DNA of 64,000 nucleotides from NCBI GenBank assembly GCA_047602425.1, contig JASGHG010000001.1, forward strand, positions 3,168,001 through 3,232,000, read 5' to 3'. Position 1 is the first letter of the stretch. The number at the start of each line of letters is the position of its first letter. Positions 1 through 64,000 of the stretch are shown one piece after another. The translations under genes and the position numbers were made by a program. Under the pieces are notes generated by a model, which worked only from the letters and a program-made list of their open reading frames with translations, did no database searches and was not told the DNA's origin. The stretch is from Nibricoccus sp. Lineage in GTDB: Bacteria; Verrucomicrobiota; Verrucomicrobiia; Opitutales; Opitutaceae.

Positions 1-718
1 CAAGAGCGGCCTGGGCTTGGGCACGAGTCACGTGGGGCTGAAGACGAACCTGTGTATGCAGCCAACGATCGTACCGCGCATCCAACGACCCGAAGTTTGC
101 GACTTGTTTATGCATGCTGACCGGCGCCCAAAAATCACATTTCAGTCCGCTCATCGTTCCGTAAAACACGGCGGGTGTGACGCCGATTACGGTGAAGGGC
201 TGGCGGTTGATTTCGACGGTGCGACCGACGATCGCTGGATCGGCCGAGAACTCGCGCCGCCAGCAGGTCTCGCTGATGACGAGCACGGGGTTTCCTCCAG
301 GTTGTTTGTCTTCGTCGGGCAGGAAGGTGCGGCCGAGAATTGGGAGGACGCCGAGCACGTCGAAGAAATTGGCGGTGGCGATTTGACCGTAAATCCACGC
401 GCGCCGTTCACCGACCTTCAAATAAGCAGGCGTCACTTGTGAAGCGATGACACCGGCGAAAACTTCCTTTTGTGTTTCGAAGTCGCGAATGTCGGGCAGC
501 GAGCACGTGTGCCAGGTGTTGGTGCCATGGACAGGCGTGACGACAAAAATGCGATCCTGATTCGTGACGCCCGGCAACGGATTCAACCAGACGCTCTGCA
601 GCCAGCAAAAGGTGGTGGTTGCGCCACCGATGCCAAGGGCGAGGGTCAAAACCACGGCGGCCGTGAACCCAGGCTTTTTGACTAGCTGGCGAAAAGCGAA
701 TTTTAAATCGGCGATCAT
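1..718 (-). CDS. ABC transporter permease, MacB/FtsX duplicated (ADOP-type); 3' end runs off the window
   Basis: Manual translation from ATG at 718: MIADLKFAFRQLVKKPGFTAAVVLTLALGIGGATT..., the same N-terminus as the five adjacent paralogs. Not in the ORF track, presumably because its stop lies outside the window. Confidence 0.88.
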   Translation of the reverse strand, partial: MIADLKFAFRQLVKKPGFTAAVVLTLALGIGGATTTFCWLQSVWLNPLPGVTNQDRIFVVTPVHGTNTWHTCSLPDIRDFETQKEVFAGVIASQVTPAYLKVGERRAWIYGQIATANFFDVLGVLPILGRTFLPDEDKQPGGNPVLVISETCWRREFSADPAIVGRTVEINRQPFTVIGVTPAVFYGTMSGLKCDFWAPVSMHKQVANFGSLDARYDRWLHTQVRLQPHVTRAQAQAAL

Positions 719-737
719 GGCAGTTTGAAACGTTAGT

Positions 738-3206
738 TTATTCGGCACGAAGAGCCTCGATGGGGTTGATGCGGATGGCCCGGCGCGCGGGCAGCCAGCA
801 GGCGAGGGCGGCGGCGGAAAAGAGCAACAACGCCACACCGCCAAAAATGACGATTTCGAATTTTCCTGCGCCATAGAGCAGGTCGGAAAGCAGATGAGCG
901 ATAGCTGCTGAACAAGCCAGGCCCACGATCACGCCAGACAGGGTGAGCATGAGGCTTTCCCTGGTGACAGCGCGAATGACCTGCATGCGCGACGCGCCGA
1001 GCGCCATGCGGACACCGATTTCCCGCGTGCGTTTTGTCACGGAAAACGCGATCAGACCAAAAATGCCCGCACCGGCCAGCAGGAGTGCGATGAGGCCTTG
1101 CGAGCTAGCCAGAATGGCGCCGAGGCGATACGGCATCAGGCCGGCCGGACTTTCGTTAATGCGCTGCCGGAGTGTTTTCACATCGTAGAGCGGCAGTGCG
1201 GGATCGATTTGGTGAATGGCCTTGGTTAGGGCGTCAGCCACGGATGCGGCGGACTCGCCCGATCGCACCACCAAGCTGACATTGCCTTGGTAGTTTTGCG
1301 CAAGAAGATCGATCACGAGCGGACGCGAATCGTCGGCCAGGTTGTAGTAGCGGGATTTGGCAAGGACGCCAATGACCTCGACTCCGTGGTCGCCTTGGAT
1401 GGAAATCTTCCGACTGATCGGATCTTTATCGCCAAAAAGCCGCCGGCTCAGCGCCTGGTTGATCAATACGACCCGTTGCGATCCGCGCTGATCGCGAGAA
1501 TCGAAGGATCGGCCTTTTTCCACCGGAAGAGAAATTGTCGAGGGATAACTATTTTCCGCGACGACATAGGAGACCATTGCTCGCTCGTTGGCGGAGGAAG
1601 AAGGTTCCCCTTCTGCGGTGACATTTCCGATCTGGTTTATACGCACATCCACGGGCGTCCCGGTGGTAATGCTGGCGGCTTCCACGCCGGGTAGTGCGCG
1701 TACTTTTTCGAGTAAAAGCTCGTGGAACCGCCGGCCCTGCTCTGAGGAATAATTTTGCAGATTCAGATCGTAGTTGGCCACGACCAGATTGTCGGTGCGA
1801 AACCCAGTCGGGATTTTTGTCAGCAGCACAAGGCTTCGCAACGCCAGGGATGCGCAGATCAAAACCACACAGGACAGGGCCACTTGTCCCACCACCAATA
1901 AGCGTCTCAGCGGATGCCGTTGGAGAGCTGAGGTATTTGACGTCTCCTTGAGAAAAACCAGAGGTGCCATGCCGCTGGCTTTTAGCGCCGGCAATAAACC
2001 GGCGACAAAGCCGACTAGCAACGCCGTGAGTCCGCACACGACAAAAGGCCTCCAATCCACGGCGATTTCAGCCGGTGGCGCCCCATTGCTGGGGGCGAAA
2101 GCGTCGAATAGCGGCGCAAGCCAAAGCGAGGTAACCAAACCGATAAAACCAGCCGCAAGGGCCAAGAGCGTGGACTCTGCGAGCAAGCCGCGCACAATTC
2201 GGAAACGGCTTGCGCCCAATGCGGCGCGAATAGCGAGTTCGCGTTCTCGGCTTGCAGCGCGGGCGTAGAGGAGCCCGGCGACGTTGGCGACGGCCACGGC
2301 GAGCACCAGCAAGGCCAGAATGTTAAGTGCCAGTACGATCTTTGGCGCATGATGGGCGACGTACGGCGAGGGTCGACTGTTGCTCTCCTTCATGACCACG
2401 GCACGCGCAGCAGGCGGATAGTAGCCTGGATTTGCCTCGACCATGCGTGAAAAAGCCAGTTCCGCCGCCGCTTGGGCTTGCTTGAGATCGACGCCGGGTC
2501 GTAGTCGACCCATTAGAAAGGTACAAGTGTTGCCTCGATTGAGCATGCCGCCGTGCACGAGCTTTGTAATCGTGGTCACGGGCACGAAACCGCTCAGGGA
2601 GGTTCCCCATAACGCGCCGAAAAAGCCGCGCGGAGCCACCCCGATGACGGTGAATGGAATTCCATTGAGCTTTACGGACTGTCCCACGACCGAATCGTCC
2701 TCGTGGAAGCGGGTGCGCCAGTAGTCATAAGTCAGAACGATGACCGGCTCGCTGCCGGGCGTGGTGGCCTCGCTCGGTAGAAAGAAACGGCCCCGGTGGG
2801 GCTGCACTCCAAGGAGTGAAAAATAATTGTCGCTGCCGAAATGAATCCAGCTGCGCTCGGCCTGGCGTCCGTTGATGGCGAAACTCACCACCTCTTCCCT
2901 GAACGCCATCACGTCGACAAAAGCGCGCCCCAGATCCGGAGAGGTGGCTGAGCCCAGCATGCTTCGGAAGTCCTGGGCGTCCGGATATGAAAGTGGGACC
3001 TGATAGTCGAAGGCGGAGGATCTTTTGGCGATAATGACAAGTTCATCCGGATCTTTGGCTGGCAGAGGCCGGAAGAACAGGTCGTTGGTGATCGAGAAAA
3101 ACACCGCATTCACCGCTAGTCCGAGGGCGAGGGTGAACACCGCAACGGCGGAAAACCCTGGGGCCTTGGCGAGTTGGCGAAACGCAAACTTTAAGTCGGA
3201 AAACAT
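738..3206 (-). CDS. ABC transporter permease, ADOP-type (two MacB periplasmic + FtsX units), 822 aa
   Basis: MFSDLKFAFRQLAKAPGF start; RERELAIRAALGASR and RTREIGVRMALGA FtsX motifs; C-terminus INPIEALRAE. Confidence 0.92.
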   Translation of the reverse strand: MFSDLKFAFRQLAKAPGFSAVAVFTLALGLAVNAVFFSITNDLFFRPLPAKDPDELVIIAKRSSAFDYQVPLSYPDAQDFRSMLGSATSPDLGRAFVDVMAFREEVVSFAINGRQAERSWIHFGSDNYFSLLGVQPHRGRFFLPSEATTPGSEPVIVLTYDYWRTRFHEDDSVVGQSVKLNGIPFTVIGVAPRGFFGALWGTSLSGFVPVTTITKLVHGGMLNRGNTCTFLMGRLRPGVDLKQAQAAAELAFSRMVEANPGYYPPAARAVVMKESNSRPSPYVAHHAPKIVLALNILALLVLAVAVANVAGLLYARAASRERELAIRAALGASRFRIVRGLLAESTLLALAAGFIGLVTSLWLAPLFDAFAPSNGAPPAEIAVDWRPFVVCGLTALLVGFVAGLLPALKASGMAPLVFLKETSNTSALQRHPLRRLLVVGQVALSCVVLICASLALRSLVLLTKIPTGFRTDNLVVANYDLNLQNYSSEQGRRFHELLLEKVRALPGVEAASITTGTPVDVRINQIGNVTAEGEPSSSANERAMVSYVVAENSYPSTISLPVEKGRSFDSRDQRGSQRVVLINQALSRRLFGDKDPISRKISIQGDHGVEVIGVLAKSRYYNLADDSRPLVIDLLAQNYQGNVSLVVRSGESAASVADALTKAIHQIDPALPLYDVKTLRQRINESPAGLMPYRLGAILASSQGLIALLLAGAGIFGLIAFSVTKRTREIGVRMALGASRMQVIRAVTRESLMLTLSGVIVGLACSAAIAHLLSDLLYGAGKFEIVIFGGVALLLFSAAALACWLPARRAIRINPIEALRAE

Positions 3207-3233
3207 CGGGGTAAGATGGAGGTTTAAGTTGGT

Positions 3234-4214
3234 TTAGTTTTTCCGAAGATTGATGCTGCCGCCACTGGTGCGGAGGTGAACGAGGGGGCCGCCGTTGTTG
3301 ACCGTGCCCTTTACCCGGCTGCGTCCAATGTTTCCCTGCACCGTGACGGGCAGATCGCAATGCACGCCGCCGCCCGAAGTCTCGGCGTCGAGGGTGAAGG
3401 CCGCAGTAGCCGCGGTGGTAACGGAAATGCTGCCGCCGGAAGTTCCCAGTTTGACGTCGCCTGGGATTTGATCCGGAAGGAGAGCGTGGACGGAACCGCC
3501 CGAAGTGCCGCCGTGGATGGAGCCTTGGATATTTTCAACGGTTATGCTTCCGCCGCTGGTTCCAATGTGGATGGGGCCGTTGAAGGTTTTTACCGCTATC
3601 CCTCCTCCGGAGGTTCCGGCGTTCAACGAACCGCCACCTCCCGTGACGTGGATTCCACCGCCGCTGGTGCCGATGTGCAGTTCGCCCTCGCAATCCTGGA
3701 GATTGATGCTGCCGCCCGAGGTGTTGCCGTCGAGCGGACCTTTGACGCGAGTGAACTTGAGCGAGCCGCCGCTGGTGTTGGCCTTGACCGAACCATTCAC
3801 ACCGGTAACGGAAATCGAGCCGCCGGCCGTCTTGAGATTGACGATAGATTCGGCGGGAAGGGCGATGGTGTAGCGGGCTTCATTGCGATTGCGCCAACTG
3901 CTGAACCAAGACCAGGAAAAGTTTGTTTTGCCTCGGGCGCGGATGGTCAGGGTATTGCCGTCCTGGATGAACTCGACCGGATTTTCCTTGAGATAACTTT
4001 CTTCATCGGAGGCATTCCAGCGCGTGACTTTGCGCCAGACGTCGACGGTGGCTTCGGTGCGACCGGGGCCGGCGACAACTTCAATCGAGCCAAAATTGAC
4101 TTCCAGCACGAGCGTGCCACCTGGCAACGCGCCAAAAGATTTGTTGATTTTCTCCTCAGTGGCCGCGGTGGCCAGGCAAGCGGAGAGGGCCAGGAGTGCG
4201 AGATATGTTTTCAT
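3234..4214 (-). CDS. DUF4097-family beta-strand repeat secreted protein, 326 aa
   Basis: Signal peptide; repeated (T/S)SGGS(I/V) units at about 22-aa spacing; ends LRTSGGSINLRK. Confidence 0.85.
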   Translation of the reverse strand: MKTYLALLALSACLATAATEEKINKSFGALPGGTLVLEVNFGSIEVVAGPGRTEATVDVWRKVTRWNASDEESYLKENPVEFIQDGNTLTIRARGKTNFSWSWFSSWRNRNEARYTIALPAESIVNLKTAGGSISVTGVNGSVKANTSGGSLKFTRVKGPLDGNTSGGSINLQDCEGELHIGTSGGGIHVTGGGGSLNAGTSGGGIAVKTFNGPIHIGTSGGSITVENIQGSIHGGTSGGSVHALLPDQIPGDVKLGTSGGSISVTTAATAAFTLDAETSGGGVHCDLPVTVQGNIGRSRVKGTVNNGGPLVHLRTSGGSINLRKN

Positions 4215-4255
4215 TAGGATAGTAATTGTAGTTTTAAAGATGGCAAAAGGTTGGG

Positions 4256-6646
4256 TTACTCCGCCCGCAGGGCCTCGATTGGATCAACCTTCGTGGCGCG
4301 GCGGGCGGGCGCAAGGCAGGCGACGATGGCCACAGCAATCAAGAGGGCGGGGACGCTTAAAAACGTGAGGGCGTCGTATGGCCTTACGTCGTAGAGGAGG
4401 GTGGAAACAGGCCGGGCGACGAGTGTTGCGATCGCAAGTCCGACGGCGGCGCCGATACCAGCCAGTTTCAGACCTTGACGAAGGACTTGCCACAAAACGT
4501 CGCTTGCCTGTGCGCCGAGAGCGATTCGTATGCCGAGTTCACGGGTACGTTGCGCGACGGAGTAGGCAGTGACACCGTAGATCCCGATGCTGGCAAGCAG
4601 GAGCGCGATGAGCGCAAAAATTCCCAGCATCGTGAGCACAATTTTGCGGCCCCGCAGAGAGTCAGTCACCGATTGTGAGAGTGTTTGCAGTCCGTCGATG
4701 GGCTGTTCGGGATCGACGGACTGGACAGCCCGGCGAATTTCGTCGGAGAGCGTGAGCGGTGGCACCTGTGCCCGAACGACGTAAGTGGTGGCCCAAGGGA
4801 AATGCACCTCCGGAAAATAGACCTGTGGCTGGGGTGGTATATCCAGTTGATAACGGCGGGTGTCGGCCACGATGCCGATGACTTCCCATACTTCATTCCT
4901 AAAATGCAGAAGTCGGCCAATAGGGTTTTCATCGGCGAAGAGCAGGCGGGCGAGGGCGTTGTTGATGATGATGGTTCGCGAAGCTTTTTCTGAATGGTCA
5001 GCCTCGGTGAAGAACCGGCCGCGCAGCAGGGGAATGCCGACGGCTTGGAAAAAATCGCCGTTAACACCATCAAAACCTGCGGTGAGATTATTACGTGTTT
5101 CAGGCCGATCTTCGCGGCTCACAAAATCACCCATGTACATTGTGCCATTCATCGGCGTGGTGGAGGCTTCGCCGACTTTTAATACGCCGGGAATCTGCGC
5201 GAGCCGGTCCAGGATTTCACGGGTGAAGCGTACCCGGTGGTCGTTGGTTGGAGCTTTTGTGCCGGGCTGGCTCAGCGAGAAGAGAACAACGTTGTCGCTG
5301 TTGAATCCGGTGTCGGCGTTTAACGCTTTCTGAAGGCTGCGCACGAGCAAGCCGACGACAATCAGGAGCACGATGGTGAGGGCGATCTCTGAGATGATGA
5401 ATGCTGATTGGAGTCGCCGAGCCGAACCCCCGGTGGAACCGCGGGTACCTTCCTTGAGAGACGTCTGAAGATCGGGCCGTGAGGCGCTGAGCGAGGGAAG
5501 GAGTCCGAACAGCAGGCAGGTTACCAAGGTCGCACCGACGGTGAAAATGAGCACGCGATGATCAATGCTGACGGTGAGTCCGGGGATGCTGTTGATACCG
5601 CCGAACTCCCCCATCGGCGTGATCGTCAGAGCTGCCAGCCACACACCGACGATACCGCCGGCCGTCGCGAGCAGCAGGCTTTCCACGAGCAATTGACGAA
5701 CTATGCGCCAGCGACTCGCACCTAGGGACAAACGAATGGCGATCTCGCCCTGGCGACTAGTTCCTCTGGCGAGGAGAAGGTTGGCAACGTTTGCGCAAGC
5801 GATCAGCAGGATCAGGGCGGCTGCTGCAAAAAGCATGATGTTGACCGGTTGCGAGTCGCCGAAGAGTGCTATTTGCAATGGGCGAACACTGACACCCCAG
5901 AGCTGTTTAAATGTGGGATACGATGGGTTGAGGGCTTGTTTGGCCGCGTTGAGCTCCGCCTCCGCCTGTGTGGCGGTGGCGCCTGGTTTTAAACGGCCAA
6001 TGACCCCGCAGTTGTAGCCATTGTCGCGACCCTGTTTCCACGCATCGACTCGGATCGCCGCAGGAATTAATAATTCTGCATTTGTAGCGAAAAGTGCATT
6101 CGCGGGCAAAATGCCGATCACAGTATAATTTTCCGCATCAATGCGGATGGCTTTCCCGAGGATGTCAGGATCGCCATGGAACCGTGTTTGCCAGAGATGG
6201 TGCGAGAGAATCGTGACATGGCGGTTGCCGCCGGGCGCATCCTCGGCCGGCGTGAAGTTGCGGCCAAGTTGCAGAGAAACCCCGAGCACATTTAGGTATT
6301 GGGCACTCACCTCAAGACTGGGCAGGCGAACGGGTTCTCCTGCGCCGGTGAGATTTTTCATGGGCGCGGCAAAGGCAGCGATTGATTCGAGCTGGGTCGA
6401 GTGGTCCTCCCAATCCATGAATACGCCGCCGCAAGAAAGGCCCTCTCCGCCGGTGTTGATTTTTTCGTCGATTTGGACGATGCGATCTGGTTCGTTATAA
6501 GGCAATGGCTTCAGGTAGAGCGCGCTGATTCCGCTGAAGATCGTGGTATTGGCGCCGATGCCGAGGGCCAGGGTGAGCACCACGGTAATAGTGAACCCGG
6601 GAGATTTGGTCAGCTGGCGGACGGCGAAACGAAGGTCTGTGAGCAT
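4256..6646 (-). CDS. ABC transporter permease, ADOP-type, 796 aa
   Basis: MLTDLRFAVRQLTKSPGF; LLIACANVANLLLAR; QRTRELGIRIALGA; VDPIEALRAE. Confidence 0.92.
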   Translation of the reverse strand: MLTDLRFAVRQLTKSPGFTITVVLTLALGIGANTTIFSGISALYLKPLPYNEPDRIVQIDEKINTGGEGLSCGGVFMDWEDHSTQLESIAAFAAPMKNLTGAGEPVRLPSLEVSAQYLNVLGVSLQLGRNFTPAEDAPGGNRHVTILSHHLWQTRFHGDPDILGKAIRIDAENYTVIGILPANALFATNAELLIPAAIRVDAWKQGRDNGYNCGVIGRLKPGATATQAEAELNAAKQALNPSYPTFKQLWGVSVRPLQIALFGDSQPVNIMLFAAAALILLIACANVANLLLARGTSRQGEIAIRLSLGASRWRIVRQLLVESLLLATAGGIVGVWLAALTITPMGEFGGINSIPGLTVSIDHRVLIFTVGATLVTCLLFGLLPSLSASRPDLQTSLKEGTRGSTGGSARRLQSAFIISEIALTIVLLIVVGLLVRSLQKALNADTGFNSDNVVLFSLSQPGTKAPTNDHRVRFTREILDRLAQIPGVLKVGEASTTPMNGTMYMGDFVSREDRPETRNNLTAGFDGVNGDFFQAVGIPLLRGRFFTEADHSEKASRTIIINNALARLLFADENPIGRLLHFRNEVWEVIGIVADTRRYQLDIPPQPQVYFPEVHFPWATTYVVRAQVPPLTLSDEIRRAVQSVDPEQPIDGLQTLSQSVTDSLRGRKIVLTMLGIFALIALLLASIGIYGVTAYSVAQRTRELGIRIALGAQASDVLWQVLRQGLKLAGIGAAVGLAIATLVARPVSTLLYDVRPYDALTFLSVPALLIAVAIVACLAPARRATKVDPIEALRAE

Positions 6647-6662
6647 GGGATAATATGATTTA

Positions 6663-9071
6663 CTATTCGGTCCTCAGCGCTTCGATCGGATTGACCCGCA
6701 TGGCGCGGAGGGCAGGCAGCCAGCAGGCGACCGCAAAGACGACTGCGAGGACGGCCGCTCCGGCGAAGAAATATAGCGGATTCAGCAGGCCGACGTCGGA
6801 AAAGGCCTTGCGCAGAAGCATTCCCACGGCGAGGGAAAGAAGAAGACCCACGGTGAAGCCTCCGACCACCCAAGGTGTTGTCTGGCGCAGGACGAGTGCG
6901 ACGATGTCGCGATCCACCGCGCCGAGCGCCGCTCGCACACCGATTTCACGCGTGCGTTGTTGCGTTTGAAAAGCCAGCGTACCGTAAATTCCGATCGCCG
7001 CCATAACCAATGTGGCCACCATAAAAAATCCCAGGATCGAGAGAATGCTTTTGAAGGGGGTGCCCGCTCGTTCGACCAATTCGGACATTGTTTGCGGCTC
7101 AAGGAGGGCAAGATCGGAATCGACGAGTGCCAATTCGCGGCGGATCATTGGTACCATCTGATGTGCATCGAAAGCCGAACGAACGACGAGATGCTCGACG
7201 TTACGTGTATCGAAACCGTACGGAAAGTAGACTTCGCACAGGGCGGGGCGGCTGATCTGCCATTGACGCACATCTTCCACGACACCGACGACGGTGGCGG
7301 TGAACCACGGTGTGGGAGAATCGCCGCGAATACGTTGTCCAATCGGATCTTTGCCCGGCCAATAGGTGTTGGCGAGGGTTCGGTTGATCACCACACCCAG
7401 CGATTCCCGCATCGCATCGGTGGCCATGTCGAAGGTGCGACCTTGCAAGAGGGCAATTCCCATCGCTTGGAAATAACCGGGGGAAACATTTGAAGTCTCC
7501 ACAATGGGCCGGCGGATTTTTGGATCGAAGGTTTCTCCATCGACGAGAATGCTGGAATTGTAGCCGCCATGCAGCGGAAGTTTGGTCGTCATTCCGACCG
7601 CGGTAACACTTGGAAGGGTTTTGATCCGCTCGATGAGTCGATTCCAGAGGGCGACACGCTTTTCAGGGTCTTGATATCGGGAAGGATTCAAGATGATGCC
7701 GGCCGTCAGCACGGATTCCGAGGAGAGTTCATGGTTCGCCACGATGGCCGAACGGTAACTCACCAGAAGCAGCAAGGTGGTATTGGCAAGGAGCAGGGCC
7801 ACCGCAATCTGTGACGACACGAGATGCTGAAGGAAACGATGGCGCAGGCGCGACGTCGTTTGGGCAAGTCCACCCTGTTTTATTGTATCCACAACTTGGG
7901 TGCGAGCGGCAGTGAACGCCGGAGGCAAACCAGCGACCAGCGACGTCACCAGCGCGAGCAGCATCGAAAAACCGAGCACGGTCGGATCGACTTGGATGGC
8001 CGCCGCGTGCGTGGTTTCTGGGGGAAACAGGACGGTGAGCAAACTGCAGAAATTCCATGCGAGGCCTACGCCGACTACGCTGCCCAACAGGGCATACACG
8101 AGGCTCTCCGTAAGTGCCAGGCGGACGAGTTGCACGCGAGTCGCACCCAAGGCCAGCCGTACTGCATATTCGACCTGCCGACCGGCGCCGCGGGCCAGAA
8201 ACATGATGGCGACATTGGCAGAAGCAACGATCAGGACCAAAACGACCGCTGTGATGACAAACGAGTAGAAGATCATCGAACGTGCGGCGAGTTCAACCCG
8301 TAGAGGACGGCCGAAGAACCACTTCTTGTAGTTGGTATCAGGATGCTGGGCGCCCAGACGGTCCGAAATAACCTTCATCTCCGCATTGGCCTCCTCAAGT
8401 GCCACGCCCGATTTGAGCCGGCCGACGGCAAGATACATATGATCGCCGCGGGAGCCGGAATGCTTCTTTAAAGGCGTCCAGAGATCGATCGGCGTACTCC
8501 CCGTCCAAGGGCAGTAAAATTCAAAGGCCGCGGGCATCACCCCGGCGACGGTGTAGTTTTCGGCGTTGAGACGAATGCTGCGACCGACAATGGCGGGATC
8601 GCCGCCGAAATTTTTAATCCAACAGGCGTGGCTGAGCACGGCGATGGATGGTTTTCCTGGTTCGTCATCTTCTTCGGCGAACCAGCGTCCGAGCGCCGGT
8701 TGCATTCCGAGCGCACGCAAAACACCTGGAGTGCAATTGACACCTTGCAAGACTTGGGAGTGTTCGCCGCCCAAGTTAAACCGGTTGGGCATATACAACC
8801 CGATTTCCGCGAAGGAAGTGGACTGTGCGCGCACATCGAGGAAGTCCGGAAGAGCCCAAGGATTCGATTCGAGTTGCGTTGAGTTGGTTCGCCAAAGCTG
8901 TACGACGCGATCCACTTCCGGATAGGGGAACAGGGACATGACCTGGGCCTTGAACACGCTGAAGAAGGCGGTATTCGCGCCTATGCCGAGCGCGAGCAGG
9001 ATGATGGCGACGGCGGAAAATCCCGGCGATTTGGTGATCTGACGCAGAGCGAAACGTAGGTCAGAAAGCAT
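6663..9071 (-). CDS. ABC transporter permease, ADOP-type, 802 aa
   Basis: MLSDLRFALRQITKSPGF; QRTREIGVRAALGA; VNPIEALRTE. Confidence 0.92.
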   Translation of the reverse strand: MLSDLRFALRQITKSPGFSAVAIILLALGIGANTAFFSVFKAQVMSLFPYPEVDRVVQLWRTNSTQLESNPWALPDFLDVRAQSTSFAEIGLYMPNRFNLGGEHSQVLQGVNCTPGVLRALGMQPALGRWFAEEDDEPGKPSIAVLSHACWIKNFGGDPAIVGRSIRLNAENYTVAGVMPAAFEFYCPWTGSTPIDLWTPLKKHSGSRGDHMYLAVGRLKSGVALEEANAEMKVISDRLGAQHPDTNYKKWFFGRPLRVELAARSMIFYSFVITAVVLVLIVASANVAIMFLARGAGRQVEYAVRLALGATRVQLVRLALTESLVYALLGSVVGVGLAWNFCSLLTVLFPPETTHAAAIQVDPTVLGFSMLLALVTSLVAGLPPAFTAARTQVVDTIKQGGLAQTTSRLRHRFLQHLVSSQIAVALLLANTTLLLLVSYRSAIVANHELSSESVLTAGIILNPSRYQDPEKRVALWNRLIERIKTLPSVTAVGMTTKLPLHGGYNSSILVDGETFDPKIRRPIVETSNVSPGYFQAMGIALLQGRTFDMATDAMRESLGVVINRTLANTYWPGKDPIGQRIRGDSPTPWFTATVVGVVEDVRQWQISRPALCEVYFPYGFDTRNVEHLVVRSAFDAHQMVPMIRRELALVDSDLALLEPQTMSELVERAGTPFKSILSILGFFMVATLVMAAIGIYGTLAFQTQQRTREIGVRAALGAVDRDIVALVLRQTTPWVVGGFTVGLLLSLAVGMLLRKAFSDVGLLNPLYFFAGAAVLAVVFAVACWLPALRAMRVNPIEALRTE

Positions 9072-9146
9072 TTGAGGTAAGTTAGAAGTTTAAATGGAGG
9101 CGGAATTGAGGCTGTGGTCTCGAAGGATGTCTGGATTTTGAAGAGG

Positions 9147-11630
9147 CTATTCTGCGCGCAACGCCACGACGGGGTTGACGCGGGTGGCCCGGCGGGCAGG
9201 AAGAAGGCAGGCCAAGATGGCTGCGAGTGTGAGAAGGCCGGCGCTGATCGCGTAGGAAGTGGCGTCGTTGCGAGTGATGGAATAAAGCTGATTTTGCAGA
9301 AATTGACTCGCCGCCCAGGCGCCGATGGACCCAAACAAGAGACCAGGGACAACAAGGAATAAGCCGCGCCTCAAAATGTCGCGCAGCACGTCGCTCTGGC
9401 GCGCGCCGAGCGCCATGCGGATGCCGATTTCGCGGGTGCGCTGGCCGACGACGAACGCAAGGACGCCATACAGGCCGATCAGAGCCAACAACAATGCCGT
9501 ACCGGCAAAAAATACGAAGAGACGCAGGTTGAACTTCCGGCCCGAAATGCGTTCCTCCATCCGGTCATTCATGACGCGCACGTCATAGATGGGTTGATCG
9601 GGGAAGGCCTTGGCCAACGCATTGCGAACAGAATGAGTCATGCCGGCGGGGTCCGTTTTTGTTTTAAGCACCAAGTGCGAAAAGCCGGGATTCACGAACT
9701 GACGATAAGAGACATAAAATTCCGGCGTAGGACCCCGTTCGAGGCCGTTGCGGGTGACATCGCCTACGATTCCGATCACTTCCGCAGCCGGCAGACCCAT
9801 GCCGGGAAAACCGAGCGTGAAGCGTTTGCCGACGGCATTTTCTCCCGGCCAATATTTGTCGGCCATGCTCCGGCTGACGACAGCTTGGAGCACCACGCCC
9901 TTGAAAATGACACCAAGGTTTTCCGGGGTAACGGTGATGCCGGGAGGAAACTGGGTCGTGGGTTCGCTGCCGTCGAAAATTTTGCCTTGCAGTAAGGGAA
10001 TGCCAAGAGTCTGGAAAAAGTCCTTACTGACGGATCGGTAGCTGGCGGAGGGAAACTTGCTGGATTCTGGAACGGGCTGTCCGTCCAGATAGAACATAAT
10101 GGACGAGTTGCCCCACGTGAAAGGTAGATTGCTGCCGATGGCGCAGCTTTCAACGCCGGGAAGACTGCTCACCGAATCGATCGCCTGCTCATAGAACGTC
10201 ACGAAGATATTGGGCTCCTTCTGAAATTTTTCCATGGGTGGCGCGGTGACTTGGAGACTGAGAACATGGTCGGGCCGGATGCCGGGATTCACGTCCAACA
10301 CGTGCTGGAAACTGCGAATCAGGAGGCTCGCTCCGACAAGCAGAACGAGCGCGAGGGCGACCTGCACGCCGACCAATAAATCACGCAGACGCCAGCTGCC
10401 CCAGCGAGTATGCACAACCGCCACGGTTTGCTTGAGCGCATCGTTGGGATTGGCTTGGGAGAGGTGGCAGGCTGGAGCGAGGCCGAAGCCCACGCCGGTC
10501 AAAAGGGTGACGCCTATAGTAAAAGCAAGCACGCGCAAATCGATGCCGTCGGACGCATCGAGTAGTGGCTGCACCTGCCAGGGCACGAGGCGCTCAACTA
10601 ACCCGTATCCCCAAAGGCCGACCACGGTTCCCAGCAAGCCGCCGGCGAAGGCGAGCATGAGGCTTTCGGTCAGCAATTGACGGATGAGCTGGCCGCGGGT
10701 CGCGCCGAGAGCTGTGCGAATGGCCATTTCTTTCGTCCGGGTAAACGAACGTGCAAGGAGCATATTGGCGATGTTGACGCAGGCAATGAGCAGCACCGTG
10801 CCGACGGCACCACAGAGCAGCAATAGGTTGGTTCGGGAGCCTGACGCGATATGTTCGCGGAAAAGCGCGAGGCGGATATCGATCCCGCCATTTTCGGTTG
10901 GGTACTCCCGCTGCAGGCGTTGCGCGATCACCGACATTTGACCTTGTGCAGTCGCGAGCGAGACACCCGGTTTAAGCAGACCAATGGCAAAGGAGTTGCT
11001 GTGGCTGGCGCGCATCGTCAGCAAATTTTCCGAGGCAAAGGGTCCGACGGGCATGTAGATGTCAGCGCGTGTCACGAACCGGAATTTTGCGGGCAAAATT
11101 CCCGCGACCACGACGTCGCGTCCATCGATCTGGACAGCCTGTCCCACGATACCCTTGGCGCTGGCAAAATATCTTTGCCACGCGCCATCGGTCAGCCAGA
11201 CCGACGGTGCAGTGCCAGGATTATCGTCGTGGCTATTGGGCAGGCGTCCGAGTGCTGGTTGTACTCCGAGGGCGGAAAAAAATTCGCTCGTGATCAACAT
11301 GCAAGAAACGCGTTCCGAGCGTTCGGTCGTTTTGAGTTTCACGCCTTGGGTGCCAAAATGAAATGCGAGCGCGGCAAAGGTGTCCTGCTGCCGCTGCCAG
11401 TCCTGAAAATTTGGATACGATACGGACATTTCGCCGCCATTGCTGTATTCGTTGATGTAGACGATCCGTTCCTGATTGGGATACGGCAGGGGCCGCAGCA
11501 ACGCGTTGTTGATGACACTGAAAAAAGCGGTGTTGGCGCCGATGCCGAGGGCGAGCGTGAGCACGGCGATCACGGTGAAGCCGGGTGTTTTGGCAAACTG
11601 GCGGAAGGCGAGGCGAAGAGCGGAGAACAT
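9147..11630 (-). CDS. ABC transporter permease, ADOP-type, 827 aa
   Basis: MFSALRLAFRQFAKTPGF; VLLIACVNIANMLLAR; QRTREIGIRMALGA; VNPVVALRAE. Confidence 0.92.
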   Translation of the reverse strand: MFSALRLAFRQFAKTPGFTVIAVLTLALGIGANTAFFSVINNALLRPLPYPNQERIVYINEYSNGGEMSVSYPNFQDWQRQQDTFAALAFHFGTQGVKLKTTERSERVSCMLITSEFFSALGVQPALGRLPNSHDDNPGTAPSVWLTDGAWQRYFASAKGIVGQAVQIDGRDVVVAGILPAKFRFVTRADIYMPVGPFASENLLTMRASHSNSFAIGLLKPGVSLATAQGQMSVIAQRLQREYPTENGGIDIRLALFREHIASGSRTNLLLLCGAVGTVLLIACVNIANMLLARSFTRTKEMAIRTALGATRGQLIRQLLTESLMLAFAGGLLGTVVGLWGYGLVERLVPWQVQPLLDASDGIDLRVLAFTIGVTLLTGVGFGLAPACHLSQANPNDALKQTVAVVHTRWGSWRLRDLLVGVQVALALVLLVGASLLIRSFQHVLDVNPGIRPDHVLSLQVTAPPMEKFQKEPNIFVTFYEQAIDSVSSLPGVESCAIGSNLPFTWGNSSIMFYLDGQPVPESSKFPSASYRSVSKDFFQTLGIPLLQGKIFDGSEPTTQFPPGITVTPENLGVIFKGVVLQAVVSRSMADKYWPGENAVGKRFTLGFPGMGLPAAEVIGIVGDVTRNGLERGPTPEFYVSYRQFVNPGFSHLVLKTKTDPAGMTHSVRNALAKAFPDQPIYDVRVMNDRMEERISGRKFNLRLFVFFAGTALLLALIGLYGVLAFVVGQRTREIGIRMALGARQSDVLRDILRRGLFLVVPGLLFGSIGAWAASQFLQNQLYSITRNDATSYAISAGLLTLAAILACLLPARRATRVNPVVALRAE

Positions 11631-11718
11631 TTGAGTTGAAGTTTGAAGTTTAAGTTGAGGTGGGTGCAGGTGCCGGTTGCTTGAACTTTAACTTTCCACT
11701 TCGACTGCGCCGAAGGCG

Positions 11719-14148
11719 CTATTCGGAACGAAGGGCTACGACGGGATTAACGCGGGTGGCGCGCCAGGCGGGGAGCCAGCAGGCGAGGAGAGCGATCCCG
11801 GCGAGAAGGAGCGAAACCGAACCAAAGACAAGAGGGTCAAACGGATGCACGCCGTGCAGGAAGCCGGAGACGAGGCGGGTGGTCACGGCCGAGAGCGCGA
11901 GGCCGGCCACAAGTCCGAGCGCTGCAATTTTGAACCCCTGGCCGAGCACAAGACGCAATACTTGCACGGGCGCAGCTCCGAGCGCCATGCGCACGCCGAA
12001 TTCCTGCGTGCGCTGACTGACGGTGTAGGCCATCACCGCGTAAACGCCCATCGCCGCGAGCAGCAGCGCGATACCGCCGAGCAGGAGCAACAAGTTGGCC
12101 GCCATTAGGTGCGGGAACAGCGCCATGCTCGAATGGGCGGTGAGCGTGAGTGTATCCAAAAGTTCAACACCGGGATCGAGCTGACGGACAGTTTCGCGCA
12201 TCGTGGCGGCGAAGGCGACGGGATCTCCTTTGGTCCGCACGCAAAGAGCGAGGTCGAGATCCGGCACGCCTTGCTGGTAGGGGAGGTAGAAGAAACAGCG
12301 GGCGGCTTCGTCGACGCGGTTGTATTTGCCGGCCTTAGCCACGCCTACGATGGTGCGCCACTGGCCGCCGGAGCGGAACTTACGTCCGAGTGGGTCCTGA
12401 CCGGGCCAGAAGCGTTGGGCAAAATGTTCGTTGACGATGGCGACCAGTGGGGTGGCCGAATCGTCGGCATCGGTGAAATCGCGTCCGCTCACGAGCGGAA
12501 TGCGCATAGCGGCAAAATACCGCGGGGAAATGATGGCGAGTTCATAGTTGGAATCTTCTCCACGCGGGCGGACGTAACCCTCAACGGCGACGCCCGAACC
12601 TTTGCAACCGCCTAGTCCGAGAGGGAACCAGCTCGCGAACGCGGCTTCCTCGACTTCGGGGCGCTCAGCCAGTCGCTGGCGGAGATTGCGATAAAAAGTT
12701 TTCCCGGTTTCCCGGTTGTAGCCGTTCATACCGACCTGCAATTGGCCGATAAGGACATGGTCGGGTTTGAAACCGATATCGACCTGCCGCGCCTGGCGCA
12801 GGCCTTTGATGCAAAGACCCGCGCCGATCAGGAGCAGAAGCGCGAGGGCGATTTCGACCGCGACGAGCGTGTTGCGCAGGCGATTGTGAGTGGCACCGCC
12901 AGAGGCGGAGCGGCCACCCTCTTTGAGGGCTTCAACGAGATTCGGCCGTGTCGATTGGAGCGCCGGCGCGATGCCGAAGAGCAGGCCGGTGACCAGCGTG
13001 AGCAGCAAAGTCAGTCCCAGCGACCAGCCATCGAGGGCAAATTCCAATTGCGCGCGCGCCGCGAGCTCTTTGGGCAAAAATAAGACCAGCGCGTCGACCA
13101 CCTGCCACGCGAAGAAGACGCCGAGCGCGCCGCCGGCTAACGCGTAGAGCAGGCTTTCGGTGATGAATTGGCGGATCAACCGAGCGCGCGACGCTCCGGC
13201 GGAGAGGCGCACGGCGATTTCTTTGCGCCGACTCGTGGCGCGGGCGAGCATGAGATTGGCGACGTTGGCGGTGACGATCAGTTGTACCCCGAGGCAAACG
13301 GCCAGCAACAGGCTGAGCGCCGGCCCCATGACGGTTTGCGCTCCCCAAGGGCATTGGCTGAGGGGAACGACGCGATGTTGGGCGTCGCGGTTGGTTTTGG
13401 GATATTCGGTGGCGAGCCGGGCATTGGCGGTCGAGACGGCGGCGTGAGCTTGTTCGACGGAGATGCCGGATTGCAGCCGGGCGAGATTGTGCCAACCGCG
13501 GGCGTCGCGCTGGGTGAGAAAACCACGGCCTTGATTGCGCACTTCCGAAATCATCGAGGCTGGAGCCCAGGCGTCGCAACGGACAGGATTGATCGTGCCG
13601 CGAAAAGCCGAGGGCACGACGCCAATGATAGTGAAATTCTGGCGGTTGAGGTCGACGTTCTTACCGATAATGGAAGGATCGGCCGAGAACTGGCTCCTCC
13701 AGAGACGCTCGCTGATGACGAGCAACGGATTGCCGCCGGGTTGCTGGTCTTCACCGGGTTGGAACGTGCGGCCAAGGATGGATTTTACGCCGAGCAGATC
13801 GAAGAAGTTGGCGGTGACGACCTGGGCTTCAATCCAGCGTGTCTGCCGGTCGATCGTGAGGTAGGCATTGGTCGACATCGTGGCGAGAGTTCCCGCGAAG
13901 ACATCGTTCATTTTCCCGAAGTCCTCCAGATCGGGGAGCGAGGCATTGCCACCGCCCGAATTCGAGACAATCACAACAATGCGACCGGTCTCCGTCACTC
14001 CGGGCAGTGGGCTCATGACGAACTTCTGCAGCCAGCAGAGCACCGTGGTATTCGCACCGATACCAAGCGCCAGCGACAACACGACGACGGCCGTGAAGCC
14101 GGGTGATTTGCAGAACTGGCGGAAAGCGTAACGTAGATCGGCGAGCAC
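11719..14148 (-). CDS. ABC transporter permease, ADOP-type, 809 aa (GTG start)
   Basis: MLADLRYAFRQFCKSPGF; RRKEIAVRLSAGASR; QRTQEFGVRMALGA; VNPVVALRSE. Confidence 0.92.
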   Translation of the reverse strand: MLADLRYAFRQFCKSPGFTAVVVLSLALGIGANTTVLCWLQKFVMSPLPGVTETGRIVVIVSNSGGGNASLPDLEDFGKMNDVFAGTLATMSTNAYLTIDRQTRWIEAQVVTANFFDLLGVKSILGRTFQPGEDQQPGGNPLLVISERLWRSQFSADPSIIGKNVDLNRQNFTIIGVVPSAFRGTINPVRCDAWAPASMISEVRNQGRGFLTQRDARGWHNLARLQSGISVEQAHAAVSTANARLATEYPKTNRDAQHRVVPLSQCPWGAQTVMGPALSLLLAVCLGVQLIVTANVANLMLARATSRRKEIAVRLSAGASRARLIRQFITESLLYALAGGALGVFFAWQVVDALVLFLPKELAARAQLEFALDGWSLGLTLLLTLVTGLLFGIAPALQSTRPNLVEALKEGGRSASGGATHNRLRNTLVAVEIALALLLLIGAGLCIKGLRQARQVDIGFKPDHVLIGQLQVGMNGYNRETGKTFYRNLRQRLAERPEVEEAAFASWFPLGLGGCKGSGVAVEGYVRPRGEDSNYELAIISPRYFAAMRIPLVSGRDFTDADDSATPLVAIVNEHFAQRFWPGQDPLGRKFRSGGQWRTIVGVAKAGKYNRVDEAARCFFYLPYQQGVPDLDLALCVRTKGDPVAFAATMRETVRQLDPGVELLDTLTLTAHSSMALFPHLMAANLLLLLGGIALLLAAMGVYAVMAYTVSQRTQEFGVRMALGAAPVQVLRLVLGQGFKIAALGLVAGLALSAVTTRLVSGFLHGVHPFDPLVFGSVSLLLAGIALLACWLPAWRATRVNPVVALRSE

Positions 14149-14160
14149 GAGAGGGACGGT

Positions 14161-14322
14161 TTAATTGCTTTTCTTGGAAATTTTCGCCGACATCTTTTCC
14201 CGGAGGAGACCGAACAAGTAACCGGCGGGAATTGCGATGACGGCGGTAAAGGCGATGGCGACGACAGCGAACCCGTTGGCATGCGTGGGCAACACGAGGG
14301 CAATGAGAGGTTCGCAGGACAT
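14161..14322 (-). CDS. Small single-pass membrane protein, 53 aa (absent from ORF track)
   Basis: Manual translation MSCEPLIALVLPTHANGFAVVAIAFTAVIAIPAGYLFGLLREKMSAKISKKSN*; fills the gap between ATPase and permease with 7-nt and 12-nt spacers; hydrophobic helix followed by a basic tail. Confidence 0.65.
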   Translation of the reverse strand: MSCEPLIALVLPTHANGFAVVAIAFTAVIAIPAGYLFGLLREKMSAKISKKSN

Positions 14323-14329
14323 GGGGAAA

Positions 14330-15001
14330 TTATTTTTGGTCCACGATCATGCCATCGGAGAGCCGCACAATGCGCGAACCGTAGGTGGCATTCTCATTGG
14401 AGTGTGTGACTTGGACGATGGTTATGCCTTGTTCGGCATTGAGCTTTTTGAACAGCGTCATGATCTCGCGGCCCTGGTCTGAATGGAGATTGCCGGTGGG
14501 CTCGTCGGCGAGGATGAGCGAAGGTTTGGCCACGAGTGCGCGGGCCACGCCAACGAGCTGCTGTTGTCCACCAGAGAGCTGGTTCGGATAAAGGTCTTTT
14601 TTGCCGACGATGGCGAAACGATCGAGCGTCTCGCAGACGATGCTCTCGCGCTCCTTCTTGGAATAGTTTCGGTACGAAAGAGGGATTTCCAGGTTCTCGT
14701 AGACGGTAAGTTCATCGAGCAGATGATACTGTTGGAAGATGAAGCCGATGTTTTCTTTTTGCAGGGCGGCGCGTTGGGCGCGGTTGAGCGAGTGGACGGC
14801 AACGTTGCGGAACTGATATTCGCCGTCCCAACTGGCATCGTGAAGGCCGAGGATATGAAGCAGGGTAGATTTACCCGAGCCAGACGGGCCCATGATGGAA
14901 ACGAATTCCCCTTCGTTGATCTGAAAATTGATGCCGCGCACGGCATAGAAAGGGCCGCCTTTTAGCGGGAATATGCGGTTGATGTTGCGAAGTGTAATCA
15001 T
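14330..15001 (-). CDS. ABC transporter ATP-binding protein (MacB/LolD-like), 223 aa
   Basis: Walker [10 protein letters not shown], signature LSGGQQQ, Walker [13 protein letters not shown]-loop VTH. Confidence 0.93.
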
Positions 15002-16641
15002 GGTGAAAATGACGATTTTCGGTTGTTCGTGGGGGAGAAGAGCCGTCCTTGGTCTTTGTCACGTATTACGTGACAATTGGCATTAGCGGTTGACGATTGT
15101 TGTCCATGGGGAGCGAAGGCGATGTGGTAGGTGGCAAGGGTGCGACCGGTTTGGCGGTCGTAGTCGGCAAGGGCTTTGCGGTGATCGGCACGGGCCTGGG
15201 CGGCGGCGATCTCGGCGCTGGAAAGTTGTTCCTGTTGGTAGAGGACGTTGAAGGTTGAGCCCGTTCCGGCGCGCAGGCGCTTGAGTTCGGCCTCGAGCAT
15301 TTCCTCGTTAAGCTTTTGGGCAATTTCGGTGGTGGCCACGCGATTGCGCGTGGACTCGACCTGTTGAGCGGCGTTACTGACGTCGATGAGGATATCCTGT
15401 TCGAGGCGCTCAAGATTAACTTCGGCCTGGCGCAGACGAAGCTTGGCAGCGCGGGCGCGACCGCGCTCGGCGGCGGAAGTCAGAGGAACGCTGACGGAAA
15501 TACCGGCGGAGCTGGCGACATAGGTTTGGCGGCGGGCGTCAGTTCGGCTCGCTGCGAAGTCCGGTCCGATGCCATTGTAGCCATAGCTTCCATTGAGATC
15601 GACGCGCGGTAGCAGTTGATTGCGATAGTAACGCCGGTCGAGGCCGCTTTTATCGACGCCGAGCTTGGCGCTGCGGTAGTCTGGCCGTTGTTTGAGGGCA
15701 TCGCGAAAGCCCGAAGCGGCATCGACGTCGACCGCCGGCGCGACCGGCAGCGGCTCAATGCGCAAATTCCAATGGAGAAAATCGGGGTTGTGTTCGTCAC
15801 CGATAAGTTGCTTGAGAAAATTTTCAGACAAACGAACGCCGCGCTCTGCGCGGAGGACATAGTCTTCGCGGTTGGCGACGCGGGCTTTTGCGGAAAGGAC
15901 ATCATATTCGGATGTCGCTCCTCGCTGACGCCGACCCTCGTTTTCGTTGTGAAGTTGCACGGCCATGTCACGGGAACGGATCGCGCTTCTGAGATAGGCG
16001 TGGGCGAGGTGCAGGTCACTGTAGGCGTAAATGACCTGGGTAATGAGGTTGGTTATGGTCTCGGCATATTCCCACTCGGAGATGGCGAGGTTGGTTCGGG
16101 CGATTCGGATTTCGTACAGACTGGGTGTAAGGCCGAAGTCGCGAAGCAAAGGTTGGGTCAACGAGACTCCGCCATAGGTCGCATAGCTGTCGGCGAAATT
16201 GTTAAACGTGCCCCGCTGATTGCTCGTCGTTGCCCCAAACTGATAGATTGTGCCAAGCGGGAGAAGGCCGGTTAAGGCGAGGCTGGCATCGTTGGTTTTG
16301 GAAACGTCCGCAGCCGGGCGGACGCCGCTGACCGGGTCGATTGGGTTGGGAGCTTCATCTTTCGCTTCCTGATAGGAACCGGTTATTTTAGGATCATACT
16401 TACCCCAGGCTTCGGTGAGCCTGGCGCGTGCGATCTGTGGATTGAACGCATTGACCTTGAGCACGAAGTTTTTTTCAAGGGCGAGACGGATGGCCTGTTC
16501 GAGATTGATGACCTTTTCGGTTTGCGCGGTGTCGGTCGCACCGTTGGCGCGTGGGGCCAGCGGTGACAGCGCGAGCAGAACAAAACCGAACAGACAACTT
16601 TGGAGAAAAAACGACATGATGGAACAGGCGCGGATTGTCAC
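14998..16641 (-). CDS. TolC-family outer membrane efflux protein (alternative start ATG 16617)
   Basis: Signal peptide; LEQAIRLALEKN; ALKQRPDY and LLPRVDL OEP repeats; stop overlaps the next start (ATGA). Confidence 0.88.
   Translation of the reverse strand: MTIRACSIMSFFLQSCLFGFVLLALSPLAPRANGATDTAQTEKVINLEQAIRLALEKNFVLKVNAFNPQIARARLTEAWGKYDPKITGSYQEAKDEAPNPIDPVSGVRPAADVSKTNDASLALTGLLPLGTIYQFGATTSNQRGTFNNFADSYATYGGVSLTQPLLRDFGLTPSLYEIRIARTNLAISEWEYAETITNLITQVIYAYSDLHLAHAYLRSAIRSRDMAVQLHNENEGRRQRGATSEYDVLSAKARVANREDYVLRAERGVRLSENFLKQLIGDEHNPDFLHWNLRIEPLPVAPAVDVDAASGFRDALKQRPDYRSAKLGVDKSGLDRRYYRNQLLPRVDLNGSYGYNGIGPDFAASRTDARRQTYVASSAGISVSVPLTSAAERGRARAAKLRLRQAEVNLERLEQDILIDVSNAAQQVESTRNRVATTEIAQKLNEEMLEAELKRLRAGTGSTFNVLYQQEQLSSAEIAAAQARADHRKALADYDRQTGRTLATYHIAFAPHGQQSSTANANCHVIRDKDQGRLFSPTNNRKSSFSP
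15056..15076. repeat. 21-bp perfect palindrome TTGTCACGTA-T-TACGTGACAA, in frame in the TolC C-terminal tail (CHVIRDK)
   Basis: Read directly; same family as the copies at 22521, 22577 and 31052. Confidence 0.8.
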
Positions 16642-16644
16642 AGC

Positions 16645-17364
16645 TTAGGCTTTGGCCTGAATGGGATTGGTCGATTCGGTCTGTTCCTGGACGATGCGGC
16701 CGTCGAAGAGATGCACGGTTCGGTCGGCCCGGCTGGCGAAGCGATTATCGTGAGTCACCATGACGATGGTGGCACCTTCACGATGGAGAGCGGAGAGTAG
16801 GTCCATGACCGCTTCACCGTTTTTCGAGTCGAGGTTACCGGTTGGTTCGTCCGCGAGGAGGACGGCGGGATCGCCGGCGAGGGCGCGGGCGACGGCGACA
16901 CGCTGTTGCTGACCGCCGGAGAGTTGCGAAGGCAGGTGTTTTGCACGATGGCTCATGCCGACTTTTTCGAGAGCACCGAGGACGCGTTGTTTGCGTTCGG
17001 CCGGGGCCATGCCGCGGTAGCTGAGCGGAAGCTCGACGTTTTCGAACACGTTGAGATCGCCGATCAAGTTGAATGATTGAAAAATGAAACCGATCTCGCG
17101 GTTGCGGATGCGGGCGCGGTCCGCGAGCGTGAGGCTTTGGACCGGCTGATTATTCAGCATGTAGGTGCCGTCGGACGGTGTGTCGAGCAGTCCAAGGATG
17201 GACAGCAGGGTGGATTTTCCGCAACCGGAAGGGCCGGCGATCGAGAGATATTCGCCCTTGTTGATTTCGAGGTGGATGCCGGAGAGGGCATGTGTTTCGA
17301 CCTCGTCGGCGAGGAAAACCTTGGTGACGGCGTTGAGCTGGATGAGAGGTGTTTTTTGTGACAT
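16645..17364 (-). CDS. ABC transporter ATP-binding protein (MacB/LolD-like), 239 aa
   Basis: [35 protein letters not shown]. Confidence 0.94.
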
Positions 17365-17391
17365 GGAGGTTGGATAGGGTTCGTGTTGAAA

Positions 17392-18645
17392 TCAGTTGAG
17401 TTTGATGCGGTCGGTGGAATCCCACTGGGACATATCGGAAAGGATCACGCGGTCGCCGGGGTGCAGGCCGTTGACGATTTCGATGGTGTTGACCGAACTA
17501 CGGCCGAGTTGGACGGTGGCGCGCTGGGCATGCACTCCATCGGCCGCGAGGAGGAAGAGGCCGATGTTGCTGCGTTCCTGGCCGGAAGCGGGGCGGCCAA
17601 CGTAGATGATGTCATTGAGCCGCTCGAGTTCAATGGTGCCATCGACGGAGAGAGACGGACGGGCGCCTCTGGGCAGCTCGCTGGTGAGGCGGATGTCGAC
17701 CGTCACAGTGCCATTTTGCACGGAAGGATCGATGCGGGAAACACGGCCTTCGATCAGGCCATTGCGCGTGTCGATGGAGGCTGGTTGGTCAAGTTGGATG
17801 TCGCGGGCCTGGGTTTCAGCAATGCGCACCTCGGCCTTGAGATGACTGGGATCGACGACGCGGGCGACGTTGGCGCCGGGCTGGACTTGGGCGCCCACTT
17901 CGACCGGCAACTCTTGAAGGACGCCATTCATGCCCGCGCGGACGTTGAGCGCTTCGGCATCGTCGCGGCGGAGTTTGGCCTGGGCTGTGGCGCGGTCGAC
18001 CGCTGCCTGTTTTACGGCGAGTTGCGGTTCGAGCGAGTCCTTTGTGAAGGCGTAGCGTTTCTTTTCGATTTCATAGCGGGAAGAGGCGTCCTCGGCGGCG
18101 ACTTTCGAGCGACGTAGTTCAAGAGCGGATACAAGACCGTCCTTGAACAAATCCTCGTTGACCTCGGCTTGAAGGCGGGTGGTCTCAAACGAGGATTTTG
18201 CCGCGGCGAGGCTGGCCTCGGCGTCGAGCACACCGCGTTGAAGCTGAACGTTGAAGGTGACGAATTCCGCTTCGGCGGACTTGAGGTCGGCCTCGGCGTC
18301 GACCGCGGCTTGTTGCACAGTCGGATTGGCCAGCACCAGGATCACGCTCTCGGGTTCGACGGCAGCGCCGGGACGCAGCACGATGCGTTCGACGCGGCCT
18401 TGTGTGCGAGCGGCGATCCAGCGGATTTCCTCGGGAATCAGCGTGCCGAGACCGCGAACTTGCCGAACCATTGAGCCCCGCTTAACGGTGTCGATCCAGA
18501 CAAGATTTTTGTCGACGGTCGGCGCCGCGGGTTTGAGGCGCGCAACGAGCACACTGACGACGATCAAAACTAAAGCGCCAGCGACGGCGTAGGTGAGACG
18601 ACGTTTCTTTTTGGCGCGGGCCAGATCGGGACGGGCGATATCCAT
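17392..18645 (-). CDS. HlyD/MacA-family periplasmic adaptor, 417 aa
   Basis: N-terminal basic patch and TM helix, lipoyl-like GRVERIVLRPG, coiled-coil hairpin, C-terminal GLHPGDRVILS. Confidence 0.9.
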   Translation of the reverse strand: MDIARPDLARAKKKRRLTYAVAGALVLIVVSVLVARLKPAAPTVDKNLVWIDTVKRGSMVRQVRGLGTLIPEEIRWIAARTQGRVERIVLRPGAAVEPESVILVLANPTVQQAAVDAEADLKSAEAEFVTFNVQLQRGVLDAEASLAAAKSSFETTRLQAEVNEDLFKDGLVSALELRRSKVAAEDASSRYEIEKKRYAFTKDSLEPQLAVKQAAVDRATAQAKLRRDDAEALNVRAGMNGVLQELPVEVGAQVQPGANVARVVDPSHLKAEVRIAETQARDIQLDQPASIDTRNGLIEGRVSRIDPSVQNGTVTVDIRLTSELPRGARPSLSVDGTIELERLNDIIYVGRPASGQERSNIGLFLLAADGVHAQRATVQLGRSSVNTIEIVNGLHPGDRVILSDMSQWDSTDRIKLN

Positions 18646-18656
18646 ATCCCTCTAAT

Positions 18657-18673
18657 TGCAGTCACCATGCCAA
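18657..18673 (-). promoter_or_regulatory. sigma54 -24/-12 promoter of the adaptor-ATPase-TolC-permease operon
   Basis: Minus strand TTGGCATGGTGACTGCA = GG-N10-GC; lies next to a sigma54 activator gene. Confidence 0.75.
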
Positions 18674-18748
18674 GCATATTTAGATTTTATAAGATGCGAA
18701 GCAATAAATAGATAAAAATTACTGCAACCAATCGGATAATCCAAACTG

Positions 18749-18785
18749 ACCGATGTTGGGAATACGCCGTCCCAAAAATGGGACG
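18749..18785. promoter_or_regulatory. Putative tandem enhancer (UAS): ACCG-N5-GGGAA plus perfect palindrome CGTCCCA-N4-TGGGACG
   Basis: Palindrome at 18768-18785, about 95 bp upstream of the sigma54 site; the same arrangement recurs at 22001-22037. Confidence 0.7.
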
Positions 18786-18799
18786 ATTTTCGAGGGTTG

Positions 18800-20131
18800 C
18801 TAAACCGGCAATTTCAAGGTGGCGATGCAGCCCGGTTCTGGCGCGCGGTTTTCCAACACGAGAGTACCGCCGTGATTTTCGGCAATTTGGCGGCTCAGCA
18901 CGAGGCCGATGCCTGTGCCTTCAGCCTTGGTGGTGAAAAAGGGAACGAAAAGATTGGCCGGATTGGCGATGCCGGGGCCGTCGTCTTCGACCATGATTTC
19001 GACGGTGCGCCCGGTGTGTATCCATTTTAGTCTTACGTTTGCTTCAGTGTGGCCGGCCGCACGTTGTTCGAGTGCGGCTTCGGTGGCGTTTTTCAAAAGG
19101 TTGATCAGGGTCTGTTCGATTTGTGCGGCATCGCACGAAATCGTAATATCGGGACCTCCGAGTATTTTTGCCGGCTGGCGGAGTTCGATCGCGCTCACGC
19201 GGTCGACGAGGAGCTTTACGGAGCAAGGAGCGCGCACCGGCTGTGGCAGACGCGCGAGCCGGGCGTAAGCCTGCATGAAACGAGTGAGGCTCTCGGCGCG
19301 CGATGAGATGATGTCGAGGCCGCCCAGCATGTCGGCTTCCCAATCGGAAGCGCGTCTCGGGCTTTTGAAAATCTGTGCGAGACTGCCGGCGATGGATTTG
19401 ATGGGCGTGAGCGAATTATTGAGTTCGTGTCCGATCACGCGCACGAGCCGCTGCCATGCCTGGAGCTCCTCGGCGCGCAGAGCCTGGCTCAGATCGGCGA
19501 TGACAACCAGTTCGTGGGGAAGGCCCTTTTCGCGAAACGAAGTCCGTCGCAGACCCCAGCGTCCGGTTCCACCCGGGAAAGTTGTGTCACCAAGCAAACG
19601 GTTCGGTTCGCCCCTCAGGCATTCGGCCAGACCGAGTTCGGCGGCGGGCCGGTGCAGCAGCTTTTCGGCGGGTGCGGCCAGAAGTTTTTCGCCGGCGCGA
19701 TTGGTGAGTTTGAGCTGGCCGGAGCTGTCGAAGGCGAACACGGCGACCTCGATTGTTTCCATCACGGTATGAAGCAAGGCGGTGGCTTCATGGGCGCTGA
19801 GCCGTTGCTCATGCAGCACGCGGCTCAGCTGGTTTATCTCCATGAACAGCTCGCCGAGCGGATCGTCGTGGCGGGCGGCATGGGCGCGAACCGAAAAATC
19901 GCCTTCGCGCAAGGCGGCGAGAAGATTGGCCGCGGTCTGGAGCGGGCGAATGACGCGGTTGTGAAGCGCCGCCGAAAAACCGAACCAACAACCTAAGATA
20001 AGAAACGTCAGCGTGAGCTGAAGATTGAACGAGTGATCGCCTGTCCAGAGAAGCCACAGACCCAGCGCCGCGGCCGGTGCGCCGGCGAAAATGGCGTAGA
20101 GAAAAATATGGCGATCGTGCGAAAGTCGCAT
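18800..20131 (-). CDS. Sensor histidine kinase (2 TM, HAMP, PAS-like, HisKA, HATPase), 443 aa
   Basis: H-box IGHELNNSLTPI, N-box INLLKNA, DDGPG, FFTTK, GTGIGL. Confidence 0.93.
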   Translation of the reverse strand: MRLSHDRHIFLYAIFAGAPAAALGLWLLWTGDHSFNLQLTLTFLILGCWFGFSAALHNRVIRPLQTAANLLAALREGDFSVRAHAARHDDPLGELFMEINQLSRVLHEQRLSAHEATALLHTVMETIEVAVFAFDSSGQLKLTNRAGEKLLAAPAEKLLHRPAAELGLAECLRGEPNRLLGDTTFPGGTGRWGLRRTSFREKGLPHELVVIADLSQALRAEELQAWQRLVRVIGHELNNSLTPIKSIAGSLAQIFKSPRRASDWEADMLGGLDIISSRAESLTRFMQAYARLARLPQPVRAPCSVKLLVDRVSAIELRQPAKILGGPDITISCDAAQIEQTLINLLKNATEAALEQRAAGHTEANVRLKWIHTGRTVEIMVEDDGPGIANPANLFVPFFTTKAEGTGIGLVLSRQIAENHGGTLVLENRAPEPGCIATLKLPV

Positions 20132-20161
20132 GAAGAGGGTTTTGTTGCCTCTTCGGTATGG

Positions 20162-21529
20162 CTAAAGTCCGTATTTTTCCAGCCTTCTGTAGAAGGCGCT
20201 GCGGCTCAGGCCAAGTTCCTCGGCGGCTTCGCGGGCGTTGCCATTGCAGCGGGCGAGGGTGCGTTTGATGAGATAACCTTCAACTTCCTCCAAACTCATT
20301 TCGTCGAGACTCTGTGAGGTTTGACTGGCATTGAGGCCGAGATCGACCGCGCGGATCGCCTTGTTCGTGGCCATGAGGACGCCGCGCTCGACGGCATGGT
20401 CGAGTTCGCGGACGTTGCCCGGCCAGGGATAGCGGTTGAGCAAATTGAGGGCGTCTTCATCGAACCCGGTGACGGCCTTGCGGTAACGGCCGACGTGTTG
20501 CTTGAGGAAATGTTGGGCGAGAAGCGGTATGTCTTCGCGACGTTCGCGCAACGGCGGCAGGTGGATATGGATGGTGTTGAGGCGGAACAGGAGATCCTGG
20601 CGGAATTTCCCGGCGGCCACCTCGCCTGGCAGATCGGAATTGGTTGCGGAAACAAGGCGGACATTGACCCGATGCGTTTTCGAAGAGCCCACACGTTCGA
20701 ATTCGCCGCGCTCCAGCGTGCGGAGCAATTTGGCCTGCTGGGTGAGCGGAATATTGCCGATCTCGTCTAGGAAAAGAGTCCCTCCATCGGCCAGTTCGAA
20801 GCGTCCGGCGCGGTCGGCCTTGGCATCGGTGAAAGCACCTTTGACGTGGCCGAACAATTCGCTCTCAAACAATCCCTCGGGCAGCCCGCCCATGTTGACG
20901 GAAATCAGCGGCTTGACCGCGCGGGACGAGGTCGCGTGAAGGGCTTGAGCGATAACGCCTTTGCCCGTGCCATTTTCACCGGTGATGAGGATATTGGCGT
21001 CCGATGGACCGACGCGGGCAATGACTTCGAGGACGGGGCGCATGGCGGGCGACTGCGCGATGAGCACGGGCCCGGCGGAACCGCGGAGAAGTTTATTTTC
21101 TTCTTCAAGCCGCCGGTAAGTGCGCATGGCGCTGCCGAGTTCCACCTGAGTGCGCACAGTGGCGATAAGGCGGGGATTGTCCCACGGTTTGGTAATGAAA
21201 TCCTTGGCACCCCGTCGCATGGCTTCGACGGCGAGTTCGACCGTGGCCCACGCGGTCATGACGACAATGGGCAGGCCTGAGTCGAGGGTTTGAATGCGAC
21301 TGAGCAACTCGAACCCTTCCTGTCCGGACGTTGTATCTCGCGCATAGTTTAGGTCCATGATCACCAGCGAGAACTCGCGGGCCTCGATGGCGCGCAGGAC
21401 GGTGGCAGGCGATTTGGCGGTTTCGATTTGATATCCTTCGGCCTTGAGAAGCAGGCGGAGTGCTTCGAGCACGTCGGCTTGGTCGTCGGCAACGAGAATC
21501 CGGTGGGCGGTGGGGTCCGAAAGGGCCAT
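20162..21529 (-). CDS. sigma54-dependent (NtrC-family) response regulator
   Basis: REC domain (VADD, MDL, KP), AAA+ GENGTGK, ESELFGH-GAFTDA, LFLDEI, WPGNVREL, Fis-type HTH; ATG at 21529 preferred over the track's TTG. Confidence 0.93.
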   Translation of the reverse strand: MALSDPTAHRILVADDQADVLEALRLLLKAEGYQIETAKSPATVLRAIEAREFSLVIMDLNYARDTTSGQEGFELLSRIQTLDSGLPIVVMTAWATVELAVEAMRRGAKDFITKPWDNPRLIATVRTQVELGSAMRTYRRLEEENKLLRGSAGPVLIAQSPAMRPVLEVIARVGPSDANILITGENGTGKGVIAQALHATSSRAVKPLISVNMGGLPEGLFESELFGHVKGAFTDAKADRAGRFELADGGTLFLDEIGNIPLTQQAKLLRTLERGEFERVGSSKTHRVNVRLVSATNSDLPGEVAAGKFRQDLLFRLNTIHIHLPPLRERREDIPLLAQHFLKQHVGRYRKAVTGFDEDALNLLNRYPWPGNVRELDHAVERGVLMATNKAIRAVDLGLNASQTSQSLDEMSLEEVEGYLIKRTLARCNGNAREAAEELGLSRSAFYRRLEKYGL

Positions 21530-21598
21530 GGGAAACAAGCGGGCAGGTTAGGTGATATCTCCGGGATCGGGCAAGGGCGGAAGAGTGCGCGCGAATTT

Positions 21599-21880
21599 TT
21601 ATGCGATCATCTTTTCCGCCCGGTGACCGCCGTGGGTATGAGCATGGCGAATGAGCGAAACGCGAATCCAATGACGGCTGGGCCTTGCGGACAGCTTCAG
21701 ACCGAACCGCGCATAACGGGGGGCGTAGTCCGCCGCAGTCAGGAAGAAAAGACCTGCGAGCGTGTAGGCACCGAAGAGAAGGTCGGCGGAAAATTCGCGA
21801 CCGGCGAGAAGCCAAGCGCAAATGGTGGGAGCGGAGAGGCTCAAGGCGAGCATGATGATGAGGCGATTTGAGTTTTTCAT
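21599..21880 (-). CDS. Small hypothetical membrane protein, 93 aa (two hydrophobic helices)
   Basis: MKNSNRLIIMLALSLSAPTICAWLLAG...LLFGAYTLAGLFFLTAADY; starts about 17 nt after the predicted +1 of a sigma54 promoter. Confidence 0.6.
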   Translation of the reverse strand: MKNSNRLIIMLALSLSAPTICAWLLAGREFSADLLFGAYTLAGLFFLTAADYAPRYARFGLKLSARPSRHWIRVSLIRHAHTHGGHRAEKMIA

Positions 21881-21907
21881 GATGTCTTTTGGTTGCGCTT
21901 TATTATT

Positions 21908-21924
21908 CGCAACAAGCATGCCAA
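21908..21924 (-). promoter_or_regulatory. sigma54 -24/-12 promoter upstream of the small protein/regulator/kinase genes
   Basis: Minus strand TTGGCATGCTTGTTGCG = GG-N10-GC, close to consensus. Confidence 0.78.
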
Positions 21925-22000
21925 GTGGTTGTATGAAGTATAAATACCGTAGCACCAAGACATAGCAGATTAACGCAATTGATCTTCGCTGCGCAAAAAC

Positions 22001-22037
22001 ACCGTGCGCGGGAAAATTTATTCCCGAAAATGGGACG
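22001..22037. promoter_or_regulatory. Second copy of the tandem enhancer (ACCG-N5-GGGAA plus ATTCCCGAAAATGGGACG)
   Basis: 15/18 match to 18768-18785; 96 bp from its sigma54 site versus 95 bp for the first copy. Confidence 0.7.
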
Positions 22038-22099
22038 CCCGGCGCAAGAGACGAAGCGGGTGGTATTATATCTGGATTATGGTTAGGCCAATTGCAGTA

Positions 22100-22939
22100 T
22101 CAATGGCGTACGGCCGACCAGAAACGGCATTCGTCGGAGAAGTCAGTTACGGCTTTCGACTCACGGGCGATATCACGGCGCAAGGCGTCGAAAGTGTGAT
22201 GCCAGCCGGTGGCGGCGAGATCGTCGAGAATTTCATTGCGGTCTGGCAGATGCATGAAGGTTCGGCCTGTCTCGTCTTCGAAATAGCGATCGCCGAATTC
22301 GAGGAGGCGCGGATCCTGTTTGCCTTCCGACCAACGAAGTTTTTCGAGTCGCCACAGAGCCTGCTCGGTCGCGCTGGAATCGCGATCGTGGGTGGTAAAA
22401 AGCAGCGGCGCGCCCGGGCGACAGACAGCGTGCAGTTCGCGGAGTGCGGCTCGCCGGTTGTCGCGACCAGGAATCTGCATCACCCCGTTAAACATGAAGA
22501 GAGCGCCGGCAAACGAACCATTGTCATCCATTAGATGACAAGTGCTGCTGGATGGTGGCCGGGGCGAAAAGGCAGTTTTGTCATCTAATAGATGACAAAG
22601 GTTTGGTGCGGATTGGCGGAGGTGGGTGGCGTCGGCGTGGTGGAAACGGATGGCGGTGGCGCCTCGTTCGGCGGCGAGGCTGCGGGCTTGTTCGACGAGT
22701 TCCTCGGCGAAATCGAAGGCGGTGAGATTGTGATAGCCTTCGTGCCAGAGTCCGAGCGTGACACGGCCGGAGCCGCAGCCAGCTTCGAGGAGAGGAGCGG
22801 TTTTGTCGGTGAAGAAACGTTCGATCAAGAGCTGTTCGGATTTCCAGAGGCCGAGGAAGTGTGCGGCGCGCGTATAGTGAACGACGGCAATGGGATCGTT
22901 GAAATCGGCGCGGACGGTTTCTGAAGATATTTTTTTCAC
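22100..22939 (-). CDS. Class I SAM-dependent methyltransferase (GTG start at 22939 inferred)
   Basis: Motif I LLEAGCGSGR, AFDFA, HADAT, CRPGAPLLF; contains an insertion carrying two palindromes. Confidence 0.82.
   Translation of the reverse strand: MKKISSETVRADFNDPIAVVHYTRAAHFLGLWKSEQLLIERFFTDKTAPLLEAGCGSGRVTLGLWHEGYHNLTAFDFAEELVEQARSLAAERGATAIRFHHADATHLRQSAPNLCHLLDDKTAFSPRPPSSSTCHLMDDNGSFAGALFMFNGVMQIPGRDNRRAALRELHAVCRPGAPLLFTTHDRDSSATEQALWRLEKLRWSEGKQDPRLLEFGDRYFEDETGRTFMHLPDRNEILDDLAATGWHHTFDALRRDIARESKAVTDFSDECRFWSAVRH
22521..22599. repeat. Two palindromes 57 bp apart, in frame in the methyltransferase (CHLMDDN, CHLLDDK)
   Basis: TTGTCATCCATTAGATGACAA (22521-22541) and perfect TTTGTCATCTA-A-TAGATGACAAA (22577-22599). 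Confidence 0.85.
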
Positions 22940-23021
22940 GTGAAGGCCGCAAAGAAGGCGAAAAGAGGCAGAGCGGAGGGTTTGGCGGGAACGGAGCGAA
23001 TTGAGAGACGTGGCTGGTGGG

Positions 23022-23059
23022 CAACGCTCAACTTTCAACGTTTAACGCTCAACGCTCAA
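23022..23059. repeat. Heptamer tandem array (CAACGCT-like x5)
   Basis: CAACGCT CAACTTT CAACGTT TAACGCT CAACGCT CAA. Confidence 0.8.
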
Positions 23060-23165
23060 GTGACGGAGTGCGGGCGCCGTCAGTGCCAATTTTGATGGGC
23101 AGAAGTGGAAATGAGCCAATTGGTGTCTGGGATGAGCTCCGTTTGCTCCATTTCCCCTGTGAAAT

Positions 23166-24341
23166 TTAAGTACGCTTTTTCCACGCGGCGATAAACATGC
23201 CGTTGGCATTCAGGGCGTGAGGCCAAAGCGTGACGCTGGTGTCGGTAAAGAGGTCGGTTTCGGCGAGGGAGCAGGCGGGGCTGCTGAATTGGTTTGCCGG
23301 AGCGGTGGGTTTCGGAAAAACGGGCGCCGGCTCCAACTCTGGATGTGCAGTGCCAAAGGCGTTGGCGATGGCGGTTGTTTCGGAGCGGGTGAGCGTGCAA
23401 ACGGCGTAGATCAGGCGGCCATTGGGCTTGAGAGAACTGGCGACATTTTCAAGGAGCTGGCGCTGGATCGCGGCGAGTTCGGAGACGTCGGTTTCGGTGG
23501 TGGTCCAGCGAGCGTGCGGATTGCGCTGCCAGGTGCCGAGGCCGCTGCAGGGGGCGTCGACGAGAATGCCGTCGAATTTGGCCTTGGTGGGTAGTTTGGC
23601 TGAACCATCCCACGAGGCGACGCGAAAATTGAAGAGTTTAGCGCGGGCCGCGCGCTGTTTCAGTGTGTGAAGGCGACGTTCAGAGCGATCACTGGCCCAG
23701 ATGAGGCCTTTGTTTCGCATGAGATCCGCGAGATGGAGCATTTTGCCTCCTTCACCGGAGCAGGCGTCCCACCAAGTTTCTCCGGGCTTGGGAGCGCAGG
23801 CGAGGCCCACCATTTGGGAGGCGAGATCTTGAATTTCGAAAAGACCGTTGTGGAAGGCCGGGGTGAGAAAGAGATCCTGCTGACCGCGATAACGAAGGGC
23901 GTCGGGCGAATGCGGAGTGGTTTCGCAGTCACCCAGGGTCGCGGCGAGTTTTTCGGCGGTATCGGGGCGGGCGCGTAGCCAGAGGGCGGGTTCGGTTTGG
24001 AGCAGGCGAAGGGTTTCGGTAGGGTAGTCGACCTCGTTGCGAGCCCAGGCCGGAACGGCGCGGGCGGCGAGGGCTTCGGCTTTGATGCTGGCGGGATTTT
24101 TTTCGAAGCGTTCCTGCAACTTGAGGGCTTCCTCGATTTTCTTTTGAGCGGAGGCTTTTTCGTCGAGCCACTGAAACCAGCGAAAGTAGGTAAAAACCGC
24201 CCGGCTGATGGCGCGTTTTTCGCGAGGGCCGGGGCGGCGGGCACTGACGAAATATTTGCGGAGCGCGACATCGGCACGCACTTCAGGCGTGATCGTGGCG
24301 AGCACGCGGGCTGCGTGATTGAGCGTGAGAGAATCGATCAT
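23166..24341 (-). CDS. RsmB/NOP (NOL1/NOP2/Sun) RNA m5C methyltransferase, about 391 aa
   Basis: FEIQDLASQ, WDACSGEGGK, ILVDAPCSG, YAVCTL (both catalytic Cys present); ATG at 24341 preferred. Confidence 0.88.
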   Translation of the reverse strand: MIDSLTLNHAARVLATITPEVRADVALRKYFVSARRPGPREKRAISRAVFTYFRWFQWLDEKASAQKKIEEALKLQERFEKNPASIKAEALAARAVPAWARNEVDYPTETLRLLQTEPALWLRARPDTAEKLAATLGDCETTPHSPDALRYRGQQDLFLTPAFHNGLFEIQDLASQMVGLACAPKPGETWWDACSGEGGKMLHLADLMRNKGLIWASDRSERRLHTLKQRAARAKLFNFRVASWDGSAKLPTKAKFDGILVDAPCSGLGTWQRNPHARWTTTETDVSELAAIQRQLLENVASSLKPNGRLIYAVCTLTRSETTAIANAFGTAHPELEPAPVFPKPTAPANQFSSPACSLAETDLFTDTSVTLWPHALNANGMFIAAWKKRT

Positions 24342-24398
24342 GTTCGGGAAGACGGAACGCGACCGGGGCGGGGAATGCGAATAGTTTTTGAGCCGGCG

Positions 24399-24415
24399 CT
24401 GGCACTTCGGCTGCT
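24399..24415 (+). promoter_or_regulatory. sigma54 -24/-12 promoter of cynS
   Basis: CTGGCACTTCGGCTGCT = GG-N10-GC. Confidence 0.65.
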
Positions 24416-24428
24416 GTGCGATGCGCAT

Positions 24429-24872
24429 ATGACGAAATCATCGATGGTTGAGGCAATAGTCGCGGCAAAGTTGGCGAAGAAGGTAACGTGGGCCTCGATT
24501 GCGAAGGCGGCGGGACTTTCTGAGGTATTTGCGACGTCGGCTTGTTTGGGTGAAAACGCTCTGGAGGCGTCGGAGGCGCAGAAGGTCGCGAGTTTCCTTG
24601 GGTTGGGGCCGGACATTGCGGAGGCACTGACACAATTTGCCAACAAGGGCGAAGCGTCGCCGACCATCCCGAAAGAGCCGCTGCAATATCGGTTTCAGGA
24701 AATCATCTATGTTTACGGATCAACGATGAAGGCGTTGATCGAAGAAAAATTTGGCCCCGGTATTATGAGCGCGATCGATTTCACAATGGAGATAGATCGT
24801 GTGCCCGATCCGAAGGGTGATCGCGTCAAGATCACGATGAACGGAAAGTTCCTTGGCTATAAAAAGTGGTGA
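24429..24872 (+). CDS. cynS: Cyanate hydratase (cyanase), 147 aa
   Basis: EPLQYRFQE (catalytic R/E), EKFGPGIMSAIDF, DRVKITMNGKFL; true start is the ATG inside the longer track ORF. Confidence 0.95.
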   Translation: MTKSSMVEAIVAAKLAKKVTWASIAKAAGLSEVFATSACLGENALEASEAQKVASFLGLGPDIAEALTQFANKGEASPTIPKEPLQYRFQEIIYVYGSTMKALIEEKFGPGIMSAIDFTMEIDRVPDPKGDRVKITMNGKFLGYKKW

Positions 24873-24921
24873 CCGCTCAAGCGGATGGCCTTGGTCGGCC
24901 GGCATTTCCTCTTGCAGTGGT

Positions 24922-27900
24922 TTAGCTTCGTTTGGCCCAGCGTTTGTCTTGCTTGAGTTCGAGGCGTTTGGTTTCGAGTTCGACGCCCACGACGGCAGGG
25001 TGATTGCGAAGCTGCTGGAATTTGGCCGGAAGAAGTTTCCACCCGAGGGCACTACTCGCATCGGATACGACGGAGGCGCGTTGCTCGAAGACAAAGGCGA
25101 TGGAAATTTTGGTATCGCCAGTGTTTTTGTTAAGCGTTTCGCGAAGCACCTGGAGAAAATCGTTCAGTTTTTCGTGTTGCGGGTCGAGGAGCCAGGTGAC
25201 GCGGCGAACGCTGCCGCTGACAAAATTTTCCAACGGGTAGCATTCCTTCACGTTGATGCGGGCGCCGTCCTGACCGACGATGATATTGCCCTGTACGAGA
25301 ACCGGGGCGTTTTCGGCGAGGTTCATCGAGTAGGCGGCGTAGGCGTCGGCAAACATATTGAGCGCGACGGAAGCTTTGCGCGTGGCGAGCGTGAAAGCGG
25401 CCCAGGGGCGGTTGTCCTTTTTAGAAAGTTTTTTGGCGATGTTGCCCACGATGCCACAAAGGCGAAATTCGGTACGGTCGGGTTGGTTGAGCAATTGATC
25501 GACCGGAAAAGTATCGATCGCTTCGGCGAGCCCGGCGTAGGCATTGAGCGGGTGGCCGGAGACATAGAACCCGAGGAGTTCCTTTTCGAAGGTTAGGCGT
25601 TCGGTGGAGGTGAAGTCATCCGACGCGGCATCGGGTGACAATTTGAGATTTGAAATTTGGGCTTTGAGATTGCGCGCCTTGGGCGCGGGTTCATCCAGCA
25701 TGTCGAGCATGTTGAACTGACCGGCGGCGCGGTCACGCGCCTGCGAGGCGGCGCCGGCAAGGGCGGCGTCGATGCTGTCGAAAAGTTTTTTGCGCGAGGC
25801 ACCGCTGTAATCGAAAGCTCCCGTCTTCGTGAGGTGTTCGAGCACGCGTTTGTTGATGGCGCGGCCATCGACACGCTTCACGAGATCCTCGAAGCTGGCG
25901 TAGGGGCCGTTTTTCTCGCGTTCCTCGATGATCTTTTGCGCGGCCTGCTCGCCAACGCCCTTGATGCCGGCGAGGCCGAAACGGATCTTATCTCCAACCG
26001 GCGTGAAGTTTTCACGCGACTCGTTGGCGTCGGGCCCGAGCACGGTGAGGCCCATGGCTTCGCACTCGGCGATGAAATGGGCGACTTTTTCGGAGTTGCC
26101 GAGTTCGGCGGTGAGAACGGCGGCCATGAACTGCACCGGGTAGTTGGCTTTCAAATACGCCGTTTGATAGGCGACCATCGCATAGGCGGCGGAGTGCGAT
26201 TTATTGAAGCCGTATTGGGCGAACTTATTCAGCAAATCGAAAATTTCGTTGGCCTTCTTTTCGTCGATATTGTGGTGCTGTTTCGCGCCGGCGACGAATT
26301 TCACACGCTCCTTCGCCATGCCCTCGACATCCTTTTTGCCCATGGCGCGCCGGAGCATGTCGGCGCCGCCGAGCGTGTAACCTGCAATGACGCGGGCGCA
26401 CTCCATAACCTGTTCTTGATAGACAATGATGCCGTAGGTTTCCTTGAGAACGGGTTCCAGCAGCGGGTGCGGATACTCGATGGTCGTTGGATCTTTTTTG
26501 CCGCGCGCGTAGTCGGGGATGAACTGCATCGGACCCGGGCGATAGAGCGCGGAAATGGCGTTGATGTCGTCTATATTGGAGATACCGACGAGTTTTGAGG
26601 CGTTTTGCATGCCGCCGGATTCGAGCTGGAAAACGCCGACGGTCTTGCCGGAGTTGAGCAGCTTGTAGGTGACCGGATCTTCGAGAGAAATTGTTTCTAT
26701 GTCGAAGTTTAGGTTGACGGTGCGGCGAACATTTTCGACGGCGTCGGAGATGACAGTGAGCGTCTTAAGACCAAGGAAGTCCATCTTGAGCAAGCCTAGC
26801 TTGCCCACGGCGTTCATGTCGTACTGGACGGTAACGTCGCCTTCTTGCAGCGTGAGCGGGACAAATTCGTCGAGCGGCTTGTCGGTGATGATGATGCCGG
26901 CGGCGTGCTTGCCGGTGTTGCGGACCATGCCTTCGAGGACGCGGGCCTGGCCGACGATTTTTTTGGCGACGGGATTGCGCTCGATCTCGTTGCGAAGATC
27001 GGCGGACTTGGTGATAGCATCCTCCAGAGAGATGTTGATCTCGTCGGGGATCATTTTGGCGATACGGTCCGCTTCGGCATAAGGCAGGTCGTTGACGCGC
27101 GAGACGTCGCGGATGACCATCTTGGCACCGAGCGTGCCATAGGTGATGATGTTTGAGACGCAGTCCTTGCCGTATTTTTCGCGGACGTAGTTGATGACCT
27201 CCTCGCGGCGGCGCATGCAGAAGTCGATATCGAAATCGGGCGGGGAGACGCGTTCGGGATTCAGGAAGCGCTCGAACAGCAGGCCGAAACGAATCGGATC
27301 GATGTTGGTGATGGCGAGTAGGTAGGCAACGAGACAGCCTGCGCCGGAGCCGCGACCCGGGCCGACGGGAATATTGTGCGCCTTGGCCCAGTTGATGAAA
27401 TCCCACACCACCAGGAAGTAATCGACAAAGCCTGTGACGTTGATGATCGAGAGCTCGTAGCCCATGCGCAGCACGAGCAATTCCTCGGGAGCGAGGCCGG
27501 AATAATCGGGAGCCTTGGGTTTTTCGCCGGGTGGGAGGTTCGTGAATTTGGCGAGGCGCTCGGCGACAATCGGGTGCGTCGCGATGGAAGGCTGGTCGAC
27601 GTTGTAACGTTTTTTCAGGCCTTCGACGCAGAGATCGAAGAGATACGTGGCGCGATCGACCTTGATTTCTGGCGGTAGTGGATATCTCGGGTAGCGCTCG
27701 CTGCCTTTTGGAAACGGAATGGCGAGATCGCACATCTCGGCCACAAGCTGCGTATTGGTCAGCGACTCGGGGATTTCGCCGAAAATCTTGGCCATTTCGT
27801 CGCGCGATTTCAGGAAAAATTCGTTCGTGCTGAAACGCATCCGGTTCTCGTCGGCGATTTTTGCACCGGTCTGGATGCAGAGCATGGCGTCGTGCGGACC

Positions 27901-28563
27901 AGCGTCGGCGGCGTTGACGTAGTGAACGTCATTCGTGCAGATGACCTTGAGACTGAATTCTTCGGCGAGCTTGAGCAGGCCGGGAATAATTTTGCGCTGC
28001 TCGGGCAACCCGTGGTCTTGGATTTCGACAAAAAAGTTTTCGCGGCCAAAAACGTCGACGAAACGTGCCGTGGCTTTGCGGGCGTCTTCTTCTCGATCAT
28101 GCAGAAGATGTTGCGGGACAATTGCCGCCAGGCACCCACTGAAAGCGATGAGCCCGCCGGAGTATTTCGTCAGGGTTTCCCAGTCGGCGCGGGGCTTGTA
28201 ATAGAAGCCCTTAAGATGCGCATCGGAAACGAGTTTGAGGAGGTTCTGGTAGCCTTGGAGATTTTTGGCGAGGAGGCCCAAATGGTAGTAACTTTTACCG
28301 TCTTCCGCGCGGCCATTTTTCTCCAACCGGGAGTTTTCAACCAGGTAAATTTCGCAGCCGATAAGCGGCTTTATGTTTTTGTCCTTCGCGGCCTTATAAA
28401 ATTCAATCGCACCAAACATATTGCCGTGGTCGGTGAGCGCGAGGGCCGTCATCCCGAGACTCGCGGTGCGGTCCATCAGGCGGTCGATCCGGCAGGCTCC
28501 ATCGAGCAGGCTATAGTCAGTATGGACGTGGAGATGGACGAAGTTTTTGTCGGCGGAGGACAC
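24922..28563 (-). CDS. dnaE: DNA polymerase III subunit alpha, 1213 aa
   Basis: PHP FVHLHVHTDYSLLDG, GPGRGSGAG, PDFDIDF, KMDFLGL, YGFNKSH. Confidence 0.97.
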   Translation of the reverse strand: MSSADKNFVHLHVHTDYSLLDGACRIDRLMDRTASLGMTALALTDHGNMFGAIEFYKAAKDKNIKPLIGCEIYLVENSRLEKNGRAEDGKSYYHLGLLAKNLQGYQNLLKLVSDAHLKGFYYKPRADWETLTKYSGGLIAFSGCLAAIVPQHLLHDREEDARKATARFVDVFGRENFFVEIQDHGLPEQRKIIPGLLKLAEEFSLKVICTNDVHYVNAADAGPHDAMLCIQTGAKIADENRMRFSTNEFFLKSRDEMAKIFGEIPESLTNTQLVAEMCDLAIPFPKGSERYPRYPLPPEIKVDRATYLFDLCVEGLKKRYNVDQPSIATHPIVAERLAKFTNLPPGEKPKAPDYSGLAPEELLVLRMGYELSIINVTGFVDYFLVVWDFINWAKAHNIPVGPGRGSGAGCLVAYLLAITNIDPIRFGLLFERFLNPERVSPPDFDIDFCMRRREEVINYVREKYGKDCVSNIITYGTLGAKMVIRDVSRVNDLPYAEADRIAKMIPDEINISLEDAITKSADLRNEIERNPVAKKIVGQARVLEGMVRNTGKHAAGIIITDKPLDEFVPLTLQEGDVTVQYDMNAVGKLGLLKMDFLGLKTLTVISDAVENVRRTVNLNFDIETISLEDPVTYKLLNSGKTVGVFQLESGGMQNASKLVGISNIDDINAISALYRPGPMQFIPDYARGKKDPTTIEYPHPLLEPVLKETYGIIVYQEQVMECARVIAGYTLGGADMLRRAMGKKDVEGMAKERVKFVAGAKQHHNIDEKKANEIFDLLNKFAQYGFNKSHSAAYAMVAYQTAYLKANYPVQFMAAVLTAELGNSEKVAHFIAECEAMGLTVLGPDANESRENFTPVGDKIRFGLAGIKGVGEQAAQKIIEEREKNGPYASFEDLVKRVDGRAINKRVLEHLTKTGAFDYSGASRKKLFDSIDAALAGAASQARDRAAGQFNMLDMLDEPAPKARNLKAQISNLKLSPDAASDDFTSTERLTFEKELLGFYVSGHPLNAYAGLAEAIDTFPVDQLLNQPDRTEFRLCGIVGNIAKKLSKKDNRPWAAFTLATRKASVALNMFADAYAAYSMNLAENAPVLVQGNIIVGQDGARINVKECYPLENFVSGSVRRVTWLLDPQHEKLNDFLQVLRETLNKNTGDTKISIAFVFEQRASVVSDASSALGWKLLPAKFQQLRNHPAVVGVELETKRLELKQDKRWAKRS

Positions 28564-28679
28564 AGCTTCAGAGGGAACGACGGTTGATGGGTTTTTTCAA
28601 AGGGGAAAATGGGGTTGACGATGGAAAATTTATTCTGCCTATTCGTCGTCTTTTTCCGTTCACCAACCCGTCTGACAAC

Positions 28680-28877
28680 ATGCCCATCGAAATCAAAATC
28701 CGCAAAAACGAGCCCGTTGATCGTGCGCTCCGTCGCATGAAGAAGAAGCTCGATCGCGAGAACATCATCAAGGGTGTTCGTGCGAAGCGCTACCATGAGA
28801 AGCCGTGCGAAAAACGCCGTCGCAAAGAAAAGGTCATGGCCTTCACCGCGATGCTGCGCCGCCGTCACGCGGAATAA
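28680..28877 (+). CDS. rpsU: 30S ribosomal protein bS21, 65 aa
   Basis: IKIRKNEPVDRALRRMKKK...RYHEKPCEKRRRK. Confidence 0.95.
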   Translation: MPIEIKIRKNEPVDRALRRMKKKLDRENIIKGVRAKRYHEKPCEKRRRKEKVMAFTAMLRRRHAE

Positions 28878-28905
28878 GCGACTATTTGCGTTTTGCTCCT
28901 TTTTC

Positions 28906-28947
28906 ACGACCGCACTCCCGCACACGGAGCGCGGTCGTTTTCTTTTT
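28906..28947 (+). terminator. Intrinsic terminator after rpsU
   Basis: ACGACCGCACTCC/GGAGCGCGGTCGT stem followed by a T-rich tract. Confidence 0.7.
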
Positions 28948-29011
28948 GGCGTTGCGACCCGGCGCTGGAACCGTGTTTTAGGCGGGTAGGTCCTAGGAAA
29001 CGGTTGTTCCA

Positions 29012-29953
29012 TTGAAGCCAACGCTTTCACTTTCCACCAGTTGGTGTTCCCCGCGTCACAACGACGGTTACACGATGCTTCGCGAGATCGCGGACCTCGG
29101 GTTCACGCACGTGGAACTCAGCCATGGCATCCGCATCACGCTTGTGCCGGGTATTCTGAAGGCGGTTGAAGAAGGCGTGATCAAAGTCGGATCGACGCAT
29201 AATTTTTGCCCGCTTCCAACAGGCATCACGCGGGCGGCCCCCAATCTTTTCGAACCATCTTCCAGCGACAGCCGGGAGCGCGACCAATGGCTTCGCCAAA
29301 CTCAGCGTTCGATCGAATTCGCCGCGCAACTTAATGCCCGCGTGCTGGTCGTGCACCTTGGCAGCGTGCGATTTGGTCTGGTCGATCCAGTGAGGAAACT
29401 CGACGCCTACGCCGCACAACATCCCGGCGTCGATCTTGCGACCGACGTCGAGTATCAGGAACTTCTTTCGACCTCGCTCGCGAAAATGCGAAAACGCATG
29501 CGGCCTTATTGGGAGCGAGTCTTGCATTGCATCGAAGGCGTGCGCGCCTTCGCCGCCGAACGTGGCGTTGCGCTTGGCTTCGAAAACCGGGAAGGCTTCG
29601 AGGAACTCCCGCTCGACGCCGATTTTGAAAAGCTGATTTATGGCGTGGCGCAGCCCAACACGGTCGGCTACTGGCACGACACCGGCCACGCCGAGCTCAA
29701 GCAACGCATGGGTTTGCTCAAACACCGCGCGCATCTCGAAACCCACGCCGCCCGTCTGATCGGTTTTCACCTGCACGACGTCGACATCGAGGGCAACGAC
29801 CATCAACCAGTCGGCGAAGGCACCATCGATTTTTCCATGATCAGTTCGTTTTGGAAACCGCATCATTTGCTCGTGCTCGAGTTCAGTCCCCGTCTCGAAG
29901 TTGAAGACGTGAAAATTTCAAAACAACGCATCGAGGCGTTGATGAAAAAGTAA
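29012..29953 (+). CDS. Sugar-phosphate isomerase/epimerase-like TIM-barrel protein (AP_endonuc_2), 313 aa
   Basis: VELSHG, LVVHLG, GFEN, WHDTGHA, FHLHD, DHQPVGEGTIDF, VLE metal motifs. Confidence 0.82.
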   Translation: MKPTLSLSTSWCSPRHNDGYTMLREIADLGFTHVELSHGIRITLVPGILKAVEEGVIKVGSTHNFCPLPTGITRAAPNLFEPSSSDSRERDQWLRQTQRSIEFAAQLNARVLVVHLGSVRFGLVDPVRKLDAYAAQHPGVDLATDVEYQELLSTSLAKMRKRMRPYWERVLHCIEGVRAFAAERGVALGFENREGFEELPLDADFEKLIYGVAQPNTVGYWHDTGHAELKQRMGLLKHRAHLETHAARLIGFHLHDVDIEGNDHQPVGEGTIDFSMISSFWKPHHLLVLEFSPRLEVEDVKISKQRIEALMKK

Positions 29954-29976
29954 ACCTGAGCTCATTGCTCTTTCTT

Positions 29977-30876
29977 ATGAAAACCCACCTCCGTCAGATT
30001 TGTGTGACGTTAACCGCCCTGGTCGCAGCGCTCTCGCTCCGAGCCGCCGGCGAAAATCCCGCTCCGGCGTCAGCTGCTCCAGCCGCTGCAACTCCCGCTG
30101 TGGCGCCAGCCGAGCCTGCTCCGAGCGCTGTGCAGACGGAGCTCAAACAATTGGTCGATAAAATCAAAACCAAGCTCCGCGCCGGTTCCCGGACCGAGGC
30201 GATGCTGGCCGAGGAGCTGAAAGGTTTCGATGCCATCCTTGCCGCGCACAAAGGCGAACAAAGCGAGGATCTCGCGCAAGTTCTGATGATGAAAGCCGGG
30301 CTCTACATCGAAGTATTTCAGAACGCCGAAAAGGGCGAAGCGCTGGTCAAACAAATCAAAACGGATTACCCCAATACCGAACTGGCCAAACAGACTGATA
30401 ACATCCTGGCCATGCTGGCCCAAAGAAAAGAGTCCGAAAAGATGAAGGCGGCCTTCGCCGTCGGTGCGATTTTTCCCGGATTTGAGGAAAAAGATCTGAA
30501 TGGACAACCGCTCTCCATCGCCAAATTCAAGGGCAAGATCGTCTTGGTCGACTTTTGGGCCACCTGGTGCGGACCGTGCGTCAACGAACTGCCCAACGTG
30601 ATCGCCGCCTACAATAAATACCACGCCAAGGGCTTCGAAATCGTCGGCATCAGCCTCGACAAGGATGAAGCCGCGTTGAAGAAGTTCATTGAGGATAAAA
30701 AAATGCCCTGGCCGCAGTATTTCGATGGCAAAGGCTGGCAGAGCAAACTGGGCCAGAAATACAGTATCGACAGCATTCCCGCCACTTTCCTGCTCGATGG
30801 CGACGGCAAGATCATCGCCAAAAACCTGCGCGGCTCTGCGCTCGAAGCCGAGTTGGAAAAACACCTCGGTAAATAA
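29977..30876 (+). CDS. TlpA/redoxin-family thiol-disulfide oxidoreductase, exported, about 299 aa
   Basis: Signal peptide, helical N-domain, VDFWATWCGPC, IPATFLLD. Confidence 0.9.
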   Translation: MKTHLRQICVTLTALVAALSLRAAGENPAPASAAPAAATPAVAPAEPAPSAVQTELKQLVDKIKTKLRAGSRTEAMLAEELKGFDAILAAHKGEQSEDLAQVLMMKAGLYIEVFQNAEKGEALVKQIKTDYPNTELAKQTDNILAMLAQRKESEKMKAAFAVGAIFPGFEEKDLNGQPLSIAKFKGKIVLVDFWATWCGPCVNELPNVIAAYNKYHAKGFEIVGISLDKDEAALKKFIEDKKMPWPQYFDGKGWQSKLGQKYSIDSIPATFLLDGDGKIIAKNLRGSALEAELEKHLGK

Positions 30877-30967
30877 TCGAGCATTTTTTCCGACCGTGCA
30901 GACGGTCTAGCGAGCCGTCCGCATACGTTGGTTTTTTGCCGCGGGGACATCCGCGAAATCTCTTTCC

Positions 30968-30998
30968 AAGCCCGTCTCACCCGAGACGGGCTTTTTTT
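30968..30998 (+). terminator. Intrinsic terminator
   Basis: AAGCCCGTCTC-ACCC-GAGACGGGCTT followed by TTTTT. Confidence 0.75.
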
Positions 30999-31051
30999 AT
31001 CGCTGACGAAAAACTGTTGATCACGTCTTCCCTGGACGAAATCTCCCAGAG

Positions 31052-31078
31052 AGTTTGTAACTTAATAGATTACAAACT
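31052..31078. repeat. Intergenic copy of the palindrome family, AGTTTGTAACTTAATAGATTACAAACT
   Basis: 19/23 identity to the 22577 copy, with a compensatory C:G to A:T change in the arms. Confidence 0.7.
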
Positions 31079-31180
31079 ATCCGGTAGATCTAAAAAAGAG
31101 GATGGTCGTACATTCCACAACTGCGCAGTGCTTTTCTGAAAAATTCCAAGCTTTGCTTCCGACGTGGCTTGCGGTGGCGT

Positions 31181-32242
31181 TTAGCGTTTGCTGCTGGCGA
31201 GGAGTTCGGCGATCCACCGGCGATGCGGGCCGGAGAGAGTGATTGCGTCGAGCTTCGTCAGGGGCGTCCAGACCAACTCGGGATTTTTGTTGGCGGAGGC
31301 GAATTGTTTGGCAGCGAGATCCGAGCGAAAAATCGTCTCGGTGATCGCATAGCGCGTGATGCTTCGGCGGCGCACGGCTAGCGGCTCCTGGCCATGGAAA
31401 TCGGTTTCATCCAGCCCGAGATCGGTCGCGCGAGGTAGTTCGTGTTGGTTGGCCAAGCGCTTCGACGCGGCATGAGCGCGATGGAGGAGGAGCGCGCCGT
31501 CGCGTTCGCACCAGAGGCGCGTGATGGCGACTTGTTCAATTTTTTTCGCGGCCAGGGCCGGATAGTCTTCAGGCGAACCTTCGCGGGCCGCGGCGCAAAA
31601 CTCCAGCACCGGGCAAACCGTGCACAAAGGGCTCTGTCGATGACAAATGGTTGCGCCAAGTTCCATCATGGCCTGGTTGTGGTCGCCGGGCGAGTTGGGT
31701 GCAATCAGCGAGTCGGCGAGCGGTTTGAAGGCCTTGGCCGCGCTCGCGGAATCGCGAAACTCCGTGGCATTCGCGGTCAAGCGCGAGAGAATGCGCACTA
31801 CGTTGCCGTCGACGCAAGCCGCCGGCTCGCCAAACGCGATGCTTGTGATCGCCGCCGCGGTATAGGGTCCGACTCCGGGTAATTCCTGCCATGCTTGGGG
31901 TGTGCGTGGTGGTTCGGAAAGCGCGGCAACGGCTTTGGCGAGCTTGTGCAAGTTTCGGGCGCGTGAATAGTAGCCGAGGCCCTCCCAGAGTTTGAGCACG
32001 CGGTCTTCCGAAGCGGCGGCGAGCGAGGCGAAATCCGGCAATTCCTCAAGCCAGCGGACGAAATAGGGCAGGGCGGTTTTCACCTGCGTCTGCTGGAGCA
32101 TGAGTTCGCTTACGACGGTTTTGTAGAGCGACGGAGCCTCGCGCCAGGGCAGCTTGCGCCGGTGCACGCGGTACCAATCGAGCAGAGCTTGCTGGAAATC
32201 GGCACGAAGGGCCCGGGAAGTTATGAGGTCGATTTTGGCCAC
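31181..32242 (-). CDS. mutY: A/G-specific adenine glycosylase, 353 aa
   Basis: VSELMLQQT, WEGLGYYSRARN, LPGVGPYTA, VDGNV, Fe-S motif C-x6-C-x2-C-x5-C. Confidence 0.95.
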   Translation of the reverse strand: MAKIDLITSRALRADFQQALLDWYRVHRRKLPWREAPSLYKTVVSELMLQQTQVKTALPYFVRWLEELPDFASLAAASEDRVLKLWEGLGYYSRARNLHKLAKAVAALSEPPRTPQAWQELPGVGPYTAAAITSIAFGEPAACVDGNVVRILSRLTANATEFRDSASAAKAFKPLADSLIAPNSPGDHNQAMMELGATICHRQSPLCTVCPVLEFCAAAREGSPEDYPALAAKKIEQVAITRLWCERDGALLLHRAHAASKRLANQHELPRATDLGLDETDFHGQEPLAVRRRSITRYAITETIFRSDLAAKQFASANKNPELVWTPLTKLDAITLSGPHRRWIAELLASSKR

Positions 32243-32334
32243 GAAAGTTCACAAGAAGTCACAAAAATCCCGCCATGTAAAAGCCTGCTGTCATTTTCGT
32301 TGGTTTTGTGGTTTTTTCTTTGCCACAAAAAACC

Positions 32335-33342
32335 ATGCCCAAAAAGTCTTTCGACGACGCTGACGCACCGAAGAAACTTTCCAGCTACACGGTCAAACTC
32401 GATGACGTGCAGATGGAAAAGCTGAAGTCCATCTGCGTTTCGCGCAATTGGGAGCCGTTTGAAGTCGCGTATTCCCGTTTCGCCTTCAAGGCCGAGCACC
32501 TCAAACTCAATGTCACCGCCTACACCAGCGGCAAAGTCGTCATCGCCGGCAAGGGCACCGAGGACTTCGTGCGCGACACGATCGAGCCTGAGGTGACCGG
32601 TCAGGCCAAACTCGGCTACGACGAAGTGCTGCATCCCGACTGGTACGAACCGCACGCCGGCCTCGACGAAAGCGGCAAGGGTGACTTCTTTGGCCCCGTG
32701 ATTGCTGCGACAGTGATCGCCGACCGTTATGCGATTGAACTTTGGATCAAGGCAGGGGTTAAGGATTCGAAGAAAGTCACCGAGTCGCAAATCATCAGAC
32801 TCGATAAACTCATTCGCGACACGCCGGGCGTTTCCGTGCGCACCTGTTTCAGCGGAATGCCGAAATACAACCAGATGATGGCGCGTCCTGGCCAAAATCT
32901 GAACCGGCTGCTCGCTTGGTTGCATGCGACGGCGTTGACCGACGCGCTCGAACGCAAACGCGTGAAATGGGGTTTGCTCGATCAATTTACCGAACAGCCG
33001 CTCGTGCAGCGCGAACTGGAGCGCAAGGAAATCAAAGACTTCGAACTACGCATGCGGACCAAGGCTGAAGAAGACCCGGTTGTTGCTGCGGCTTCCATTG
33101 TCGCTCGTGCGGAATATGTGCGGCAGATGCACGAGCTCTCGAAAAAATTTGGCGCCCCGCTGCAAAAAGGTGCCAGTGCGCTGGTGAAACAACAGGCGAG
33201 CGAAATTATCCAAAAATTTGGTGCGCGTGCGCTCGGCGATTTCGCGAAACTGCATTTTCGCACTGCCTACGAAGTTGTTTCAGCAGCCGGCAAACTCGAC
33301 GAACTGCCATTGCAGGAGCCCAAAGAGCGGGTGGAGTGGTGA
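32335..33342 (+). CDS. rnhC: Ribonuclease HIII, about 335 aa
   Basis: TBP-like N-domain (AYTSGKVVIAG), GLDESGKGDFFGP, GVKDSK, DQF, VAAASIVAR, AKLHF. Confidence 0.92.
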   Translation: MPKKSFDDADAPKKLSSYTVKLDDVQMEKLKSICVSRNWEPFEVAYSRFAFKAEHLKLNVTAYTSGKVVIAGKGTEDFVRDTIEPEVTGQAKLGYDEVLHPDWYEPHAGLDESGKGDFFGPVIAATVIADRYAIELWIKAGVKDSKKVTESQIIRLDKLIRDTPGVSVRTCFSGMPKYNQMMARPGQNLNRLLAWLHATALTDALERKRVKWGLLDQFTEQPLVQRELERKEIKDFELRMRTKAEEDPVVAAASIVARAEYVRQMHELSKKFGAPLQKGASALVKQQASEIIQKFGARALGDFAKLHFRTAYEVVSAAGKLDELPLQEPKERVEW

Positions 33343-33487
33343 GCGATCACTGCTAACTAGGGTTGCAGTTATTGTGCCGTTTAGGTGGTTCGTCGACGAA
33401 CCACCGACGGTATTTTTGAAACATGTTTGTACCTAGGATTATAGTTTAGAGATTTTTTAAAAATATCATAGCCGCACAACTCCGGCT

Positions 33488-33558
33488 GTAGGGGCGCAGT
33501 CTTGCTGCGCCCGGTTTGGTTTTGCCACAGAAAGGGCGCAGCAAGACTGCGCCCCTAC
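33488..33558. repeat. GTAG-type REP doublet (25-bp perfect inverted pair)
   Basis: GTAGGGGCGCAGTCTTGCTGCGCCC (33488-33512) and its reverse complement (33534-33558). Confidence 0.8.
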
Positions 33559-33764
33559 GAAGACAGCTCGGTTCATAACACCGATTTGCGGCTACAATTT
33601 TATTGTATGTGCTCTAGAATCCATTCTCTGGAGATCGCTGTGTACGGAACTGATGCTGAGCGAAGATTTTGGGAGAGACGAAAAAGACTTGGGCGTGGAG
33701 ACGCAACGCTTCGCAAAACGAAGATTGAATATAGAACCATCGATTTCGGGTTTAGGCGCGTATT

Positions 33765-33779
33765 GCGCAACAATGCGCA
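33765..33779. promoter_or_regulatory. Putative operator GCGCAACAATGCGCA upstream of the TonB receptor
   Basis: Recurs at 37606 and 47338, both upstream of pectin genes. Confidence 0.55.
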
Positions 33780-33949
33780 TGAAGAACGGCTCGTTGTTGC
33801 GAACTTTTAAAATATAGATCGGCGCGTTCCCACAACTATCCTAGCACGCTGCCTGTTATATATGCGCCGAAATCGTCCGTCTGTCATGACGAATGGAAGG
33901 CGCATTGCGTGGGCGGCGCTGGAAATACCTCCAACAAAAAGTCAGCACC

Positions 33950-36900
33950 ATGCCTCGTTCAAACCAAGCTTCTCCCTGTTTGTTTTCGTTTGGCCGTTTA
34001 TTTCTATCTATTTGTGCCCTCTTTGCCGTGAGTGCAGTTCTCAATGCACAAACCGGGCAAACCGGCACGGTTTCGGGTTATATATTTAACGCCGGTACAA
34101 AAAATTATATCAGCAACGTCGAAGTAAAGGACCAGGAAACCGGCAAGACCGCCGTAACGGATGCCGATGGTCGCTTCGATCTTACCCTGCCGGCCGGTCC
34201 GCATAAACTGACGGTCACATACGCCGGCTTGGACACCCGCACGGTGGATGTCGAGGTGGTGGCGGGACAAAGAGCCACGCCGGAAATCGGACTCACCAAT
34301 AGCGATTACGGTGCCGAAACGATTGTCATGGACCAATTTGTTGTCGCTGGCACAAAAGAGGGCAGGGCGGCGTCAATTGCTCAACAGAAACAAGCGGACG
34401 TTCCAGTGAACGTCATTTCCTCGGATGAATTCGGAAATATCGCAGGTGGAAATGTCGGTGATTTTCTCCGCAATGTGCCCGGTATATCGATCGAGTATTC
34501 GGGCCCTGATCCTCGCTGGGTAAGCGTTCGTGGTATGAATCCGAACATGACCGCGGTGACCGTCAATGGCATGCGCGGAGCCAGCGCCTCCAGCGCCAAT
34601 CAAAATCGCCGTTTCGAATTCGATCAAACCTCTCTCCAGGACGTCGAATCCATTGAAATTTTTAAAACTCCCAATGCATCGCTCGAAGCCGATACCGGCG
34701 GCGGATCGGTTAATATTGTGAGCAAAAGTGCATTTAAACAGAAAGGTCGCCGTATCAACTATTCGGTGCTGGCCAATGCCATTAGTAGTGATGTCACGTT
34801 TGGGAAAACCGTTTTTCCTGAAGATGGGTCTTCGGAATATACGAGCAAGATTCGTCCAGGCGGCACTTTTTCGTATTCGAATTCTTTCTTTAACAACCGC
34901 CTCGGCGTGACTTTCACGGCTAACTATAACGAGTATTTCGTTAATTCACATAGCGCCAACACCAACTATGCCGCAACCAATAGCATAGCGGCCTTTAATG
35001 CCAACGGCCCGGTGTTGCTCGATTCTCCGACCGGGTTGCACGCGCGAGGATTTACTTACGGCATCAATCCGATCACGACTCAGCGCACTGCGGTTTCACT
35101 CAATCTCGACTTTCGTCTCACCGATTCGACCACGCTATGGGCGCGAAGCCAGGTCAACACGAGCCAGCTCCGCGGTGGCGGTCGCTCGCTCGACGTGGGC
35201 GTCAACGCGCCCACGGTGACACCTCCGGCGACCAACGGCGTCGCGGCTGGCTGGACGGCCTATTCGTTGACCGCCTTGGGCGATGGCACTGCGACCGCCG
35301 CTGCCGCTGCAACGAGCAACAGCAGTACGTTTGCCCATGTCGCGGGCGAATTTCTCGATAAGGTTGGCGCTGACACCAAGTTCGGCATCGGTTCGAATAC
35401 CAAGGTGGGGCCATGGAAAATCGACACCGCGCTCGGCCTGTCTCTTTCGACGAATCACTATCGAAATATGGGCAGCATGCCGGTGCCGCAGGTGGATCTT
35501 TATCTCCGTGGCATCAGTTATCGTTTCGACCAGCCGCCAGGTACCAATTATCCCACCTTTACCCAGCTGAGTGGTCCGGATATTTATGACCTCTCCAATT
35601 ATGTCAGCCGCGTCAGCACCAGCGCCACCAGCCGGGTAAGCGGCACGAACGTGGGCGTGAACGATGCCAACGGTGTTCGCATTTTTTATCCGTCGACGTC
35701 GACGGGCTCGGGTCAAACAGCCATTACTTATCCGGACGTATCGACGGAGGGTTCTCAATATGCGCCTTTCCAGCTGCGCAATTCGCGTCGTGCCGGTGCC
35801 ACCGACAAGTTCTTCACCGCGAAATTCGATGTGCGGCGTGACTTTGCCACGCACTTTCCGATCTACGTTCAAGGTGGTGGTAATTTCCGGCGGCAGGATC
35901 GGTCAACCAACCGTGAGGGACAAACACGCTGGCTTTATGCGGGCCCCGACGGAGTCCTGGGGTCGGCAGATGACTACACGACTCTTAACCTCGACCAGTT
36001 CAAATCGACCAAGATCGACGACACTTACGGTCCCTATCGTCAATTGCCTTACTACGATCTCGCGGCGATCAATACTTACTTCCAGAACAACCGGAATCTA
36101 TTCAAGGAGGACGTTTCCTATCGGATCGAGACCGAGGCTGCTTTTGCGAAGTCGATCACCGAGAAAGTGACCGGCGCCTACGCCATGTCCGGAGTCCGGT
36201 TCAACAAGCTCAATGTGCTTCTTGGCTTGCGCTTCGAGCGTTCGCAAGATGCGGGTGAAGGCCCCGCGGTTGACAACGAGACGGCTCGCGACGTGGCGGT
36301 TGCCGATCTGTTGGCTTATGTAAATAGTCAGGGCTACGCGACGGTGAACGCTGCGCCCGCAGCCGTTCGCAGTGCGTTTCGCGCCGACGCGGCTAAATTG
36401 TCGCGGATTCGTTATGCGAAGCGGACCACGTCCTCGCAGGAGTACAGCGATTTTTATCCAAACGTACAACTGCGCTATTCGATCACAAAGGATTTTATTG
36501 TTCGCACCAGCTATAATAAATCGATCAGCCGTCAGGACTTCGCTGATATTATGCCGGGCTACACGGTGGCCTCGGCGGGCAGCAACGGACCGGATCTCAA
36601 TAACGTCACCATCAGCAACACCAAACTAAAACCGGTTTATTACAATAATTACGATCTCAGTATGGAATACTATTTTGAGAAAGGCGGACTGCTTTCAGCC
36701 AGCATATATTATAAAGATTTGAAAAACTATACGATAACAACCACGGAAACAATTCTTCCAGGCGTTGACTATGGCTATAATTTAAGCGGCTACATCGGCG
36801 ACAATCTCACGCGAAAGATCAATTCCGGCACAGCGAAGTACAAGGGTATTGAATTGTCATATTCGCAGCGGTTGGGTTCTCTGATCAATGCCCTGCGTGA

Positions 36901-37324
36901 TTTCGACGCATTTGCGGGCTTTACTTACCAGCAGGCAAGCGCGAACACCACGTTCGGCGGCTCTGCTACGCAAGCGACCAATTTGCCGATGACAGGCGTG
37001 GTGCCGCGCATGTTTAACGTGGGTGTTAACTATCGCCACAAGGCGCTGAACGCCCGCGTGATTTACAATTGGAAGAGCGCTTACGCCAATGCTGTCACGG
37101 TGAACAACCTCGTTCCGACCAATCCAATGATTCGCTACTGGGACGATCGCGGCACTTTCGACATTTCAACGTCATATGATATTTATAAAAAGCACGCTGT
37201 GTTTCTCGACGTCAGGAATATCGGGAACGTTCCTTCCCGAGAATATATCGTGAATAAAAGCTATACCCGTTCGTATGCGATTAACGGCGCGACGCTTTAC
37301 CTCGGTATCAAGGGGACCTTCTAA
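33950..37324 (+). CDS. TonB-dependent receptor with N-terminal carboxypeptidase-regulatory-like domain, about 1124 aa
   Basis: Signal peptide, AVTDADGRF, plug NVGDFLRNVPGI...SVRGM...IEIFK...GGSVN, beta-barrel with C-terminal YLGIKGTF. Confidence 0.92.
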   Translation: MPRSNQASPCLFSFGRLFLSICALFAVSAVLNAQTGQTGTVSGYIFNAGTKNYISNVEVKDQETGKTAVTDADGRFDLTLPAGPHKLTVTYAGLDTRTVDVEVVAGQRATPEIGLTNSDYGAETIVMDQFVVAGTKEGRAASIAQQKQADVPVNVISSDEFGNIAGGNVGDFLRNVPGISIEYSGPDPRWVSVRGMNPNMTAVTVNGMRGASASSANQNRRFEFDQTSLQDVESIEIFKTPNASLEADTGGGSVNIVSKSAFKQKGRRINYSVLANAISSDVTFGKTVFPEDGSSEYTSKIRPGGTFSYSNSFFNNRLGVTFTANYNEYFVNSHSANTNYAATNSIAAFNANGPVLLDSPTGLHARGFTYGINPITTQRTAVSLNLDFRLTDSTTLWARSQVNTSQLRGGGRSLDVGVNAPTVTPPATNGVAAGWTAYSLTALGDGTATAAAAATSNSSTFAHVAGEFLDKVGADTKFGIGSNTKVGPWKIDTALGLSLSTNHYRNMGSMPVPQVDLYLRGISYRFDQPPGTNYPTFTQLSGPDIYDLSNYVSRVSTSATSRVSGTNVGVNDANGVRIFYPSTSTGSGQTAITYPDVSTEGSQYAPFQLRNSRRAGATDKFFTAKFDVRRDFATHFPIYVQGGGNFRRQDRSTNREGQTRWLYAGPDGVLGSADDYTTLNLDQFKSTKIDDTYGPYRQLPYYDLAAINTYFQNNRNLFKEDVSYRIETEAAFAKSITEKVTGAYAMSGVRFNKLNVLLGLRFERSQDAGEGPAVDNETARDVAVADLLAYVNSQGYATVNAAPAAVRSAFRADAAKLSRIRYAKRTTSSQEYSDFYPNVQLRYSITKDFIVRTSYNKSISRQDFADIMPGYTVASAGSNGPDLNNVTISNTKLKPVYYNNYDLSMEYYFEKGGLLSASIYYKDLKNYTITTTETILPGVDYGYNLSGYIGDNLTRKINSGTAKYKGIELSYSQRLGSLINALRDFDAFAGFTYQQASANTTFGGSATQATNLPMTGVVPRMFNVGVNYRHKALNARVIYNWKSAYANAVTVNNLVPTNPMIRYWDDRGTFDISTSYDIYKKHAVFLDVRNIGNVPSREYIVNKSYTRSYAINGATLYLGIKGTF

Positions 37325-37394
37325 AACGCAGGACCGAAAGGACCATGATTTCAAAAGCCTTTTGTTAGGGATTGGGTATTATACGTCTGTTGTT

Positions 37395-37430
37395 AACGGC
37401 GCGCCCTTGGTGTGGGCGCGCCGTTTTTTT
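37395..37430 (+). terminator. Intrinsic terminator after the TonB receptor
   Basis: AACGGCGCGCCC-N7-GGGCGCGCCGTT followed by TTTTT. Confidence 0.8.
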
Positions 37431-37605
37431 GTCACGAGCAAGGTCGTTAGTTGCGAACTTTGCGGAGGGACTGAGGTGCGGGAGGAAAGCAGAGGTTAGT
37501 TTCCGAACTCCGTGAGCCACAAACCGAAGACCGTCTTCGGGAAATTTCGCGCCTTGGATGATTTTTTTCGTGGCACTGTTCGTCATCTGCAGAAGCGCAT
37601 CGAAT

Positions 37606-37620
37606 GCGCAACGATGCGCG
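37606..37620. promoter_or_regulatory. Putative operator GCGCAACGATGCGCG
   Basis: Variant of the 33765/47338 motif, about 120 bp before the large pectinase gene. Confidence 0.5.
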
Positions 37621-37738
37621 CGTCGTATCAGTTGAGGAAAAGGCGAAGGGAACACTAGTTCTCATGCAAATCCCCAACCCCGCGCTTTTCACGGTCTGAC
37701 GACCACTCTGGTCACGCCCTGGAAAGATCTTTGTTTTT

Positions 37739-40700
37739 ATGGCCACGATTTTCGTTTCGAACCCAAAACAGCCACATGCGTTGACCGCATTTTCGAAAGT
37801 GATGCGCGCTTTCGCAAAGGCCCGGTATCTCGCGGGGTTCGTTGTCAGCGGTTGTGTTTTAATGGGTGTTGCGCGGGCCCAGACGACAGTCTTGAACGAC
37901 ACGTTTGGCGGTGGCAGCACGATCAACAGTGGCGGACCTTTGCCGGCCAACCCTTCCGTTGACGCGACTGCTTATCAGCAAATCGCTGCTAAGACCTTCA
38001 ACCCTAATCCGCCCACTATCGCGGCGGGTCATTTTCGCCACGGCATTGTCGGGACAACTTCGGGGTTCAATCACATTCAGGCGCTTTTCGCGCGATATCC
38101 GGTGAAGCTCGTGAATACAGGTGATTACCTGGAAATGACCGTGACATTCACGAATGAAACCGGGCTTTTCCTCGCTAATACCACCAGCACGCTGATGTTC
38201 GGGCTTTTTAGCTCCGGTCAAATCCAGCCCGTGCCAGGTGGGTTGAACGGCACCGGTTCGAACGCGCTGGCTGGCTACGCGCAGAATTGGACGGGCTACG
38301 TGAACCGCATTTTTTATACGGGCGGCAGTAATGTATTTTTCACCCGCCCCGCGAAGCTGGCGACCGACGCAAATAATCAGGACGTGCTCTACAACTACGG
38401 TGGGGGTGCCCAGATTGGATCGGCAGCGACGTCGACGCTGCCGGCGTCGACCGCGGGAGACCAATTCACGTTGGTTTATCGCATCACCAAAGCGAGTGCA
38501 GCCACGGTCACCTTGTCATCCGCCCTTTATTCGGGAGCGCTCGCGAGCGGAACCGCCTTATATACACAAACGGCCACCAGCACGACCTCGCAGGCATTTT
38601 TCGACACCTACGACGCGTTTGCCATCGGGTATCGCGCGAATGGCAGCGTGCCCACCATTCAGGATATCAACGCCATAAAAATCATAACCACGGGCCAGGT
38701 TATAGTTATTCCCGTCATTACCACGCAGCCGATCAGTCAGACCAAATCCGTCGGCGAAAGCGTCACGTTGACGGTGAACGCTGATGGTGGGGCAGGCACG
38801 GTGCTTTCGTATCAATGGAAAAAAGAGGGCGTGGCGATTCCCGGTGCGACGACAAACACCTACGCCATCGGCAGTGTCGCCCTGACCGACGCGGGCAACT
38901 ATTCGGTGGTTGTCACTGACACCGCCGGGTCGACCACGAGTGCCAACGCGCTTCTCACCGTGACAAACGGAGCCGTTGCACCCGCGATTTTGACCGAACC
39001 AACCGGAGCCACCATACTCGTTGGCGATTCGAAAACGTTTTTTGCTCAGGCCAACGGCACCGCTCCGCTGACCTACCAATGGCAGAAGAGTCCGGACGGT
39101 ATTGCGCCATACACGGCTATCGCCGGAGCTACAACCGATACGTATGCTATAACTAACGCGGCCCTAACCGATGCAGGTTGTTACCGGCTTGTCGTCACTA
39201 ACTCACTTGGCTCGGCGACTAGCGCGGTGGCCACGCTCGTCGTCAATCAAGCGCCCGCCATAACGACCCAGCCTATTGGAACAACTTTGGCATCAGGTTC
39301 CGCCTACACCCTGACTGTTGCCGCCACGGGAACTCCGGCTCCTGTCTACCAATGGCAGCTCAACGGAGTCGCAATTTCCGGTGCGACGAGCGCCAGTCTG
39401 CCCTTAACTCTCAGCAGTGCCAATTCCGGCTATTACAGCGTGGTTGTAACCAATGCCGTGTCCAGCGTGACGAGTTCGTCCGTTTATGTCGGCGTGCCAA
39501 GCACGCAGACCGTGACTTTTGCTCCCGGCAACAACGCCACCGGGCTTGCCGTCGATCAGCAGTTCCGCCTGGTGTTTCCTTCCGCGCCGAAGCTCGGACG
39601 CTCTGGAAAATTCCGCATCCACGACGCGGCCAACGATGCGGTTGTCACCATGATCGACATCTCCGAATTTGTTTCCTTCACACTCTTTAGCGCCACGGTC
39701 GTGAACTCCAAAATTCAGACTGTGCAGGGCAAGCAGATGTACTATCTCCCGGCCGCGATTTACGGAAACGAAGTTTGGATCACGCTTCCGGCGGCGCAAC
39801 GGCTCGCGTATGGAAAAACCTACTACGTGACGATGGAGGCAGGATTCCTGCTCGATTCCACCAACGCCTCTGTGCCTGCCATCACCAGTCCGACCGCCTG
39901 GCGGTTTTCCACCAAAGCTTCTGGTCCCGTCGCGCCCACCCCCAGCACCGGACCGACCGAAATCACGGTCGGCACCGATGGCACCGGGGACTTCGCCACG
40001 ATTCAGGGCGCGGCCGATTGGATTCCCCAGAACAATACCCTGCCGCGAACGATCCGCGTTCTTCCCGGGGTGTATCGTGATACTGGATACTTTGCCCAAA
40101 ACCGAAATTTCGTCACGCTCCTCGGAGGCGGCATCACCCGCAACGACGTAAAACTGATCTACCATTACGGAAATGAAGTTTATGGTTCGGGAGCGCGCGG
40201 TCTCGGTTCGCTGCGCATCGACAGCCACGATGTCACTGTTCGCAATCTCACCGTCGACGACGAGGTTTACCTTGCCGTGCCGAACCTTGCCGGCACCGGC
40301 AATCCCGCCGCGCCCGCTTTCGCCGGTCCCATTCAAACCGTCGCTTCAACGGGGAATCGCCTCATTTTTGACAACGTCCTCATCAAAGGCGGCCAGGATA
40401 CGCTCTACACCATTTCCGGCATCACGTATTTCTACAACTGCGAGATCTGGGGCAGCGTCGATTTCATTTACGGCGATGCGCTGGCCGTTTTCGATCGCTG
40501 CAACATCGTTGAAATCCGGAATACCGGTGGTCCGATTTGCGCGCCCAGCACGCCTTACGCTCAGCCTTACGGCGAAGTTTTTCTCAACTGCCGTTTCCCC
40601 CGGGCGCTCATCGCCAACGGCTACCCCTATGATGTCGGGGCCAACACCACGACCTTCTGCCGGCCGTGGCGTCAAGATGGCCACGTTGCCATCATCAACT

Positions 40701-43063
40701 GCCAGCTTGATACACAAATCAGCACCAAGGGTTGGTCCGAATGGGATGGGCGGGAAAACACCCAGCGCGCCCGGGAGTACGGCTCTACTTTAATCGGTGG
40801 CGGCCCGGCAACAACTATTGCCCAGCGACAAGCTGCCGGTGCTTACTGGGTCAATACCATCGATCCCGATTACACCAACGCTGCGATGTCTCCCACCGAT
40901 CCATTGCTCGTCGCACCTGGTGGCATCGCCAACCGCACCGCGGTCGACGTAAATCCCGTCGATTACACAATCGACGCAATCTTCGGACACACCTATTTTG
41001 CCCTCGGCACTTGGAGACCGTGGATTGCTCCGCGCATCGCCACGCACCCCGTGGGACAATCGGTTGGCACCAACCAATCACTTTCCTTCGTCGCTATGGC
41101 CACCGGCACTCCGGCACCCACCTACCAATGGTACAAGGACAACGTCGCCATCTCCGGCGCCACGTCTGCCACCTACAGTATTGCGAGTGCCAGCGTTGGC
41201 GACGCCGGGAGTTATACCGTTGTCGCGTCCAATGTCGCTGGCACCGCTACCAGCAACGCCGCAGTTCTAACCGTCAGCGGCGGCATTGCACCAACCATAA
41301 CCACTCAACCCACCTCACAAACCATCAACGTCGGCGGCTCGGCCACTTTCACCGCCGCTGTCGCAGGCGACGCTCCGCTCGCATACTGCTGGCAGAAATC
41401 GATCGACAGTGGCGCAAGCTTCTCTGACCTCCCGGGTGCAACGTCCTTAACCTATACCGTTTCTCAGGCCCAAATATCAGCGGCTGGTCAATATCGTTTC
41501 ATCGCCACAAATCTTGTCGGCACCGCCACGAGTTCCGTCGCGACGCTCACTGTCAATGCATCATACGCTCCGCTTACCCCTGATGGTTTCGCGGCCGCCG
41601 TTACCGGTGGCGGCGCACTCACACCGACGGTCGTTACAACCGCGGCCGCTCTGAAAACCGCCGCCGAGTCGGCCGCGCCTGCGGTTATCACTGTCTCTGG
41701 CACGCTCAACCTCTCCGCTTCCGGCGGCAACATTAAGGTCAAATCCAACAAGACCATTCAGGGCATCGACGGCAACGCCACGATCATCGGCAACATCAAC
41801 ATCGGCAGTGGCGTCGAGAATGTCGTTCTTCGCGGCCTCAACATCACCAATCCGGGCACCACGCTCGATGCCGAGGGAAAATATACCGATGGCGGCGATG
41901 GCATTTCCATCGATGCGGGCAAATACGTTTTTATTACCCATTGCACCTTGTTCGACTGCGCCGACGGTATGATCGATACGCGTCTCGGTGCGGATTTGGT
42001 GACGATCTCGTATTGCGAATTCTACTACACGGCAGCGCAGACGAATCATCGCTTCACCATGATCTCCGACGGTCTGCTCATCCGCGACGCCAGTGATGTC
42101 GTCATTGCCGCCGGTGCTCCTTTGCGGATTACGATGCATCACAACTGGTGGTCCGATCGCTGCGACCAGCGTCAGCCCTCGAGCACCAACGGTCACATCC
42201 ATCTCTTCAACAATTATTGGAATACGCCGGGTAATAGCTATGCGGCCCTCGCGCGCGACATGGCGCAGTTCCTTTCCGAATCCAACACCTATGTTTCGGT
42301 TAATAATCCGCTTTCGAAATCCGATAACAACCCTCTCCTCGACAACGGTCTGATCCGCCAAATCGGCAACAGTTACACGAACTGCACCGGCACCACCGAT
42401 GCTGGCACGGATACGGTTTTCACGCCGGGATATAGCTACGAACTTATTCCTACCGCCAGCGTCGCTTCCACCGCGACAAACTATGCGGGTAACACCTTTG
42501 GAGCGGCTTCGCCTTCGCTCCCCTCCACTGCGAGCGCCACTATCGCCGGTCCAACGGACAGCGTTGCGTCGGGTGCGGCGTTTACGCTGACTGCCGTGCC
42601 GACGGGTTTCATTGCCGCTTCGCACCAGTGGCGTTTGAACAATTTCAATGTCACCGGTGCCAACAGCGGCACGTACACGGTCGCCAGTGCTCAAAGCGCC
42701 AATGCCGGGGTCTATACTGTTGCTATCACCAATTCCGCCGGCAATACGCTCGTCAGTGCGCCGCTCACGATCAACGTTTCTTCGTCGAGTTCGTCTTCCA
42801 GCAGCAGTTCGAGTTCCTCTTCGTCCAGTTCTTCATCTTCCTCCAGCAGTTCGAGCTCATCCAGCAGCTCTTCGTCTTCGAGCTCCAGTTCGTCGTCCAG
42901 CTCCAGCAGTTCGTCGTCTTCCTCAAGCAGCGGAAGCGGAAGTTCTTCTTCCGGCGGCGGTGGCCAGGGCGGCGGCTGCTTTAATCCGTGGATCACGGGC
43001 ATCGTTATTCTGATGATGGTGCGGCGGCTGCTGGATAAAAAAGACAAGATTCACGAAAGCTGA
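37739..43063 (+). CDS. Large secreted multidomain pectinase: N-domain, 3 Ig, SbsA/Big_5-like, CE8 pectinesterase, 2 Ig, PL1-like lyase, Ig, poly-Ser, Gly-rich C-terminal anchor (1774 aa; start uncertain)
   Basis: PxITTQP...YQW...DAGxY Ig repeats; CE8 motifs GGQDTLY, GSVDFIYG, RPW; PL1 motifs SNKTIQG, GDGISI, DGMID, VTIS, TMHHNW; C-terminus GGGGQGGGCF-hydrophobic-RR. Confidence 0.88.
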   Translation: MATIFVSNPKQPHALTAFSKVMRAFAKARYLAGFVVSGCVLMGVARAQTTVLNDTFGGGSTINSGGPLPANPSVDATAYQQIAAKTFNPNPPTIAAGHFRHGIVGTTSGFNHIQALFARYPVKLVNTGDYLEMTVTFTNETGLFLANTTSTLMFGLFSSGQIQPVPGGLNGTGSNALAGYAQNWTGYVNRIFYTGGSNVFFTRPAKLATDANNQDVLYNYGGGAQIGSAATSTLPASTAGDQFTLVYRITKASAATVTLSSALYSGALASGTALYTQTATSTTSQAFFDTYDAFAIGYRANGSVPTIQDINAIKIITTGQVIVIPVITTQPISQTKSVGESVTLTVNADGGAGTVLSYQWKKEGVAIPGATTNTYAIGSVALTDAGNYSVVVTDTAGSTTSANALLTVTNGAVAPAILTEPTGATILVGDSKTFFAQANGTAPLTYQWQKSPDGIAPYTAIAGATTDTYAITNAALTDAGCYRLVVTNSLGSATSAVATLVVNQAPAITTQPIGTTLASGSAYTLTVAATGTPAPVYQWQLNGVAISGATSASLPLTLSSANSGYYSVVVTNAVSSVTSSSVYVGVPSTQTVTFAPGNNATGLAVDQQFRLVFPSAPKLGRSGKFRIHDAANDAVVTMIDISEFVSFTLFSATVVNSKIQTVQGKQMYYLPAAIYGNEVWITLPAAQRLAYGKTYYVTMEAGFLLDSTNASVPAITSPTAWRFSTKASGPVAPTPSTGPTEITVGTDGTGDFATIQGAADWIPQNNTLPRTIRVLPGVYRDTGYFAQNRNFVTLLGGGITRNDVKLIYHYGNEVYGSGARGLGSLRIDSHDVTVRNLTVDDEVYLAVPNLAGTGNPAAPAFAGPIQTVASTGNRLIFDNVLIKGGQDTLYTISGITYFYNCEIWGSVDFIYGDALAVFDRCNIVEIRNTGGPICAPSTPYAQPYGEVFLNCRFPRALIANGYPYDVGANTTTFCRPWRQDGHVAIINCQLDTQISTKGWSEWDGRENTQRAREYGSTLIGGGPATTIAQRQAAGAYWVNTIDPDYTNAAMSPTDPLLVAPGGIANRTAVDVNPVDYTIDAIFGHTYFALGTWRPWIAPRIATHPVGQSVGTNQSLSFVAMATGTPAPTYQWYKDNVAISGATSATYSIASASVGDAGSYTVVASNVAGTATSNAAVLTVSGGIAPTITTQPTSQTINVGGSATFTAAVAGDAPLAYCWQKSIDSGASFSDLPGATSLTYTVSQAQISAAGQYRFIATNLVGTATSSVATLTVNASYAPLTPDGFAAAVTGGGALTPTVVTTAAALKTAAESAAPAVITVSGTLNLSASGGNIKVKSNKTIQGIDGNATIIGNINIGSGVENVVLRGLNITNPGTTLDAEGKYTDGGDGISIDAGKYVFITHCTLFDCADGMIDTRLGADLVTISYCEFYYTAAQTNHRFTMISDGLLIRDASDVVIAAGAPLRITMHHNWWSDRCDQRQPSSTNGHIHLFNNYWNTPGNSYAALARDMAQFLSESNTYVSVNNPLSKSDNNPLLDNGLIRQIGNSYTNCTGTTDAGTDTVFTPGYSYELIPTASVASTATNYAGNTFGAASPSLPSTASATIAGPTDSVASGAAFTLTAVPTGFIAASHQWRLNNFNVTGANSGTYTVASAQSANAGVYTVAITNSAGNTLVSAPLTINVSSSSSSSSSSSSSSSSSSSSSSSSSSSSSSSSSSSSSSSSSSSSSSSSSSSGSGSSSSGGGGQGGGCFNPWITGIVILMMVRRLLDKKDKIHES
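42779..42931 (+). repeat. Poly-serine linker, about 51 codons, mixed TCN/AGY
   Basis: Read directly from the DNA. Confidence 0.9.
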
Positions 43064-43363
43064 AAACCGTTTGGAAGAGCTAAAAATTTGTTTACCCCAA
43101 CCCATACCCCCATGAATACCCCACGCTTTAGGTTCACTTGAACCAATATCGGTAACTACAGCACTCAATTCCGCTTTCCGCTCCGGACCAGGATTTGTCC
43201 GACAACTTTGCACCACCAAAGTTGCTGCGTGTGCTTCGTCGGGCACTTCTGTGCTGTTTACAATTTTCTCGATTACCCATCGAGAATCGACCCATGCGCG
43301 GGAGCTCAGGTTTCCTTGCATGTTGTCAGCCACGATAGACCACAAAAATCAAACCCCACGCTT

Positions 43364-44287
43364 ATGTCTCGTTATACCATACTACCCCGCGCGCTGGCCT
43401 TGCTGGCGCTTTGTCTCGCTCCGCTCGTTTCGTATTCAGCTGATGGTTACGGCCGCAATGCCACCGGAGGCGCCGGCGGCACGACCGTAACTGTGACCAC
43501 GGCCGACGCTTTCAAGGCGGCGGTCGCCTCCACCGCCACGTCCACCATTATCGTTTCAGGTACGATCGATCTGGGGGCAAGCGGAAAGGCGAACATGTCC
43601 ACCGGTAACAAAACGATCAAGGGCGCCAACACGAGCGCCACGGTCAAAGGCACCATCCAGTTGAGCAGCGTCAACAATGTCATTATTCAAAACCTCAACA
43701 TCTCCGCGAACACGGGAGCCGCTGGCACCAACGACGGCATCACCGTCTATGGTTCCACCAACGTCTTCATCACCAAGTGCACGATTTACGACTGCACCGA
43801 TGGCAATTTAGATATCGTTCATGGTTCGGACTACGTGACGGTCTCGTGGTGCAAGTTCTATTATACGCGCAACAACGGCCACAACTTTTCCAACCTTATC
43901 GGCTCCTCCGATACCGACACGGGTGGTTACCACATCACATACCATCACAATTGGTGGAGCACCGGTTGCATGCAACGTATGCCTGCCGATCGGTTCGGGC
44001 CCTGCCATATCTACAACAATTACTTCGATTGTGCCGGCAACGACTATTGCACCACCGCGCGCAATGTCACGCAGCAGCTTAACGAGAACAATTACTACAA
44101 CGGGGTGAAGAACCCGCTCGCCAAGGTCGACAGCGGCAAACTCAAGACGTCCGGTAATGTCTTCAACAATTGCACCGGCACGCAGACTTCGAGTTCCGAC
44201 AGTGTCTTCACGCCAAATTATGGCTACACCCTCGACACCGCTGCCAACGCGATGACCCGAGTCAAGGCCGGCGCCGGCAACCGATAA
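43364..44287 (+). CDS. Pectate lyase, family PL1, secreted, about 307 aa
   Basis: ADGYGRNATGGAGG, NDGIT, DGNLDI, YVTVSW, TYHHNW, QRMPADRFG; ATG at 43364 gives a signal peptide. Confidence 0.9.
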   Translation: MSRYTILPRALALLALCLAPLVSYSADGYGRNATGGAGGTTVTVTTADAFKAAVASTATSTIIVSGTIDLGASGKANMSTGNKTIKGANTSATVKGTIQLSSVNNVIIQNLNISANTGAAGTNDGITVYGSTNVFITKCTIYDCTDGNLDIVHGSDYVTVSWCKFYYTRNNGHNFSNLIGSSDTDTGGYHITYHHNWWSTGCMQRMPADRFGPCHIYNNYFDCAGNDYCTTARNVTQQLNENNYYNGVKNPLAKVDSGKLKTSGNVFNNCTGTQTSSSDSVFTPNYGYTLDTAANAMTRVKAGAGNR

Positions 44288-44305
44288 AAATTAATCGTCT
44301 AGATC

Positions 44306-44346
44306 GGAGGGAAGGGTGCTTTCGCAAAAAGGCATCCTTCCCTTTG
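44306..44346 (+). terminator. Hairpin / probable terminator after PL1
   Basis: GGAGGGAAGGGTGCTTT...AAAGGCATCCTTCCCTTT. Confidence 0.55.
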
Positions 44347-44465
44347 TGTCCGATGCCATTTTCCCTAAAAACCGAACTAAGCGGGAAAACTAAAAGTTAC
44401 CGGATCTCGTCGCCGTCCTTACCGGCATTTCCGCTCAAAAAATCAAAATCCAACTCCTTACACTG

Positions 44466-45212
44466 ATGAACTTCTTCAAAAAACTATTCGTTGTCATTTC
44501 TCTCGCGGCCGCCGCCTCCTCTCATGCCGCCACGATCTACCTGATCGGCGATTCGACGGTCTGCAATTATAGTTCGACCTATTATCCCCGCACGGGCTGG
44601 GGCCAGGTTTTCGGCAGTTCCTTCAAGACCACGATCACCATCAGCAATAAAGCGCTTTCTGGTCGGAGCTCGAAGAGCTTTTACGATGAAGGCGCCTGGA
44701 CGCCGGTTAAAAACGCCCTGAAGTCCGGCGACTACGTTTTCATCCAATTCGGCCATAACGACGAAAAATCGGATGATCCCACGCGTTATACCGATCCATA
44801 CACCACCTACCAACAGTATCTCACGATCTACATCAACGACGCTCGTGCAAAAGGAGCGATTCCAATTCTGGTCACCCCCGTCGAGCGCAACAGTTGGAGC
44901 AATGGCGTGGTCAAAGCCACTCATGGAAATTATCCCGCCGCCATGCGGGCGCTGGCTTCTGCAAAAGGAACTCCCCTGATCGATCTCACCGCGGGCAGTA
45001 CCAGCAAATACAATTCACAGGGACAAACCTATACCACGTGGAGTATCTTTATGAACCTCAAAGCCGGACAATACTCCAATTACCCGAATGGCAATACGGA
45101 TAACACGCACTTCCAGCTGAACGGCGCCAACATCATTGCAAGTCTTGTCGTTGGCGCAGTCCGAAGCAGCAGTAATGCACAACTGAAAGTGCTGGCCACA
45201 TACCTCAAATAG
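44466..45212 (+). CDS. Rhamnogalacturonan/pectin acetylesterase (CE12, SGNH), 248 aa
   Basis: IGDST, SGRSS, QFGHND, DNTH; signal peptide. Confidence 0.9.
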   Translation: MNFFKKLFVVISLAAAASSHAATIYLIGDSTVCNYSSTYYPRTGWGQVFGSSFKTTITISNKALSGRSSKSFYDEGAWTPVKNALKSGDYVFIQFGHNDEKSDDPTRYTDPYTTYQQYLTIYINDARAKGAIPILVTPVERNSWSNGVVKATHGNYPAAMRALASAKGTPLIDLTAGSTSKYNSQGQTYTTWSIFMNLKAGQYSNYPNGNTDNTHFQLNGANIIASLVVGAVRSSSNAQLKVLATYLK

Positions 45213-45307
45213 TTCGCGCATCTCGCCCTCGCTTCTCTCCAGCTATCTCTCTCCGTGAACGGCATTCTGCCTGACACGGTCAACCACAACCCTGCAAAAA
45301 TACCCCT

Positions 45308-46201
45308 ATGAAAAGGCTATCATTAATCCTCGCGGTGGCTGCTTTCGCGCCTGCCGCTTTCGCTGCCACACGCAGTGTTCCATCGCAGTACTCCACCGTT
45401 CAGGCCGCCGTGAATGCTGCTGCCTCCGGCGACACGATTAGCATCGCCAACGGCACCTATACCGAACAAGTCACCATTCCCAGCGGCAAGAACGGCCTGA
45501 AGATCGTCGGCGCCAGTCAGACCGGCGTCATCATCACGGCCGGACTCAATCAGAAGGCGATGGTCGTCAATGCCAACGATACCACGTTTTCCTATCTAAC
45601 TATTCGCAACACCGCAGGTCTGACCGCCGGCAATACCAGCCCCGCTGTTTATGTCTATGGCAGCCGAACCGAGTTCTATCGCTGTTACATCAATGGCTCG
45701 CAAGACACGATCTATCTCAGCGGAGGTCCCAACTATTTCGCCCTGAGCGAAATCCGAGGCAGCGTGGATTTCATTTACGGAGGCGCCGCATGCTTCTTCA
45801 CCTCGTGCAACATCCGGCAAATGCGCCCAACCGGCGGTTACGCGACTGCTCCGAACACTGCACAGACGCAGACTTACGGTCTCGTTTTCAGCAGCTGCAC
45901 ATTCAATAGCGCGAGCGGGGTCGCCGCCGGCAGTTCTACCTTCATGCGCCCTTGGGGTCCTTACGGCCAGACTGCTGTCATCAACTGCACGGTGGATGCC
46001 AGCATCTCCGCTGCGGGCTGGAGCGCCTGGGGCGGCCGCGAAGCCACTTGCCGTGCATATGAATATGGCACCAAAACCACTTCAGGCGCTACAGTCAACT
46101 TGTCCACTCGTGCATCCTGGTGCGTCCGCCTTTCTGCCTCTCAAGCCGCCACCTACACCAGAAGCAACGTTTTGGGTGGTTGGACTCCGCCGATCCTATA
46201 A
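45308..46201 (+). CDS. Pectinesterase (CE8) paralog 1, 297 aa
   Basis: VQAAVNAA, GTYTE, QDTIY, GSVDFIYG, RPW. Confidence 0.88.
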   Translation: MKRLSLILAVAAFAPAAFAATRSVPSQYSTVQAAVNAAASGDTISIANGTYTEQVTIPSGKNGLKIVGASQTGVIITAGLNQKAMVVNANDTTFSYLTIRNTAGLTAGNTSPAVYVYGSRTEFYRCYINGSQDTIYLSGGPNYFALSEIRGSVDFIYGGAACFFTSCNIRQMRPTGGYATAPNTAQTQTYGLVFSSCTFNSASGVAAGSSTFMRPWGPYGQTAVINCTVDASISAAGWSAWGGREATCRAYEYGTKTTSGATVNLSTRASWCVRLSASQAATYTRSNVLGGWTPPIL

Positions 46202-46326
46202 GGGAATCCATCAAATACCTCTAAAATAAGGCGGCGCTCGGAACAAATTCCCAGCGCCGCCCGGAATTTTTAACCGGTGCAGAATGCGCCGGCCTTGAAA
46301 ATAGAACCACAAACTCCACGCATCAT

Positions 46327-47220
46327 ATGAAACGTTTTATTACACTCCTCGCAGTGGCTGCCCTCGCGCCCGCCGCTTTTGCCGCCACACGCAGCGTGCC
46401 TTCGCAATATTCCTCCGTTCAAGCCGCCGTGAACGCCGCGGCCTCGGGCGATACCATCAGCATCGCCAATGGCACGTACACTGAAGCCGTAACAATCCCC
46501 AGCACCAAAACCGGTCTCAAGCTGGTCGGCGCCAGCCAAAGCGGCGTCATTCTTCGCGTGACCACCGCCTCGCAAATCGCACTCACCGTCAACGGCGCCG
46601 ACACCACGATCAGTTACATGACGATCTCGAATACCGCTGGTGAAACTGCTGGCCAAGCTTTGGCCTGCCGCGTCAACAGCAAGCGCGTCGAGTTCTACCG
46701 CTGTTACCTCCTCGGCTGGCAGGATACCATTGGCATTTGGGATGGCGCCGTCGTTTATATGAAGCTCTCCGAAATCCGCGGGAGCGTAGATTTTATCTAC
46801 AGCGGCGGCACCGCTTTTTTCGAAAGCTGCAATATCCGCCAGATCCGCACGTCCGGTGGCCCGTGCACCGCTCCCAGTACGCCCCAGACGGTGACCTACG
46901 GATTGGTTTTCAGTGCGTGCACTTTCAACCGTTCCAGCAACGTGGGCAACAACACCACTACCTTCATGCGTCCCTGGCGCGAATACGGTGAGACGGTGAT
47001 TATCAATTGCTCGATCGACAGCCATTTCACCGCCGCCGGTTGGAGCGCTTGGGACGGACGCGAAGCCACGTGTCGCGCTTACGAGTACGGCACCAAGACG
47101 CTCGCTGGCGCCACGGTCAATTTGTCAACTCGCGCTTCGTGGGTGAAACGCCTCACGTCCGTCGAGGCTGCAACTTATACGAGGAGCAACGTCCTCGGTG
47201 GTTGGACTCCTCCGCTGTAA
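46327..47220 (+). CDS. Pectinesterase (CE8) paralog 2, 297 aa
   Basis: GTYTE, GQALA, GWQDT, GSVDFIY, RPW. Confidence 0.9.
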   Translation: MKRFITLLAVAALAPAAFAATRSVPSQYSSVQAAVNAAASGDTISIANGTYTEAVTIPSTKTGLKLVGASQSGVILRVTTASQIALTVNGADTTISYMTISNTAGETAGQALACRVNSKRVEFYRCYLLGWQDTIGIWDGAVVYMKLSEIRGSVDFIYSGGTAFFESCNIRQIRTSGGPCTAPSTPQTVTYGLVFSACTFNRSSNVGNNTTTFMRPWREYGETVIINCSIDSHFTAAGWSAWDGREATCRAYEYGTKTLAGATVNLSTRASWVKRLTSVEAATYTRSNVLGGWTPPL

Positions 47221-47249
47221 ATTTTGGGTGTCAGTGTATTGGGTATCGC

Positions 47250-47281
47250 AACTGGCCTCCTTCGGGAGGTCAGTTTTTTTT
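47250..47281 (+). terminator. Intrinsic terminator
   Basis: AACTGGCCTCC-TTCG-GGAGGTCAGTT followed by a T tract (UUCG tetraloop). Confidence 0.85.
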
Positions 47282-47337
47282 ATCTCGCTGTCATGGCCTA
47301 TAATTCGACGGCACGGCCGGACGGTTTTCTGTTACTC

Positions 47338-47352
47338 GCGCAACAATGCGCA
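47338..47352. promoter_or_regulatory. Putative operator GCGCAACAATGCGCA
   Basis: Identical 15-mer to 33765-33779; about 58 bp before the ATG at 47410. Confidence 0.55.
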
Positions 47353-47409
47353 CGTCTTTGTCATGGCGTCGCCTTGCGACCGTATTCTCATAGTCACTAC
47401 GAAAATTCC

Positions 47410-49065
47410 ATGCGCTCAATCATCAGCTGTCTCGTTGTAACCCTTTTTCTGTCTTCCGGCGCACTCTTCGCCGCTACGCAACCAGACAACACGCCACCAA
47501 AGATCCGCGTCGTGCTGGTCGGCGACTCTACTGTAACGGATAACGCGGGTTGGGGCCTCGGCTTTCAACAATTTCTCTCCGACCGGATCGAGTGCACCAA
47601 CTTGTCCAGAGGAGGGCGCAGCTCGATGAGTTTCATCAAGGAAGGGCGGTGGGTGGAGGCGTTAAAGCTCAAAGCCGACTACTATTTGATTCAATTCGGG
47701 CACAACGATGAACCCGGCAAACCCGGACGTTCGACGGAGCTCGACGAATACCGTCGCTATATGAATCAGTACGTCGACGAGGCCCGCGGCATCGGAGCGC
47801 AGCCTGTACTTGTCACTTGTCTCGTACGCCGGCAGTTCGACAAAGACAACGATCACAAAATTACTTCCAGTCTGACACCCCGCGTGGAAATCATCCGCCA
47901 GATCGCGGCGGAGAAAAAGGTGCCGCTTGTCGAACTACACGACCGCAGCAAAGCGCTTTGCGAGCAGCTGGGTCGTGAAGACTGTTATGCCTTCAGTCCG
48001 AAAAAAGACGGCGGCGTCTACGATGGCACACATCTTGATGCCAAAGGCGGCATTTTATTTGCGCGGCTCGTCGTCGATGAACTTCGAAAAGCCGTGCCAA
48101 TTCTTTCGCCAAACCTATTAGCTGAACCAAAAACAACCACGATTGCCGCCAAGGAAACCGCCTACGACGCCGTGGTCTCATTCGACGGTTCCGGAACGCA
48201 TACGACCGTGCAAGCCGCGATCAATGCCGCACCGGCGGAGCGCACTGCGCCCTTTGTGATCCTGATCAAACCCGGCGTTTACAAGGAACATGTTTTTATC
48301 CCGAAGGATAAAACTTATATTGCGCTTCGTGGGGAATCGAACGAATTGAAGGCCACAGTCATCACGCTCGATACCAATGTTGGCTCTGTCGATGCGGTCG
48401 GCAAAAAACTGACTACTCGCGAAAGCGCAACGGTCCTGATCCAAGGCGCAAACTTTTCCGCCGAAAACATCACGTTCGAAAACACGACGACCCGCGAACA
48501 GCATATTCAAGCGCTCGCGATGTACGTGGAAGCCGACCGGGTGAGCTTCAAGAATTGCCGTTTCCTCGGGTGGCAGGATACACTGCGCGTCGACAACGGA
48601 CGCCAATATTTCAAAAACTGTTATATCGAAGGTCACGTCGATTTTATTTACGCGAGCGGCACGGCGGTTTTCGACCATTGCGAAATTCACTGTAAGGCCG
48701 ACGGCTATATTACGGCTGCTTCAACTCCCGCTGGAAACAAGTTCGGCTTCGTCTTTCTCGACTGTCGTGTGACCGCGGCGCCCGAAGTGATCAACGGAGT
48801 GTATCTGGCGCGTCCCTGGCGCGAATACAGCGCGACGGCATTTCTCCGCACCGAACTGCCGGCAAAGATCCATCCCGAAGGCTGGCACAATTGGGGAAAG
48901 CCCGAACGCGAAAAGACCGTGCGCTACGCGGAGTATAAAAACACGGGTCCCGGCGCCGCCCCCGAAAAGCGTGTCGCATGGATTCGTCAGCTCACCGACG
49001 ACGAAGCCAAAGACTACACGGTGGAAAACATCCTGCGAGGGACCGATGGCTGGGCTCCGCGCTAG
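47410..49065 (+). CDS. CE12 acetylesterase-CE8 pectin methylesterase fusion, about 551 aa
   Basis: VGDST, GGRSS, QFGHND, DGTH, then GVYKE, QALA, GWQDTL, GHVDFIY, LARPW; ATG at 47410 gives a signal peptide. Confidence 0.9.
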   Translation: MRSIISCLVVTLFLSSGALFAATQPDNTPPKIRVVLVGDSTVTDNAGWGLGFQQFLSDRIECTNLSRGGRSSMSFIKEGRWVEALKLKADYYLIQFGHNDEPGKPGRSTELDEYRRYMNQYVDEARGIGAQPVLVTCLVRRQFDKDNDHKITSSLTPRVEIIRQIAAEKKVPLVELHDRSKALCEQLGREDCYAFSPKKDGGVYDGTHLDAKGGILFARLVVDELRKAVPILSPNLLAEPKTTTIAAKETAYDAVVSFDGSGTHTTVQAAINAAPAERTAPFVILIKPGVYKEHVFIPKDKTYIALRGESNELKATVITLDTNVGSVDAVGKKLTTRESATVLIQGANFSAENITFENTTTREQHIQALAMYVEADRVSFKNCRFLGWQDTLRVDNGRQYFKNCYIEGHVDFIYASGTAVFDHCEIHCKADGYITAASTPAGNKFGFVFLDCRVTAAPEVINGVYLARPWREYSATAFLRTELPAKIHPEGWHNWGKPEREKTVRYAEYKNTGPGAAPEKRVAWIRQLTDDEAKDYTVENILRGTDGWAPR

Positions 49066-49090
49066 ATGGACTGCGTCGGCGAGCCAGAAA

Positions 49091-50566
49091 TCAACCGGCG
49101 CTGCCCGGGCGCACAGATTCGGACCGCGTTTCCGCAATCGCCCCATCCGTTTTGTATTTTTTAAATGGTTCGTCCATTTCTGCTGGCTCGGGTATGGACA
49201 ATATTTTTGCCGCAAGGGCGCGGGCTTGAACGCGGATTTCAGCCACGGCGCTGGTTTCCCAAAGCACACCCTTTAGAGGAGCCCCGAGTGTCAGCAGCCA
49301 GCCGCTGGGCGCGCCGCGGTAGCGGAAAAGTTCGCCGTCGGAATTGGCATTGAGGCCGAGTGCCAGCGGATCGTGATCGATCAGGCCGCGTGCAAGCAGG
49401 TTGATAAACAAAGGGTGTTGATACTTTGAGTAGTCCGAGCGCGGCCCGGTGCAATTTATCACCTTGGCGACGGTTAGGCTGGTTGACGTGTCTTTGCCGC
49501 GATGCCGGAAGACGGCTTCCGCGCCGGTGGACGTTTCCGTGAGCGATTGCAGACGGCCGGCATAAAAACGGAGCTGACCGCTCTCGCGCAGGCGGTCAAG
49601 CAAGGCATTGGTCTGAGGAGGATAGCGATGGCGGTGTCCTTCCCAATAGGGCCGCACGTGGCGCAGGAAGCGCGAACGCTCGTCCCACGACCAGTTTTTC
49701 CAGATGGCTTGAGTGTAGGGACGCAGAGAATCGATCACGCTTTGCCAGGACTGGCCATTCGCAAGGGCCTTCCGCGCCTCGGTTTTCACGAGGTGAAAGG
49801 CCGCTCGGGCGGTAGGAGGTAGCGGTTGGTTGCGGAGAAAATCGGGATAAACCGGACCGGATCTTTGCGGCTGCGGGAGCAGTCCGCGCCGTGATAGGGC
49901 GTGAATGGTGCCACGATGACCGCTTGATGCGAGTTGGAGAATGATGTCGGCTGCCGTCAGCCCAGCGCCGACAATGAGAATTTCGTCCGACGGATTAATG
50001 CCCTCGAGCGCCGTGTCGGTCCAAGGCACATGAACATAGCGCGGTCCATGGAAAAAACGGAGGGCGCGGCGAATCGGGTATTCGCCCGGGAGATTGCCGA
50101 GCGCGAGAACAACCTGCGACGCCGGGAAAGTGCGTTCGTTCGCGAGGATGACCACGGGCCCCGCGCTGGTTTCTTCGATGTCAATTGCTTCTCCAATGAC
50201 AATTTCGAGCGAGACGTCTTTCTGCGCCGCAGTGCGCGCTTCGGTTAATACGGAATAAATGTACTGACCGTAGAGACTGCGTGGAAGAAAATCGGAAGGC
50301 GTGACGTTATGCGGAAACGTGGAGCGTCCGATCCGCGCGGCGACCCAGGCAAAGAACCCGGTAGGGTCGTCAGGATAAGCCCCGAGGCGATCCGCTGGGA
50401 CATTGAGCAAATGTTCAGGACAACTAGTGCCATAAGCGACACCGCGTCCGATCGGCGGAGAGCGATCCACGATCACAATCCGCGTGGGAGTGGCAGCCTG
50501 CCGGAGCAGATTCGCTGCCACGAGCGTTCCGCTCACACCGCCGCCTATGATTACAATGTTTTTCAC
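49091..50566 (-). CDS. FAD/NAD(P)-binding flavoprotein (NAD_binding_9/YdhS-like), about 491 aa
   Basis: IIGGGVSG, GRGVAYG...HLLNVPA, PRSLYGQY, IVGAGLTAAD, INCTG; GTG at 50566 inferred. Confidence 0.8.
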   Translation of the reverse strand: MKNIVIIGGGVSGTLVAANLLRQAATPTRIVIVDRSPPIGRGVAYGTSCPEHLLNVPADRLGAYPDDPTGFFAWVAARIGRSTFPHNVTPSDFLPRSLYGQYIYSVLTEARTAAQKDVSLEIVIGEAIDIEETSAGPVVILANERTFPASQVVLALGNLPGEYPIRRALRFFHGPRYVHVPWTDTALEGINPSDEILIVGAGLTAADIILQLASSGHRGTIHALSRRGLLPQPQRSGPVYPDFLRNQPLPPTARAAFHLVKTEARKALANGQSWQSVIDSLRPYTQAIWKNWSWDERSRFLRHVRPYWEGHRHRYPPQTNALLDRLRESGQLRFYAGRLQSLTETSTGAEAVFRHRGKDTSTSLTVAKVINCTGPRSDYSKYQHPLFINLLARGLIDHDPLALGLNANSDGELFRYRGAPSGWLLTLGAPLKGVLWETSAVAEIRVQARALAAKILSIPEPAEMDEPFKKYKTDGAIAETRSESVRPGSAG

Positions 50567-50649
50567 GAGGATAAGGTGCCTGACATTGAGCTTGCACGAT
50601 AGTTGGACACCAAAATTGAAAGGGTGTGCGGGGCGAAGACGTGGTATGA

Positions 50650-51660
50650 CTATTTTTTCTCGTAGATTTGGTCGAACACGCCGCCATCGGTAAAATGACG
50701 TTTCTGAGCCTCCGCCCAACTGCCGAAAATTTCGTCAACAGTGAAGAGCGGCAGGGGCTTGAAACGGTCGGAATGTTTTTTGAGAAGCTCGGCCTCGATT
50801 GGCCGGAAATGATGTTTGACCGCGAGCTCCTGGGCCTCGGGACTGTAGAGGAATTCCAAATACGCTTTGGCCAGGTCGGCCGTGCCTTTTTTCTTCACGA
50901 CCTTATCGACCCAGACGACGGGGTTTTCCGCGAGAATGCTTGTCGATGGCACGACTGCCTCGAAATTCTCGCCGGAGAATTCCTTTTGTGTGAGGGCGAT
51001 TTCGTTTTCGAAAGTGAGAAGAACGTCGCCGATGCCGCGTTGAGCAAACGAGGTGGTGGCGCCGCGTCCACCTGTGTCGAGGACCGGCACATTGTGGAAA
51101 AGCTGTTTCACAAAGGTTCGGGCCGATTCGTCCGTGCCGCCGGGCAGTCGTTTTGCGTAGCCCCATGCGGCGAGATAACTGTAGCGGCCATTGCCGGATG
51201 TTTTCGGATTGGGAATGACAACCGAAACGTCGGGACGCAGCAGATCGTTCCAGTCCTTGATGCCTTTGGGATTACCTTTGCGAACGAGGAATAAAATTGT
51301 CGACGTTGTCGGGACGCTTTTGTTCGGCAAACGCTCCACCCAATTGGGCGGGATCAAGCGCGAGGCCGCGAGCATATCGATGTCGAGCGCTTGGTTCATC
51401 GTGACGACGTCGGCCTCAAGTCCATCGAGGACGCTGCGGACCTGCTTGCTGGAACCGCCGTGCGATTGCTGCACGGAAACGGTTTGCCCCGTCTGGGTTT
51501 TCCAATGGGCGATGAAAGCCGTGTTGAAATCCTTGTAGTACTCGCGTGTGACGTCGTACGAGACGTTGAGGAGGTTGGCGGCCGCGAGATTTGCGGCGCC
51601 AAAAATCAGTGCGAGCGCGACAACAGCAAAGCGCGAGACGGTTGATTGGATATTTTTCAT
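50650..51660 (-). CDS. sbp: Sulfate/thiosulfate ABC transporter substrate-binding protein
   Basis: LLNVSYDVTRE, QSHGGSSKQ, NPKTSGNGR, DTGGRGATTSF, GDVLLTFENE, HFTDGGVFDQI. Confidence 0.93.
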   Translation of the reverse strand: MKNIQSTVSRFAVVALALIFGAANLAAANLLNVSYDVTREYYKDFNTAFIAHWKTQTGQTVSVQQSHGGSSKQVRSVLDGLEADVVTMNQALDIDMLAASRLIPPNWVERLPNKSVPTTSTILFLVRKGNPKGIKDWNDLLRPDVSVVIPNPKTSGNGRYSYLAAWGYAKRLPGGTDESARTFVKQLFHNVPVLDTGGRGATTSFAQRGIGDVLLTFENEIALTQKEFSGENFEAVVPSTSILAENPVVWVDKVVKKKGTADLAKAYLEFLYSPEAQELAVKHHFRPIEAELLKKHSDRFKPLPLFTVDEIFGSWAEAQKRHFTDGGVFDQIYEKK

Positions 51661-51664
51661 GGTT

Positions 51665-52468
51665 TTAGATTCCTTGGCTGTAAGCCTGGAGCCCACGATA
51701 GCGCAGAACGAAGCGTTTTAAAATCGAGGTGACCGAATCCCGATGGAGATCGGCGGACCAGGAAGCGGGTATGCGCAAAGTCAGCTCGAAAGGAGGGAAG
51801 GGCAGATCGTCCATCAATGACAAAGGCCCGTCAGCGGATGCTGAACCCGGAGCATCGGCTTCCCAACGTACGGCCAGAGGTTCGAAGTCTTCCGACGAAA
51901 TCAGCTCCACGCCAGCCGCTTCGTCCGTGCCGCGCAAACTCACCGTGATGTCATCGATGTCACGGGCGGTTTCGAGACGGACGAAGCCATGGTAACCTCG
52001 CGTGCGCGCATCTTTGCCCAGCAGCGAAATCTCGGGGAGACTGGAATGCGACCAGTTTTTTGTCGCTAGCTTGCGGTTGTTGACTCCCAAGTAAAGGCCG
52101 AGAACGTCGACCAGCGGAAAGATCGAAAGGTTAAGTCCGTGGCCAAGATCGGGCGCGAGCACGAGATGCTCGACGAATTGCGCCAGGGCAAACGAGCCGC
52201 GCAAATCCGTATGATCAAAACCGCTTAAAAATGCCAGGCGCAGCGATTCGTCGTGAGTGTGCGGGCCAAAATATACGAAGCGGGGAAGATGCAGCGGATG
52301 GTTTTGGTGATAAAACGGCCCAACCGGAGAACCGAAAACGTGATTGGAACGTTGAGAAAGTGCGTAGAGCGAGCTGAACCATTCGATGAGCTCCGACGAA
52401 GGCGTTTTTTCTAACGCAGCCGCAGGGCTATGAGTGACGGACGAAAAACGGGCAGACGCGGTGGACAT
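51665..52468 (-). CDS. Hypothetical protein, possibly a degenerate M14 carboxypeptidase-like fold, 267 aa
   Basis: Pattern LPRFVYFGP...LRLAFLSG...LSIFPLVD...PEI...PFELTL resembles M14-like proteins but lacks HxxE. Confidence 0.55.
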   Translation of the reverse strand: MSTASARFSSVTHSPAAALEKTPSSELIEWFSSLYALSQRSNHVFGSPVGPFYHQNHPLHLPRFVYFGPHTHDESLRLAFLSGFDHTDLRGSFALAQFVEHLVLAPDLGHGLNLSIFPLVDVLGLYLGVNNRKLATKNWSHSSLPEISLLGKDARTRGYHGFVRLETARDIDDITVSLRGTDEAAGVELISSEDFEPLAVRWEADAPGSASADGPLSLMDDLPFPPFELTLRIPASWSADLHRDSVTSILKRFVLRYRGLQAYSQGI

Positions 52469-52609
52469 GGGGAAATTGATTTTGAGAGTTTCAAAAGGTT
52501 TTGGACGAAACGTTCTTTTTCTAAAAAGTCGGACCGCAGAGCTTCCTTGCAGAACCGACGCAGTGAACCAAGGCGGGTAATCTGAATGTTTTTTCGGGGA
52601 GAATCTTCC

Positions 52610-52798
52610 TTAAGCAAGCGGGTTGGTTTTAGGTGATCCTAAACGGGTCTTCTCCGTTTTTTCGATCTGAGTAACTACTTGGTCATGAACGACTATTTGA
52701 ACAACGCCGTAACGGAGACTTTCGACTTTCAAGCGGACTACTTCGAGCCAGTCTAGGTTGGCTTCAGGGTGAAGGACTAGAGAATCGTTAGCAGGCAT
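52610..52798 (-). CDS. YezD/DUF2292 (OscA-like) small protein, 62 aa
   Basis: VESLRYGVVQIVVHDQVVTQIEKTEKTRL signature; lies upstream of sbp. Confidence 0.85.
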   Translation of the reverse strand: MPANDSLVLHPEANLDWLEVVRLKVESLRYGVVQIVVHDQVVTQIEKTEKTRLGSPKTNPLA

Positions 52799-52803
52799 TG
52801 TGA

Positions 52804-52855
52804 AAAGTCTACTGAATTAATAGGGAATACAAAGTACACAAATTCAGTGGGGATT
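52804..52855. promoter_or_regulatory. Two tandem 25-bp AT-rich imperfect palindromes, candidate Rrf2-family (CymR/IscR-like) operators
   Basis: AAAGTCTACTGAATTAATAGGGAAT and AAAGTACACAAATTCAGTGGGGATT, 27-bp period, directly before yezD. Confidence 0.5.
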
Positions 52856-53027
52856 AAAAGCAAGCTGTTTTTTATCTTTCGGGATTTTTTGGGGGTTCCT
52901 CCACTTGGCACGTCAGCGAGGCGCTCGTGCTGCCTTTTCACGGCTGGCAGAGCATGGATCTTGGAAATGATTAACAGTTTCTGCTTGGCCTGTTTCGCTG
53001 CGCTTATGACCTCCATAGGAGAGACGC

Positions 53028-53044
53028 GTGGCATCTGCTTTGCT
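53028..53044 (+). promoter_or_regulatory. sigma54 -24/-12 promoter of the nifA-like gene
   Basis: GTGGCATCTGCTTTGCT = GG-N10-GC. Confidence 0.68.
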
Positions 53045-53054
53045 TAGGGCAGGT

Positions 53055-54683
53055 GTGAACGAATGTGAACGATGCGGAGTCCATGCTTCCGGTGCCGAAG
53101 TGCGAACCAACGTAGCGCTGCGATGCCGCGTGATTCGCGAAATCGATTCTCTGCACGCGGTCTCAACAATGCTCGCGCTGGGCGGAGATTTTACCGCGGC
53201 GATGACGGCGCTGTTCTCACAGCTGTCATTAGCCACAAGTCTTCGGGAGGGATTGCTGGCTGTTTTTGACCGCGAACACGAAATGCTCGTGGCTGACGAA
53301 CATATTGGTGAGACCGCCGCGGCTTCATCGACACGGGCAACCGCCAAAAAAGGCGATGGGTTGTTGGGACGCGTGCTCGATGACGGCGAGCCCATGTTGA
53401 TTGAACGTATTGAGCAAATTGATTCGCCGATCAGCGTTCTCGATCGCCTGCAGTGTCGCCCGGAAAACGCGGGCAAGGCCTGGATCGCCGTGCCAATCCG
53501 CCACGGTCAGGAAGTGCTCGGCACGCTGAGCTTTGTATGCCTGGCCGCCGAACGCGAAGTGTTAGAGGCCGACTTGCGTTTTTTGGCTTTGATCGCGGGT
53601 CAGGTCGGCCTGGCGGTGCGTTTTCGCCAGGTGGCGAAGGAACGCATCGATTCGCTGCAAAAGGAAAATGAACGTCTGCAAGAGCAGATAAAAAAGAGCT
53701 TTGTCCCTGACGGAATGATCGGCCGTTCCTCAGCCATGCGCATGGTCTATTTTCACATTGATCAAGTGGCGGACAGCAAAACAACCGTGCTAATCCGCGG
53801 AGAAACCGGTGTGGGCAAAGAACGTATTGCTCAGGCGATTTGGATGGGTGGCTCACGCAAAACCAAAGCCTTCGTGCGCGTCAACTGCGCCGCGCTGCCG
53901 GAAAGCATCATCGAGAGTGAACTCTTCGGCCACGAGAAAGGGGCATTCACCGGCGCTCTCGCCTTGCGCAAGGGCCGTTTCGAACTGGCTCATGGCGGCA
54001 CGCTTTTCCTCGATGAAATCGGAGAGATTTCACTCTCCACCCAGGCCAAGCTTTTGCGGGTTTTGCAGGAAGGCTCATTTGAGCGGGTCGGCGGCACGCA
54101 GACGATCAGAGTGGATGTCCGTGTTGTCACCGCAACTAATCGGAACCTGGAAAAGATGATTGAGGAGGGGAAATTCCGTCTCGACCTCTACTATAGAATT
54201 AATGTTTTCCCTGTCTACATTCCGCCGTTGCGTGAGCGAAAGAGCGATATACTGGAATTGGCTGATTATTTTCTCGAAAAAAATTCAGCGCAGGGCGGAA
54301 AGAAAGTGGTGCGCCTTTCCACGCCCGCAATCGACATGCTCATGGCTTATCACTGGCCTGGCAACGTGCGCGAACTGGAAAATATCATCGAGCGTGCCGT
54401 GTTGCTCAGCCAGGACGGTGTTATCCACGCCTATCATCTACCTCCAACGTTGCAGACTGCTGAAGCTTCTGGAACCGAACCCAAAGGTACACTTCAGGAG
54501 GCGCTCGATGCCGTGGAGCGTGAAATGATTGTTGAAGCGCTGAAATTAAATAGAGGCTTTATGGCCAAGGCGGCGCGTCAGCTCGGGCTTACGGAGCGAA
54601 TCATGGGATTAAGGGTTAAAAAATACGAGATTTCACCAGAGCGCTTTCGAATGGAAACGCAGCCGCCGGCGACGCCAAGTTGA
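53055..54683 (+). CDS. nifA: NifA-like sigma54 activator (GAF-AAA+-HTH), about 542 aa
   Basis: GAF (WIAVPI...LGTL), GETGVGKE, ESELFGHEKGAFTGA, WPGNVREL, HTH; adjacent to nif genes; GTG at 53055 chosen because the track start lies inside the promoter. Confidence 0.82.
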   Translation: MNECERCGVHASGAEVRTNVALRCRVIREIDSLHAVSTMLALGGDFTAAMTALFSQLSLATSLREGLLAVFDREHEMLVADEHIGETAAASSTRATAKKGDGLLGRVLDDGEPMLIERIEQIDSPISVLDRLQCRPENAGKAWIAVPIRHGQEVLGTLSFVCLAAEREVLEADLRFLALIAGQVGLAVRFRQVAKERIDSLQKENERLQEQIKKSFVPDGMIGRSSAMRMVYFHIDQVADSKTTVLIRGETGVGKERIAQAIWMGGSRKTKAFVRVNCAALPESIIESELFGHEKGAFTGALALRKGRFELAHGGTLFLDEIGEISLSTQAKLLRVLQEGSFERVGGTQTIRVDVRVVTATNRNLEKMIEEGKFRLDLYYRINVFPVYIPPLRERKSDILELADYFLEKNSAQGGKKVVRLSTPAIDMLMAYHWPGNVRELENIIERAVLLSQDGVIHAYHLPPTLQTAEASGTEPKGTLQEALDAVEREMIVEALKLNRGFMAKAARQLGLTERIMGLRVKKYEISPERFRMETQPPATPS

Positions 54684-54728
54684 CGGTGTTGCAATTTGTG
54701 GGGCGGTTTTGGTTCGACCACCCACCAT

Positions 54729-55532
54729 CTAGAAAAGCTGTGTTTGTACACGATATTCGCCACCGAGGATGAGGTATTCCAATTCGCCGCCGAGCAGATG
54801 AGGCGGAAGTAGGCCGCTGAAGAAAACGATCTTCTGGAGCGGCACGCGCACCTTCCAGACGAGGGAGCCAAATTCCCAAGCTACCTCGGGATCTGACGTG
54901 AATGAGCTAAGATTGTTGAGCATAACCAATGCGCGGCGCTCCGAAGGCCGGTCGCGCACGGCATATTCCTCGGGATCATGAGTGCCACGATAGAGAGTCA
55001 GCCAGTGTTCACCGGGATGACGGCGCTCGAGTTCGTATTGGCAAAATGTATACAGAAGATCCAGCTGCATGGCGACCGCGACAGTTTTGGCGGCGCCTCG
55101 CATGCAGTCGCGATGATAACGCTCGGCCGCCCCGGGGTCGTCGGGCAGGCGTCCTCCGTGATAGCGAGGCGGCAGGCCGAAACGGTTTGCCGCCCACGAT
55201 TTCAGGACGGCGCCCGAGTGTCCGTTACTATCAGCGCCCCAGCCGTGAAGGAATTGCACGTAACTGCTGCGAAGGCTCGAGCGTGCGGAGGCCTGGTGTT
55301 CGGCCCACTCATGTAGGCGGAATTTCACGGAAACGTAATCATGAAAGATTTCGCCGCGGTGCTCTGGCTCGTCGATTGAGTCGAGCATGCGGAAAAGACG
55401 ACGGTCCGTCGTGAGTACGCTGTCGATTTCGAGCGGTTTAGGATTTTCCTGAAAATCGACACTCGCAATTACCCACGGTGGGAGATTGCAGCGGTTGAAG
55501 GCGTTCGGCGAAATCTCTGGTGGCGGGTGCAC
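54729..55532 (-). CDS. draT: NAD+-dinitrogenase reductase ADP-ribosyltransferase, 267 aa
   Basis: NRCNLP, GWGADSN...GAVLKSW...RFGL, QLDLLYTFCQYEL, LYRG, LNNLSSFT, ExE (ELEY). Confidence 0.92.
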   Translation of the reverse strand: MHPPPEISPNAFNRCNLPPWVIASVDFQENPKPLEIDSVLTTDRRLFRMLDSIDEPEHRGEIFHDYVSVKFRLHEWAEHQASARSSLRSSYVQFLHGWGADSNGHSGAVLKSWAANRFGLPPRYHGGRLPDDPGAAERYHRDCMRGAAKTVAVAMQLDLLYTFCQYELERRHPGEHWLTLYRGTHDPEEYAVRDRPSERRALVMLNNLSSFTSDPEVAWEFGSLVWKVRVPLQKIVFFSGLLPPHLLGGELEYLILGGEYRVQTQLF

Positions 55533-55541
55533 GTCGGTAGG

Positions 55542-56504
55542 CTAAATGGCGGCTGGTTTTGGGGCGGTGAGGGGAAGGGGAGTAACCGTAGTCACGGCAG
55601 GGATGGCGATGGCGGCTTGTGCGCGGTTTTGCAGGGCAAGAAGTCGATCGCATTGATCGCGAATGGACTCACGCACCCCGGAATCAAGTTTCCTTAACCA
55701 ACGATCAGGGATAGAATCGATCCCGTACAAGGCGCCAGCCAGCTGGCCAGCGAGTGCGCCAGTCGTATCTGCGTCGCCACCTCGGTTGACGACACACAGC
55801 AGGCATTCTTCAAAATTGTCGGTGTTGAAGAACGCATCGAAAACGGTCTGCACCGTATCGACGATATAGCCACTGGTCATTCCCGGCCAGGGGTCGAAGC
55901 GAAAGTTTGGAATGCACTCGACCAAGATCGTTGCTTCGGCACGGGCAGCGGCGAGCCCTTCGCCTCGCAGTAAACGGCGGGTCATGCGGCCGAGCGTGAG
56001 CGTGGCCGCGTCAGAGAGCGGATGGTTGTGCGTGATATGGGCCTGGGCGAGTGACACGCGTTCGAAGATATCTTCGTCGTCGAGCGTGGCGATGACTGCG
56101 GGTAGATTGCGCATAGCGGCGCCGTTTCCGGCGCTATCGGGTGCAGGGTCCGCCTGCAGCGCCCCCTGCAACATATAGCGCCGAATGCCGCGGCGGCAGG
56201 TGTTGCCGATGTCCACCGGGCAACTGTGCATCCATTTCACGTATGCGTCGGCGATAACACGAGTGTCCTCCATGCCGCCTCGAAGAAGTGCATTACCCAA
56301 GGCCAGACACATTTCGGTGTCATCCGTGACGTGGCCTGGTCTTAATTTTAACCAACCACCACCAACAATATTTGTGTGTTGTTTGTGGATCGCCACCACC
56401 TCTCGCGCGGTCATGAACTCGACCGTCGCACCCAGCGCATCGCCGATCGCGAGGCCGAGATAGGCTCCGAGGGTGCGTTGTGTAAGCGTGACGTGCGTTT
56501 GCAT
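55542..56504 (-). CDS. draG: ADP-ribosyl-[dinitrogenase reductase] hydrolase, 320 aa
   Basis: GDALGATVEFM, GGGWL, VTDDTEM, DIGNTC, GNGAAMR, THNHP, GGDADT. Confidence 0.94.
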   Translation of the reverse strand: MQTHVTLTQRTLGAYLGLAIGDALGATVEFMTAREVVAIHKQHTNIVGGGWLKLRPGHVTDDTEMCLALGNALLRGGMEDTRVIADAYVKWMHSCPVDIGNTCRRGIRRYMLQGALQADPAPDSAGNGAAMRNLPAVIATLDDEDIFERVSLAQAHITHNHPLSDAATLTLGRMTRRLLRGEGLAAARAEATILVECIPNFRFDPWPGMTSGYIVDTVQTVFDAFFNTDNFEECLLCVVNRGGDADTTGALAGQLAGALYGIDSIPDRWLRKLDSGVRESIRDQCDRLLALQNRAQAAIAIPAVTTVTPLPLTAPKPAAI

Positions 56505-56522
56505 GAAAGCGGTTGCCCTTGC

Positions 56523-56538
56523 TGCAGCCAGAATGCCC
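56523..56538 (-). promoter_or_regulatory. Possible sigma54 promoter of draG-draT
   Basis: Minus strand GGGCATTCTGGCTGCA = GG-N10-GC. Confidence 0.45.
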
Positions 56539-56618
56539 GGGGCGATTGTGAGAAGGGATGCAGGAGCCTTGCCAACTTCAACGGGCGCGACTGGTGGCGG
56601 AAATATTCCACAAGGTGT

Positions 56619-56638
56619 TTCCTACAATTTTGTCGGAA
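56619..56638. promoter_or_regulatory. Near-perfect 20-bp palindrome TTCCTACAATTTTGTCGGAA, candidate activator site between the divergent draG and nifH promoters
   Basis: One arm mismatch; about 115-135 bp upstream of the nifH -24 element. Confidence 0.55.
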
Positions 56639-56752
56639 TGTTGGGGTTTGCCGACGGGTACGTAGTGTTTTTCGACAGAAAAACGGGCGCAGCTTTTGCG
56701 AAGAGATTTTCTAAGCGGCCCGAGTTAGTGACTTGCGTATTGGCACGCGGAA

Positions 56753-56769
56753 TTGGCATCTCGGCCGCT
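56753..56769 (+). promoter_or_regulatory. sigma54 -24/-12 promoter of nifH
   Basis: TTGGCATCTCGGCCGCT = GG-N10-GC, 45 bp before the nifH ATG. Confidence 0.6.
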
Positions 56770-56771
56770 AA

Positions 56772-57638
<867 letters not shown>

Positions 57639-57650
57639 AACCATCATCAA

Positions 57651-57712
57651 GGTAGGGCGCGACCGCCGGGCGCGCCGTGGTTTAACGGACGGCCCGGCGG
57701 TCCGTCCCTACC
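57651..57712. repeat. GTAG-type REP-like doublet / long hairpin between nifH and nifD
   Basis: GGTAGGGCGCGACCGCCGGGCGCGCCG ... CGGACGGCCCGGCGGTCCGTCCCTACC. Confidence 0.72.
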
Positions 57713-57737
57713 AATCGAAACAGTCATATTTACAACC

Positions 57738-59507
57738 ATGTCTGATATCACCACCACGCCCTCCGAGGGCTACGATAGCGAAGGTTTTCCCATACCGACC
57801 GCCACGCTGCCGGACAGCGAGACGGTTCGTGCGGAGATGCTGAAGATCTATCCGGCGAAAACGCGGAAGAAACGCGAAAAGCAGCTCCTTCCCAACAACC
57901 CGGAGACACCGCCGGAAATCGGTGCCAACACCAGAACCATTCCAGGCATCATAACCCAGCGTGGCTGTACCTACGCCGGCTGCCGTGGCGTCGTCATCGG
58001 GCCGATCCACGATATCCTGCACATCACGCACGGTCCGGTCGGCTGCTCCTACTATTCTTGGGCCACGCGTCGCAACCTGGCGCGCGTGAAACCCGGCCAG
58101 CCGGTCAACTATCTCCAGTACAGCATGACGACCGACATGCAGGAGGATGACATCGTGTTTGGCGGTGAGAAGAAGTTAGCCGCCGCCATTCGCGAAGCCT
58201 ACCGGATGTTCAAGCCGAAGGCCATCGCAGTGTATTCGACCTGCCCGGTGGGCCTGATCGGTGACGACGTTCACTCGGTCTGCCGCCAGGCAAAGGAAGA
58301 ACTCGGAATCAATGTGTTCGGTTTCTCCTGCGAAGGTTACAAGGGTGTCTCGCAGTCAGCTGGCCACCATATCGCCAATAACGGCGTGTTCAAACACATG
58401 GTCGGCCTCCTCGACGAGCCCGACAAGGGCAAGTTCCGTATCAACGTCCTCGGTGAATACAACATCGGTGGCGACGCGTGGGAAATCGACACGCTCCTTC
58501 AGAAATGTGGTATCCACGTCACCGCTACACTCTCCGGCGACATCAGCTACGAGCAGATCTGCAAGTGCCACACCTCCGATCTCAACGTCGTGCTGTGCCA
58601 CCGTTCGATCAACTACATGGCCGAGATGATGGAAACCAAGTTCGGCATTCCGTGGATCAAGGTGAACTTCACCGGCGCCGAGCAGACTTCGAAGTCGCTC
58701 CGCAAGATCGGAAAGTACTTCGACGACAAGCAGCTCACTGACCGCATCGAGGAAGTCATCGCCCAGGAAATGGCCGCGCTCAAGCCGGTCATCGAAGACG
58801 TGAAGTCCCGACTCCAGGGCAAGACTGCCGCGATGTTCGTCGGCGGCTCCCGCGCCCACCACTACCAGCATCTCTTCAAGGATGTTGGCATGTTGACGGT
58901 GTCGGCTGGTTATGAATTCGCCCACCGCGACGACTACGAGGGCCGCAAGGTTCTGCCCTCGATCAAAATCGACGCCGACTCTCGCAACATCGAGGAGATC
59001 GAGGTCGAGGCCGATCCGAAGCGGTACAACCCCCGCAAGACACCCGAACAGGTCGAGGCGCTCAAGGCCGGCGGATTTAGCTTCAAGGACTACGACGGCA
59101 TGATGGTGGAGATGAAAAAATCCACCCTCGTGATCGACGATATTTCGCACCACGAAATGGAAAAGCTCATCGAACTCTACAAGCCCGACATCATCTGCTC
59201 GGGCATCAAGGACAAGTTCGTCATCGAGAAATTCGGTGTGCCCTGCAAGCAGCTTCACTCCTACGACTACGGTGGTCCTTACACGGCCTACGTCGGTGCG
59301 GCGAACTTCTTCAAGGAGATCGACCGCATGATCAACACGAAGGTTTGGAAGCTTCTCACGCCTTCGTGGAAGAAACCCGCCGACACGGAAACCGCCGTAG
59401 GCAAGGGCATCGACAGTCCGAAGAATCAGGCGCTCCGCGAGGTGGTCAAAGGCATGGCCAAGGCCTGGAAACCCAAGACCAAGGCGGCCGACGTCGCCGA
59501 GGGCTGA
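57738..59507 (+). CDS. nifD: Nitrogenase MoFe protein alpha chain (Group II type), 589 aa
   Basis: P-cluster Cys in RGCTYAG, PVGCSYY and STCPVG; FeMo-co ligands LCHRS and QLHSYDY; Group II-type insertion (KIDADSRNIEE...). Confidence 0.96.
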   Translation: MSDITTTPSEGYDSEGFPIPTATLPDSETVRAEMLKIYPAKTRKKREKQLLPNNPETPPEIGANTRTIPGIITQRGCTYAGCRGVVIGPIHDILHITHGPVGCSYYSWATRRNLARVKPGQPVNYLQYSMTTDMQEDDIVFGGEKKLAAAIREAYRMFKPKAIAVYSTCPVGLIGDDVHSVCRQAKEELGINVFGFSCEGYKGVSQSAGHHIANNGVFKHMVGLLDEPDKGKFRINVLGEYNIGGDAWEIDTLLQKCGIHVTATLSGDISYEQICKCHTSDLNVVLCHRSINYMAEMMETKFGIPWIKVNFTGAEQTSKSLRKIGKYFDDKQLTDRIEEVIAQEMAALKPVIEDVKSRLQGKTAAMFVGGSRAHHYQHLFKDVGMLTVSAGYEFAHRDDYEGRKVLPSIKIDADSRNIEEIEVEADPKRYNPRKTPEQVEALKAGGFSFKDYDGMMVEMKKSTLVIDDISHHEMEKLIELYKPDIICSGIKDKFVIEKFGVPCKQLHSYDYGGPYTAYVGAANFFKEIDRMINTKVWKLLTPSWKKPADTETAVGKGIDSPKNQALREVVKGMAKAWKPKTKAADVAEG

Positions 59508-59514
59508 AACGATC

Positions 59515-59549
59515 AATCTGAAATCTCTAATCTTAAATTTGAAATTCCT
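59515..59549. repeat. Heptamer array filling most of the nifD-nifK spacer
   Basis: AATCTGA AATCTCT AATCTTA AATTTGA AATTCCT then ATG. Confidence 0.75.
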
Positions 59550-60923
59550 ATGCTAGATGGAACAACAGCAGAACTCGTCGAACGCAAAGCGCTCCGGATC
59601 AACGCAGCGAAAACCTGCCAGCCCATCGGTGCGATGTACGCAGCGCTCGGCATTCACGGTTGCATGCCGCACAGCCATGGTTCCCAGGGTTGTTGCTCAT
59701 ACCACCGCAGCCATCTCACCCGGCACTTCAAGGAGCCGGTGATGGCCACCACCAGCTCGTTCACCGAGGGCTCATCGGTCTTCGGCGGGCTGGCCAACCT
59801 CACGCAGGCGTTCAAAAACATTTTCTCGATCTACAACCCCGAGGTCGTGGCGGTACACACCACCTGTCTCTCCGAGGTCATCGGCGACGACATCCCCACG
59901 ATCATCAAAAAATCGCGCGAGGATGGTTCGATTCCCGCGGACAAAGTTGTCATCCACGCCAACACGCCCTCGTTCGTCGGTTCCCATGTCTATGGGTTCT
60001 CGAACATGGTTATGGGCATGGTGAACTACCTCTCCGAGAAATCGGGCACCACGCTCAACCAGGTCAACATCATTCCCGGCTATGTCGAACCAGCTGACAT
60101 GCGCGAAATCAAGCGCATCGCCAAGGAGATGGCCGCGAGCATTGTCATGTTCCCTGACACGTCGAACGTCCTCGACGGTCCGCTCACCGGCCAGTACAAG
60201 ATGTACCCGGAGGGCGGCGCCACCGTCGCTCAGATCAAGTCTGCCGGTGACAGCATCGCGACCCTCGCGCTTGGGCACTTCGCTTCGCACGTCCCGGCGG
60301 CCACGCTGGAAACCAAGTGCAACGTCCCGGCCGCCTTCATGGAACTGCCGATCGGTGTTGGCGCAACGGACAAGTTCGTCGCGGCTCTCGCTAGCTACGC
60401 CGGTGTCGAGGTTCCCGCCTCGATCGAACTCGAACGTGGCCGTCTCATCGACCTGATGAGCGATCTGCACCAGTACTTCCACGGTAAGCGTGTTGCCATC
60501 TCCGGTGATCCCGATCAGGTCATTGCGCTCACCCAGTTCTGCCTGGAGCTCGAGATGAAGCCCGTGTACTGCATCACCGGTTCGCCGGGTAACCAGTTCG
60601 AAAAGCGCATGCACGAGCTGCTCGACGGTCCGGTTCCGAACGCGAAGATCAAACAGAACGGCGACAACTTCGAGCTTCACCAGTGGATGAAAAACGAGCC
60701 GGTCGACCTGCTGATTGGAAACACCTACGGCAAGTACATTGCCCGCGTGGAAAATGTACCGTTCGTCCGGTTCGGCTTCCCTATCCTCGACCGTGCCGCC
60801 CATCGTTTCTACCCGACGGTCGGCTACATGGGGGCGGTCAACGTGGTCAATCAGATGCTCAACGCAATCCTCGATAAGAAGGACCGCGAGTGTGCAGAGG
60901 AATGGTTCGAACTCGTTCAGTAA
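59550..60923 (+). CDS. nifK: Nitrogenase MoFe protein beta chain (short Group II type), 457 aa
   Basis: AKTCQPIGA, HGSQGCC, TTCLSE, TPSF, GFPILDR. Confidence 0.96.
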   Translation: MLDGTTAELVERKALRINAAKTCQPIGAMYAALGIHGCMPHSHGSQGCCSYHRSHLTRHFKEPVMATTSSFTEGSSVFGGLANLTQAFKNIFSIYNPEVVAVHTTCLSEVIGDDIPTIIKKSREDGSIPADKVVIHANTPSFVGSHVYGFSNMVMGMVNYLSEKSGTTLNQVNIIPGYVEPADMREIKRIAKEMAASIVMFPDTSNVLDGPLTGQYKMYPEGGATVAQIKSAGDSIATLALGHFASHVPAATLETKCNVPAAFMELPIGVGATDKFVAALASYAGVEVPASIELERGRLIDLMSDLHQYFHGKRVAISGDPDQVIALTQFCLELEMKPVYCITGSPGNQFEKRMHELLDGPVPNAKIKQNGDNFELHQWMKNEPVDLLIGNTYGKYIARVENVPFVRFGFPILDRAAHRFYPTVGYMGAVNVVNQMLNAILDKKDRECAEEWFELVQ

Positions 60924-60953
60924 TTGCTTGGGTCATTGCAGGAACATACAGCC

Positions 60954-61565
60954 ATGGACAAAGAGGTCATAGCTTGTCCACCAACGCCCGCCGGTCTGAA
61001 AATCAGGCCGGCGGTGCAGGAGGACGCAGGAATCATCACCACTCTCGTGCGCGAACTCGCCGCTTTCGAGCATCTCGATCACGAATGCGAAATTACGACG
61101 GCCGCAGTGTGTGCGCACTTGCTCGGGCTTGGACGCTCAGCAGAGGCCGTCATGGCCGAACTCGACGGCGTCGTCGCGGGATTCGCGGTTTACTACCGCA
61201 CGTTTTCCACGTTCGCGGCGCGGCCAGGGGTGTTTCTTGAGGATCTGTTCATTCGTCCGGCCTTCCGCCATCGAGGGCTCGGACGCGCGTTGCTTCAGTA
61301 CGTTGGTTCGATTGCGGCGCGCAATGGCGCCTGCCGCTTCGAGTGGACCACGCTCAAGTGGAACGAGAGCGCCCGCAAGCTCTACAAGAGCATCGGCGCA
61401 GAGGAGAAAAGCGAGTGGCTCCTGCTGCGCATGAATGCGGAAGCTCTTTCGAAATTTATCTGTGATGGCACCGGTGATGTTAAGGAAAACTGCCGCTGCG
61501 GTGGCAAAGGAGTTCATCACGCCAAACCGGCTGATACCGACACGCACTGCGGCTGCAACCACTGA
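60954..61565 (+). CDS. GNAT N-acetyltransferase (SSAT-like) with Cys/His-rich tail, about 203 aa
   Basis: RELAAFE, FSTF, FLEDLFIRPAFRHRGLGRALL, WNESARKLY. Confidence 0.85.
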   Translation: MDKEVIACPPTPAGLKIRPAVQEDAGIITTLVRELAAFEHLDHECEITTAAVCAHLLGLGRSAEAVMAELDGVVAGFAVYYRTFSTFAARPGVFLEDLFIRPAFRHRGLGRALLQYVGSIAARNGACRFEWTTLKWNESARKLYKSIGAEEKSEWLLLRMNAEALSKFICDGTGDVKENCRCGGKGVHHAKPADTDTHCGCNH

Positions 61566-61576
61566 CCCTTTCAACC

Positions 61577-62971
61577 ATGTCCACGCCCATCGAAGTCCTT
61601 CCCGCACGAGCCGCCTCGATCGCTGTTGCAGGTCAGGCGGGTGGGGCGGTGGTATGTGACAAACACTCCTTGGCGGGATCGGTGACGCAGCGAGCCTGCG
61701 TATTTTGTGGATCGCGTGTGGTTCTTTATCCGATTGCTGACGCACTCCATGTGGTGCACGGCCCGATCGGTTGCGCCGCCTACACCTGGGACATCCGTGG
61801 CGCGCAGTCCTCGGGGCCGCAGCTGCACCGCAACAGTTTTTCCACCGACATGCAGGAGATGGATGTTATCTACGGTGGCGAGAAAAAGCTCGAACGTGCA
61901 TTGATGGAGCTGATCGACAAACACCAGCCTAAGGCGGCGTTCGTCTATTCGACGTGCATCGTCGGTGTGATCGGCGATGACGTGTCGGCGGTCTGCAAAC
62001 GCGTTGAGGCCGCGAAGAAAATTCCAGTGCTCTCCGTTGCCAGCGAAGGCTTCAAAGGCACGAAGAAGGACGGTTACCGCGCGGCCTGCGAGGCAGTCTA
62101 CACTTTGATCGGCACGGGTGACACGAAGGAGATCGGCCCGCTGAGCATCAACCTACTCGGCGACTTCAACATCGCGGGCGAGACCTGGGTGATCCGCGAA
62201 TACTTCGAGCGCATGGGCGTGCAGGTGGTGGCGACGATCACGGGTGACGGACGCGTGGACGACATCCGGCGCTGTCACGGCGCGAAGTTGAATTTGGTGC
62301 AGTGCGCGGGATCGATGACGCACCTTGCGAAGAAGATGAAAGAGGAGCACGGCATCCCGTTCATCAAGGTTTCGTTCTTCGGTCTCGAGGACATGTCGGC
62401 TGCGCTCTACGACGTGGCGAAATTTTTCCAGAGCGAAGAACTGATGGAAAAGGCCAAGGCCGTCGTGCGCGACGAGGTTGGTAGATTTTATCCGCAGCTC
62501 CGCGTCTACAAGGAAAAGCTGATCGGAAAGAAGGCCGCAATCTACGTGGGCGGTGCTTTTAAGGCCTTTTCACTAGTTCGGGCTTTACGCACGCTCGGCA
62601 TGACGACTGCAATCGTTGGCACGCAGACGGGCGACAAGGACGATTACGAACAGCTGCGCGAAATGTGCGATCCCGGCACCGTGATCGTGGATGATTCAAA
62701 TCCGCTCGAACTGGCGAAGTTCTGCCTCGAGAAGGACGTTGATCTTTTCATTGGCGGCGTGAAGGAGCGCCCGATCGCCTACAAGCTTGGCATCGGATTT
62801 TGCGATCACAACCACGAGCGCAAAGAAGCGCTGGCTGGGTTCGTGGGCATGTACAATTTTGCGAAGGAAGTTTACGCGAGCTGCTGCTCGCCGGTTTGGA
62901 AATACGTGCCGCGGAGAACCAGAGGCCAGAAGCCAGAAGTCGGAAGCCAGAGTGTGGAGGTGCTGTCATGA
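61577..62971 (+). CDS. nifE: FeMo-cofactor scaffold subunit NifE, 464 aa
   Basis: QRACVFCGS, HGPIGCAAYTWD, STCIVGVIGDD, VQCAGS, DHNHER. Confidence 0.94.
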   Translation: MSTPIEVLPARAASIAVAGQAGGAVVCDKHSLAGSVTQRACVFCGSRVVLYPIADALHVVHGPIGCAAYTWDIRGAQSSGPQLHRNSFSTDMQEMDVIYGGEKKLERALMELIDKHQPKAAFVYSTCIVGVIGDDVSAVCKRVEAAKKIPVLSVASEGFKGTKKDGYRAACEAVYTLIGTGDTKEIGPLSINLLGDFNIAGETWVIREYFERMGVQVVATITGDGRVDDIRRCHGAKLNLVQCAGSMTHLAKKMKEEHGIPFIKVSFFGLEDMSAALYDVAKFFQSEELMEKAKAVVRDEVGRFYPQLRVYKEKLIGKKAAIYVGGAFKAFSLVRALRTLGMTTAIVGTQTGDKDDYEQLREMCDPGTVIVDDSNPLELAKFCLEKDVDLFIGGVKERPIAYKLGIGFCDHNHERKEALAGFVGMYNFAKEVYASCCSPVWKYVPRRTRGQKPEVGSQSVEVLS

Positions 62972-64000
62972 GCTGTTCATCCTGCAAACCTACGGTTGGA
63001 CCTGAAATCGAGGGCAAAGAAGAATTTCCCGGACCGACCACCAATGCCTGCAAGCTCTGCACGCCGCTCGGCGCGTGTCTCGCCTACAAGGGCATCGCCG
63101 GCACCGTTCCGTTTCTCCACGGCTCGCAGGGCTGTGCGACGTACATTCGCCGCTATCTGATCAGCCACTTTCGCGAGCCGATGGATATCGCGGCTTCGAA
63201 TTTCGCCGAGCACTCGGCGGTTTTTGGCGGTCGTGATGTGTTGCACACCGGCCTGACCAACGTCACTCGCCAGTACAAGCCGGCGTTGATCGGCGTGGCG
63301 ACAACCTGCCTGAGTGAGACGATCGGCGAAAACATGCCGCAGCTTTTGCACGAGTACCGGCAGAAGCCGACCACGGCGGAAGAGACAAAACTGGTCCACG
63401 TTTCCACGCCGAGTTTCAAGGGCACGCACGTGGACGGGTTCCACAAGGCGGTTTGCTCGATCGTCGAAACACTCGCGACCGCGCCCAGCGAAACGAAAAA
63501 CGGCCCGGTGGCCCTGATGCCTGGGTTCGTCTCGGCCGAGGATCTGCGGCACCTGAAGGAGATTTTCAGCGCGTACGGAGTCCCGGTCACGCTCGTCCCA
63601 GACTACTCCGAGACGATGGATGGTGGTTCGTGGGCGGCGTATGAGCGCATTCCCTCTGGCGGCACCACGGTCGATCAGGTCAAGGTGCTTGGTTCGGCCA
63701 GGGCCGCTATTGAGTGCGGCCGCGTGCTGGCCGGGGAGGAGCGCTCCGCTGGAACACATCTGTTGAAAAAATTTTCGGTCCCTCTGCACAGACTCGGTCT
63801 GCCGATCGGCCTGCGTGAAACCGACCGGCTGTGCGAAATCGTGGGGCACCTCGCCAGCCGGGATATTCCGCGCGAGCTCGACTTGGCCCGCGGCCGCCTG
63901 ATCGACGCGATGGTCGACGGGCACAAGTACGTCTTCGGCCAGCGCGCCGTGGTGTACGGCGAAGAGGATCTCGTGATCGGGCTTGCCTCGTTCCTGACCG
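62968..64000 (+). CDS. nifN: FeMo-cofactor scaffold subunit NifN (possibly a NifN-B fusion); runs off the window
   Basis: Manual translation from ATG 62968 (ATGA overlap with nifE): ...NACKLCTPLGA...LHGSQGCATYIRRYLISHFREP...TTCLSETIG...STPSF. Confidence 0.9.
   Translation, partial: MSCSSCKPTVGPEIEGKEEFPGPTTNACKLCTPLGACLAYKGIAGTVPFLHGSQGCATYIRRYLISHFREPMDIAASNFAEHSAVFGGRDVLHTGLTNVTRQYKPALIGVATTCLSETIGENMPQLLHEYRQKPTTAEETKLVHVSTPSFKGTHVDGFHKAVCSIVETLATAPSETKNGPVALMPGFVSAEDLRHLKEIFSAYGVPVTLVPDYSETMDGGSWAAYERIPSGGTTVDQVKVLGSARAAIECGRVLAGEERSAGTHLLKKFSVPLHRLGLPIGLRETDRLCEIVGHLASRDIPRELDLARGRLIDAMVDGHKYVFGQRAVVYGEEDLVIGLASFLT

Follow-up and report, generated by a model that had tools for sequence, protein, structure and literature searches.

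Dispersed 21-bp palindromes in Opitutaceae genomes, predicted operators of a small helix-turn-helix protein

Background

The 64,000-nucleotide stretch of the Nibricoccus sp. genome analyzed here (contig JASGHG010000001.1, positions 3,168,001 to 3,232,000; "the window") contains four short palindromes, three of them inside unrelated protein-coding genes. What are these palindromes, what recognizes them, and how did they come to lie where they do? A first-pass annotation made from the sequence read them as a genome-wide family that inserts in frame into proteins and is either the binding site of a dimeric chromosome-organizing protein or a tiny mobile element.

The palindromes of the window and their host genes

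All four 21-mers are present (Table 1). Those at 15056 and 22578 are perfect palindromes, that at 22521 has one arm mismatch and that at 31055 has two; the three coding copies, read on the minus strand, specify the peptides CHVIRDK, CHLMDDN and CHLLDDK. The coding copies had been thought to occupy dispensable segments, and indeed each is located either in a loop of variable length or in an extension of the tail. Site 15056 is carried by a genome-specific C-terminal extension of the TolC-family protein, whose orthologues in genomes G002 and G004 end sooner and have no such tail. The methyltransferase loop, which holds two sites spaced 57 bp apart, varies from 18 to 96 codons in 32 orthologues and contains a site in 17 of them, and several of these sites are identical to the one that adjoins the helix-turn-helix (HTH) gene (below) of the same genome. 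The sites and the 57-bp spacing are retained in 5/5 orthologues from the genus while the spacer codons have diverged, a pattern that rewriting of the sites and selection for a host function would explain equally well. At the position equivalent to site 31055, behind mutY, genome G160 has a complete cassette of site, HTH gene and site.

Table 1. Palindromes of the window, the genes around them, and the partner gene elsewhere in the same genome (G000)
Feature	Position	Strand	Remark
TolC-family outer-membrane efflux protein (PF02321)	14998..16641	-	host gene of 15056
Palindrome, C7 (GTCACGT) class	15056..15076	.	in 3' tail of TolC-family gene
SAM-dependent methyltransferase	22100..22939	-	host gene of the pair
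Palindrome, main T7 (GTCAT) class	22521..22541	.	class matches the single HTH gene of G000
Second T7-class palindrome of the pair	22578..22598	.	
Thioredoxin-like gene	29965-30876	+	flanks 31055
Solo palindrome, mixed class	31055..31075	.	between thioredoxin-like gene and mutY
mutY	31181-32242	-	flanks 31055
Partner HTH gene, 118-aa product, outside the window	G000:C1:83154-83510	-	sites at 83536 and 83613

Genome-wide census and placement

The pattern TTGTCA-N9-TGACAA occurs 69 times in the source genome, G000, and each of the remaining spacer lengths between 0 and 21 gives a count of 0–2. Scored with a weight matrix, G000 has 125 copies at 18 bits or more, against none at 10 bits or more in a single order-4 Markov genome matched to it in length, and a broader pattern finds 152 21-bp palindromes, so the element is genome-wide, as proposed, at a copy number far above chance. 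In-frame insertion is not supported as its main feature, since only 19 of the 152 copies lie inside genes predicted with our own gene caller and most are intergenic, with a bias to gene ends. The common reading frame of the coding copies is real but imposed by the sequence, because the other two frames contain stops: among 254 site-strands the C-H-x-x-x-D-K frame is stop-free in 252, and the other two in 26 and 36. The arm changes that had been called compensatory separate distinct sequence classes; within the main class the changes are not compensatory, the symmetry of the arms being no better than that of shuffled ones (at position 8, 0.46 observed and 0.56 shuffled). It appears that symmetry is not kept for its own sake, and that each class is a fixed sequence matching one protein variant.

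The sites of G000 form 89 clusters, of which 35 hold multiple sites where under one is expected. The clusters are uniform along the origin-terminus axis (origin and terminus placed by GC skew; KS p=0.62), and the number of sites ranges from 0 to 229 among genomes of the family, varying even within genera; we therefore reject an organizer of the parS, matS or NBS type that is tied to a region of the chromosome. Sites are over-represented between convergent genes (24, with 14.7 expected) and under-represented between divergent ones (10, with 20.4 expected; p=0.004), and 92 neighboring proteins that were scanned have no function in common. The centre bases of doublets are in the order T-A in 22 cases and A-T in 4, and 10 of 65 isolated sites have copy-specific extended arms of at least 6 bp (0.67 expected). 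Mismatches on the sense strand are more often C.A (66) than G.U (36) and there are no Rfam matches in window positions 14000–33000, so a role as an RNA hairpin is not favored. RhuM/ORF6N-like precedent also prompted the idea that the palindrome is encoded inside a DNA-binding gene itself; it was discarded, as no DNA-binding protein is present among the in-frame host genes scanned.

A co-distributed helix-turn-helix protein

The first-pass annotation proposed looking for a DNA-binding protein or transposase whose distribution parallels that of the palindromes, and we find a protein of 118 amino acids with an HTH fold. Its gene is single copy in G000, with sites 46 and 123 bp upstream, and no trace of a second copy was found there. 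No catalytic domain is present in the protein; for that of G000 Pfam, NCBIfam and PHROGs give no match and sequence comparison gives no relative of solved structure, although some family members give weak YdaS, HTH_3 or Cro Pfam matches. Its AlphaFold model is all-helical (pLDDT 80), and residues 43–118 match XRE/Cro/C-protein domains (best Z 7.1, rmsd 3.3 Å, 68 residues aligned). The top structural matches are nearly all XRE/Cro/POU-type domains, with modest scores (Foldseek E of 0.35 or more), and the partner is thus a probable XRE/Cro-fold protein. In the ESM Atlas unnamed Verrucomicrobiota clusters come first and phage CII/HTH_3 proteins are found at 0.89–0.90; a phage origin was rejected, as no relative was found in viral contigs. 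Values of dN/dS from 0.04 to 0.28 across seven gene pairs suggest that the gene is under purifying selection.

Among 151 genomes of the family the gene is found in 78, with 1–8 paralogues each, and 73 have no match to it. It is present in 49 of the 51 genomes with at least 20 sites and in 29 of the other 100, and site count correlates with the gene (Spearman 0.76); outside the family, none of 230 further genomes from the phylum has it. The core site pattern is missing from 46 of the 151, and presence flips within genera. The correspondence has exceptions. Seven genomes with at least 10 sites have no gene match, and G019 (19 copies) and G043 (14 copies) each have a site class without a matching gene. 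Such orphan classes are common and show no sign of decay; in G000 itself they comprise about 40 of the 152 sites (the C7 classes, including window site 15056), and no broken HTH paralogues that might account for them were found there. G004, a one-contig genome that lacks the gene, has 2 exact copies among 25 within three mismatches, compared with 59 among 108 in G000, on which the pattern was defined; this suggests that sites decay in G004.

Sites bracket the gene and vary with its protein

We read the surroundings of 116 distinct genes, 109 picked by protein and 7 by site. Some flanking 21-bp dyad is present at 105 of them, and the motif GT..AWT..AC is near 91, on both sides in 69; the genes read have 43 half-site variants. 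The start codon is at most 29 bp from the nearest site in 90 of 101 genes, by a distance heuristic that favors short values, and a sigma-70 scan at the partner gene found no promoter.

Over the 105 genes on which a residue-to-base code was computed, protein and site appear to change together by readable rules. With Arg84, base 7 is C or T in 96/96 genes, and without it A in 9/9; Asp or Glu87 accompanies C7 in 60/64 and Leu, Val or Met87 accompanies T7 in 16/16. Arg94 goes with C8 (27/28), Lys82 with a purine at base 2 (9/9), Gln83 with C or A at base 5 (95/95, vs 1/10 without Gln83) and Arg68 with T1 (51/63 vs 6/42). Because the counts include kin they lack independence, and the protein tree has poor resolution; over its well-supported branches, among the rules for which results were listed, none is significant, the best having 4/4 pairs (p=0.125). 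In a blind test with predictions written down beforehand, a predicted non-Arg84 protein was found in 6/6 genomes and a predicted non-Gln83 protein in 4/7 testable genomes; the failures were G097, G107 and G132 (3–5 copies each), and G090 was a partial case. At two newly found non-Arg84 genes the adjoining sites are of T7 type, not A7. Most likely the palindrome is, as the first-pass annotation suggested, the site of a dimeric DNA-binding protein.

Paired sites

Site pairs near the HTH genes have spacings of about 46, 56, 67, 78 and 88 bp, with R=0.46 at a period of 10.7, which exceeds all 300 jittered controls; in G000 alone the periodicity is not significant and the spacings are bimodal at 57 and 78. 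DNA loops formed in the lac system peak at 55, 66 and 77 bp (PMC3001091), and the near-gene series may be the same helical ladder. The two sites of a pair are of the same class in 37 of 41 cases. Pairs are not tandem duplications or a composite element, as flank identity (0.23–0.29) is about that of random pairs (0.26) and the spacers are unrelated to one another.

Turnover of sites and cassettes

The locus of the partner gene is non-syntenic in G002, G003 and G004, while one paralogue clade is syntenic beside dusB in many genera. Homology between paralogous cassettes begins or stops at the outer sites, except that the G003 triplet has a site at its left end alone; two of its three copies, near contig ends, share more flank. 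G000 orthologues of cassette neighbors have a site in 11 of 74 cases vs 179 of 3672 (p=8e-4), and the solo sites at cassette positions in G000 are of a class unlike the donor's. As to filled versus empty sites, a check that the first-pass annotation proposed, a rhamnosidase gene with a site has about eight codons more than its empty allele. A GH2 gene shows a 7-codon replacement with no indel. Class changes are seen at orthologous site positions, and uvrA loops hold own-class sites in 3 of 30 cases. Neither a transposase among the neighbors of cassettes and sites nor a recurring enzyme beside the 116 genes was found, the recurring neighbors being housekeeping genes. A shared mobilizing enzyme among the cassette neighbors was rejected; a MITE or insertion sequence is disfavored by the same lack of a transposase and by the lack of shared homology in masked flanks and spacers.

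Proposed explanation and its rivals

We think it probable that the palindromes are operators of this small Opitutaceae-specific XRE/Cro-type protein, and that the gene and its flanking operators constitute a minimal mobile module of autorepressor and operator, from which operators have come to be scattered along the chromosome; both binding and spreading are deduced from sequence comparison. A dimer would very probably bind the 21-bp dyad, one subunit per half-site, with bases 1–8 read by residues 68, 82–87 and 94 around the invariant A-W-T centre. Because the nearest site abuts the start codon, the protein presumably represses its own gene. Two dimers may cooperate on one helix face, probably linked through the long N-terminal helix, and we propose that site pairs therefore persist at steps of about 11 bp. 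Least certain is the last step, in which bringing two sites together might promote host-catalyzed recombination or template switching between them; cassettes would then enter or leave sites already present, with solo sites like 31055 left behind, bare 21–27 bp copies would be seeded, and old sites would be rewritten to the resident class. Copies would persist where they are harmless, at gene ends, in variable loops and in the one stop-free frame.

An unlikely alternative is that the protein is a domesticated architectural or insulating protein, and that the host keeps its sites for small loops, to block read-through at gene ends or to shape the nucleoid, after rare unassisted spread followed by selection. 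The conserved methyltransferase pairs, the purifying selection on the gene, the preference for convergent over divergent gaps, the syntenic dusB-linked clade and the decay in G004 all accord with it. A host function is harder to reconcile with the absence of the gene from 73 genomes and of the core pattern from 46, with flips within genera, and with 43 specificities and up to eight paralogues, nor is there an origin/terminus pattern or any functional relation among neighboring genes. An ordinary transcription-factor regulon seems very improbable. The XRE fold and the apparently autoregulatory site pair would suit one, but the sites shun divergent promoters, favor convergent ends and occur inside genes, the scanned neighbors share no function, and positions upstream of orthologues are not conserved; the copies do not belong to the promoters of a single regulon.

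Quite improbable in our estimation is an ordinary REP-type repeat moved in trans by an HUH (RAYT/IS200) transposase, with the HTH gene as passenger or regulator. Its appeal is an architecture like that of REP-RAYT loci (PMC3116915, PMC3733652), together with the extended arms of isolated sites, which hint at single-strand templating, and the slightly greater frequency of PF01797 in site-rich genomes (44/51 vs 69/100, p=0.03). A RAYT partner was nevertheless rejected: the four PF01797 matches in G000 sit 12–87 kb from the nearest site, seven genomes with 20–110 sites have no PF01797 match, and among 304 site ends GTAG occurs at 5 and CGTC at 6. The unrelated pair spacers, the excess of C.A over G.U mismatches and the lack of a shared enzyme near cassettes also speak against it. 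We give a shade less credence still to a drive like that of uptake sequences, in which the protein favors retention or recombination of incoming site-bearing DNA and the sites are marks of self. Cognate pairs of receptor and DNA "dialect" do exist (ComP and DUS; PMC3868556, PMC3630211), and the length-neutral GH2 replacement and the class changes at orthologous positions would fit. However, the copies here number only about 150, the fold of the protein is that of a cytoplasmic repressor, point mutation could not readily build a dyad as long as 21 bp, net insertions of about eight codons are seen, and the bracketing of the gene and the phased pairs would go unexplained. DUS are short, non-palindromic and present in thousands of copies per genome, and ComP works on extracellular DNA.

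Comparison with known systems

The mobile operator module is best read as REP-like but without a nuclease. As in the REP/RAYT systems described in PMC3116915 and PMC3733652, the partner gene is bracketed by its own repeat, paralogues each have their own repeat type, and dispersed singlets and pairs prefer tandem and convergent gaps; over-represented, often inverted doublets are a further likeness. GTAG REPs of O. terrae are also reported to have in-frame copies in genes such as uvrA (PMC3733652). Here, however, the partner has an XRE fold with no HUH nuclease and no HUH Y1 tyrosine transposase (PF01797) is flanked by the repeats, which are near-perfect AT-rich dyads without a GTAG or CGTC foot, the unrelated pair spacers follow a helical ladder, and the gene itself changes locus. 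The six motifs sought in four text supplements of PMC3733652 are not present there. Rickettsia palindromic elements are likewise palindromes that have inserted into genes for unrelated proteins and are translated in the reading frame (PMC3733652); the element described here measures 21 bp, lies mostly between genes, and can be assigned a partner protein.

Restriction-modification controller (C) proteins share the fold of residues 43–118 (the best structural match is C.EcoT38IS, 2ef8) and have palindromic operators paired upstream of their own gene (PMC3488213). Unlike them, our protein has an extra long N-terminal helix and no restriction-modification or other cargo gene nearby, and its sites are also downstream of the gene and 10–200 times elsewhere. 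Noc/NBS, SlmA/SBS and MatP/matS resemble it in having tens of palindromic sites per sequence-specific protein, within and between genes, but in those systems the terminus is either marked by the sites or free of them, and the binding protein is of ParB, TetR or MatP type (PMC4726725); here the sites are uniform and the protein is patchy, multi-copy and widely variable in specificity. DUS/ComP has lineage-specific dialects matched to a cognate protein and copies tolerated in genes (PMC3868556), as opposed to few copies and a gene bracketed by its own sites here. No description of a palindrome-HTH system was found in the full-text literature searched, which covers journals outside subscription, and no Verrucomicrobia were found in PMC12306157.

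Significance

More tentatively, the module may represent a class of selfish element. Its protein, repressor-like and without catalytic activity, would synapse sites so that host recombination or template switching copies and rewrites the operator across the chromosome, and paralogues would diversify in specificity to escape one another, so that a single bacterial family comes to contain dozens of orthogonal protein-operator pairs. Dispersed families of bacterial palindromes usually have a nuclease (RAYT) as explanation or no known partner; here the partner would be a bare DNA-binding protein, and the origin, spread and persistence of short repeats could be tested directly, using a single 118-residue protein and one 21-mer. 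The 43 natural half-site variants and their readable code should aid the study of how protein-DNA specificity evolves, and might provide a set of orthogonal repressors. For the Opitutaceae, a recurring oddity of annotation is cleared up: the C-H-x-x-x-D-K peptides in their proteins would be DNA sites, not protein motifs.

A dispersed family of palindromes

The four 21-bp palindromes of the window were confirmed, with 0, 1, 0 and 2 arm mismatches in order along the sequence, and the first-pass annotation was right to take them for members of a genome-wide element above random expectation. In the genome under study (G000; 5.16 Mb, one contig, with the window at C1:3168001-3232000) TTGTCA-N9-TGACAA occurs 69 times, against 0–2 times at any other spacer length, and a weight matrix finds 125 copies at 18 bits or more, against none in a Markov-simulated genome. 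With further classes included the total is 152, exactly four of them in the window; named by half-site bases, these are 101 T7 (the main class, GTCAT), 13 CCT, 27 other C7 (e.g. GTCACGT) and 11 mixed copies. The compensatory arm changes described earlier did not survive this classification, as arms inside the main class lack covariation and the earlier examples belong to separate classes. About 8 bp of flank conform weakly to a symmetric consensus, past which comparison of the G000 flanks found no homology. Copy-specific extension of the arms of isolated sites exceeds chance expectation, the sole sign, and a hint at most, of strand templating. G.T-type arm mismatches in G000 number 102 on the leading strand and 61 on the other, and 103 on the centre-A strand and 60 on its opposite. 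A second repeat of about 60–130 bp, unrelated to the palindromes, is common to three G000 loci (table).

By a purpose-built gene caller, 19 of the 152 copies lie in genes, 75 in tandem gaps, 39 in convergent gaps and 19 in divergent gaps. Site clusters are enriched in convergent gaps (24 versus 14.7 expected) and depleted in divergent ones (10 versus 20.4; p=0.004 for both together). Along the origin–terminus axis the G000 clusters show no trend (KS p=0.62). Coding copies do share one frame, as had been noticed, but that frame is forced by stop codons, which close the others: 252 of 254 site-strands are stop-free in one frame, and 26 and 36 in the remaining two.

Coordinates of sites, partner gene and associated regions
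Feature	Location	Strand	Remarks
Site	window 15056		TolC tail
Site	window 22521		methyltransferase
Site	window 22578		methyltransferase
Site	window 31055		gap between thioredoxin-like gene and mutY
TolC C-terminal extension	window 14998-15130
Methyltransferase gene with the loop	window 22100-22939
Gap of the mutY-side site	window 30876-31181
G000 HTH gene	C1:83154-83510	minus	118 aa, single copy; sites 46 and 123 bp upstream
Second repeat	C1, near 1563137, 1842212, 4495876
Site L007	C1:4144978		adjoined by XerC/D-like gene (single case)
Composite arrays L024	G022:C19:74000-93000

The partner gene

ORFs around sites of other genomes were clustered and recurrent genes inspected, and one recurrent non-housekeeping gene emerged. 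It encodes a predicted HTH protein, a candidate for the co-distributed DNA-binding partner that the first-pass annotation had proposed seeking. Among 151 family genomes, which hold 0–229 sites each and of which 78 have the HTH gene, it is carried by 49 of the 51 with at least 20 sites versus 29 of the 100 others, though kin are not independent in this count. The three HTH-gene genomes without a core-pattern match have variant palindromes adjoining the gene. In a scan across the phylum it was found in 10 of 20 family genomes but in none of 230 from outside the family, and viral contigs yielded no match. Of 80 listed pattern matches, 77 are in species genomes titled Opitutaceae, Opitutia or Verrucomicrobia; the three in records titled as non-verrucomicrobial (loci L042, L100 and L112) may reflect chance, misbinning or transfer. 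Together with its 16S gene, these titles suggest that G000 belongs to the Opitutaceae, the family meant here.

The G000 protein has no family match in Pfam, NCBIfam or PHROG, and some relatives match YdaS/Cro/HTH_3 weakly. Its predicted structure has a long helix (residues 7–33) and a four-helix domain (52–112), to which XRE/Cro/C-protein domains are nearest, with modest scores for this predicted model. There are 289 close relatives (148 representatives at E<=1e-10). In a set of 14 gene pairs, dN/dS is 0.04–0.28 in seven and 0.41 in one recent pair; two were saturated, one lacked synonymous change and three were left uncomputed.

Correspondence between protein residues and site bases

We read 116 distinct HTH genes, from 58 genome handles and seven pattern-found loci. 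The site motif is near 91 (on both flanks in 69), and a flanking dyad of any class accompanies 105, with 43 half-site variants among them; the code tables omit the other 11. Intact genes without a flanking palindrome (L182 and L184 in G120 and G164, L288, L313, L323, L332, L334) may have lost autoregulation or use a different site. In G000 numbering, residue 68 tracks base 1 of the half-site, 82 bases 2–3, 83 bases 3–6, 84 and 87 base 7, and 94 base 8; in the predicted model these residues lie within or beside the recognition helix. The pairings are chemically sensible: acidic residues with C, aliphatic with T, and Arg with the G opposite C.

On a weak protein tree built with the residue columns left out, the best among the rules listed scored 4/4 (p=0.125). 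Because such a tree is too weak for each rule, two rarer site classes were counted across 151 genomes and the HTH residues predicted before the genes were read (one genome in part). The classes were found in 18 and 19 genomes, all 19 of the second being gene-bearing. The predicted non-Arg84 genes were present in 6/6 genomes, and non-Gln83 genes in 4/7 that could be tested, where the site was exact in three and a related one in the fourth; the failures were genomes with just 3–5 copies. Two additional non-Arg84 genes adjoin T7 sites, so this rule is "not C" instead of "always A".

A class with GTTTCAC/GTTTCAT arms (L195, L281 and L333; G088, G145 and G049) accompanies Pro at residue 82. We take these arms to resemble parS half-sites spread by an AT centre, and cross-talk with ParB is possible.

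Paired sites

In G000, 35 of 89 clusters have more than one site (expected <1), and both members belong to the same class in 37 of 41 pairs. Near HTH genes, 67 spacings cluster at 44–47, 53–58, 63–69, 76–81 and 87–90 bp, a periodicity (R=0.46, period 10.7) exceeding all 300 jittered controls; the 34 spacings of G000 peak at 57 and 78, with periodicity not significant in that genome alone. This ladder points to two dimers on one face of double-stranded DNA. Lac repressor loops in vivo peak at 55, 66 and 77 bp, according to PMC3001091. Centre bases of G000 pairs run T-A in 22 and A-T in 4, and near HTH genes elsewhere in 21 and 18. In L024 three site classes alternate about 47–59 bp apart with repeated linkers, as BIME-like arrays; its genome, G022, has three HTH paralogues.

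Filled and empty alleles

Orthologues, whose comparison the first-pass annotation had proposed, include filled and empty alleles: a rhamnosidase with a site has about 8 extra codons relative to the empty allele. An AcrB-family gene has a copy in G000 only, and in a GH2 gene the site replaces codons with length unchanged. Sites occur in 3 of 30 uvrA loops, that of G042 being identical to its own HTH flank. The methyltransferase pair retains its 57-bp spacing in 5/5 genus genomes while the intervening codons diverge. Its loop spans 18–96 codons across 32 orthologues (a 33rd was dropped because its anchor motif failed), with a site in 17, and in G097, G098 and G073 the site is identical to one beside the genome's own HTH gene. 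This loop is a general insertion hot spot, since it is hypervariable even in site-free genomes. The TolC extension, absent from related genomes G002 and G004, seems to derive from intergenic DNA that joined the gene when this lineage lost a stop codon.

Where G000 has a solo site beside mutY, G160 has a full site-gene-site cassette at the same position. That gap collects different repeat families; G004 (L234) has an apparent GTAG-tagged REP pair there and G002 (L225) another inverted-repeat pair. Overall, G000 orthologues of cassette neighbours have a site in 11/74 versus 179/3672 (p=8e-4), mostly of a class unlike the cassette's.

Neighbours of the G000 HTH gene are non-adjacent in G002, G003 and G004. 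Three G003 paralogues, one with an internal stop, share 92% identity over a stretch that runs from the outermost upstream site and extends some 95 bp beyond the downstream site, and sequence shared by two HTH genes of one genus ends at the flanking sites; one HTH clade, in contrast, has remained beside dusB across genera. The cassettes have no recurrent neighbour that is a transposase, recombinase or cargo gene, and HUH transposases track sites poorly. In L192 (G148) the cassette directly follows a gene end, presumably of an integron-type tyrosine integrase (a single case). The complete G004 genome, without the HTH gene, has 25 copies within three mismatches, 2 of them exact; in G000 59/108 are exact.

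Comparison with known systems and possible mechanism

Full-text literature searches found no published description of this system. REP-RAYT, as covered in PMC3116915 and PMC3733652, is alike in layout, but the palindromes here lack its two defining marks, an HUH enzyme and a GTAG/CGTC foot. The partner protein is of the XRE/Cro kind treated in PMC3488213, but the palindromes are not a regulon; a conventional one was rejected, as 92 neighbour proteins (drawn from about a third of the clusters in G000 and from some loci in G002, G003 and G022) have no common function. Nor is the system a region-specific chromosome organiser of the type described in PMC4726725.

The observations are a repeat family, a gene bracketed by it, the co-occurrence of the two, the correspondence of residues to bases, the regular ladder of pair spacings, and alleles with and without a site. 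Beyond these, the HTH protein very probably binds the palindromes. It would repress its own gene, two dimers would pair cooperatively, and the protein would help sites spread via a host enzyme; this reading as a whole we consider somewhat favoured. The main rival, a looping or insulating role serving the host, seems rather unlikely. Orphan classes, those without a matching HTH gene, are undecayed in G000, G019 and G043, and their persistence counts against a simple picture. That the family spreads by a mechanism of a new kind is, for now, a tentative suggestion.
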